This document shows positions 1 to 32,000 of a stretch of 32,000 bases of DNA, piece after piece. The translations under genes were made by a program, and so were the position numbers. The notes under the pieces were generated by a model, which saw only the letters and a program-made list of their open reading frames with translations, was not told the origin of the DNA and did not search any database. The DNA comes from Candidatus Saccharimonadota bacterium (GTDB lineage Archaea; Micrarchaeota; Micrarchaeia; Micrarchaeales; Micrarchaeaceae), in assembly GCA_963705375.1 (NCBI GenBank), contig OY970071.1:1170001-1202000 (forward strand), written 5' to 3'. Position 1 is the first letter of the stretch. Every line of letters begins with the position of its first letter.

Positions 1-917
1 TCGTCTATGCTCTCTTTTATTTCGAACACTCTTTCCATGTTGATGCCTGCATTTTCCATTGCTTCTTTCTCGAACACATGCACCCTGACCCCCAGGCGCG
101 CTTCCCTAAGCCTTGGGATTATATTGTTGTTTATTTCTCCTATAAGGACTCTGCTGATGTTATCCTGTATGGCTTTCAGCGCATTTGTCACTTCTGCATC
201 CAGTTTCGCTTTCGTTTCTGCATTCACCGCATCTGACACTTCTTCATTCGGTACAAATTTAGCAGCATTCCTTGCAGCTGCCTCCAGTCTCATGTTGAGC
301 ACACGCATATTGCGTCCGTGCGCGAGCGATTCGGTAATTCCTAGCATCTCTTTGTTTATTGTGCAGGTGTGAGGGTTTTCATCAATTTTGGCTTGATCAT
401 ATTGCAGTACTGCGGCTAAACTCACAATGCCTTGCCACAGAACATGCACTTGCGCGGCGCCCTCAATGCTCAGAGGATCCTTGTCCTTAAAGTGATTCAT
501 AAGTGTGTAGAGCGGGTTCGTCTCTTCGTTCAAGGAGCCGATCTTCTTATCTGATCTGAGCGTACAGCCGTTCCCTGGCGCTTTCGCCTCTCCTGGTGCC
601 TCAACCCGTAAGAGCCTGCTGTTCTGGAGTCTGCTGTTTATGTTGCGTATCGGCTGAATCAAGATGGAGCTGCCGAAACTGCATTTTTCGAATGCAGCTA
701 TCATCTGGCCTATCAGTTCCGGGTCTTTTTTCAGCTTATCGTACTTATCAATGTACTCTTTAAATTCAAGAACTGCTTTTGCGTCATTGCTCTGGAGAGT
801 CGTCTTGTCCATACTTTCTATGGTCTCCTTTATCTCCGTCAGCCTGGCGAATCTTTGTGTTTCCTGAGCGTCATTGTCCTCTTGTGCGTTCTGCTCTTTT
901 TGTTTATCTGCGGGCAT
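1..917 (-). CDS. hypothetical protein, N-terminal ~305 codons (ORF continues past the left edge of the window)
   Basis: Manual reverse-complement translation from ATG (complement of 915-917) stays open to position 1: MPADKQKSRTHKRT...KAVLEFKEYIDKYDKLKKDPELIGQMIAAFEK...DPLSIEGAAQVHVLWQGIVSLAAVLQYDQ...LREARLGVRVHVFEKEAMENAGINMERVFEIKESID. It is missing from the ORF track because no stop lies inside the window. The + strand ORFs 7..372 and 664..867 are low-complexity antisense shadows of it. No family recognised. Confidence 0.6.
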   Translation of the reverse strand, partial: MPADKQKEQNAQEDNDAQETQRFARLTEIKETIESMDKTTLQSNDAKAVLEFKEYIDKYDKLKKDPELIGQMIAAFEKCSFGSSILIQPIRNINSRLQNSRLLRVEAPGEAKAPGNGCTLRSDKKIGSLNEETNPLYTLMNHFKDKDPLSIEGAAQVHVLWQGIVSLAAVLQYDQAKIDENPHTCTINKEMLGITESLAHGRNMRVLNMRLEAAARNAAKFVPNEEVSDAVNAETKAKLDAEVTNALKAIQDNISRVLIGEINNNIIPRLREARLGVRVHVFEKEAMENAGINMERVFEIKESID

Positions 918-1033
918 TCAATTACAGTAAATAATTAGTTTATCTAGATATACGCCTTGCTTTTTGATACGGCTTTTGACGTAGGGCTTTGCAGCATGCT
1001 CTATATCGCATGTACCGATATGCCAGAGCAAAG

Positions 1034-1041
1034 GTATATAT
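1034..1041 (+). promoter_or_regulatory. TATA-box-like element upstream of the first surface-protein gene
   Basis: gtatatat embedded in aaaggtatatattcg. The in-frame ATG at 1061 lies 27 nt downstream (leaderless option) and ATG 1178 lies further on. Confidence 0.35.
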
Positions 1042-1177
1042 TCGTTTAAGGAGCTCAATTATGCTTGTGGGATGTTGCAATCTGGCTATGCAACGTTCGT
1101 TGCCAGGTAGTGGTAAGAATAACGTGGAAATACGTGCGGTAGAGGGTGCGCTGGAGGGGGGTGTGATAAACGGCAAT

Positions 1178-3535
1178 ATGTTCAGAATCTTAGCCTTGCT
1201 TTCTCTGTTTGTAGGAATATTCTTTATGTCCGGCGTCGCCGGAGCAGTGACTGTGCCCACATCGATTACTTCCTACCTGCCCATAACGATCCAAAACGCA
1301 CAAACCTATGCGTTCCCATCAAACGCCCAAGTGCCAATTTCTTTTAACGCATTGGCATACCAATCATACGAATCAAACAGCCTCAACAATACCGAATTCT
1401 TCTTTGCGAACGGCACGATAATACCATCATGGCTTGAGGGCAACACTCTTAACGAGAATAATGCGGCAAATACCCTATACAAGAGTGCTAATGTTCTCTT
1501 CTGGTTGAGGATCTATCCAAGCAACAGCTTCTTCTGCGCATCATGCTCAAACACCATCTATCTCGGATTCGCTTCAAAAACCACAAGCATGCTAAGCAGC
1601 ACTATAACCGGCGAAGCACCACAGTTAAGCTCTTCTTATGGCGCTTATGATGACGGTGCAAACGTCTTTGCACTATATGACGACTTTACAGGCACAGCAC
1701 TGAACGCCAGATGGACCGAATGGGACTCATCTGCCGGAACGTTAGCTGTCTCAAACAGCCTTTCGCTCACGGCAACTTCCACTTCGCACGCATTTGGGGT
1801 GTATGTATCATATACTCCGACAACAAATGGAATTGTTACAGAAACATACCTTACTGCTACAAACCCGACTGCAGGATATAGGCTCTTCGAAGGATACGGC
1901 ACTCTTAGCTCATCAACTGCAGAACAGAACGGATATATCGGCAGGCTTGATGGAAATGGCAATCAGGCCCTTTATTTGTCTAGAATGTCTGCTGGAGTCC
2001 AGGCGGACATCTCAAACACACCTGACGTCTTGACGACTGGTGGCAACTACGTAAGCAGTCTTCTATGGCAGGGTAATTCTAATTCTCTATCCTTTGCTGA
2101 TCTGACTAATGGTCATTCGCTGCTTGCCACCAATACCCTCTATGGCCTTCCAAGCATGGCCCAAGTCTCAATCGCGCTTGGCGCTGCCACCAGCAACCAC
2201 TACATCACGCACTGGTTCCGGATAAGGCAGGCTCTTCCCAACAACGGAGTAGTTCCAACAGAAACATCTGGTGTGGTCACTCTTGCTGGCCTAACGGCAA
2301 CCCCTGACCCATACACGCTCACGAACACCTCCATAGACGTTAAGCAGATTTCGATTGCAAACACGATCATATCTGGAGGCACTTCCGGCACGACTTCCTA
2401 TACTGGCAACTGGGTATGGTCTCCACCCGCTTCATCAAACATAGTGCTCAGCAATACGATAATAGCTGCAATTCCAACAACAAACAACGCGCTGACGCTC
2501 ACAATCAACGCAGTCTCATCAAACAGCCTGAAGATGACTTTCAACGGCATAGTATATTATGCGAACGCGATAGGCACGAACACGATCTACGGGACATGGA
2601 CATTCAATGCGTTCGCAAGCGACGCTAACCATGATGCTGGTCCAAGCCCGGCTCTTACAAACACCCTAACAATATCAGCAACGCCGACTATCTCGGCACC
2701 GACGCCAACCAGTTCGAAGGTTGATGTCGGACAGACCCAGACAATAACCGCGACGATAACAGGAGGAACTCCGAACTACGTAGGAAACGCGATCATAACG
2801 AACTCAGGTTCGATAACGAACACGATCGCAGTACCGTCACAGTCAGGAACCTCATTGTCATCAACATGGACGACCGCTTCCAACGAGATAGGAACAGAGA
2901 CAGGAAACTTCGTGATGAAAGACGCAGTTTCAGTATCCTTCAACTCAATACCCTCAACATCATGGACCGTGTACAACACACTCTCCACACTGACAACGAC
3001 CGGTGCGACAATAGACAACGGACAGTCCAACACGATAACGGCAAGTTGGATCGGAGGCGCACCGAACTTCGCAGTCACATTGTTCTCAGGTTCTTCTGCA
3101 ACATGTTCATCTGACACGACTGTCGCGAACACGGCAGCATCTGTTTCAGGTCAATCGACGACATTCGTTGTCTCTCCGACCTCTTCAACATACTACTGCA
3201 TAGGGGTCAAGGACTCTGCGACATCTGCAGTCTCCGCAAACCAGGTGACTGCGGTTCAGATAGTGGTCAACCCGGCATTATCTATAACAAGTGTCTGGTC
3301 ATCGAACAGCATCGCAGACCAGTCACAATACGAGACAATAACCGGTTCATGGACAGGGGGCACATCTCCGTTCACAGCCAACTTCTACATCACAAACACG
3401 ATAACCGGAAACGTTATCGCAAATTCGCTCACGTCTACGACTTCACCTGCAACATTCACATTCCAGGTGCCCCAGACCAACGACGCACTAGGAGCGCCTC
3501 TGATCACGTTCACAGTTACGGATCAGAGCGGGTAA
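1178..3535 (+). CDS. secreted surface protein: signal peptide + DUF2341-like + LamG/ConA-like lectin region + Ig-like domains (B, A, cap); no membrane anchor
   Basis: ORF 989..3535. Likely start is ATG 1178 (MFRILALLSLFVGIFFMSGVAGA is a signal-peptide-like h-region); ATG 1061 is the alternative. 'PITIQN...NTEFFFANGTIIPSWLEGN...VLFWLRI...IYLGF' fits the DUF2341 pattern. 'GEAPQLSSSYGAYDDGANVF...HWFRIRQALPNNGVVP' fits the adjoining LamG/ConA-like domain. About 130 unique aa follow, then one B-type and one A-type ~99-aa domain and an ~85-aa terminal domain ending TFTVTDQSG*. There is no hydrophobic C-terminus. Confidence 0.85.
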   Translation: MFRILALLSLFVGIFFMSGVAGAVTVPTSITSYLPITIQNAQTYAFPSNAQVPISFNALAYQSYESNSLNNTEFFFANGTIIPSWLEGNTLNENNAANTLYKSANVLFWLRIYPSNSFFCASCSNTIYLGFASKTTSMLSSTITGEAPQLSSSYGAYDDGANVFALYDDFTGTALNARWTEWDSSAGTLAVSNSLSLTATSTSHAFGVYVSYTPTTNGIVTETYLTATNPTAGYRLFEGYGTLSSSTAEQNGYIGRLDGNGNQALYLSRMSAGVQADISNTPDVLTTGGNYVSSLLWQGNSNSLSFADLTNGHSLLATNTLYGLPSMAQVSIALGAATSNHYITHWFRIRQALPNNGVVPTETSGVVTLAGLTATPDPYTLTNTSIDVKQISIANTIISGGTSGTTSYTGNWVWSPPASSNIVLSNTIIAAIPTTNNALTLTINAVSSNSLKMTFNGIVYYANAIGTNTIYGTWTFNAFASDANHDAGPSPALTNTLTISATPTISAPTPTSSKVDVGQTQTITATITGGTPNYVGNAIITNSGSITNTIAVPSQSGTSLSSTWTTASNEIGTETGNFVMKDAVSVSFNSIPSTSWTVYNTLSTLTTTGATIDNGQSNTITASWIGGAPNFAVTLFSGSSATCSSDTTVANTAASVSGQSTTFVVSPTSSTYYCIGVKDSATSAVSANQVTAVQIVVNPALSITSVWSSNSIADQSQYETITGSWTGGTSPFTANFYITNTITGNVIANSLTSTTSPATFTFQVPQTNDALGAPLITFTVTDQSG

Positions 3536-3806
3536 TTCCGTATCAGCAACCAACATAACGCTAGATTTCAGCTGCACCAAACGTATATATACTCTCTATA
3601 CCGTGATTAAAGAAAGGGTTAGTGTCATAGCTGGCAAGTATACGCGAGGGTGGCTGTGCAAGATTTGTCGTTAGGTAACGGAGATACCATGGCTGTTGAG
3701 CTTAAGGTACAGAAGAAGGCTTCTTCGAAGAACAACGTATTGCGGCTTGTTTTCCTCTCATTTATCATTCTTCTGTTTTTGTTCGGGACCGGTGTTTCTT
3801 TTGCGG
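3257..3806 (+). repeat. junction cassette copy 1 (3' cap domain of gene 1 + stop + intergenic promoter/leader + signal-peptide codons of gene 2)
   Basis: Aligns base-for-base with 5123-5673, with only scattered substitutions (roughly 95% identical by eye). Weaker (~80%) homology extends upstream through the A-type domain from ~2990. Confidence 0.85.
3583..3592 (+). promoter_or_regulatory. TATA-box-like element of gene 2 (duplicated at 5450-5459)
   Basis: gtatatatac in caaacgtatatatactctc, about 95 nt upstream of ATG 3689. ggag (3678-3681) sits 7 nt before that ATG as a possible Shine-Dalgarno. Confidence 0.4.
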
Positions 3807-5401
3807 CAGGTTGCGGAACCCTTCCATCAGGCGTGTCTTCGTTTGTAGCATCATGCTACCCTGTAAACATAATCAACAGTCAGACACGCGCAACGTCTTC
3901 AGGTCTGCAGGTTAAGCTATCCAGCTATCCTGTCAACGCGCTTGCTGGCAACACCTTCGTGTACAACTCTGTTTCCGGGATGCAGATGCCCGCATGGGTC
4001 GAGTCCAACGGCATAGTGTGGGTGAACCTTGGCGCAAACACAATAGCTGCCAGTTCCTCAGCCAACAGTATCTATTATGTGGCAGTTGGCGGCTCTGGCA
4101 CAAACTTCTTCACTTCTGGCAACAACATAGGCGAAGCACCGCAATTGTCCGGCAGCAACACTGCGACAGGATATGGCACTTACGATAATGGAGCAAGCGT
4201 GTTCACGCAGTATGGTGGAAAGAGCTGGGCATCCTTCACGCCTGAGAACGGCGTATGGTTGACGTCAAACGGCTTCTTACAGCAAACGTCAAACACTGCA
4301 GGATCTACAACAAATGGCGGCGCTGCTGAAGTCATAACGGGTGCTTCGTACTCTGCAACCGGCAACTACATTCTAGAGCAGGCATTCAACTACTCCAACA
4401 ACGCAGTCGCAAGAGTCGGCATACTTGCAGTCGGAACGGTTGGTACTCAGAACGACGTCTATGCTTATAGGTTCATCGGCCAGCAGAACAACAACGGTGC
4501 AGGATTCTTAAGCTTCTTGAACGACCAAGTGGTATGGGTCGTAAACAACGCCTATCAGGGCGCTATGAACACTGCCTACACTATGTCCGTGACTGATGCT
4601 GCGGGCACATGGAGTGGAAATCTCATCTCAGGCTACAATACTGGTGGGGCTGTACTGACAAGCCTTGCAGCGACGGCGTACTCAACAGCAAACAAGCAAA
4701 GTGCAACTACTGGCTATGTTGGCATAAGTGCATCATGGTACAATGGCGCCAACACTGTGGCCAACCCGCTTGATGTCCAGTGGTTCAGGATGCGAACGTA
4801 TCCTCCTAATGGCGTCATGCCGACCGTGAACTATCTGGCTGCGATATCGCATCCTTATTCTCCATCAACAACTGGCGCAACAATAGATAACGGCCGGTCA
4901 AACACGATAATTGCTAGCTGGTTAGGTGGCGTGGCTAACTTCGCGATCACGTTATTCTCAGGTTCATCATCAACATGTTCATCTGACACAACTGTCGCCA
5001 ACACGGCATCATCTGTCGCAGGACAGTCAACGACATTCGTTGTTTCTCCGACGAGCAACACATACTACTGCATAGGGGTCAAGGACGCTAACGCAGGAGT
5101 TGCGAATCAGGTCACTGCAAATCAGATAGTGGTCAACCCTGTACTATCCATCACAAGTGTCTGGTCATCGAACAACATCGCAGACCAGCTTCAGTATGAG
5201 ACGATAACCGGTTCGTGGACAGGAGGTACATCTCCGTTCACAGCCAACTTCTACATCACAAACACGATCAACGGAAACGTTATCGCAAATTCGCTCACGT
5301 CTGCGACTTCACCTGCGACATTCACATTCCAGGTGCCCCAGACCAACAATGCGCTAGGAGCGCCTCTGATCACGTTCACAGTTGCTGATCAGAGCGGGTA
5401 A
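3689..5401 (+). CDS. secreted surface protein: signal peptide + DUF2341-like + LamG/ConA-like lectin region + A-type Ig-like domain + cap domain; no membrane anchor
   Basis: ORF 3650..5401, where the track start is a GTG. ATG 3689 is preceded by ggag and gives MAVELKVQKKASSKNNVLRLVFLSFIILLFLFGTGVSFA (basic n-region plus h-region). 'YPVNIINSQ...NTFVYNSVSGMQMPAWVESNGIVWVNL...IYYVAVG' is DUF2341-like. 'GEAPQLSGSNTATGYGTYDNGASVF...VQWFRMRTYPPNGVMP' is LamG-like. The C-terminal ~190 aa are paralogous to the gene 1 C-terminus and end TFTVADQSG*. Confidence 0.85.
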   Translation: MAVELKVQKKASSKNNVLRLVFLSFIILLFLFGTGVSFAAGCGTLPSGVSSFVASCYPVNIINSQTRATSSGLQVKLSSYPVNALAGNTFVYNSVSGMQMPAWVESNGIVWVNLGANTIAASSSANSIYYVAVGGSGTNFFTSGNNIGEAPQLSGSNTATGYGTYDNGASVFTQYGGKSWASFTPENGVWLTSNGFLQQTSNTAGSTTNGGAAEVITGASYSATGNYILEQAFNYSNNAVARVGILAVGTVGTQNDVYAYRFIGQQNNNGAGFLSFLNDQVVWVVNNAYQGAMNTAYTMSVTDAAGTWSGNLISGYNTGGAVLTSLAATAYSTANKQSATTGYVGISASWYNGANTVANPLDVQWFRMRTYPPNGVMPTVNYLAAISHPYSPSTTGATIDNGRSNTIIASWLGGVANFAITLFSGSSSTCSSDTTVANTASSVAGQSTTFVVSPTSNTYYCIGVKDANAGVANQVTANQIVVNPVLSITSVWSSNNIADQLQYETITGSWTGGTSPFTANFYITNTINGNVIANSLTSATSPATFTFQVPQTNNALGAPLITFTVADQSG

Positions 5402-5673
5402 TTCCGTATCTGCAACCAACATAACGCTAGATTTTCGCTGCAACCAAACGTATATATACTCTCTATACCGTGATTAAAGAAAGGGTTAGTGTCATAGCTG
5501 GCAAGTATACGCGAGGGTGGCTGTGCAAGATTCGTCGTTAGGTAACGGAGATACCATGGATGTGGGGCTTAAGGTACAGAAGAAGGCTTCTTCGAAGAAC
5601 AACGTATTGCGGCTTGTTTCCCTTTCTTTTATCATTATTCTGTTTTTGTTCGGGACCGGTGTTTCTTTTGCGG
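5123..5673 (+). repeat. junction cassette copy 2 (3' cap domain of gene 2 + stop + intergenic promoter/leader + signal-peptide codons of gene 3)
   Basis: Direct repeat of 3257-3806, including the non-coding 150 bp, the TATA element and the ggag-ATG context. Confidence 0.85.
5450..5459 (+). promoter_or_regulatory. TATA-box-like element of the giant surface-protein gene
   Basis: The same gtatatatac element as 3583-3592, inside the duplicated cassette. ATG 5556 is preceded by ggag. Confidence 0.4.
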
Positions 5674-8600
5674 GTAGTTCCGCATCGGCGACCAACACAT
5701 TCGGCGTCAACGCGCTGCTCACTTCACTTTCAACGACAGGCGCGACGATAGACAATGGCCAGTCCAACACGATAACGGCAAGTTGGACAGGCGGAACATC
5801 GAACTTCGCAATCACCCTCTTCTCAGGTACATTGTCTACCTGCTCCTCTGACACCACTGTCGCTAACACGGCATCTGGCGTTTCTGGGCATTCAACGACA
5901 TTCGTTGTGTCGCCAACCAGCAACACATACTACTGCATAGGTGTGAAGGACAGCGCATCCACTGCCAACACCGCGAACCAGGTAACTGCAGTCCAGATAG
6001 TGGTCAATGCCGCACCGTCCATTTCGCAGCCAACGCCGACAAGTGCGAAGGTCGACGTCGGACAAACGCAGACCATAACCGCGACAATAACGGGCGGAAC
6101 ACCGAACTACGTAGGAAACGCGATCGTAACGAAAGTGGGAGTTATCACAAATACCATTGCAGTTCCTTCACAGGCAGGAACATCACTGACATCAACATGG
6201 ACAACTGCATCTAACGAGATCGGAACAGAGACTGCAAACTACGTGATGAAGGATTCGCTGTCCACATCATTCAACTCAGTCCCATCAACATCCTGGACTG
6301 TTTACAACACGCTCTCTACTCTGACAACGACAGGCGCGACGATTGACAATGGCCAGTCCAACACGATAACCGCGAACTGGATTGGCGGCGCACCGAACTT
6401 CGCAGTAACACTCTTCTCAGGTTCATCCGCAACATGCTCATCTGACACGACTGTCGCGAACACCGCATCAGGCGTCTCAGGTCAATCGACGACATTCGTC
6501 GTCTCTCCAACCAGCAGCACATACTATTGCATAGGTGTGAAGGACTCTGCCTCTACGGCAGTCTCCGCGAACCAGGTCACTGCGGTGCAGATAGTGGTCA
6601 ATGCAGTACCTTCCGTATCACAACCGACTCCGACAAGTGCGAAGGTCGACGTCGGCCAGACACAGACAATAACCGCGACGATAACAGGCGGAACTCCGAA
6701 CTACGTAGGAAACGCGATCATAACAAAAGCAGGAGTTCCCACTAACACTATCGCAGTCCCATCTCAGGCAGGAACTGCACTGTCCTCAACATGGACGACC
6801 GCTTCCAACGAGATAGGAACAGAGACAGGAAACTTCGTGATGAAGGACTCGCTCTCAACATCATTCAACTCAGTCCCATCAACATCCTGGACTGTTTACA
6901 ACACGCTCTCTACTCTGACAACGACAGGCGCGACGATTGACAATGGCCAGTCCAACACGATAACCGCGAACTGGATTGGCGGCGCACCGAACTTCGCAGT
7001 AACACTCTTCTCAGGTTCATCCGCAACATGCTCATCTGACACGACTGTCGCGAACACCGCATCAGGCGTCTCAGGTCAATCGACGACATTCGTCGTCTCT
7101 CCAACCAGCAGCACATACTATTGCATAGGTGTGAAGGACTCTGCCTCTACGGCAGTCTCCGCGAACCAGGTCACTGCGGTGCAGATAGTGGTCAATGCAG
7201 TACCTTCCGTATCACAACCGACTCCGACAAGTGCGAAGGTCGACGTCGGCCAGACACAGACAATAACCGCGACGATAACAGGCGGAACTCCGAACTACGT
7301 AGGAAACGCGATCATAACAAAAGCAGGAGTTCCCACTAACACTATCGCAGTCCCATCTCAGGCAGGAACTGCACTGTCCTCAACATGGACGACCGCTTCC
7401 AACGAGATAGGAACAGAGACAGGAAACTTCGTGATGAAGGACTCGCTCTCAACATCATTCAACTCAGTCCCATCAACATCCTGGACTGTTTACAACACGC
7501 TCTCTACTCTGACAACGACAGGCGCGACGATTGACAATGGCCAGTCCAACACGATAACAGCGAACTGGATTGGCGGCGCACCGAACTTCGCAGTAACATT
7601 ATTCTCAGGTTCATCATCAACATGTTCATCTGACACGACTGTCGCGAACACCGCATCAGGCGTCTCAGGTCAATCGACGACATTCGTCGTCTCTCCAACC
7701 AGTAGCACATACTATTGCATAGGTGTGAAGGACTCTGCCTCTACGGCAGTCTCCGCGAACCAGGTCACTGCGGTGCAGATAGTGGTCAATGCAGTACCTT
7801 CCGTATCACAACCGACTCCGACAAGTGCGAAGGTCGACGTCGGCCAGACACAGACAATAACCGCGACGATAACAGGCGGAACTCCGAACTACGTAGGAAA
7901 CGCGATAATAACAAAAGCAGGGGTTCCCACTAACACTATCGCAGTCCCATCTCAGGCAGGAACTGCACTGTCCTCAACATGGACGACCGCTTCCAACGAG
8001 ATAGGAACAGAGACAGGAAACTTCGTGATGAAGGACTCGCTCTCAACATCATTCAACTCAGTGCCTTCGACATCGTGGACCGTGTACAACACACTCTCCA
8101 CACTGACAACTACCGGCGCAACAATCAACAATGGACAAAGTAACACTATAACCGCGAACTGGATAGGAGGTGCGCCGAACTTCGTTGTAACATTATTCTC
8201 CGGTTCATCATCTACCTGTTCCTCTGACACGACTGTTGCCAACACGGCATCAGGTGTCTCAGGACAATCGACGACATTCGTTGTGACTCCATCAAGTAGT
8301 ACCTACTACTGCATAGGAGTCAAGGACTCTGCTTCAACAGCGGTTTCCGCGAACCAGGTAACCGCAGTCCAGATAGTGGTGAATGCTGGACCCTCAATAT
8401 CGCAGCCAACCCCGACAAGTTCGAAGGTTGATGTGGGACAGACGCAGACCATATCAGCGACAATAACGGGCGGAACACCGAACTACGTAGGAAACGCGAT
8501 AATAACGAACTCAGGGGCGACTACGAACACTATCGCAGTCCCATCTCAGGCAGGAACTGCACTGTCCTCAACATGGACGACCGCTTCCAATGAGATAGGA

Positions 8601-11123
8601 ACAGAGACTGGAAACTTCGTGATGAAGGATTCGCTGTCCACATCATTCAACTCAGTCCCATCAACATCCTGGACTGTTTACAACACGCTCTCTACTCTGA
8701 CAACGACAGGCGCGACGATCGACAACGGACAGTCCAACACGATAACAGCGAACTGGATCGGCGGAGCGCCAAACTTCGCAGTCACACTGTTCTCAGGTTC
8801 ATCTGCGACATGCTCATCTGACACCACAGTGGTCACAACCACATCAGGTGTCTCGGGACAATCAACGACATTCAGTATCTCTCCAACCAGCAACACATAT
8901 TACTGCATAGGCGTCAAGGACTCTGCGACATCCGCAGTCTCCGCGAACCAGGTCACTGCGATGCAGATAACAGTCAATGCCGCACCGTCAATCTCACAAC
9001 CAACACCTACAGCTGCTAAGGTCGATGTCGGACAGACCCAGACAATATCTGCGACAATAACGGGAGGAACTCCGAACTACGTAGGAAACGCGATCGTAAC
9101 GAACTCAGGGGCGACTACGAACACTATCGCAGTCCTATCTCAGGCAGGAACTGCACTGTCCTCAACATGGACGACCGCTTCCAATGAGATAGGAACAGAG
9201 ACTGGAAACTTCGTGATGAAGGACGCGTTCCCAGTTTCATTCAACTCAGTTCCTTCAACATCATGGACGGTGTATAACACACTCTCCACTCTTACAACCA
9301 CGGGCGCGACAATAGACAACGGCCAGTCCAACACGATAACCGCGAACTGGATCGGAGGCGCACCGAACTTCACAGTGACATTATTCTCAGGTTCATCAGC
9401 GACATGCTCATCTGACACGACTGTCGCGAACACCGCATCAGGCGTCTCAGGTCAATCGACGACATTCGTCGTCTCTCCAACCAGCAGCACATACTATTGC
9501 ATAGGTGTGAAGGACTCTGCCTCTACGGCAGTCTCCGCGAACCAGGTCACTGCGGTGCAGATAGTGGTCAATGCAGTACCTTCCGTATCACAACCGACTC
9601 CGACAAGTGCGAAGGTCGACGTCGGCCAGACACAGACAATAACCGCGACGATAACAGGCGGAACTCCGAACTACGTAGGAAACGCGATCATAACAAAAGC
9701 AGGAGTCCCCACTAACACTATCGCAGTCCCGTCACAGGCAGGAACATCATTGTCCTCAACATGGACGACCGCTTCCAATGAGATAGGAACAGAGACTGGA
9801 AACTTCGTGATGAAGGACTCGCTCTCAACATCATTCAACTCAATACCTTCAACATCATGGACAGTGTACAACACACTTTCAACTCTTACAACAACAGGCG
9901 CGACGATCGACAACGGACAGTCCAACACGATAACCGCGAACTGGATCGGCGGCGCACCGAACTTCGCAGTGACATTATTCTCCGGTTCATCAGCGACATG
10001 CTCATCTGACACGACTGTCGCGAACACCGCATCAGGCGTCTCAGGTCAATCGACGACATTCGTCGTCTCTCCAACCAGCAGCACATACTATTGCATAGGT
10101 GTGAAGGACTCTGCCTCTACGGCAGTCTCCGCGAACCAGGTCACTGCGGTGCAGATAGTGGTCAATGCAGTACCTTCCGTATCACAACCGACTCCGACAA
10201 GTGCGAAGGTCGACGTCGGCCAGACACAGACAATAACCGCGACGATAACAGGCGGAACTCCGAACTACGTAGGAAACGCGATCATAACAAAAGCAGGAGT
10301 CCCCACTAACACTATCGCAGTCCCGTCACAGGCAGGAACATCATTGTCCTCAACATGGACGACCGCTTCCAACGAGATAGGAACAGAGACAGGAAACTTC
10401 GTGATGAAGGACTCGCTCTCAACATCATTCAACTCAATACCTTCAACATCATGGACAGTGTACAACACACTCTCAACTCTTACAACAACAGGCGCGACGA
10501 TTGACAACGGACAGTCCAACACGATAACAGCGAACTGGATCGGAGGCGCACCGAACTTCGCAGTAACATTATTCTCAGGTTCATCATCAACATGTTCATC
10601 TGACACAACTGTCGCGAACACCGCATCAGGCGTCTCAGGTCAATCGACGACATTCGTCGTCTCTCCAACCAGCAGCACATACTACTGCATAGGAGTCAAG
10701 GACTCTGCTTCAACAGCGGTTTCCGCGAACCAGGTCACTGCGGTGCAGATAGTGGTCAATGCAGTACCTTCCGTATCACAACCGACTCCGACAAGTGCGA
10801 AGGTCGACGTCGGACAGACGCAGACCATAACTGCGACAATAACGGGCGGAACACCGAACTACGTAGGAAACGCGATAATAACGAACTCAGGGGCGACTAC
10901 GAACACTATCGCAGTCCCGTCACAGGCAGGAACATCATTGTCCTCAACATGGACGACCGCTTCCAACGAGATAGGAACAGAGACAGGAAACTTCGTGATG
11001 AAGGACTCGCTCTCAACATCATTCAACTCAATACCTTCAACATCATGGACAGTGTACAACACACTCTCAACTCTTACAACAACAGGCGCGACGATTGACA
11101 ACGGACAAAGTCCAACACGATAA
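5556..11123 (+). CDS. giant surface protein, N-terminal portion (signal peptide + A/B Ig-like repeat array), terminated prematurely by a +2 indel near 11107-11113
   Basis: ORF 5517..11123, where the track start is GTG. ATG 5556 gives MDVGLKVQKKASSKNNVLRLVSLSFIIILFLFGTGVSFA, near-identical to the gene 2 signal peptide. No DUF2341/LamG head follows; the sequence runs straight into alternating ~99-aa A (TTGATIDNGQSNTITANWIGG...YYCIGVKD...VQIVVNA) and B (PSVSQPTPTSAKVDVGQTQTITATITGGTPNYVGN...WTVYNTLS) domains. It ends ...TIDNGQSPTR*, where every other copy reads TIDNGQSNTITANW. Confidence 0.8.
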   Translation: MDVGLKVQKKASSKNNVLRLVSLSFIIILFLFGTGVSFAGSSASATNTFGVNALLTSLSTTGATIDNGQSNTITASWTGGTSNFAITLFSGTLSTCSSDTTVANTASGVSGHSTTFVVSPTSNTYYCIGVKDSASTANTANQVTAVQIVVNAAPSISQPTPTSAKVDVGQTQTITATITGGTPNYVGNAIVTKVGVITNTIAVPSQAGTSLTSTWTTASNEIGTETANYVMKDSLSTSFNSVPSTSWTVYNTLSTLTTTGATIDNGQSNTITANWIGGAPNFAVTLFSGSSATCSSDTTVANTASGVSGQSTTFVVSPTSSTYYCIGVKDSASTAVSANQVTAVQIVVNAVPSVSQPTPTSAKVDVGQTQTITATITGGTPNYVGNAIITKAGVPTNTIAVPSQAGTALSSTWTTASNEIGTETGNFVMKDSLSTSFNSVPSTSWTVYNTLSTLTTTGATIDNGQSNTITANWIGGAPNFAVTLFSGSSATCSSDTTVANTASGVSGQSTTFVVSPTSSTYYCIGVKDSASTAVSANQVTAVQIVVNAVPSVSQPTPTSAKVDVGQTQTITATITGGTPNYVGNAIITKAGVPTNTIAVPSQAGTALSSTWTTASNEIGTETGNFVMKDSLSTSFNSVPSTSWTVYNTLSTLTTTGATIDNGQSNTITANWIGGAPNFAVTLFSGSSSTCSSDTTVANTASGVSGQSTTFVVSPTSSTYYCIGVKDSASTAVSANQVTAVQIVVNAVPSVSQPTPTSAKVDVGQTQTITATITGGTPNYVGNAIITKAGVPTNTIAVPSQAGTALSSTWTTASNEIGTETGNFVMKDSLSTSFNSVPSTSWTVYNTLSTLTTTGATINNGQSNTITANWIGGAPNFVVTLFSGSSSTCSSDTTVANTASGVSGQSTTFVVTPSSSTYYCIGVKDSASTAVSANQVTAVQIVVNAGPSISQPTPTSSKVDVGQTQTISATITGGTPNYVGNAIITNSGATTNTIAVPSQAGTALSSTWTTASNEIGTETGNFVMKDSLSTSFNSVPSTSWTVYNTLSTLTTTGATIDNGQSNTITANWIGGAPNFAVTLFSGSSATCSSDTTVVTTTSGVSGQSTTFSISPTSNTYYCIGVKDSATSAVSANQVTAMQITVNAAPSISQPTPTAAKVDVGQTQTISATITGGTPNYVGNAIVTNSGATTNTIAVLSQAGTALSSTWTTASNEIGTETGNFVMKDAFPVSFNSVPSTSWTVYNTLSTLTTTGATIDNGQSNTITANWIGGAPNFTVTLFSGSSATCSSDTTVANTASGVSGQSTTFVVSPTSSTYYCIGVKDSASTAVSANQVTAVQIVVNAVPSVSQPTPTSAKVDVGQTQTITATITGGTPNYVGNAIITKAGVPTNTIAVPSQAGTSLSSTWTTASNEIGTETGNFVMKDSLSTSFNSIPSTSWTVYNTLSTLTTTGATIDNGQSNTITANWIGGAPNFAVTLFSGSSATCSSDTTVANTASGVSGQSTTFVVSPTSSTYYCIGVKDSASTAVSANQVTAVQIVVNAVPSVSQPTPTSAKVDVGQTQTITATITGGTPNYVGNAIITKAGVPTNTIAVPSQAGTSLSSTWTTASNEIGTETGNFVMKDSLSTSFNSIPSTSWTVYNTLSTLTTTGATIDNGQSNTITANWIGGAPNFAVTLFSGSSSTCSSDTTVANTASGVSGQSTTFVVSPTSSTYYCIGVKDSASTAVSANQVTAVQIVVNAVPSVSQPTPTSAKVDVGQTQTITATITGGTPNYVGNAIITNSGATTNTIAVPSQAGTSLSSTWTTASNEIGTETGNFVMKDSLSTSFNSIPSTSWTVYNTLSTLTTTGATIDNGQSPTR

Positions 11124-11955
11124 CAGCGAACTGGATCGGAGGCGCGCCGAACTTCGCAGTAACATTATTCTCAGGTTCATCATCAACATGTTCATCTGAC
11201 ACAACTGTCGCGAACACCGCATCAGGCGTCTCAGGTCAATCGACGACATTCGTCGTCTCTCCAACCAGCAGCACATACTACTGCATAGGAGTCAAGGACT
11301 CTGCGACATCCGCGGTCTCCGCGAACCAGGTCACTGCGATGCAGATAGTAGTCAATGCCGCACCTTCAATCTCACAACCAACACCTACAGCTGCTAAGGT
11401 CGATGTCGGACAGACCCAGACAATATCTGCGACAATAACAGGCGGAACACCGAACTACGTAGGAAACGCGATAATAACGAACTCAGGGGCGACTACGAAC
11501 ACTATCGCAGTCCCGTCACAGGCAGGAACATGCATTGTCCTCAACATGGACAACTGCTTCTAACGAGATCGGAACAGAGACTGCAAACTTCGTGATGAAG
11601 GATTCGCTGTCCACATCATTCAACTCAGTCCCATCAACATCCTGGACTGTTTACAACACGCTCTCTACTCTGACAACGACAGGCGCGACGATTGACAATG
11701 GCCAGTCCAACACGATAACCGCGAACTGGATTGGCGGCGCACCGAACTTCGCAGTAACATTATTCTCAGGTTCATCAGCGACATGTTCATCTGACACGAC
11801 TGTCGCGAACACCGCATCAGGCGTCTCAGGTCAATCGACGACATTCGTCGTCTCTCCAACCAGCAGCACATACTACTGCATAGGAGTCAAGGACTCTGCT
11901 TCAACAGCGGTTTCCGCGAACCAGGTCACTGCGGTGCAGATAACAGTCAATGCCG
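5717..11955 (+). repeat. coding tandem array, 594-bp period (A+B domain pair, 198 aa), about 10.5 copies
   Basis: Unit starts fall at 5717, 6311, 6905, 7499, 8093, 8687, 9281, 9875, 10469, 11063 and 11660; the last interval is 597 bp because of the two indels. Copies 6311-6904 and 6905-7498 read as identical by eye, and the others differ by a few percent. Periodic antisense shadow ORFs in the track (6316, 6910, 7504...) reflect the same period. Confidence 0.95.
11114..11531 (+). other. frame-shifted internal segment of the giant surface-protein gene (normal A10/B10 repeat sequence readable only in the other frame)
   Basis: From 11114 the shifted frame reads NTITANWIGGAPNFAVTLFSGSSSTCSS...MQIVVNAAPSISQPTPTAAKVDVGQTQTISATITGGTPNYVGN...PSQAGT without stops. 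Track ORF 11339..11563 is part of it. It is bounded by a +2 indel (ggacaAAgtccaac, 11103-11116) and a +1 indel (aacatGcattgtcc, extra g at 11532). Confidence 0.8.
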
Positions 11956-14900
11956 CACTAGGAATGCCTTTAATCTCTCCGACAACTGCAACAATCGACA
12001 ACGGCCAGTCGATATCGATGACTGCAAGTGAGACTGGAGGGACTATTCCATACACGTATTCCTGGTACGCACAGACAAGTTGTGGAGGTTCGGTGGTCAA
12101 CACAGGCTCTTCATATTCACCATCTCCGAGCTCAACAACCACTTACTCAATAAAAGTGACAGACAACGCAGGAGCGACATCTTCCTGCTCATCAGGAACG
12201 ACCGTGACAGTTGACACTCCAAGTGCCTTACTGACCGTATCAAACACGATAGCAGACTCAGGACAGTATGAGGTCCTTACTGCGACAGTTACGGGCGGAG
12301 TCGGGCCATACACTGTTAAATTCTACAACATCAGCAAGTCTGCAGTATTCAACACAGTCTCAAGTGTGGCATCTTCAACAACGAACGCATTCGTGGTATC
12401 AAGCCCGACAAACTCGAACACCTTCAACTGGAACGTCATAGTGATAGACACGACTACCTCTGGCTCGTTCACATTCAACTCTCCATCTAATTCGTTCACG
12501 GTCAACACTATGCTTGCAACGCCTTCGATCTCTCCATCGAACCCTGTATTCGATAACGGTCAGTCAACAACGCTTACTGCAATCGAAACAACGAGCGGAA
12601 CGCTTCCGCTTTCGTATCAGTGGTATTCTGATGGTGCCTGCACAACCCCGATAAGCGGTCAGACTGGAGCAACTTACTCGCCAGCATCATCAGGCACATA
12701 CTCTGTCAAAGTGACTGATTCTGCTTCGACTCAAGCATCGCAATGCTCGTCCAGTGACACAGTAACCATAAGTTCATCTGCACTTTCGGCAGGCACGGTT
12801 ACCGAAAGCAACACTGCTATTGATGTTGGCCAGAATTCCCTGCTTACTGCCAATCCAAGCGGTGGCACGGCACCTTATACCTACCAGTGGTATTCTGGTA
12901 CTTCTCCAACTGGTACACTAATATCTGGAGCAACAAGCCAGACCTTGCTCGTAAGCCCATCAGCCACTACAAGCTATTATGCATCCATAACAGACAGTGC
13001 GACAACACACGTTACTTCTAATTCAATTTCAAACACCATAACTGTTTACAACACACCGACCGTGACAATCACCAACCCATCGCTCACAGAAGACGTCGGC
13101 CAGTCCGTGACCTTCACCACAACCAACACACCAGGTTCGGGCTCAGACACATACCAGTGGTACAACACGACTTCCGGCATCGTTCAGATTTCGGGCCAGA
13201 CTGGCACTTCACTTACAGTCTCGGGCGGCGCAATAGGCACCTTCACCTATAATGTTGTCATAACCGATTCTAACGGGGCGAAATCTACGTCTGGTACAGG
13301 TTCTGTTGTAGTTTATGCATTACCGACCGTGACAATCACCAACCCATCGCTCACAGAAGACGTCGGCCAGTCCGTGACCTTCACCACAACCAACACACCA
13401 GGTTCGGGCTCAGATACATACCAGTGGTACAACACAACTTCGGGCGTCGTTCAGATTTCAGGCCAGACGGGCACTTCGCTTACAGTCTCGGGCGGCGCAA
13501 TAGGCACCTTCACCTATAATGTTGTCATAACCGACTCAAACGGAAAGAAAGCAACATCCGGCACAGGCTCTGTTGTTGTAGGTAATGCACCATCTGTTAC
13601 TATAACCAATCCATCTCTTTCTGAAGGGGTGGGTCAAAGTGTGACCTTCACCACAACGAACACTCCCGGTTCGGGCTCAGACACCTACCGTTGGTATAAC
13701 ACGACTTCGGGCGTTGTCGCAATTCCTGGCCAAACTGGCACTTCGCTTACAGTTTCTGGCGGCGCAACAGGCACATTCACCTATAATGTCGTAATAACAG
13801 ATTCCAACGGGGCTAAAGCAGCATCTGGTACAGGGACTGTTGTTGTCACTGCAGCACCAACAGTGACGATAACTAACCCCTCTCTTGCAGAGGGAATTGG
13901 CCAATCTGTGACCTTCACCACAACCAACACACCAGGTTCGGGCTCAGACACCTACCAATGGTACAACACCACTTCTGGCATCGTTCAGATTTCAGGCCAG
14001 ACTGGCACTTCACTTACCGTTTCTGGCGGTGCAATAGGCACATTCACTTACAACGTGATCATAACCGACTCTCACGGCCTGCATTCGTCTTCGAATACTG
14101 GCACGGTTGTTGTCACAAACGCTCCGACAGTCACAATCACCAACCCTTCACTAAACGAGGACATCGGCCAGTCCGTGACATTTACCACAACGAACACGCC
14201 AGGTTCGGGTTCGGACACCTACCAGTGGTACAACACCACTTCAGGCGTTGCCGTAATGTCCGGCCAGACCGGCACTTCTCTCATGGTAACGGGTGGAGCA
14301 ACAGGCACCTTCGCCTATAATGTTGTCATAACTGACTCTGTGGGAAAGAGCGCGACATCGAATGCAGGAACGGTTGTTGTTGGCAACGCACCAACAGTCA
14401 CAATTACCAATCCGTCGCTTTCAGAAGTTGTCGGTCAGAATGTTGTATTCGCCACAACCAACACTCCTGGTTCGGGCTCAGACACCTACCAGTGGTACAA
14501 CACCACCTCTAGCGTTGCCGTAATGTCAGGCCAGACAGGTACTTCTCTGACTGTGCCAGGCGGAGCCACCGGAACATTTACCTATAATGTGGTCATAACA
14601 GACTCCTACGGTGCGAAATCTTCATCGAATACAGGAAACGTTGTAGTCAATGTGTATGTTCCGGGCACCATCTCGGCGCCGACACCAAGTCTATCCGTAT
14701 CTGATGTTGGGCAGTCCGTAGTTTACAATGCGGTCATAACCGGCGGTGCAGGGCCGTTCGTAGCTAACTTCGTATATTCCAATGGCACTGTCGCAAACAC
14801 CTTGTTCGCCAACACTCTGATGAGCTCAAGTGCCAGGTCTTTGACATTCAATTCTATACATCTGTCAACAGGTACCTATACTTACAACATAGTGGTAACA

Positions 14901-17315
14901 GATATCGACGCTCCACCATCTCCGTATGTGTTCAACTCAGTTTCTAACACGATGACTGTCAATCCTGCCTTAAGCTTTAATGTATCCCCGTTCTACAGCG
15001 TCATAGATCCTGGCCAGAACGTTATCTTCACAAATTCGACAACCGGCGGGACCCCCCTATACACCTACACATACCTGACCAATGCCTCTACAACACCGTC
15101 CAATAACGTTTACTCTTTCCCGACATCAGGCACATATTATGTTCTTGAGAAAATAACCGATGCTGCTGGCTCTAATGTTGTCCCGTTCAACTCTATCGTT
15201 TATGTCAGGCCTGTCCTGAAAGTCTCGATCAGCCCACCAAATAGCGTGGTGACCGGTGACGGGCAGACGTACACGTTCTTTGCAAACGCCACTGGCGGAA
15301 TCGGCCCGATGACATACACTTGGAACACCGGTGGCCTTACTGTACAATCAGGATGCGGGACATTGAGTTCTGTCTGTGTGGTCAGCACGACTGGTGCGGC
15401 GTCGGTGTCTCCTTACACAGTCAACGTACAGATCAGCGATTCTAAAGGATACGTTTCGAATACCGCACAGACCTCTCTGACTGTCGGCAGTGCGACTGCA
15501 GGTGAGATACTGCCAGGTAACGAGACGATAGAGAATGGTCAGAGCATTACCATGTCTGTGAACACCGTGTCATTGCCTGGCACAGGGCCTTACACCTATC
15601 AATGGTACCTGAACGGCGCACCTGTAGGCACAAATTCGTCGTCTTACGTGTTCAATGGAAATTCCTCAACACTTGCAGTCTTTAATAATCAGCTCAGTGT
15701 TACAATAACCAGTAACTCTATAAGTCCGATAACGTCACCGTCAGTCTATGTTGCTGTCCAGCCTGCTCTGTCGATAACCTCAATCTCACCATCGTCGACC
15801 GTCAACACTATCGTAGGCAATGGGATAATACCGATATCAGTCTCAACATCCGGCGGATTCGGCACTCTCAACTACTCATGGTCGATGCCAAACGGTGCCG
15901 CATCATGCCCTGGCTACGTAAGCTCAGGTCCTACAGCTAACTCTTTCGTTTACTATCCGTCAGGAAACACCTCTTCCTGCATATTCTCTGTCAGCATCAC
16001 AGACTCTCTCGGCGGCGGACCGGTGACATCCAGCACTCAAACGATCAAGGTCGGAACTGCGCCTCCAGTCTCGATTACAACAACGATACCCCATGGAGGT
16101 GCTGGGTCGACCACCATAGCGCAGTCTTCAACTTCAGCAGCAGCACCGCAGATACAATTGACGCAAACAACCCTGCTCAGCAGCATAACTGCTGGAGCAA
16201 CTAGCGTGTCTGCACTTGGCCTCAAGGATTCGGGAACCGTGCCGGAAGTCGTAAGCCTATCAGTTCCGAGTACCTATTCGAACTTCTTCAACCTTTCCGC
16301 AACAAACTTCCTGTTGCAATCCGGCCAGAGCGTGCTGATAAACATGGCGTTCAACGCGACAAAGGTCGCTCCTGGCCTATACACGATACCTGTGAGCATA
16401 TCCGCAACGACGAGCAGCAGCTCTTCCGTTGCGCGGAGCACACAGGTTATCACCTACAGCGTTGTGAATGTATCAAATCTTGACGTCGTAAGCCAGCAGT
16501 TGTACAGCAATAACAACGTTAGTGTGACAATAGCCATACACAACCCGAAGAATGTAAGCTTAAGGAACGCCACGCTTGAGGTTGTACTGCCGCCATATGT
16601 CGTCACAAACGCCTCACAAATAAAGGTGAATGGCAACGCGACGATAACGTTCGTTAACGGCCAGCCGCACATAACTTGGTCAGTACTCAACGCACCAAAG
16701 AATGGCGCAGCGTTTGTTACTTTCAACATAGCAAAGCCGTCTAACTACCAGCTAATGACTTTGATGCAGAACTTACTCGTGGTGCCCTCTCCTGGCTCAT
16801 TGCAGTTGCTGCAGGTGTTCGACATAAGTGTGCCGACATTGTACACCAGTTCAACGAACCAGATAACGCTGCAGGCGCTGTACACAGGATCGATAAACCA
16901 GGATGTTGACTTCATACTGAGTTCGATAGGCGGCGACATCTCGATAACGAATCCATTATCGACAGTCTATGCGTATCCCCAAGAGCAATTGAACCGCAGC
17001 TTCACCATAATCACCCACAATTCTGTAGGTACTGGCACGTTCCTGCTCACTGTGAGAACGCTAGGCGCAGAGATAAACTACACAATACCTGTTATGATAC
17101 TCCAGAAACCTACGCAGCATCCCGCAAGTGCTGCCGAAGTTCTTAGTGCCTTGGTGGCAAAGTATGGCCGGTATGTGCTGTATGCTTTTGTTGCCGTAGC
17201 TGTGGCTGCTCTAGCCCTCCGTGCGATAAACGAACGCCGCGGTGGAAAGAGGCACCGGTTCAACGAAGAGCTCAGAGAGGTCGGGGGCGAGCTGGCAAGG
17301 TCTAAAAAGTCATAG
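11535..17315 (+). CDS. giant surface protein, C-terminal portion (same frame as 5556..11123): Ig/PKD-like domains, CARDB/NEW3-like modules, C-terminal TM anchor
   Basis: 11535 is only the first in-frame TTG after the second indel, not a real start; 5556 and 11535 are both in frame 0 mod 3. Content in order: the last A domain, diverse ~85-95-aa domains with PKD-like 'Y.Y.WY...G..Y.V.VTD..G' signatures, 6 x 89-aa repeats, then beta-sandwich modules ('LLQSGQSVLINMAFNATKVAPGLYTIPVSISA'). It ends in the TM helix YVLYAFVAVAVAALALRAI plus the basic tail NERRGGKRHRFNEELREVGGELARSKKS*. Confidence 0.8.
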   Translation: MSSTWTTASNEIGTETANFVMKDSLSTSFNSVPSTSWTVYNTLSTLTTTGATIDNGQSNTITANWIGGAPNFAVTLFSGSSATCSSDTTVANTASGVSGQSTTFVVSPTSSTYYCIGVKDSASTAVSANQVTAVQITVNAALGMPLISPTTATIDNGQSISMTASETGGTIPYTYSWYAQTSCGGSVVNTGSSYSPSPSSTTTYSIKVTDNAGATSSCSSGTTVTVDTPSALLTVSNTIADSGQYEVLTATVTGGVGPYTVKFYNISKSAVFNTVSSVASSTTNAFVVSSPTNSNTFNWNVIVIDTTTSGSFTFNSPSNSFTVNTMLATPSISPSNPVFDNGQSTTLTAIETTSGTLPLSYQWYSDGACTTPISGQTGATYSPASSGTYSVKVTDSASTQASQCSSSDTVTISSSALSAGTVTESNTAIDVGQNSLLTANPSGGTAPYTYQWYSGTSPTGTLISGATSQTLLVSPSATTSYYASITDSATTHVTSNSISNTITVYNTPTVTITNPSLTEDVGQSVTFTTTNTPGSGSDTYQWYNTTSGIVQISGQTGTSLTVSGGAIGTFTYNVVITDSNGAKSTSGTGSVVVYALPTVTITNPSLTEDVGQSVTFTTTNTPGSGSDTYQWYNTTSGVVQISGQTGTSLTVSGGAIGTFTYNVVITDSNGKKATSGTGSVVVGNAPSVTITNPSLSEGVGQSVTFTTTNTPGSGSDTYRWYNTTSGVVAIPGQTGTSLTVSGGATGTFTYNVVITDSNGAKAASGTGTVVVTAAPTVTITNPSLAEGIGQSVTFTTTNTPGSGSDTYQWYNTTSGIVQISGQTGTSLTVSGGAIGTFTYNVIITDSHGLHSSSNTGTVVVTNAPTVTITNPSLNEDIGQSVTFTTTNTPGSGSDTYQWYNTTSGVAVMSGQTGTSLMVTGGATGTFAYNVVITDSVGKSATSNAGTVVVGNAPTVTITNPSLSEVVGQNVVFATTNTPGSGSDTYQWYNTTSSVAVMSGQTGTSLTVPGGATGTFTYNVVITDSYGAKSSSNTGNVVVNVYVPGTISAPTPSLSVSDVGQSVVYNAVITGGAGPFVANFVYSNGTVANTLFANTLMSSSARSLTFNSIHLSTGTYTYNIVVTDIDAPPSPYVFNSVSNTMTVNPALSFNVSPFYSVIDPGQNVIFTNSTTGGTPLYTYTYLTNASTTPSNNVYSFPTSGTYYVLEKITDAAGSNVVPFNSIVYVRPVLKVSISPPNSVVTGDGQTYTFFANATGGIGPMTYTWNTGGLTVQSGCGTLSSVCVVSTTGAASVSPYTVNVQISDSKGYVSNTAQTSLTVGSATAGEILPGNETIENGQSITMSVNTVSLPGTGPYTYQWYLNGAPVGTNSSSYVFNGNSSTLAVFNNQLSVTITSNSISPITSPSVYVAVQPALSITSISPSSTVNTIVGNGIIPISVSTSGGFGTLNYSWSMPNGAASCPGYVSSGPTANSFVYYPSGNTSSCIFSVSITDSLGGGPVTSSTQTIKVGTAPPVSITTTIPHGGAGSTTIAQSSTSAAAPQIQLTQTTLLSSITAGATSVSALGLKDSGTVPEVVSLSVPSTYSNFFNLSATNFLLQSGQSVLINMAFNATKVAPGLYTIPVSISATTSSSSSVARSTQVITYSVVNVSNLDVVSQQLYSNNNVSVTIAIHNPKNVSLRNATLEVVLPPYVVTNASQIKVNGNATITFVNGQPHITWSVLNAPKNGAAFVTFNIAKPSNYQLMTLMQNLLVVPSPGSLQLLQVFDISVPTLYTSSTNQITLQALYTGSINQDVDFILSSIGGDISITNPLSTVYAYPQEQLNRSFTIITHNSVGTGTFLLTVRTLGAEINYTIPVMILQKPTQHPASAAEVLSALVAKYGRYVLYAFVAVAVAALALRAINERRGGKRHRFNEELREVGGELARSKKS
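13056..14657 (+). repeat. coding tandem array, 267-bp period (89-aa PKD/Ig-like domain), 6 copies
   Basis: The unit PTVTITNPSLTEDVGQSVTFTTTNTPGSGSDTYQWYNTTSG..QISGQTGTSLTVSGGAIGTFTYNVVITDSNG...VVV recurs at 13056, 13323 and onward. The first two copies are nearly identical at nucleotide level; later copies are more diverged. Confidence 0.9.
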
Positions 17316-17391
17316 GCCTGACGCTTACTAGCATTGCGAAGACCCTACGAAAACTATAAAAACCAAGCCTGGACTTAAATAGCTGAGATAG

Positions 17392-19536
17392 ATGAGATAC
17401 TACCTGCTAATTACATATGCCATATTCTCTCTTCTGCTCGTTCCATGCCTTGCCTTGACCGGTCAGTCTGCTCTGGCAGGCACTACTAAAGTGGTGACAT
17501 CATGCCCTATATATCTCTCATCCCAGTTTTCGCCACTATATTTGCACGCTTCCAACATAGCGCTCAATTATACGATCTTTACCGGCTCAACGTGCTATGC
17601 TCCAAACCTGAAAGGCGTGCTCGCTGTTTATCATGCAAATAACGGTTCCGTAGCGTATACAACAAACAATGTCCCTCTCTACCTGGTCGACAACACCCCT
17701 GCAAGTCTCAGCATACCTGTAACGACTGCAACGCCTCTTCCAGAAGGCAGTTATGAAGCGACTCTAAATATTTCATTAAACAAATCATCTACTCTGACTA
17801 CTTCCGAATTCAACGTATTCAATCCTGCCGATGTCATATTGAAGAACTTCTCAATAACCCAGGAACCACTATTCCAAAGAACGCAGGCTGTGTTTGTCCT
17901 GGGAATACTGAACAATGGCAGCCTCGCTTCAGGGCCTATTGTGCTGTACCTGAACGTGTCTGGCCCCAGGAACTATAATATTACTGAGAGCATTGACCCG
18001 CTCGCCTCTGGCCAGTCTGAGCAAATCGCACTTGTGTTGAAAAATATAACAGACGTAGCGGGGTCATATTCTGCAAGCGTCAGCGCGGTTCAAGCCTTCA
18101 ACACCACAAGAACTAGCTCGAATACTGCCTCATTAACATATAATGTGACCGTGCCTCAACAGCAGCAAGCGTCAAACTCTTCCTACGTGTTCAATACAGT
18201 AGTGCCTCTGGAGTATTCGGCAATATCGCAATTTCCTTTCTATCTGCAGCTAGCACCAGGTGTCCTTTCCGGCTACAACATCGGTTTCGAGAATACTCAA
18301 AGCCAGACTGAGACGTTCTCTATTGTTGCACCTAGCGCGTTCAAGGATGTGATTAGCCTCTCGGCCAAAAATGTATCGTTACCTGCCGGTCAGATCATCG
18401 AGATCCAATCCCTTTTGAACGTAAAGAGCACGATGCTCCCTGGAACATACTATGTGCCGCTCGACGTAAGTGTCGGGCTCAACAGCGGCAGGGTCTACTC
18501 TGCCGTACAGCCACTCAATTTCCAGGTGCTGTACCCGACAAACAGCATAGACTCCAGAACACAGATATTGGCAAGCACCACAAATACGCTGCTGAACCGT
18601 GCTTCAGTGTCCATAACTGCCTATAGCCCTCTAAACGAGACGCTGAATAATGTCACGCTGATAACCACGCTCCCAAGGAACACGATCTCGAATCTCTCAC
18701 AACTGGGCACGTCAGCGCAAGGAGGTAACGCGACGATGGCTGGAAACACGGCCTCGATATCGTGGTTCATCCCGACAATCTTTGCAGGGCAGATTTCGAC
18801 AGTGTATTACTTCATTTCAAACCCAAACAACATAATCACGTTGCCCTATGCGCAAGAGCTTTTGATAATTCCCTCATTCCCAAACATTAGCAGCATGATA
18901 AAAACAGTGAAGATATCTAACCTCACTCTGTTGACCAATCTGATAGGGCAAGAAAACATCTCATTCTTCTATACTGGCTCACAACCGCAGAACATCACCG
19001 TTTCATTGATTCCAAAGAGCTATGTCTCTGTTACGCGCCCTCAAAAAGTTTATGCTATGCCTAACCAACGCATAGAGCGCACTTTTAACATATCGAGCGA
19101 AGTAACTGGCACGTTCGTGTTAACTGCCGAGATCGCCACTTCAAACGCCAGCATATCGTACAAGACTTCCGCCATATTCTTACCCCCTGCCACTACTACC
19201 ACAATTAATCAAACAACGTCGATTCCGATTGACGTCGTATCGCCTGCTGAAAAATTTGTGGCGCAGTACGGCGATGAAATCCTAAAAATACTGATTTATT
19301 TTGTGGCTTTTGCTATTGTCGTAGTGCTCTTGGTGGAGTTGTCATTGCTTTACCTGAAGCATACGAAAAAAGTGCGAGACGAGAGGCTTCTCGGAAAGGT
19401 AGAAAGTGCCTTAGAGACGGATGAACGCTCTAGGCAGAAAGAACGTATCTATGCTAGGCCTAGAAGAAAAAAGGTCTCGAAGAAGAATAGCGAGCCAAAA
19501 CACAAAATAAACAATAAGCGGCGCAGGAAGCGGTAA
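17392..19536 (+). CDS. surface-anchored protein: signal peptide, CARDB/NEW3-like beta-sandwich modules, C-terminal TM helix and Lys/Arg-rich tail
   Basis: N-terminus MRYYLLITYAIFSLLLVPCLALTGQSALAG. The CARDB-like stretch is 'VILKNFSITQEPLFQRTQAVFVLGILNNGSLASGPIVLYLNVSG...LASGQSEQIALVLKNI..AGSYSASVSA'. The NEW3-like stretch is 'LSAKNVSLPAGQIIEIQSLLNVKSTMLPGTYYVPLDVSV'. NxS/T sequons are very frequent. The C-terminal TM is ILIYFVAFAIVVVLLVELSLLYL, followed by KHTKKVRDER...RRKKVSKKNSEPKHKINNKRRRKR*. A TATA-like aactataaaa lies at 17352-17361. Confidence 0.85.
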   Translation: MRYYLLITYAIFSLLLVPCLALTGQSALAGTTKVVTSCPIYLSSQFSPLYLHASNIALNYTIFTGSTCYAPNLKGVLAVYHANNGSVAYTTNNVPLYLVDNTPASLSIPVTTATPLPEGSYEATLNISLNKSSTLTTSEFNVFNPADVILKNFSITQEPLFQRTQAVFVLGILNNGSLASGPIVLYLNVSGPRNYNITESIDPLASGQSEQIALVLKNITDVAGSYSASVSAVQAFNTTRTSSNTASLTYNVTVPQQQQASNSSYVFNTVVPLEYSAISQFPFYLQLAPGVLSGYNIGFENTQSQTETFSIVAPSAFKDVISLSAKNVSLPAGQIIEIQSLLNVKSTMLPGTYYVPLDVSVGLNSGRVYSAVQPLNFQVLYPTNSIDSRTQILASTTNTLLNRASVSITAYSPLNETLNNVTLITTLPRNTISNLSQLGTSAQGGNATMAGNTASISWFIPTIFAGQISTVYYFISNPNNIITLPYAQELLIIPSFPNISSMIKTVKISNLTLLTNLIGQENISFFYTGSQPQNITVSLIPKSYVSVTRPQKVYAMPNQRIERTFNISSEVTGTFVLTAEIATSNASISYKTSAIFLPPATTTTINQTTSIPIDVVSPAEKFVAQYGDEILKILIYFVAFAIVVVLLVELSLLYLKHTKKVRDERLLGKVESALETDERSRQKERIYARPRRKKVSKKNSEPKHKINNKRRRKR

Positions 19537-19588
19537 ACTAAAAAAAGACATGCTTATATCTTTTATGGTTGATGCTTAATATGGTTAT

Positions 19589-20086
19589 ATGGGTGGGGAT
19601 ATAGTTTATTTGGACGTAGACAGACGCGCCTTAAAAGACATAAAATATATTAGGCTTAAGACCATACTCTCCACCGTGGGTAGCATTTCTACGGGTGTGC
19701 TGCAGATGTCTCTATTGAAACTTATCGGCGCACCACAATTCAAAGGCAAGGTGTCAGGCGAATGTGTGCGATACTTATATGCTTCTGCCTTCTTGAGCTT
19801 TGCCGGTAGGGAAATAAACAAAAAATCCCTTAGTTCTGTGCTAAAAAGTGTGGGCATAAAGCCGAAAGAAGAATGCATAAATACCTTCCTAAAGACTGGC
19901 ATCGAGAGCCATTTGGTGTATTTATACGCATATTATTTCCTACTTGCTAATAGGCTAGCGGCCTCTGACGAAAACATGTCCGGAGTGATAAAATCTCTTG
20001 GAATGAAACCCGATAAAGAACGGATAAATGCCGCGCGCGGTTTTGTACGGATATACCCATTCACACCTGCCCCGAAAATACGATAG
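19589..20086 (+). CDS. ribosomal stalk protein P1 (L12Ae) N-terminal-domain-like protein, tandemly duplicated domain, no acidic C-terminal tail
   Basis: '(V)RYLYASAFLSFAGREINKKSLSSVLKSVGIKPKEECINTFLKTGIE' and 'LVYLYAYYFLLANRLAASDENMSGVIKSLGMKPDKERINAARGFV' each align well with the archaeal P1 N-terminus as I recall it ([47 protein letters not shown]). A weaker third copy may lie at the N-terminus (IKYIRLKTILSTVGSIS...LKLIGAPQFK). The protein ends RIYPFTPAPKIR* with no Ala/Glu/Lys-rich linker or tail. The start is uncertain: ATG 19589, or GTG 19766 directly before RYLYA. Confidence 0.65.
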   Translation: MGGDIVYLDVDRRALKDIKYIRLKTILSTVGSISTGVLQMSLLKLIGAPQFKGKVSGECVRYLYASAFLSFAGREINKKSLSSVLKSVGIKPKEECINTFLKTGIESHLVYLYAYYFLLANRLAASDENMSGVIKSLGMKPDKERINAARGFVRIYPFTPAPKIR

Positions 20087-20093
20087 GACTGCC

Positions 20094-20100
20094 TTTTTTT
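20094..20100 (+). terminator. oligo-T tract (7 T) 8 nt after the stop of the P1-like gene
   Basis: The sequence is tag gactgcc ttttttt. Oligo-T runs are the usual archaeal termination signal. Confidence 0.4.
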
Positions 20101-20171
20101 GGTGTTCGACGGTTTGTGCTTTCTGTTATGCTTTTGTGTAAAGCGTGCAGAAGAATGCGTATTGTATTTGT

Positions 20172-20942
20172 TTATCGTAGATGCAGTCTGCCCTGCTGCT
20201 TCTGCTGTACTGCGTTGTTACCGCCATTGATCCTGCTGGCATAGGACTTTGCCAATTCCTTCATAAGAACGGAAAACTTGCTGCTGGGTGCAAGCAGGCA
20301 TGCAGGTATGTGCTCTGCTATGCTCGTGGGGACTATGTCGTCCATGGGCAGTTTTGATAGCACCTTGCTCTTGTATGTGTCCTCTATCTCGTCTGTTGTC
20401 AGCTCGTATTTCTTATTTGTGATTTTGTTGACGGCAACCATGTGCTTTAGTTTGACCGAGTTGTATTCTAGTGCAAGCCTTAGCACGCTTGTGCAGGCGG
20501 GTATGTTTGGCGTGGTTACTATCAATGCTTCGTCGTAGTTGCCGTGGTAGTCTTCATCAGCAGTTATGCCTGGCGCAGTATCGCATATCACGAAGTCATA
20601 CGGCAGTTTCTTGAGTTTCTTAAAAAGACTGTTCATGTTCTTATTTGTAGGCAACGCTGCAGCAGTCCTTATTCTTCCTGGAAGCACGCGTATGCCTGAT
20701 GGTACATGGGGTATTATCACTGTGTTTAAATGCGCCTTGCCGTGCACTGCATCAACAAAGCCCTCACTGACTAGATCAAGGCCGAGATGTAAACCTACGC
20801 TAGGATTGGTTATATCCGTATCTATAAGCAATACTTTATGACCTAAAACACACAGGCTCGAAGCCAGATTTACTGCTACTGTCGTTTTACCGACACCGCC
20901 CTTCTGAGATGCGACTCTTATGAAATAAGGTTGCGTGTTCAC
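20172..20942 (-). CDS. MinD/ParA-family P-loop ATPase
   Basis: Deviant Walker A 'VASQKGGVGKTTVAVNLA', then 'VLLIDTDITNPSVGLHLG' and Walker B-like 'DFVICDTAPG'. The length of 256 aa is typical of archaeal MinD-like proteins. Confidence 0.85.
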   Translation of the reverse strand: MNTQPYFIRVASQKGGVGKTTVAVNLASSLCVLGHKVLLIDTDITNPSVGLHLGLDLVSEGFVDAVHGKAHLNTVIIPHVPSGIRVLPGRIRTAAALPTNKNMNSLFKKLKKLPYDFVICDTAPGITADEDYHGNYDEALIVTTPNIPACTSVLRLALEYNSVKLKHMVAVNKITNKKYELTTDEIEDTYKSKVLSKLPMDDIVPTSIAEHIPACLLAPSSKFSVLMKELAKSYASRINGGNNAVQQKQQGRLHLR

Positions 20943-21059
20943 CCAGATACCCTGATTGGCCGTCTTTACGTGTTTAATGTGAACACAACACTTATAAATA
21001 TGCCTTTTGGGCCATACCGCGCATCAGTGCTGTGCATTTCTGCACTTCATTTTGCTTCT

Positions 21060-22382
21060 TTACGCCTTCAAACCTTGTATATTTATCTTAAGGAAGTGGC
21101 TTGCGCAGCTCATGCACGGGTCATATGCCCGTATCAGCTTCTCTATCTCGAGCTCTATGTTCTTGTTGCCGTCATTTATGTTCGCTTCGACAAGCTCAAG
21201 TACGCTCTTCTCCATGCATATCTGGTTCTGCTGCGTCGGCACTATTATGTTGCCGTACTGGATCTTGCCCGTCTTGTCCACAGAGAGCATGTAGTACAGG
21301 GTGCCTCTTGGGGCCTCGATCAGGCCGACGCCCTCCCCTGCCTTAACAGCTATTGCCGGCTTCGGCTCATTTTTGAATTCGCTTGCTTCTAAGAGGTCTA
21401 TGGAACTGTCTATCGAGTGCAGTATTTCTATGGATTGTGCGAGGTTGTTGTGGAATATGTTCTTCGATGGGAATGCGCCAATGAATTTTGAAGCATCGGA
21501 CTTTGTCCTGCTGTTCAGGTTTTCCCTATTCATGTTCATTCGTGCCAGTGCCCCGACCATGAACTCTTCTCCCGAAAAGCTGTAGCCTGTGGCTTGAGAG
21601 TAAGGTATTATGACCCTGTTCAGGAAATCCCAATAGCTTTCTTTCGGTATTGTTATTCCTTTCGAGTCCATGACCTCGCCGCCCATGAAGGCGTAGTCCT
21701 TCGGAGCCATTGAGACGAAATTCGTGTCGCGCTCTAGCTTGAAATCGCAGTTGTAGAACATCTCTATGAACTCTATCACGTCATCTCTGACCGATTTCAG
21801 CTCTTTGATCACTATGGCTACCTGCTCGTTGTTCGGTATGTTGGAGAATGACCCTACCTGTGCGTATGTCGCATGCACAGCCCTCCCCGCTATCACTTTC
21901 GACAGGTTGTTTCCGGAGCTCTTTATCGCGAATGCCTTCTTCAGCATCTCGTCCTGTGACTTGTCGAAATCGAGTATCGAGTCTTTTCCTAAAAGGTCAG
22001 GCAGGCAAAACATGAAAAGGTGCAGCGCATGGTCCCTTATCGTCAGTCCGTAAAGCGAAAGCTTCCTGAGCAGTAGCGTCTGGTCTGTGGGCGTGTAGCC
22101 GATTGCGTGCTCTACAGCTTCAGAACAGCAGGTAAGGTGCGCTATGCTGCACGTGCCACATATCCTTGACGTGAGCATCGGCAGCGCCATGGCGGGCTTT
22201 CCAAGTATCGCTTGGGCATAGAATCGCTTGTTTTCCGTTATCTTGAGCTTTACGTATGCCACCTTTCCGTCCTTGATCTTGATGTCAAGGCTTCCGTGGC
22301 CCTCTATCTTGCTAAGCTTGTCCAGATGCATGATCCCGTCTTTATGGAGCGATCCTGCGCCCGAGTACTCGTCAATGTGCAT
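21060..22382 (-). CDS. [NiFe] hydrogenase large (catalytic) subunit, cytosolic group-3-like
   Basis: N-terminal Ni-binding motif 'SRICGTCSIAH', 'EAPRGTLYY', and C-terminal motif 'DPCMSCASH' followed by an 11-aa extension (FLKINIQGLKA) of the kind removed by a maturation endopeptidase. ORF 21060..22466 is over-extended. Likely starts are ATG 22382 (overlaps the small-subunit stop by 11 nt) or ATG 22331 (MHLDKLSKIEGHGSL...). Confidence 0.9.
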   Translation of the reverse strand: MHIDEYSGAGSLHKDGIMHLDKLSKIEGHGSLDIKIKDGKVAYVKLKITENKRFYAQAILGKPAMALPMLTSRICGTCSIAHLTCCSEAVEHAIGYTPTDQTLLLRKLSLYGLTIRDHALHLFMFCLPDLLGKDSILDFDKSQDEMLKKAFAIKSSGNNLSKVIAGRAVHATYAQVGSFSNIPNNEQVAIVIKELKSVRDDVIEFIEMFYNCDFKLERDTNFVSMAPKDYAFMGGEVMDSKGITIPKESYWDFLNRVIIPYSQATGYSFSGEEFMVGALARMNMNRENLNSRTKSDASKFIGAFPSKNIFHNNLAQSIEILHSIDSSIDLLEASEFKNEPKPAIAVKAGEGVGLIEAPRGTLYYMLSVDKTGKIQYGNIIVPTQQNQICMEKSVLELVEANINDGNKNIELEIEKLIRAYDPCMSCASHFLKINIQGLKA

Positions 22383-22860
22383 TTGTAACACCAAACTCCT
22401 GCAGATACTTGTCCAATGTCTTGAGGAATGTGCTCTCGTCCATCGGGCATCCCGGCACCTCGTCATCCACCACCACTATGTCCTTCACAGAACGGACCTT
22501 TTCTGTCTGGTTGAAGCGCACGAGCAAGAATGCGATCTTTTTCTTCAAGTTCTCGTCAAAAAGGTTCCTTTGCGCCGAAGGCATGCCGTTTATGGCGCAC
22601 GATCCTATTGCGACGAGTTTCTTGGAATTCTTCCGTATCTCCCTCAATTTCTTGGCGTCCTTTTCTGTAGTTATCGCGCCCTCAACAAAAGCGACGTCTA
22701 TGTCCCTAAGCACGTTATTCCTCTTCAGTACGCGCGCATGCCTTATGTCCAACTGCTCTTTCCACTTGAAGAAATTGTCGTTCATCAGCTCCGTCCACAG
22801 TATCGTGCTGTCTTCACTGCAGGTGAAGGAGAACCACCCTATCTTCAGTTTTTTCTTCAC
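22372..22860 (-). CDS. [NiFe] hydrogenase small subunit, minimal form (proximal Fe-S cluster domain only)
   Basis: 162 aa with a GTG start. 'KIGWFSFTCSEDS', 'VAIGSCAINGMP' and 'VPGCPMD' match the spacing of the proximal-cluster ligand motifs (normally CxxC ... GxC ... GCP). Only 3 Cys are present in total, and the first motif is C-S-E-D. There is no C-terminal ferredoxin-like extension for medial or distal clusters. It lies immediately upstream of, and overlapping, the large subunit. Confidence 0.8.
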   Translation of the reverse strand: MKKKLKIGWFSFTCSEDSTILWTELMNDNFFKWKEQLDIRHARVLKRNNVLRDIDVAFVEGAITTEKDAKKLREIRKNSKKLVAIGSCAINGMPSAQRNLFDENLKKKIAFLLVRFNQTEKVRSVKDIVVVDDEVPGCPMDESTFLKTLDKYLQEFGVTNAH

Positions 22861-22980
22861 GAGCGTATATGGCTTAGCAGCATTAAAAACCTTTCACCTT
22901 TCTGGAGTTTGCCGCAAAAACCCGTTAGCATGGCTGAAACAAAAACATAAATAATCTTGGCGCGATATCTGTCTGATAAT

Positions 22981-23178
22981 ATGTGCCAGGCTCCTGTCGG
23001 GAAGGTTGTGACTGCAGAAAGTGGGAAACTTACGGTAAAATACAAGGGCAAGCTGTTCGAACTGAACTCAAAGCTTCCTGACGTAAAGGCTGGCGATTAT
23101 GTCCTGTTCTCGCTCGACATAGCCATAGACAAGGTCGACAAAGAAGAAGCAGAGGCCATCTTGGGTAAGATGAAATGA
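22981..23178 (+). CDS. hypC: hydrogenase maturation chaperone HypC/HupF family
   Basis: Track ORF 22957..23178. The real start is ATG 22981, giving the hallmark Met-Cys N-terminus: MCQAPVGKVVTAESGKLTVKYKGKLFELNSKLPDVKAGDYVLFSLDIAIDKVDKEEAEAILGKMK, which matches the HypC consensus MCLAIPGKV...GDYVLVH.G.A. A TATA-like ataaataat lies at 22947-22955. The gene is divergent from the hydrogenase structural genes. Confidence 0.9.
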   Translation: MCQAPVGKVVTAESGKLTVKYKGKLFELNSKLPDVKAGDYVLFSLDIAIDKVDKEEAEAILGKMK

Positions 23179-23723
23179 AAGAAGACAAGAAGGATGGCAT
23201 GGAGATATCCGACAAACTGCTATTCTGGAAGTATGCCCTTCCCTGTGCCGTGCCTAGCAAGGCTGCCGTCAAGGAAGATGCAGACCGCATGATAGCCACA
23301 GTGTCAAAAGGCAATATTCCTGAAGAAGATCTCAGAAGCATATTTCCTATTGCGCCCAGGCTGTGCGAGGCCACGGCGGTAAAGCTGGGAAAGAAGGTCA
23401 TAGATGCGAGCGTCATAAGGGTCTACTTTCTGCTAAGGCACAATGAAGTGGTTGATGCAAGTGCGTCACAGGTGAATGATTACGATCCTGAAGACTGCAA
23501 AACCTATTCAGGCATCGTAACAAACACGGATGGCGTTCTTGCCGAAGTCGAAACAACAAGAGGTATACGGGAATATCGGACTGATTTCTGCATGAATGTT
23601 AAAAAAGGAGACCGGGTTGTTGTGCACTTCGACTTCATCGTGGAAAAAATATCCGATTCTCTGTCTGAAAGGATGGATGCAGAAGCGAATGTGCACGGAA
23701 AACCGAAGTCTAAGTCGACCTAG
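23175..23723 (+). CDS. hypothetical protein with a C-terminal HypC/HupF-like domain
   Basis: The start overlaps the hypC stop (ATGA at 23175-23178), indicating translational coupling. Residues ~108-160, 'CKTYSGIVTNTDGVLAEVETTRGIREYRTDFCMNVKKGDRVVVHFDFIVEKIS', align position-for-position with HypC (C..PG.V....G..A.V...G..RE.......V..GD.V.VH.G.A.EK). It is preceded by an unrecognised ~105-aa region. Confidence 0.7.
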   Translation: MKEDKKDGMEISDKLLFWKYALPCAVPSKAAVKEDADRMIATVSKGNIPEEDLRSIFPIAPRLCEATAVKLGKKVIDASVIRVYFLLRHNEVVDASASQVNDYDPEDCKTYSGIVTNTDGVLAEVETTRGIREYRTDFCMNVKKGDRVVVHFDFIVEKISDSLSERMDAEANVHGKPKSKST

Positions 23724-23764
23724 TGCTGAAGCATATTCCACATCAAAGCACCGACTTAATTGTG

Positions 23765-24799
23765 CTATGTATGTGCTACCGCGTCAGCAATCTTTGAGAA
23801 GACGTTCTTTATGTTTGCACATGTCAGTTCATAGATTTGCTGGACGGTAAAGCCGTCTTTCCTGAGTCTTCGAAGCAGATGACTGTACTCCTCCAAGCTT
23901 CTTATGCCTGACATGTAGAAATCTTTAGGGTTGTCCTCGTTGTACGTCTTTCTTTCTTTTTCATGTGGCGCATGATCGCTCTCTATCCAGTCTATCTTTC
24001 CGTGTCTGAGGAGTTCCCACATGCCAAGTCTCGTCTTATTGTTCCTGAGCGGCGGATTCACCTTGTACTTCATACCGCTCACACTCTGCATATCGTCTGT
24101 CGAGTGCAGCAAATGATGGGGCGTGACCCCGCAACTTATCCTCATGCATGCTCGTGCCTCGTCGACTAGCCAGACTGTCTGTGGTGTAGAGGCATGGCAT
24201 ATGTGCAGATGGCCCGTGAATTCCTCCTCATGTGCAAACTTTATCTGGTTTTCCACGCTTCTTATTTCCATTTTAGGTGGCCTTGCCAAATTCCAAGTCG
24301 AGGGCCTTTCCGGAATCCACAGATCCTGCCTTCCAAAGCCCTCATACTCGCAATGCACTGCCAGGACGCCATCGTAGTGCGCTTCTGTCAGACTCTTGTA
24401 TACCATTCTCTGGTCATCATCTTTTATCACGGCAAGGTCGCCCACGGACCTGCCAGCGAACATCTTCAAACCTATGACTCTGGGATACTCTTTGAATATT
24501 CTAACTGCGTCATTCACCTGTTCAGGATCTGTTGTCACCCCTACGTATAGATAATAGCCGTCGAGCGAACCGAGCTCGTTCATAGCTGTTGTCAGTCGCC
24601 TCTCGACCAGCTCTGCTGTTGTTACTGGTGGCTTGGTGTTTGGCATGTCAAATATGATGCTCACGCCCTGCCTTGCTGCAAGGCGCTTGACCTCTCCTAT
24701 CGTGGCCTTTCCAGATTCTTCCCAGTCCCTGCAATGCACGTGAGGATCTATTGCTATTGCATTCGTAACAGGGTTGACGACTAGCGTATTCGGTTTCAT
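23765..24799 (-). CDS. pyrC: dihydroorotase (cyclic amidohydrolase superfamily)
   Basis: Motifs 'IDPHVHCRD', 'IFDMPNTKPP', 'HICHAST', 'CGVTPHHLL', 'KVNPPLR' and 'IESDHAPH' match the dihydroorotase metal-binding and signature motifs. Start ATG 24799 (MKPNTLVV...) is preferred over 24838, because the TATA-like catatataac (complement of 24821-24830) lies between the two ATGs. Confidence 0.85.
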   Translation of the reverse strand: MKPNTLVVNPVTNAIAIDPHVHCRDWEESGKATIGEVKRLAARQGVSIIFDMPNTKPPVTTAELVERRLTTAMNELGSLDGYYLYVGVTTDPEQVNDAVRIFKEYPRVIGLKMFAGRSVGDLAVIKDDDQRMVYKSLTEAHYDGVLAVHCEYEGFGRQDLWIPERPSTWNLARPPKMEIRSVENQIKFAHEEEFTGHLHICHASTPQTVWLVDEARACMRISCGVTPHHLLHSTDDMQSVSGMKYKVNPPLRNNKTRLGMWELLRHGKIDWIESDHAPHEKERKTYNEDNPKDFYMSGIRSLEEYSHLLRRLRKDGFTVQQIYELTCANIKNVFSKIADAVAHT

Positions 24800-24984
24800 G
24801 TTATTTCCCCATAATGAAACGTTATATATGGTGCACATCTAAATAAAAACCGGCTCTATTACGGTGCACTTACACAAAATACACAAACATAAAACGCCAA
24901 ACGTTTTGGCCAGTGCTGCGGCATTCTGTAAGACAAGAACTGTCCAGAAACCGGTTAGATGTACGGGTTATCTGCGAAGCGATT

Positions 24985-25596
24985 TTATCCTGGCTTGAGC
25001 GGCGTCCTCTCTTTTTTGTTTATGTCGTCGACAACGGTCCTGCAGTCTGGATCGTTTGTTGCCTGGAACTTCTCGCAGTCAACCGCGCTTTCTGTCAGCA
25101 GCATGTCGCTCTTCGCTACGACATAATGTATCTCTCCCTCTTCTATCCTTAACAAGCTTCCCGGTCGTTGGTTTATTTCAAGCCAAGTGCCTTCCCTCAA
25201 GATGTGCCATGTTCCGCTGCCTACCGGCATGCTGAAGTTGACTGCATACGGGTGAGAGTGGCCTCCTCTTGCATACCCTTCATGCGTACCTACTATGTTG
25301 TACACCTCTGCACCGGCAAATTTTACTGTACATATGATCCCTCTTGGATCCTCGTTTACATTATCGACCGATAGCAATGCCCTTTTATCAAAATCCACAT
25401 CTACCTGGCCCGTATATGTCCAATTGTACCCTGCCATACTTCTTTCGTCTAGGTCCCTGGCAACGGGACTTGCGATTATCCCTTCTTTTGATGCGTTGAG
25501 TTCAAAAACAGGTGCGCCTTTGAACATCACCATGCACATGCAATCGTTAAGCGAAACTACGAAAATCATGCTCTTGGACAGTGTCTTTTCTGCCAT
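24985..25596 (-). CDS. hypothetical protein, possibly cupin-fold
   Basis: A 203-aa ORF with no competing frame. 'GTHEGYARGGHSHPYAVNFSMPVGSGTWHILREG...IEEGEIHYV' is reminiscent of a His-containing cupin beta-barrel motif. The functional call is weak. Confidence 0.6.
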   Translation of the reverse strand: MAEKTLSKSMIFVVSLNDCMCMVMFKGAPVFELNASKEGIIASPVARDLDERSMAGYNWTYTGQVDVDFDKRALLSVDNVNEDPRGIICTVKFAGAEVYNIVGTHEGYARGGHSHPYAVNFSMPVGSGTWHILREGTWLEINQRPGSLLRIEEGEIHYVVAKSDMLLTESAVDCEKFQATNDPDCRTVVDDINKKERTPLKPG

Positions 25597-25784
25597 TGTA
25601 CCACAGAAAGTATGGTCTAAATTATGAGATATTTATGCATTTGCACTATCAAGGCTTTATCCTGGCATTATGGCTGAGAACACAGGGCCTATTTGCCATC
25701 TGCTGAATGCGGGCTTTGAACCTTCCAGGAAGCAAGACCACCACGTATATATATTTGGACAAACACACACTTTTTTGCGATTTA

Positions 25785-26312
25785 ATGCCGAACCAAACAA
25801 GAGAAACATACGAACAACTTTTCAGCGTGGTGCAGGAGGGTGGGAAGTGCGTGCAAGCGTATGGTGCCCCTTCGGGGCAGGGAGCAACATATGAGGGTTC
25901 AAGCAAAATTGCAAGAATGTTAAACGGAACGCTACCAACCCCGCAGGAACTCATAAATTTCCTTATCAGAAACAGAGAGGAACAAGAGACGGTCAGAGGC
26001 GAATGGTGCTACTTGGGTAATGCAATAATAGATGGCGATGTTGACAAAGATAAGGTGTATATGCTTCGTAAAGAAAGACTGGTTCCTGTGGGGCCCTCCT
26101 CAGACCCAGAATATGCTGTGTATGTGTGCGGACTCCAAAGCCGTCCATTGTCCTTCACTATCAGGGCGTCTCTCGAAACTGGTTCGCGTTTTTGCATAGA
26201 CAGCTGCGATCCGCTCCAAGAGGCCACCGTAGTATTTGTTATAAAGGATGCACGCAACATGTTCTATAAAGAAAGGAAAGAATTCATGCGAGCTATTGAC
26301 GAACTAAGATAG
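25785..26312 (+). CDS. hypothetical protein
   Basis: Track ORF 25707..26312. ATG 25785 (MPNQTRETYEQLF...) sits ~30 nt downstream of the TATA-like gtatatatatt (25745-25755), so the shorter form is preferred. No family recognised. The stop abuts the next ORF. Confidence 0.6.
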   Translation: MPNQTRETYEQLFSVVQEGGKCVQAYGAPSGQGATYEGSSKIARMLNGTLPTPQELINFLIRNREEQETVRGEWCYLGNAIIDGDVDKDKVYMLRKERLVPVGPSSDPEYAVYVCGLQSRPLSFTIRASLETGSRFCIDSCDPLQEATVVFVIKDARNMFYKERKEFMRAIDELR

Positions 26313-26353
26313 TGTTATGCAACGTTAACACTGCATGGTATCGTGTTGATGGT

Positions 26354-27328
26354 ATGACAAAATCAAAAACCGCACATAGCAGCGGGCACGATGAAGCGCA
26401 TAACGCTCTGCTGAGACAAGATCGTACTATATTGTATGACGAAGGTCTCGCTCTGGCAGATAAGGGGGAGTGGGAAGCGGCGCTTGCAGTCTTTAATATT
26501 ATTATAACTCAGAACCCAAACGACGCAGATGCACGGTGCAAGAAAGGCGCCGTGTATGTGAAAATGGAGGACTGGGGCAAAGCGCTTGAAGCATATGAAT
26601 CCGCGATAGCGGTGGACCGAGGCTTAGAGGAGGCGTGGTATCGTAAAGGGGTTATGCACTTGATGCTGGAAGACTTGGATATGGCTATTGTTGCCTTCAA
26701 AAGGGCGATAGATCTGGACTCGAACGATGCCGATGCATGGTGTGGTTTGGGTGACGCACATGTCGGAAAAGGGCAATGGCGCTACGCTCTTGAAGCCTAT
26801 ACTGCTGCACTGGCATCAAATCCCGACGATTTCGATGCATTGCGCGGCAAAGGGGACATGCATTCAAAAATGAGGGAGTGGCGCAACGCTGTCGAAGCCT
26901 ATGATGCTGCACTGGTGCTAAATACAAGCGATGCTGGTGTATGGAACGGCAAAGGAATCGCGCACGGGGAAATTGGCGAATTGGTCGAGGCACTCGCTGC
27001 CTTCAAAAAGGTAGCAGATCTGAATCCAGATTATGCGGCTGCATGGCACAACATAGCGTACACACTTTATCGTATGGCAAAAGAATGTGAATCTGAAGTT
27101 ACCCGTCAAGAGAATCTTGAGGGGGCACGCCGGGCAGTTGACCGTGCGATAGCCGCGAACCAAGACTATGAAAGCGCATGGCGTATCAAAGCATACGTGC
27201 TCCGCGCGATGGGAGAGACTGCAGAAGCTGATAAGTGCTTTGCCAAGGCTGAGAATTGTTCTGCGAGAATGAGGGAAGTCCAAAAACGTCCGTCAAAAGC
27301 AGACGAAGAAAGACTTCGGGACACATAA
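26354..27328 (+). CDS. TPR (tetratricopeptide) repeat protein
   Basis: At least 6 consecutive 34-aa TPR-like units, e.g. 'ADARCKKGAVYVKMEDWGKALEAYESAIAVDRGL', 'EEAWYRKGVMHLMLEDLDMAIVAFKRAIDLDSND', 'ADAWCGLGDAHVGKGQWRYALEAYTAALASNPDD', 'AGVWNGKGIAHGEIGELVEALAAFKKVADLNPDY'. The start is ATG 26354 or GTG 26312. Confidence 0.85.
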   Translation: MTKSKTAHSSGHDEAHNALLRQDRTILYDEGLALADKGEWEAALAVFNIIITQNPNDADARCKKGAVYVKMEDWGKALEAYESAIAVDRGLEEAWYRKGVMHLMLEDLDMAIVAFKRAIDLDSNDADAWCGLGDAHVGKGQWRYALEAYTAALASNPDDFDALRGKGDMHSKMREWRNAVEAYDAALVLNTSDAGVWNGKGIAHGEIGELVEALAAFKKVADLNPDYAAAWHNIAYTLYRMAKECESEVTRQENLEGARRAVDRAIAANQDYESAWRIKAYVLRAMGETAEADKCFAKAENCSARMREVQKRPSKADEERLRDT

Positions 27329-27418
27329 GGCTACAACGGGATGGCCTGGCGTATCTGTTTTTAGATGATAGTTTCATCATATCCTTGTACTGCAGGTCGA
27401 AGAGGTGCCAGATCTAAC

Positions 27419-28699
27419 TTAGCCGGATATTGTCGGGTTTGATTCTTTTCCCATGAACAATATCGCACCGTTGTGGTTGTCTATGATGAAGAACATGAAT
27501 GGGTGGTCTGCGCGGAATTGCGGTATTTGGGGAGGTTCTGTGCAACCCATGCACGCGCCAGCCATTACGCCTGCTGTTGCCGCAGCAGCCTCTGTTCCCT
27601 TTTCATCCACTTTTATGAATGCCTTATGAAAGACATCTGATATATACGTACCAGGTGTTGAACTTATTCCCGAGAAATTCGCCGTATTCGGATCGAACGC
27701 ACTTTTGATTCCAAGCGATCGAAGCGCTGCGCCTATGCTTTCACTAGGGGTGGTCATATTGAACCTGGGAAGCCAGACCTGCACGTCTTCTTTTACGGAC
27801 CTAGAACTAATATCTGCGAGTTGGGCAGAAGACAGACCTGCTTCGACCTGTTGTATTCCGTACTTTTGATTAGGCAACAAAATAAGCATCGATAAGTTAC
27901 CTCCTTGATAATCTAATTTTATTGCTTGTAATTCGTTGTCTGAATAATAAGACGTATTGAACTCGGAATACATCATAGGTGCTGTCACATTGCTAGAGGG
28001 TGAAACAAAGAAGGTTGTATTCTGCGTATTGCTCTTGTTAAATTCTTGCAACCAAGTTCCCTTGAAATAAACTGCATTTACAAGAACCAAACGCGTATTT
28101 TCGTCTATCGCTCCTTCAGGGATAAGATTTAATATCCTGTTATTAGTCCTTCCGGCAACCCAATTGTTGATGTTTGTGGTTTCGCCAGCAGCATTGTTGA
28201 CGAAGTCCGCTTGTTGTATCAAAGCAGCATAATACTTTGAGAGGTTGATTGCGAATTGTTGATTTACTGGAAATGTTTTTTCTATCCAGATGGCATCTGC
28301 AATTGAGAGGTTGACGCCTAAGCTATTAGAGCTAAGGTTGTTAATGAGCTTTCCGAAGTCCCTATTATCTGCCGAGAAGTTACTCGAAATACCTAAAACA
28401 TTCTGCATCTGGCTCAAGGTACTGCCTCCTGCACCTTCTGCCATCATAGACATAACAGTAAAAATCGAAAACGGCGAAAAAACCAAATTTGATGACTGAT
28501 TCTCAGATTTGTTGTTCAACAATGTATAAAACTTGAATGAGAAGCTGTTGATGCTATTTGCAATGCTGGTGGAATTTCCCTTGACTAAATGTATTGGCAC
28601 ATTCGGAGGTGCATTTGGCCTGCTTACCAGAACACAAGGAATGATTGCAATAACTGCAATTATCAGCACTGCCAATTCATACTTCAATGTCTTTTGCAT
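27419..28699 (-). CDS. serpin-family protease inhibitor with N-terminal signal/anchor helix
   Basis: 'FSPFSIFTVMSMMAEGAGGSTLSQMQNVLG' is the serpin N-terminal core. The hinge and reactive-centre loop read 'VDEKGTEAAAATAGVMAGACMGCTEPPQIPQFRADHPFMFFIID'. The N-terminus MQKTLKYELAVLIIAVIAIIPCVLVS is hydrophobic. NxS/T sequons are numerous. Confidence 0.9.
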   Translation of the reverse strand: MQKTLKYELAVLIIAVIAIIPCVLVSRPNAPPNVPIHLVKGNSTSIANSINSFSFKFYTLLNNKSENQSSNLVFSPFSIFTVMSMMAEGAGGSTLSQMQNVLGISSNFSADNRDFGKLINNLSSNSLGVNLSIADAIWIEKTFPVNQQFAINLSKYYAALIQQADFVNNAAGETTNINNWVAGRTNNRILNLIPEGAIDENTRLVLVNAVYFKGTWLQEFNKSNTQNTTFFVSPSSNVTAPMMYSEFNTSYYSDNELQAIKLDYQGGNLSMLILLPNQKYGIQQVEAGLSSAQLADISSRSVKEDVQVWLPRFNMTTPSESIGAALRSLGIKSAFDPNTANFSGISSTPGTYISDVFHKAFIKVDEKGTEAAAATAGVMAGACMGCTEPPQIPQFRADHPFMFFIIDNHNGAILFMGKESNPTISG

Positions 28700-28991
28700 A
28701 ACTGATATAAACTACAAAAGGCTAAGTAAATACCCTTTGCCATAGGCAGAGTTGCGCCTGAAAATCCAAATCCTAAATGATATACACAGACATACTCTCC
28801 ACATACGTTGCCTCCGCGAACATCCATAATCGGTACTTGCTTAGCACTCAAAACCCTTGTGGATCCAGACAAGCTTGAGAACATCGAAAAGATATTGCGG
28901 GTTCAAGAGTCGAAGACAAAAGATTAACGTTCTTTTGTGCAGGTAGCTCATGCCTACAGTAACATCGTGCAACTGTAGCCTTTTTATCTGA

Positions 28992-29265
28992 GGATTTAGG
29001 CTGCCTCTCTTCGACAACCATGCCAAGTATGGGATAACCGTTAATGCAATATGTCCCGGCATCATCGAGACCAAGATGGCCGATCCATTCACTGGCGATC
29101 TGAAAACACTTCAACAGTTCCTTCAAGCAATACCCGTAGGCTGTGTAGGGGGCCAGAGGACATAGTTTATGCTGTACTGTTCCTTGCAAGCGCGGAGGCA
29201 GCTACATCACTGGAAGTGAAATCGTGGTCGACGGCGGATGGGCTCGCACCTCTAGCAGCGTCTAA
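28992..29265 (+). pseudogene. decayed short-chain dehydrogenase/reductase (SDR) gene remnant, C-terminal part
   Basis: Three different + frames carry consecutive SDR C-terminal signatures: 'AKYGITVNAICPGIIETKMADPF...LQAIPVG' (from ~29022), 'PEDIVYAVLFLASAEAA' (~29150-29200) and 'SYITGSEIVVDGGWARTSSSV*' (stop at 29263-29265). At least two frameshifts are therefore present. Weaker traces lie upstream (an AYS... catalytic-Tyr region near 28950), interrupted by stops. Confidence 0.6.
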
Positions 29266-29383
29266 ATGTAACGCGGTTATGTGTTGTGAAAGGTGGAGTC
29301 TGCTTCGTCATGCAAGATTTGTAAAGACGCAAGCCCAATAGCTATGTATTTTAATTAGTCTTGAACAACCTCTACGATAAGTT

Positions 29384-30088
29384 ATGCGGCCAGAAATATC
29401 TGTCATAATACCTGCGCTGAACGAAGAGAAGTATATAGGCCGTGCCCTGAATGGACTTGCACATCAGAGCTTCAAAGATTTTGAGACGATAGTTGTCGAT
29501 GGTGGTAGCACGGACAAGACAAGGTCGATAGCTAGGAAGTGTGCAGTTGTGATCATAGAGCGAAAGCGCGGTGTGGGTAGGGCAAGGAACGTCGGTGCAT
29601 CCTGCGCACGAGGCAGCATCCTTGTCTTCATGGACGCAGATACCCGTCCTTCTTCCTCTCTTCTTGGTGCGTACCATCATGTGTTTAAGAATAACCGCAT
29701 AGTGGCTGCGACTGGTCCGATAAAGCCTTTAGAGCGCACTTCTAGAAGGCTCAGCATAGGCTTCAGCTTCGTATCCGTGTTCCTTATTAGGTTCTCCATG
29801 CTGATCGGACGTCCCTCCATGGTTGGCTCGAACTTCGCAGTGAAGAAAGAGGCTTTTGATAAGGTGGGGGGATTTGACAGTAACCTTATAACATATGAGG
29901 ACTTGGTGCTCTCAAATGAGCTAAAAAAGACAGGAAAGATTGCCTATGTTCCAAGTGCGCTTGTCTACACGAGTGCAAGGCGCGTTTTAGCCTGGGGAAT
30001 CCGCCGCTATTTCGTTTACCACCTAGGCAACATGATCCACTATCATCTATTCAAGAAACCGAAAAGAGACTATGCGCCAATAAGGTAA
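29384..30088 (+). CDS. family 2 glycosyltransferase (GT-A fold)
   Basis: 'ISVIIPALNEEKYIGRALNGLAHQSFKDFETIVVDGGSTDKT' and the DxD-type 'LVFMDAD' are canonical GT2 motifs. A TATA-like tattttaatta at 29347-29357 lies ~27 nt before the ATG. Confidence 0.9.
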   Translation: MRPEISVIIPALNEEKYIGRALNGLAHQSFKDFETIVVDGGSTDKTRSIARKCAVVIIERKRGVGRARNVGASCARGSILVFMDADTRPSSSLLGAYHHVFKNNRIVAATGPIKPLERTSRRLSIGFSFVSVFLIRFSMLIGRPSMVGSNFAVKKEAFDKVGGFDSNLITYEDLVLSNELKKTGKIAYVPSALVYTSARRVLAWGIRRYFVYHLGNMIHYHLFKKPKRDYAPIR

Positions 30089-30124
30089 TATGGCAGTCTG
30101 CAAGCCTTTGCCGGCAAACATGAT

Positions 30125-30220
30125 TGCCGCAGGCAGGATTTGAACCTGCGACATTTCGCTTTTTGACAAGCAGAAATTGCTTGACTTCAGGCGAACGCTC
30201 TCCCACTGAGCTACTGCAGC
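30125..30220 (-). tRNA. tRNA-Phe (anticodon GAA) with a 24-nt intron at the canonical 37/38 position
   Basis: The reverse complement folds by hand into a cloverleaf. Acceptor is GCUGCAG/CUGCGGC (one G-U pair) with discriminator A. D stem is GCUC/GAGC. Anticodon stem is UUCGC/GCGAA with loop C-U-GAA-G-[intron UCAAGCAAUUUCUGCUUGUCAAAA = 30161-30184]-A. Variable loop is AUGUC. T arm is GCAGG-UUCAAAU-CCUGC. CCA is not encoded. A TATA-like tttatatt (complement of 30246-30253) lies ~26-33 nt upstream. Confidence 0.85.
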
Positions 30221-30374
30221 AACAACAAAGCTTATTCCGCAAAAGAATATAAACACTAACCTAAATGGCTTTTGTTATGTGTTGCGTACTTACTTGCGGC
30301 GCTTGCGCCATTTTGTGTCCTTAAGTTAGGTACCGGCTGTAAAGTGCTATAAAGGTGCATTCCAGATTCTTTAT

Positions 30375-31952
30375 ATGCCAGCATGGAGCGACCTGGAGCC
30401 ATACGACCGGCTTGTCAACATCCAGATGGTAGAGCCAAGAGCGTACCAGATCAACATAATAAAGAGCATAAATTCAGGCATGAACTCTCTCGTCATACTG
30501 CCGACAGGTCTGGGAAAGACTCTCATAGCTGTGTTTGCCATAGCGAAGGCGCTGCACGAAGGCAAGAGTGCGATAGTGCTGGCGCCCACGAAGCCGCTCA
30601 GCGACCAGCACTATAAGTCGATATCGAATCTGCTAAACGTTGACAAGAGCATACTGCTTCTGCTGACAGGCACTTTGAGTGGCAAGAAGAGGGAAGCGCT
30701 CGAGGTGAATGCGAGAGTCATCGTCGCGACTCCGCAGACAGTGGCAAACGACCTTCAGAAGGGCCGGCTGTCTTTAAAGGATTGTTCGATTGTCGTTTTC
30801 GACGAATGTCACAGGGCTGTAGGGCGTTATGCCTACACTTACATAGCGGACGAGTGCAAGCTTCGCGGAATACAGCTGCTAGGCCTTACTGCCTCTCCCG
30901 GCGGCGACACTAAGAAGATAGAGGCACTCATAGAGAAGCTTGACATAAAGAACATCGAGATACGGATAAGCACTGACATTGACGTGGTGCCTTACGTGAT
31001 GTCAAAGGAGATGACCACGATGCATGTTGATATCGGCGCAACTATCAATGCGATAATGTCAACTCTTAAACCGGCCATAGACGAGCACCTTGGCAATCTC
31101 TACAGCAGAGGGATGAGTCCTTTCAAGAATTTTGACAACATGTCAAAGCGCAGGATACTCGAAATAGGCGACAACATAGGCAAGATACAGGCCGCAAATT
31201 ACAAGTTTTCCCTACTTTTCGACTACACGTACCTGCTGAACCTTGCGCATGCCTATGATCTTGTGAGCACCGAAGGCCTGTATCCCTTCATACACTACCT
31301 CGATTCACTAGAGGCCAGAGAAAGCAAAAGTCGTGGCGTGAAGAGCCTTCTGTCAAGCACAGCTGTGCGCTCTGCGTTGAACATGGCCAAGAATGCCGTG
31401 ACGAACGGCGATGAACACCCCAAGATGTTCCTTGCAATCAGCACGGTGAAGAACCAGCTCGCGGACAAGAGCGTAATAGTGTTCGCGCAATACCGTTCCA
31501 CCATCAAGAGGCTCGTGGAGCTCTTCAATGCGAACGGGATAGGTGCAAGACCATTCGTCGGCAAAAAGGAGGGCATAACACAGGGCCAGCAGCAGCAGAC
31601 GATAAACGACTTTCGTGATGGAAAGTTCCGCGTGCTCGTCGCGACTTCTATCGGAGAAGAAGGCCTGGACATTCCTGCCGTAGACGCAGTCATACTCTAT
31701 GAGCCGGTGCCGAGCGAGATACGCAACATACAAAGGCGCGGCAGGGCCGGCCGGATCAAGTTCGGCCAGGTGTTTGTGCTGGTTGCAAGCAAGACAAAGG
31801 ATGAGAAATATCTGATGATATCTAGGCTTAGGGAGAAGCGCATGCGCGACCTTGTGCTCAAGATAAAGCAGAGGTTCGCAGCAGATTCTATGGGTACTGC
31901 AGGTGTTGTCGGGAAGGGTCAGAGAACGCTGCTTCCGCTGGCAAACGGTTAA
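30375..31952 (+). CDS. Hef/FANCM/Mph1-family SF2 helicase (helicase module only)
   Basis: 'VEPRAYQ' (Q-motif-like), motif I 'LPTGLGKT', motif II 'VFDECHRAVG', motif III 'LGLTASPG', motif VI 'QRRGRAGR', and an inserted domain between the two RecA-like lobes, as in archaeal Hef. A TATA-like tataaa at 30348-30353 lies 27 nt before ATG 30375. The ORF stops at 525 aa with no ERCC4 nuclease or HhH2 region. Confidence 0.85.
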   Translation: MPAWSDLEPYDRLVNIQMVEPRAYQINIIKSINSGMNSLVILPTGLGKTLIAVFAIAKALHEGKSAIVLAPTKPLSDQHYKSISNLLNVDKSILLLLTGTLSGKKREALEVNARVIVATPQTVANDLQKGRLSLKDCSIVVFDECHRAVGRYAYTYIADECKLRGIQLLGLTASPGGDTKKIEALIEKLDIKNIEIRISTDIDVVPYVMSKEMTTMHVDIGATINAIMSTLKPAIDEHLGNLYSRGMSPFKNFDNMSKRRILEIGDNIGKIQAANYKFSLLFDYTYLLNLAHAYDLVSTEGLYPFIHYLDSLEARESKSRGVKSLLSSTAVRSALNMAKNAVTNGDEHPKMFLAISTVKNQLADKSVIVFAQYRSTIKRLVELFNANGIGARPFVGKKEGITQGQQQQTINDFRDGKFRVLVATSIGEEGLDIPAVDAVILYEPVPSEIRNIQRRGRAGRIKFGQVFVLVASKTKDEKYLMISRLREKRMRDLVLKIKQRFAADSMGTAGVVGKGQRTLLPLANG

Positions 31953-32000
31953 ATCCTTTTGTTAACAACTATGCGCGTGATGCAGTGTTGCGCTATTCAA

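Follow-up and report, generated by a model that had tools for sequence, protein, structure and literature searches.

A probable mosaic adhesin cluster of a Micrarchaeota relative, with lectin-like heads and a repeat-rich stalk encoded by separate genes

DPANN archaea, Micrarchaeota among them, live in attachment to host cells, and to our knowledge the molecules by which they recognize their hosts are largely unknown. A surface-protein locus on contig OY970071.1 (assembly GCA_963705375.1), from a close relative of the organisms whose contigs were deposited as Candidatus Micrarchaeota (DPANN), encodes lectin-like heads that lack an anchor and an anchored stalk that lacks a head as separate genes. 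The stretch of DNA that was analyzed, referred to as the window, comprises 32,000 nt (contig positions 1,170,001–1,202,000).

Four co-directional genes were read from the ORFs on the + strand of the window. Their earlier coordinates were confirmed for gene 1 (1178–3535), gene 2 (3689–5401) and gene 4 (17392–19536), but gene 3 (5556–17315), previously called as a single ORF, is broken into two in this assembly, at 5517–11123 and 11535–17315. All four predicted proteins begin, as had been proposed, with signal-peptide-like N-termini, in which a basic n-region precedes a hydrophobic stretch of ~20 residues and a c-region of small residues, and by direct reading the sequences ...GVSFA/AGC, ...GVSFA/GSS and ...GVAGA/VTV are Sec/SPase I-like. 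Gene 1 (785 aa; predicted Sec-type, head1, no anchor) encodes a signal peptide (1178–1246), head1 (DUF2341-like plus ConA-like, 1247–2290), an Ig-like domain X (2291–2683), domains B (2684–2977) and A (2978–3268), and an Ig-like domain designated 'cap' (3269–3532); an alternative GTG start at 1163 is aligned with the ATG of the orthologue on the related contig L006. Gene 2 (570 aa; predicted Sec-type, head2, no anchor) encodes a signal peptide (3689–3805), head2 (3806–4855), which has a conserved Cys pair past the cleavage site and ends with WFRMRTYPPNGVMP, an A domain (4856–5134) and a cap (5135–5398). Compared with the architecture previously described, gene 1 has the extra domain X between head and B.

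Gene 3, the 'stalk', would encode ~3,900 aa with both of its indels ignored. It consists of a signal peptide (5556–5672), a linker (5673–5726), an array of A and B domains (5727–11957), further Ig/PKD-like domains (11958–16052, including six 267-nt repeats at 13049–14644), a membrane-proximal module (16053–17162), a TM helix (~17172–17219) and a basic tail (to 17312). The TM helix and basic tail had been noted before, and gene 4 (714 aa) ends likewise, with a signal peptide, a paralogue of the membrane-proximal module (29% identity to that of gene 3 over 339 aa, E 9e-20), a TM helix (19285–19350) and a long basic tail. Only four homologues of gene 4 were found in a word-indexed search.

The heads had been described as combinations of DUF2341-like and LamG/ConA-like regions, an assignment for which the profile evidence was weak and the fold evidence strong. 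In Pfam, DUF2341 (PF10102; gathering cutoff 23.4 bits) matched gene 1 with 18.8 bits (E 0.0022) and did not match gene 2, and neither gene was matched by Laminin_G_3 (PF13385) or another LamG profile. Because these direct matches were sub-threshold or absent, the putative DUF2341 membership of the heads rests on homology: 24 of the 65 aligned homologues of the head family matched DUF2341 (best 1.9e-9), and many homologues carry a precomputed PF10102 annotation, while PF13385 was annotated on a few distant homologues only. A sequence-profile search with the head family against PDB sequences gave no match. Structure prediction, in contrast to the sequence profiles, backed a lectin-type fold. The AF2 model of gene 2 had a pLDDT of ~90 across residues 40–390 and displayed the two-sheet beta jelly roll of the ConA-like lectin/glucanase superfamily, and the top Foldseek matches of this head in the PDB were CBM66, legume lectins, GH43 C-terminal domains and PL7 lyases (E 7e-6 to 2e-4, probability 1.0, TMt 0.45–0.64). 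Head1 is a paralogue of head2 (E 2e-15), and both heads are presumed to be glycan or ligand binders. The ConA-like jelly-roll fold occurs also in enzymes and in protein-binding LamG domains.

As had been observed, genes 1 and 2 end in ...DQSG without a hydrophobic C-terminus; the best 19-residue Kyte-Doolittle mean in the last 60 residues was 0.6–0.7, compared with 2.85 in P0053, a TM-anchored relative. Hydropathy, NCBIfam and Pfam analyses identified no C-terminal sorting or anchoring signal (PGF-CTERM/archaeosortase type or TM) on either protein, and both termini lie 2–3 residues beyond the last strand of an Ig-like domain. A lipobox (FAAG/C) was considered as a hidden N-terminal anchor of gene 2 and appeared unlikely: the Cys is always paired, with the second Cys 11–18 residues downstream, the pair is conserved among Sec-type relatives, and the residues preceding the Cys in these relatives (SNPC, AYSC) are often not lipobox-like.

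The cap, which had been regarded as a terminal domain, proved to be an ordinary Ig-like domain and is internal and tandemly repeated on three related contigs (L002, L004 and L006) and in P0055, an anchor-less beta-propeller protein of the same genome that carries a cap together with an A-like domain. Three lines of evidence indicated tandem Ig/PKD beta-sandwich domains in the locus. The distal part of gene 3 matched Ig_3 (54.8 bits), K319L-like PKD (51.5) and Ig_7 (47.3), all above the Pfam cutoffs; the A domain aligned with domains of P0054, P0059 and P0061 that are annotated as PKD/Ig_3; and a model of B-A-cap contained three seven-stranded beta domains (pLDDT 72) and matched tandem Ig/FN3/MG arrays. 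Searches of the four proteins against Pfam and NCBIfam returned almost nothing for the heads, the A, B and cap domains, and gene 4. Matches of Tim54, Zn_ribbon_DnaG, HTH_11 and TOBE to the gene 3 array were rejected as artefacts of weak matches summed over repeats. In agreement with the sequence-only reading, heads and stalk have homologous Ig-like domains in common, arranged as direct repeats. That reading had inferred that the locus looks like a split adhesin system, but nothing in the results indicates a dedicated system of this kind, and the DNA between the genes suggests a different origin of the split.

Two copies of a direct repeat of ~825 nt are located on the + strand at 2990–3815 and 4860–5682, each comprising an A domain, a cap, a frameshift stop, a linker remnant, a TATA-containing spacer, a start codon and a signal peptide. 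Identity between the copies rises from ~70–85% in the A domain to 94–96% from mid-cap through the signal peptide, with a longest exact block of 90 nt (3576/5443); this repeat and the exact repeats of up to 701 nt in the gene 3 array are far beyond chance. The stop of gene 1, which together with the linker-codon remnant spans 3526–3575, results from a +1 T insertion (GA[T]CAGAGCGGGTAA), and the same +1 frameshift is found in gene 2 (stop and remnant, 5392–5442); the two copies differ by few substitutions. The ~28 nt past both stops align with linker codons (GSASTTNT) of L002 and L004, and this linker sequence is repeated directly after the signal peptide of gene 3 (24/28 identical).

The remnants are followed by a cassette of ~230 nt that carries a TATA-like element and a signal peptide, and its two copies are 95% identical. 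Copy 1 (3576–3806, + strand) contains TATATATA at ~3583–3590, the ATG at 3689 and the signal peptide to ...GVSFA, and is 79% identical to positions 7842–8069 of L002. Copy 2 (5443–5673, + strand) is joined to the true linker at a GCGG microhomology, and the junction between the gene 3 signal peptide and the linker is unique and in frame. The near identity of the gene 2 and gene 3 signal peptides, already noted, extends at the DNA level (3576–3815 versus 5443–5682, 95% identical) to ~113 nt upstream of the ATG. A scan for sigma-70 promoters and terminators did not exceed shuffle expectation; sigma-70 models are uninformative for an archaeon. Readthrough or frameshifting across the stop of gene 2 was also considered and rejected, as the de-shifted frame stops again 26 codons on, inside the spacer.

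Related genomes differ from the window in how heads and stalks are connected. A close relative was found once in the genome scan, and the metagenome scan yielded one that is distant; the exact gene 2 protein occurred on one contig only. Head-on-stalk ORFs are present on L002, L004 and L006, one of which was deposited as Candidatus Micrarchaeota. L004, from a GTDB representative genome assembly, has an uninterrupted ORF encoding head2-A-Y-X-cap-linker-Ig-Ig..., whose 3' end is off-contig, so that any anchor would lie outside the sequence; a separate short anchored gene adjoins it. On L002 the chain extends from head2 through to a C-terminal TM helix, and at the same PolD-adjacent site L006 encodes head1-X-cap-linker-Ig-cap... 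with the same kind of stalk as L002 and L004; L002 and L006 are noisy long-read contigs, L006 being a foldback chimera, on which continuity across frames was reconstructed by eye. P0053 combines head-A-cap-...-TM in one chain of 837 aa. Because heads and stalks are connected differently in these relatives, fusion, fission and head exchange have happened in evolution. The PolD genes that adjoin the relatives' loci are not found beside the window locus, so strict orthology cannot be claimed, and the relatives' loci may be paralogous to it. For the same reason, the conclusion that a gene was split draws on the linker remnants and not on strict synteny.

These results are best explained, with a probability of roughly 0.6, by one reading in which the locus is a hypervariable mosaic adhesin cluster that was recently split by cassette shuffling. 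Its building blocks would be a DUF2341-like plus ConA-like head, Ig/PKD-like spacers, and a membrane-proximal module with a C-terminal TM helix, which in relatives appear to be joined into one giant Sec-exported, C-terminally anchored head-on-stalk protein. The chain would have been cut at the +1 frameshift in the linker after the cap, in the same way for both heads, with the cassette (TATA-like element, start codon and signal peptide) restarting expression of head2 after gene 1 and of the stalk, which has no head, after gene 2. A recent duplicative recombination that used cap homology at one end and the GCGG microhomology in the linker at the other probably produced the second copy of the block made up of the 3' half of the cap, the stop, the remnant and the cassette. 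The predicted products are two free secreted lectin-like proteins, an anchored Ig fibre tipped by an A domain, provided that gene 3 is intact, and the short anchored paralogue encoded by gene 4. The family may evolve through in-frame exchange at domain boundaries, where a whole head, signal-peptide cassette or Ig unit is swapped, and the 594-nt array may grow and shrink. The split looks like a recent duplication accident, the same frameshift stop and cassette having been copied twice in a former linker, and not like a dedicated two-part system. The locus would then be a clear and datable example of gene fission by a promoter-plus-signal-peptide cassette copied into an inter-domain linker; no new kind of machinery is involved, and the locus is of value mainly because modular adhesin evolution can be tested on it.

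The condition of gene 3 bears on a second explanation, namely that the locus is decaying, with gene 3 as a pseudogene and the heads left over, or that the split and the indels are assembly or polishing artefacts of repeats. In the array, 11 A and 10 B domains recur at a period of 594 nt, and unit 10 is 597 nt long and holds two frameshifts. Here a segment at 11107–11532 (+ strand) is out of frame, with +2 nt at 11107–11108, +1 nt at 11532 and an in-frame TAA at 11121–11123. Two repeat variants are combined in the sequence at either site (CAAAGT/CAGTCC giving CAAAGTCC, and ACATCA/ACTGCA giving ACATGCA). Indels at positions where repeat variants differ are typical of consensus errors; those of gene 3 look like such artefacts but could be real, which would make the stalk a pseudogene. 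With units 2 and 3 100% identical, and a longest exact repeat of 701 nt, the array copy number is uncertain. The assembly is thus imperfect in this region, and repeat-rich giant genes in general call for caution, as they are easily mis-called. An origin of the whole layout in decay or mis-assembly is nevertheless unlikely: the unique in-frame junction of gene 3 at a microhomology would not be invented by an assembler, the stop and remnant are found in two copies that differ by a few substitutions, the 3' part of gene 3 and gene 4 were confirmed by an independent short-read contig (L001), and the other ORFs of the locus are all long and intact.

Another unlikely reading is that the genes encode a two-component adhesin whose secreted heads dock non-covalently on the fibre or on gene 4 through A or cap domains, much as SlaA rests on SlaB. 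The Sulfolobales S-layer consists of an anchor-less outer protein, SlaA, and a separately encoded SlaB stalk with a C-terminal TM helix, and this layout provides a precedent for the idea. The A-type domains are common to heads and stalk, P0055 is a third anchor-less protein of the genome that carries cap and A-like domains, and L004 also has a short anchored gene beside its head gene. On the other hand, the domains in common are generic spacers, which all relatives have in one covalent chain, and each stop is the scar of a frameshift with a linker remnant behind it instead of a designed terminus. Unlike SlaA/SlaB, the split in the window appears to be a recent scar and not a conserved two-gene design, and Pfam and NCBIfam gave no S-layer family match in any of the four proteins.

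The recombination-driven switch that had been proposed, in which a deletion between the A domain of gene 2 and one in gene 3 places head2 on the stalk, toggling secreted and anchored forms or swapping heads, is improbable. Since the A domains are repeats in one direction, a homologous deletion between any two of them would by construction be in frame. Relatives whose head-on-stalk fusions differ in the head at one syntenic site also agree with the proposal, as does the concerted evolution of the array (identical units 2 and 3; the 701-nt exact repeat), which indicates that recombination is active there. However, the A domains of genes 2 and 3 are only 74–79% identical, with exact blocks of 14–47 nt, and form a poor substrate. 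Better substrates are available elsewhere, among which the 701-nt repeat would only resize the array and the 90-nt exact block of the ~825-nt repeat would delete or duplicate gene 2. Such a deletion is moreover irreversible and for that reason not a switch. The exact gene 2 protein is on a single contig, and variant junctions did not appear. The window ORFs scanned contained no recombinase, integrase or transposase domain, and no invertible element or silent-cassette organization with promoter-less donors was found in the window. Modular gene shuffling is evident from the cluster, which does not demonstrate a switch.

Cassette-based surface variation by homologous recombination is known from Neisseria pilE/pilS, Mycoplasma genitalium MgPa/MgPar and Borrelia vlsE. 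Like these systems, the window has homologous modules beside an expressed surface gene, and relatives have differing modules at one site; unlike them, it has no promoter-less silent cassettes, both heads carrying their own promoter-like element and signal peptide, and homology is low at the relevant junctions. In a reading that is more improbable still than the deletion switch, the cluster would be an archaeal 'expression site plus cassettes', whose complete head modules (head1 and head2), each bordered by shared Ig-domain homology and a portable promoter-signal-peptide cassette, would be attached to and released from a common anchored fibre through homologous recombination inside populations. 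A DPANN symbiont would thereby alter its specificity for ligands or hosts, secreted heads would be a second functional state, and the replacement between head1 on L006 and head2 on L002 and L004 at one syntenic site would be a fixed outcome.

Giant Ig-repeat fibrillar adhesins are represented in bacteria by RTX adhesins (MpIBP/LapA/SiiE type) and Bap-like proteins. The resemblance of the locus to them is one of layout: a long, near-identical tandem Ig extender, ligand-binding modules placed distally with the anchor opposite, and a repeat number that is prone to recombinational change. The locus differs in having an archaeal Sec signal peptide and a C-terminal TM anchor instead of type 1 secretion with an outer-membrane plug or sortase anchoring, and in encoding the ligand-binding module apart.

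The head family is large, its profile recovering 3,104 representative clusters, many with proteins of 1,000–4,700 aa in which the head is at either end or repeated. Its members are carried on pilin helices, on giant Ig fibres, or alone as in the window, and closely related strains have different heads at the same site; the locus therefore yields concrete candidates for host recognition. The anatomy of the locus, its homologies, the head fold and the varied connections in relatives are observed, and export, glycan binding, adhesion or host interaction, and the order of the recombination events are predicted.

LamG/DUF2341 heads and giant repeat surface proteins are already known from related organisms. 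In a cultured micrarchaeon, LamG-like proteins are reported to be expanded, alongside giant surface proteins with PKD/CARDB domains that are specific to the strain (Golyshina 2017, PMC5498576), and DUF2341 proteins were proposed to be archaeal pilus-tip adhesins (Makarova 2016, PMC4858521). The window locus shares with the Micrarchaeota and DPANN proteins the kind of organism, the head family (by DUF2341 matches of homologues and by the ConA-like fold) and strain-specific giant Ig/PKD-repeat surface proteins. It differs from them in that heads and stalk are separate genes, apparently cut apart by a duplicated cassette of stop, promoter and signal peptide; such a separation is described in neither PMC5498576 nor PMC4858521. 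The window heads also differ from the DUF2341 proteins of archaeal type IV pili in having Sec-type signal peptides and in being located outside any pilus locus, and direct reading found no pilin-type (class III) N-terminus such as QSAMEYLMTYGW or RRGVSEI... on the window genes. The link to pili is seen among the homologues of the heads, many of which have class III N-termini, with two matching Pilin_N.

The ORF listing and translation of the window identified three co-directional genes on the plus strand, gene 1 (1178-3535), gene 2 (3689-5401) and gene 4 (17392-19536), as the sequence-only reading had placed them, but its gene 3 (5556-17315) is not a single ORF and consists of ORFs 5517-11123 and 11535-17315, which share a frame and are separated by an out-of-frame stretch. 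The N-termini of all four proteins read directly as Sec-type signal peptides. The feature is a real and well-defined mosaic adhesin cluster, which belongs with the known strain-specific giant surface proteins bearing LamG-like modules in DPANN archaea. Judged from sequence comparison, a head-on-stalk architecture appears to have been recently cut, so that the lectin-like heads would be secreted on their own and the anchored fibre would lack a head, and the unusual part of the cluster is the clearly documented mechanism of this fission.

A direct repeat, 2990-3815, recurs at 4860-5682, and identity between the copies rises from about 70-85% in the Ig-like A domain to 94-96% from the middle of the Ig-like cap domain across the spacer and signal peptide; therefore, a unit of A domain, cap, stop, spacer and signal peptide flanks the head of gene 2 (head2). 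Alignment of the gene-1 and gene-2 ends with their counterparts in relatives showed that the cap in relatives is followed by the linker D-S-L-G-G-S-A-S-T-T-N-T-F-G-V-N and further Ig domains, that the stop of both genes results from insertion of one T (GA[T]CAG AGC GGG TAA), and that about 28 nt past the stop are still recognisable as linker codons. The linker sequence recurs directly 3' of the gene-3 signal peptide (24 of 28 nt identical), where it encodes G-S-S-A-S-A-T-N-T-F-G-V-N. Between the stop/linker remnant and this true linker lies a cassette of about 230 nt. It carries TATATATA, a start codon and the signal-peptide sequence, shares 79% identity with the 5' part of the gene on the related contig L002 and meets the true linker at a GCGG microhomology. 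A promoter-plus-signal-peptide cassette would thus have been placed within a former inter-domain linker, and the whole scar would then have been copied one more time, recently.

The closest genome match, contig L004 of an uncultured Candidatus Micrarchaeota archaeon (83% protein and 85% nucleotide identity), contains an uninterrupted ORF running signal peptide-head2-A-Y-X-cap-linker-Ig-Ig... up to the contig end, X being a further Ig-like domain type. On L002, a noisy long-read contig whose PolC DP2 gene is fragmented too, coding can be followed across frame changes, beginning at head2, passing four cap-Ig units and numerous Ig domains, and ending in a C-terminal TM helix with a cytoplasmic tail. 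Contig L006 (ENA ERZ25039509 contig_153809) encodes signal peptide-head1-X-cap-linker-Ig-cap... at the same position downstream of PolD genes; it is a foldback assembly chimera centred at about 11085, and only its first half was trusted (7945-11086 returns as its reverse complement at 11083-14343, and the end with PolD at 14575-15039). Protein P0053 is a compact signal peptide-head-A-like-cap-like-S/T linker-domain-TM protein, and P0055, a beta-propeller protein encoded in the window's own genome, has a cap in an internal position. Gene 1 of the window corresponds to the L006-type head1-X plus one 594-nt B-A unit and the cap, and gene 2 to the L004-type head2-A fused straight to the cap. Close relatives have therefore swapped heads, signal-peptide cassettes and Ig units with one another at the boundaries between domains.

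One gene-4 homologue and two gene-1 homologues were labelled Micrarchaeota or Micrarchaeaceae. The window itself lies on a contig of 1.21 Mb. Directly upstream of the L004 head gene is a short anchored gene (6867-9791, plus strand) encoding a signal peptide, two Ig domains, a membrane-proximal module, a TM helix and a cytoplasmic domain of about 100 aa; the C-terminus of the L002 giant gene is a homologue of its module (74% nucleotide identity), a further reshuffling of these modules. Unlike the related loci, the window's locus does not adjoin PolD, so these loci may be paralogous; a long minus-strand ORF running off the left end (1 to about 920) is not PolD, and the genomic context thus differs.

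The sequence-only reading had proposed a switch between secreted and anchored lectin, in which deletion between A domains puts head2 onto the anchored stalk, or head swapping. The latter holds in an evolutionary form, in that relatives have different heads and connectivities. The A domains are direct repeats and a deletion between two of them is in frame by construction, but that of gene 2 is only 74-79% identical to those of gene 3, with exact blocks of 14-47 nt, whereas a 701-nt exact repeat is a far better substrate for array resizing and a 90-nt exact block for loss or duplication of gene 2. Such a deletion is also irreversible, domain scans of the window's ORFs found no recombinase, and the switch gained no positive support.

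The repeats of gene 3, 11 A and 10 B domains, follow a strict 594-nt period, from which unit 10, at 597 nt, departs by two additional nt at 11107-11108 and one at 11532; each indel site is the union of two variants seen in other units (CAAAGT and CAGTCC giving CAAAGTCC at one site, ACATCA and ACTGCA giving ACATGCA at the other). Consensus calling on pile-ups of mixed repeats yields such unions, which tips the balance slightly toward an artefact of assembly or polishing; real indels would make the stalk a pseudogene and overturn the anchored-stalk observation. With 100% identity between units 2 and 3 and exact repeats as long as 701 nt, the number of units in the array is also uncertain. An independent short-read contig, L001, confirms gene 4, the genes downstream of it and the 3' part of gene 3. 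A second tandem array within gene 3 (13049-14644, plus strand) comprises six 267-nt (89-aa) PKD-like units with 77% identity and exact blocks up to 93 nt.

Translation confirmed a C-terminal TM helix and basic tail in gene 3, and the absence of an anchor from genes 1 and 2 also held, with neither a hydrophobic C-terminus by hydropathy nor a sorting-signal match in Pfam and NCBIfam scans. Gene 4, which carries its own TM helix and basic tail, is paralogous to the membrane-proximal module of gene 3 (29% identity over 339 aa, E 9e-20). Pfam matches to Ig_3, K319L-like PKD and Ig_7 in the distal half of gene 3 were all above cutoffs, gene 1 has the extra Ig-like domain X at 2291-2683, and a B-A-cap model contained three seven-stranded beta domains (pLDDT 72) resembling tandem Ig/FN3/MG arrays.

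The suggestion of lectin-like heads stood at the level of fold and not of Pfam profile: DUF2341 scored 18.8 bits on gene 1 against a cutoff of 23.4, and the Pfam scan gave no DUF2341 match on gene 2. Head homologues were plentiful (24 of 65 aligned members match DUF2341), and with this 65-member alignment as input, AlphaFold2 modelled residues 40-390 of gene 2 at a pLDDT of about 90. Foldseek matched the model to CBM66, legume lectins, GH43 C-terminal domains and PL7 lyases in the PDB (E about 1e-5, probability 1.0, TMt 0.45-0.64), which supports a predicted ConA-like jelly-roll fold; we infer that the heads may bind sugars.

The two heads are paralogues (29% identity, E 2e-15), and at E <= 1e-30 their family profile matched 1,610 representative clusters, rising to 3,104 at E <= 1e-3; many of these are 1,000-4,700 aa long and have the head at the N-terminus, at the C-terminus or in several copies. 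Protein P0051 (814 aa) has two complete heads in tandem (head-Ig-head), and several giant members have up to nine matched stretches. Pilin-type N-termini, among them QSAMEYLMTYGW and RRGVSEI, are present in many members of about 500 aa, in line with the suggestion that DUF2341 proteins of archaea act as adhesins at pilus tips (PMC4858521). The family is also in keeping with the report, for a cultured micrarchaeon, of an expansion of LamG-like proteins and of giant surface proteins with PKD/CARDB domains (PMC5498576).

Directly 3' of gene 4, a 165-aa ORF (19589-20086, plus strand) has a weak, sub-threshold match to TIGR03685 (31 bits, cutoff 100), in the N-terminal domain of archaeal ribosomal protein P1, and contains, by eye, two similar ...KSxGxKPxxExIN... 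segments. Just downstream of the adhesin cluster are a NiFe-hydrogenase large-subunit-like ORF (21060-22466, minus strand; PF00374, E 1.5e-26, mainly the C-terminal part matched) and a weak HypC-like ORF (23175-23723, plus strand). ARAGORN found no tRNA in the window; Rfam gave one at 30125-30220 (minus strand, 61.6 bits), whose 96-nt span points to an archaeal tRNA with an intron. A full-length serpin, a type of protein uncommon in archaea, is encoded in this small archaeal genome at 27419-28699 (minus strand; Pfam Serpin, E 1.6e-112).

Follow-up and report, generated by a model that had tools for sequence, protein, structure and literature searches.

A repeated block that straddles two consecutive gene boundaries within the window (the whole stretch of 32,000 nucleotides of DNA analysed here) is likely to represent a junction unit of tandem, modular surface-protein genes, probably from a member of the Micrarchaeota (DPANN), and to be a chimera of two parts. 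The left part would correspond to the distal piece of an ordinary internal Ig-like domain, in which the insertion of a single T (+1) would put the ensuing linker out of frame, and the right part would correspond to the BRE/TATA promoter, leader and Sec-type signal peptide that belong to the second gene (g2) itself. At the boundary between the first and second genes (g1|g2) the right half would lie in its original place, while at the g2|g3 boundary a secondary copy of the promoter, leader and signal peptide appears to have been joined to the linker through a GCG(G) microhomology. The comparative evidence strongly supports the reading of this second copy as the mark of fission of a head-stalk-anchor adhesin: what the relatives encode as a single protein, running from a signal peptide through a lectin head and an Ig stalk to a membrane anchor, is here predicted to be made as two products, a head (g2) that is secreted but has no anchor, and a stalk with its anchor (g3+g4) that is exported on its own. 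The g1 gene is likewise truncated.

The anatomy of the block, the frameshift and coding relic common to its copies, the continuity of the gene in relatives, where the right half came from and the mosaic profile of identity are all matters of direct observation, in a comparison that covers two relatives (L001 and L002, the assembly of the latter being noisy, with frameshifts). Several histories, including tandem duplication followed by deletion, integration of a circle, and conversion, would fit these two-relative data.

Organization of the locus

The features of the locus are as follows (coordinates are those of the window).

1030-1043: TATA-like promoter of g1 (motif)
1061..3535, + strand: g1, encoding secreted protein P0007 (824 aa, same 1.2-Mb contig; open reading frame and translation); signal peptide ending ...MFRILALLSLFVGIFFMSGVAGA (translation); domain order lectin-like N-domain 1, 'mid', B and A Ig-like, then cap
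3257..3532, + strand: copy 1, left half; the cap (a C-type Ig-like domain), last 92 codons of g1 (alignments)
3523..3535, + strand: copy 1, stop; T insertion (+1) at 3523, TAA at 3533-3535 (alignment)
3524..3559, + strand: copy 1, frameshifted linker relic (alignments)
3560..3574, + strand: copy 1, stretch between the linker relic and the L002-promoter homology; ancestral rearrangement breakpoint
3575..3649, + strand: copy 1, native g2 promoter and 5' leader (L002 homology, motif)
3575-3592, + strand: BRE/TATA-like CACCAAACGTATATATAC, predicted promoter of g2
3650..3805, + strand: copy 1, N-terminal extension and g2 signal peptide ...KVQKKASSKNNVLRLVFLSFIILLFLFGTGVSFA, with inferred cleavage after SFA
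3806..5122, + strand: unique segment between the copies; lectin-like N-domain 2 and g2 A domain
5123..5398, + strand: copy 2, left half; the cap that ends g2 (alignments)
5389..5425, + strand: copy 2, T insertion (5389), TAA (5399-5401) and linker relic (5390-5425) (alignments)
5441..5516, + strand: copy 2, secondary g2 promoter and leader, with TATA at 5446-5459 (alignment, motif)
5517..5672, + strand: copy 2, N-terminal extension and signal peptide fused to g3; start at GTG 5517 or ATG 5556
5556..17315, + strand: g3 and g4, one giant stalk gene (open reading frames)
5670..5704, + strand: g3 signal peptide|linker junction, with GCG(G) microhomology, then the intact linker GSSASATNTFG

The products of g1 and g2, which lie on the same strand, share alignable signal peptides and N-domains that are 28% identical over approximately 450 residues; their 3' ends, in contrast, are 86% identical, which indicates that they are old paralogues with incongruent phylogenies along a single reading frame. 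The g1 product has no C-terminal membrane anchor. The N-domain of g2 was modelled by AlphaFold with pLDDT values above 90 across most of residues 40-390, and Foldseek matched it to CBM66, legume lectins and the C-terminal domain of GH43 (E of about 1e-5; target-relative TM 0.5-0.65), making it a candidate lectin-like beta-sandwich of the concanavalin-A/CBM kind; the only Pfam match was a weak one to DUF2341, in g1. In the unique segment at 3806-5122, DNA identity is approximately 85% with L001 and 78% with L002. The N-domain and A domain of g2 are nearest to those relatives (78-85%), whereas its distal cap is nearest to that of g1 (94%, versus approximately 80% to the relatives). The g2 orthologue in L001 bears a g1-type signal peptide, indicating that 5' modules have been swapped between relatives. 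The g3+g4 stalk consists of about ten A-B units of 594 bp, together with other Ig/PKD-like repeats and a C-terminal membrane anchor, and is interrupted only by indels of +2 nt (11107-11108) and +1 nt (11532).

Extent and identity of the repeated block

Local alignment and blastn both placed 3257-3806 against 5123-5673 at 93.5% identity over 550/551 nt, with 35 substituted positions and a single gap, a 1-nt indel at 3575/5442; the original prediction had judged by eye that the two blocks align base for base, with scattered substitutions, at roughly 95%, and the repeat is confirmed as real. Each copy contains, as had been described, 92 codons of the upstream gene, a TAA, a spacer of 153/154 nt, and the start and signal peptide of the next gene. 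The boundaries of the block fall inside coding sequence, with the stop, spacer and start alike between copies, and the view that the repeated unit is a gene junction rather than a gene is therefore upheld: the 3' end of one gene, the spacer and the next 5' end are all alike at 93.5%. No third copy was found by blastn within the 32-kb window.

Pairwise alignment of the separate parts demonstrated that the similarity extends beyond coding sequence. Identity between copies is 91.3% in the coding part of the cap (with 13 synonymous and 7 non-synonymous codon changes), 92.9% across the stop and the next 39 nt, 74/74 in the promoter and leader (3576-3649), 97.4% at 3650-3688, and 94.1% in the signal-peptide part. 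While the spacer had been described as being as conserved as its coding flanks, it is thus highly conserved but in fact exceeds them. Read from left to right, the block forms a mosaic of 84% (3271-3361), 94%, 99% and 94% identity (Fisher tests, P = 0.004 and P = 0.02-0.04), within which a core at 3571-3692 matches at 121/122 positions; the difference between the core and its flanks is of marginal significance (P = 0.02-0.04) and could in part reflect selection on the promoter.

Over 3271-3361, which makes up the first third of the cap, the copies share 84% identity, and either copy shares 80-87% with L001 or L002; because the copies are no closer to each other there than to the relatives, similarity above background is confined to approximately 3362-3806. 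Beyond that point, 3362-3532 of copy 1 is 94% identical to copy 2 and approximately 80% identical to the relatives. The left edge of the recent tract therefore fades at about 3362, within the homologous cap domain, and copy 2 ends on its right in a non-homologous join of signal peptide to linker that displays only the GCG(G) microhomology. Further upstream, homology of about 80% through the A domain had been noted, and unequal crossing-over between A domains had been proposed as what would produce a duplicated junction. The homology itself is real (approximately 78% between copies), but it corresponds merely to the background of a 13-copy A-domain family, and an identity matrix placed the g1 A domain nearer to its counterparts in the g3 array (83-84%) than to the one in g2. 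The proposed crossing-over was rejected on the strength of that matrix, and the tract has its left edge in the cap.

It is extremely unlikely that the second copy is an artefact of assembly, created by a chimeric or looped path through repeats or by the merging of strains. The locus is indeed highly repetitive, with compensating g3/g4 indels and two identical 594-bp units that may signal assembly problems close by, but the copies differ by the substitutions and indel described above, with 13 of the 20 changed cap codons altered synonymously. Both flanking junctions of each copy lie in unique sequence, where reading frames are kept and the SFA|G cleavage context is clean; L002 provides independent confirmation of the junction on the right of copy 1, and the source contig is 1.2 Mb in length.

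Origin of the promoter, leader and signal peptide

Comparison with L002 traced the right half of the block to the lectin-head gene g2, whose native 5' end it forms. Positions 7842-8071 of L002 align with the window from 3575 onwards at 75-79% identity, while the gene located upstream of the g2 orthologue in that relative encodes the DNA polymerase DP2, and the cap is absent there. The TATA-like element AAACGTATATATAC is found in the spacer at 3579-3592 in copy 1 and at 5446-5459 in copy 2. The translation start of g2 may be GTG 3650 or 3656, or else ATG 3689, from which the protein P0001 was annotated; L002 lacks the ATG at 3689, yet conserves the GTG and the reading frame. Candidate start codons are preceded by GGAG or GAGG, and the 39 codons that follow ATG 3689 or 5556 carry an intact signal peptide and close with SFA at 3805 or 5672, respectively. 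The use of the promoter, the start codon and the site of signal-peptide cleavage are predictions from the sequence. Among eight differences between copies in the promoter-signal peptide region, six have the L002-like state in copy 2, the supposedly secondary one, which weighs against that order of the copies.

The near-identity of the spacers might be ascribed to a promoter, leader or small RNA that is under strong purifying selection, and the perfect match of 74/74 at 3576-3649, set against 6-9% divergence in the coding flanks, together with conservation of the BRE/TATA element in L002, would be in keeping with that. However, against L002 (7842-7915, with the TATA conserved) identity over that stretch falls to 75%, which is no better than the signal-peptide coding part at 78%; the spacer is thus not specially constrained between species, and an explanation by selection is exceedingly improbable. 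A riboswitch or structured RNA leader was ruled out, the leader having no Rfam match and no stable fold (z = +1.1). The contrast between 75% identity to L002 and 74/74 identity within the genome instead argues for recent duplication or conversion, in agreement with the original prediction that protein selection alone does not account for the similarity. A scan for bacterial-type promoters and terminators, using a model ill-suited to an archaeon, returned counts equal to those of shuffled sequence. Neither homopolymers nor short tandem tracts are present in the spacer.

Origin of the stop and of the linker relic

The terminal caps in the window are the only two such occurrences. In L001, at four places in L002, and in the paralogue P0055 from the same 1.2-Mb contig, the cap, which had been regarded as a terminal domain, instead lies inside the protein and reads without a stop into a GSSASTTNTFGVN linker that is followed by additional Ig-like domains. 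In L001 one uninterrupted open reading frame of at least 1195 codons passes from the cap through the linker into the A' domain; a single reading frame of L002 takes in three cap-linker junctions, and P0055 is also continuous. Both copies in the window share an inserted T (GATCAG, versus GA-CAG in five of five cap-linker junctions of the relatives), which places the TAA in frame. Behind it, the +1 frame of the relic reads GNSVSATNI, as compared to GSSASATNT in the linker, and the DNA at 3528-3559 matches the intact g3 linker at 5670-5701 in 25/32 positions (P = 4e-10). Homology to the relatives' linker fades beyond approximately 3555, and homology to the L002 5' region begins at 3575. Stops in all three frames of the spacer rule out read-through or frameshifting across it. 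No oligo-T terminator was seen downstream of the stop, so that one transcript may cover several genes, with the internal promoters perhaps dispensable.

Once its signal peptide is removed, g3 would start with GSSASATNTFGVN, the counterpart of the linker GGSASTTNTFGVN that follows the cap in the relatives; because the mature g3 would thus begin with the linker itself, copy 2 appears to mark a fission. The claim that the block halts and restarts a repeat protein accordingly fared differently at its two positions: it gains strong comparative support at g2|g3, where the gene is continuous in L001, L002 and P0055 and where the frameshift and relic are present, but at g1|g2 nothing except the distant protein P0057 hints that the gene was once continuous.

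The opposite polarity, in which the split arrangement is ancestral, the block represents the conserved end and start of paralogues that arose by tandem duplication, and the reading frames of the relatives arose through later fusions by deletion, was judged very unlikely. Gene fusions are generally commoner than fissions, and a 32-nt direct repeat (relic and linker, 25/32) that flanks the promoter-signal peptide of copy 2 could mediate a fusing deletion. Against this, the sequence that follows the stop is a former coding linker in a shifted frame, lying behind a 1-nt insertion that is absent from five of five junctions in the relatives, which argues that the split state is derived. The continuous cap-linker junction is also found in three contexts that are independent of one another, one of them a paralogue within this genome, and the promoter and signal peptide lie natively upstream of N-domain 2 in L002, next to an unrelated gene. 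Finally, the promoter-signal peptide copies are 94-100% identical to one another and 75-79% identical to L002, and the duplication is therefore younger than the split between lineages.

A model for the history of the junction

The fission reading may be extended into a sequence of events. The junction would have arisen once, either through a microhomology-mediated duplication followed by a deletion, or through an insertion, after which homologous recombination or gene conversion would have carried a copy of it to the other boundary, with the cap providing homology on the left and the promoter-signal peptide region on the right. The copied tract would span approximately 3362-3806, of which the core (3571-3692) may have been homogenised most recently. 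Each copy would provide the gene downstream of it with signals for transcription, translation and export.

Whether the block might instead be a dedicated mobile or programmed module, such as a promoter-bearing miniature element or a phase-variation cassette, was considered and found highly improbable. Its occurrence twice with identical internal breakpoints, the 32-nt imperfect direct repeat that flanks copy 2, the swapping of 5' modules between relatives (the g1-type signal peptide on the L001 g2 orthologue), and the prospect that 550-bp direct repeats would allow g2 to loop out as an 1866-bp circle, all lend it some appeal. The absence of terminal inverted repeats, on which grounds a mobile element was ruled out, weighs against it, as do the lack of a recombinase or transposase among the Pfam-scanned reading frames of the window, the lack of a flanking duplication at copy 1 (the right half of which is native), and a left edge that fades inside a homologous domain in the manner of a conversion tract rather than the end of an element.

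Searches for the module elsewhere also failed to reveal it outside the lineage, whether among representative proteins or in JGI metagenomes. An exhaustive HMMER search of 1.84 billion representative proteins with the leader and signal peptide recovered only P0002, the L002 orthologue, and a word-indexed search with the 52-aa leader and signal peptide gave no candidates. A word-indexed search with the A domain and cap gave nothing significant, a weak result from a tool that also missed the window's own proteins. A 20-mer common to the three known signal-peptide copies was matched at eight loci in the JGI metagenomes, none of which showed blastn similarity to positions 1-20000 of the window, and these are therefore chance matches. 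Taken with the absence of inverted termini, these results lend no support to the notion of a 'portable' cassette.

A separate and unlikely reading treats the two 550-bp repeats as a recombination substrate through which a population could reversibly gain, lose or swap lectin heads, g2 being excised as an 1866-bp circle and re-integrated. On that reading the duplicated promoter-signal peptide module would give DPANN archaea in general a means of turning one giant anchored adhesin into secreted heads and an anchored stalk, and the architecture of their surface proteins would be a variable trait, possibly linked to host range.

Comparison with known systems

The variable surface lipoprotein families of mycoplasmas (vsp, vlp and vsa) possess conserved 5' untranslated and signal-peptide regions and undergo phase variation by means of site-specific recombinases or the slippage of promoter tracts; only their 5' module is conserved. 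As in those families, neighbouring repeat-rich surface genes here share a near-identical upstream region and signal peptide, with recombination shuffling the gene bodies. Unlike them, the conserved unit here also takes in the 3' end and stop of the preceding gene; its copies are direct rather than inverted, and neither a recombinase (in Pfam-scanned reading frames) nor a switch motif was found in the window. The block also differs from a transposable element in that copy 1 has no flanking repeat resembling a target-site duplication, and the 32-nt repeat at copy 2 is imperfect.

Prokaryotic gene fission offers a second comparison. The orthologue in relatives is continuous, the split parts still lie side by side on one strand in their original order, and the upstream part has gained a stop and the downstream part start signals. 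What differs is that the exported downstream half also needs a new signal peptide; in place of signals formed de novo, it has a duplicate of the promoter, leader and signal peptide of its parent gene, and this junction would later have spread to another boundary.

The nearest known parallel is the junction-spanning unit of the lpl genes in Staphylococcus aureus (Tsuru & Kobayashi 2008, PMC2568036). Both cases involve exported proteins whose paralogous genes lie in tandem; in both, the end of one reading frame, the intergenic region and the start of the next are conserved as a unit, and the 5' and 3' parts of a single reading frame have incongruent histories. The lpl unit is attributed to homologous recombination within conserved internal sequence, which may also account for the present one. 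The lpl unit, however, is bacterial and was inferred from many strains, whereas the present unit is archaeal and is described from one genome and two relatives; the lpl genes are small and every strain carries them complete, whereas here the junction breaks a reading frame that is a continuous giant elsewhere. A frameshift-made stop, a coding relic and the reuse of a gene's own promoter and signal peptide further distinguish the archaeal case. A further comparison is with giant modular adhesins that combine a head at the N-terminus, a stalk of Ig-like repeats and an anchor at the C-terminus, such as the products of the tandem giant genes of Apilactobacillus kunkeei (PMC12863079), which likewise encodes consecutive, very large extracellular repeat proteins with signal peptides in a small genome; no recent gene conversion between those giant genes was reported (PMC12863079), whereas conversion or duplication of a junction is central here.

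Implications for surface-protein evolution

These observations describe a well-documented, local case of gene splitting by recombination, rather than a new kind of molecular system. It is a rare prokaryotic gene fission that can be read step by step, from a stop created by one nucleotide and the coding relic behind it to the copied restart signals and the microhomology joins. Fission of the gene for an exported protein requires a new signal peptide, and in this case the 5' end of the parent gene itself supplies one. The locus also extends to Archaea the idea that the evolutionary unit of a tandem cluster can be a gene junction. The large surface proteins of DPANN archaea are thought to mediate attachment to their hosts, and a lectin-like head detached from stalk and anchor would be displayed in a different way.

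The duplicated junction and its setting

Exported modular proteins are encoded by four consecutive same-strand genes, g1 to g4, and the window that holds them is part of a 1,209,602-bp contig. Its closest match among genomes is an uncultured Candidatus Micrarchaeota MAG, which makes the source probably a Micrarchaeota archaeon. N-domains 1 and 2 are predicted lectin-like domains, the cap is a C-type Ig-like domain, and A, B and 'mid' are other Ig-like or modular domains.

Genes of the surface-protein cluster
About 1061-3535, +, g1: own signal peptide, N-domain 1, 'mid', B, A, cap
3650/3689-5401, +, g2: cassette signal peptide, N-domain 2, A, cap
5517/5556-11123, +, g3: cassette signal peptide, linker, nine A-B units of 594 bp
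11535-17315, +, g4: further Ig/PKD-like repeats, C-terminal transmembrane anchor

The predicted duplication of a gene junction was confirmed by local alignment and by blastn, in which 3257-3806 (the g1|g2 boundary) and 5123-5673 (the g2|g3 boundary) are 93.5% identical over 550/551 nt, with one 1-nt indel at 5442; no third copy was found in the window by blastn.

Contents of both cassette copies
3533-3535 and 5399-5401, +: stop codon TAA, preceded by the last 92 codons of a gene, which encode the cap
3579-3592 and 5446-5459, +: AAACGTATATATAC, within a spacer of 153/154 nt
3689 and 5556, +: ATG, followed by 39 codons to ...GTGVSFA

Functionally, each copy would furnish a stop and, for the gene that follows, a BRE/TATA-like promoter, a start and a Sec-type signal peptide. 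Inspection of the sequence revealed no oligo-T terminator at the cassette, so that co-transcription of the genes is also possible.

The g2 N-domain was modelled with high confidence as a beta-sandwich similar (by Foldseek) to CBM66 and legume lectins, and this predicted head, taken with the composition of g3 and g4, gives g2 and g3/g4 together the head, stalk and anchor parts of an adhesin. The latter two genes form a single frame that two indels interrupt, one of +2 (AA, 11107-11108) and one of +1 (11532), and the 141 codons between these contain no stop in the third frame; either sequencing or polishing went wrong in the 594-bp array, or the giant stalk gene was disrupted very recently.

That tandem array (198 codons per unit, A+B Ig-like domains) comprises approximately 10-11 units at 5717-11960. 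In its units 2 and 3 the A-domain parts show 100% identity across 290 nt, and several other units reach 93-98% with one another, which indicates that the array was very recently amplified or homogenised. A second tandem array, within g4 (13056-14690), consists of six 267-bp units (89-codon PKD/Ig-like domains) with 67-87% identity. Adjoining the cluster, on the minus strand, are genes for a NiFe-hydrogenase large subunit-like protein (21060-22466) and for a full-length serpin (27419-28699; Pfam E = 1.6e-112), an uncommon protein for a small DPANN-type genome. A 96-nt tRNA at 30125-30220 on the same strand (Rfam, 61.6 bits), not reported by ARAGORN, is probably an intron-containing archaeal tRNA.

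The continuous state in relatives

In a GTDB Micrarchaeota contig (L001) that displays approximately 85% DNA identity to g2 across window positions 3800-5136, a single uninterrupted reading frame of at least 1195 codons encodes, in order, a signal peptide, N-domain 2, A, an insert, 'mid' and the cap, which runs directly into ...TFTVTDSVSGSASTTNTIGFNSVLV and an A-like domain. A second relative, the ENA metagenome contig L002 (sample ERZ25039480; 78-80% identity, noisy assembly), encodes a signal peptide, N-domain 2, A and more domains, and then four successive 579-bp units of cap, linker and A'. Three of these lie within one reading frame; each reads ...TFTITDSLGGSASTTNTFGVNSLLV... The paralogue P0055, which shares the window's 1.2-Mb contig, likewise reads ...TFTVTDSAGSSASTTNTFGVNSLLV..., and of all the proteins retrieved only g1 and g2 end in a cap. 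Once its signal peptide is removed, g3 would begin with GSSASATNTFGVNALL, the same linker that follows the cap in the relatives; what is a g2|g3 boundary here is thus an uninterrupted inter-domain linker elsewhere.

Several further differences were noted among these proteins. In P0057, from another organism, 'mid' runs on without a stop or signal peptide into a lectin domain of the N-domain-2 type (...LTNTITIMAACGNVPSGLVVSCIPIDLVN...), a hint that in some lineages the g1|g2 boundary, too, may match a continuous junction. Relative to L001, g2 lacks approximately 1.3 kb (insert and 'mid') between A and cap (window 5132-5136; L001 11391 / 12689), and the flanking blastn alignments share 5 nt of the window, a pattern compatible with a microhomology deletion. 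The B-A unit between 'mid' and cap in g1 is absent from L001. In L002, both the gene for DP2 (DNA polymerase) and the giant surface gene are split by frameshifts into many short reading frames (4265-6817, 9156-9308, 12811, 13260-13370); the contig resembles an unpolished long-read assembly, and its gene calls, including the 419-residue P0002, are accordingly truncated artefacts.

Against all five of the cap-linker junctions of the relatives, both window copies contain an extra T (3523 / 5389; GATCAG versus GA-CAG) that brings the TAA into frame; without it, the frame would still meet a stop at 3671-3673. The approximately 32 nt that come next align without gaps to linker coding sequence and read GNSVSATNI in the +1 frame, and this relic (3528-3559) matches the intact linker of g3 (5670-5701) at 25 of 32 positions (P = 4e-10). 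By this comparison, the cassette stop is a derived state. Read-through across the spacer is excluded by stops in all three frames.

Origin of the restart half

Beginning at 3575, the cassette can be aligned to the 5' region of the orthologue in L002 (7842-8071), across the TATA element, leader and signal peptide (75% identity for promoter and leader, 78% for signal peptide). Upstream of that point L002 harbors the DP2 gene and no cap; the right half of copy 1 is therefore native to g2, and the right half of copy 2 is a secondary copy set before the linker. At the join between signal peptide and linker, the parental sequences have only GCG(G) in common, which suggests that it was microhomology-mediated. 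The ATG at 3689 is not kept in L002, but GTG 3650/3656 and the reading frame are, which may place the true start upstream of that annotated ATG.

The g2 orthologue in L001 bears a different, g1-type 5' module (L001 9921-10042; 68% identity to window 1114-1232), implying exchange of 5' modules within the family. The g1 5' region itself (window 1030-1240) contains a TATA-like AAAGGTATATATTC, an in-frame N-terminal extension with ...SGKNNV... and a signal peptide, and is an old paralogue of the cassette right half. Whole promoter-signal peptide modules have therefore been swapped between genes in different lineages, the join always falling at the signal-peptidase site.

Extent of the probable recent exchange

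Identity between the copies is unevenly distributed. The coding part of the cap is 91.3% identical (13 synonymous and 7 non-synonymous codon changes), the signal peptide 94.1%, and the promoter and leader (3576-3649) match at 74 of 74 positions.

Identity between copies along the cassette (copy 1 coordinates, +)
3271-3361: 84%, level with each copy's match to L001 and L002 (80-87%); first third of cap
3362-3570: 94%
3571-3692: 99% (121/122, one substitution); core
3693-3806: 94%

The rise from 84% to 94% is significant (P = 0.004, Fisher test), the difference between the core and its flanks marginally so (P = 0.02-0.04, Fisher tests), and across 3362-3522 the copies are 94% identical to one another versus approximately 80% to the relatives. 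Because the core is no more conserved between species than coding sequence, and displays neither an Rfam match nor a stable fold, the pattern is consistent with a recent event of gene conversion or duplication in which the promoter core was the last part to be homogenised. The original prediction, in taking the junction as the unit and its exchange as recent, is upheld to that extent; its further proposal, of unequal crossing-over between A domains, is not supported. While the upstream A-domain homology that it cited is real (approximately 78%), the g1 A domain is nearer to those of the g3 array (83-84%) than to that of g2 (78%), so that this similarity represents family background.

Proposed route and comparison with known systems

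The alignments show the cassette to be a chimera, with a cap-linker that is continuous in relatives and a mosaic of identities, and the frameshift, relic and breakpoint common to both copies point to a single origin. The junction would have arisen once, when a copy of the promoter, leader and signal peptide landed after a cap and the first 32 nt of its linker, possibly via tandem duplication of the g2 unit and a subsequent deletion from the signal-peptide end to the linker at GCGG, or alternatively by direct insertion. Recombination through homology in the cap (left) and the promoter-signal peptide (right) may later have moved the junction to the other boundary, truncating g1.

The closest precedent is the Staphylococcus aureus lpl cluster, in which the conserved evolutionary unit comprises the 3' end of one reading frame, the intergenic region together with the 5' end of the next (PMC2568036); the window locus displays its defining features as far as these are testable. 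Circle excision and re-integration, by which that cluster was modelled (PMC2568036), would yield the same repeat-unique-repeat structure. The sequence features expected of a gene fission are likewise present, with evidence for its polarity. A mobile element was rejected, as the cassette possesses no inverted termini and no copies were found outside the L002/window lineage in the collections searched, and the tests applied for a recombinase-driven phase-variation system gave negative results at this locus.

Least certain here are expression, the support of the assembly for copy 2, and the order in which events took place. Recombination of a junction unit in a tandem surface-gene cluster here documents the fission of a giant archaeal adhesin, in which the adhesin gene's own promoter and signal peptide were reused.
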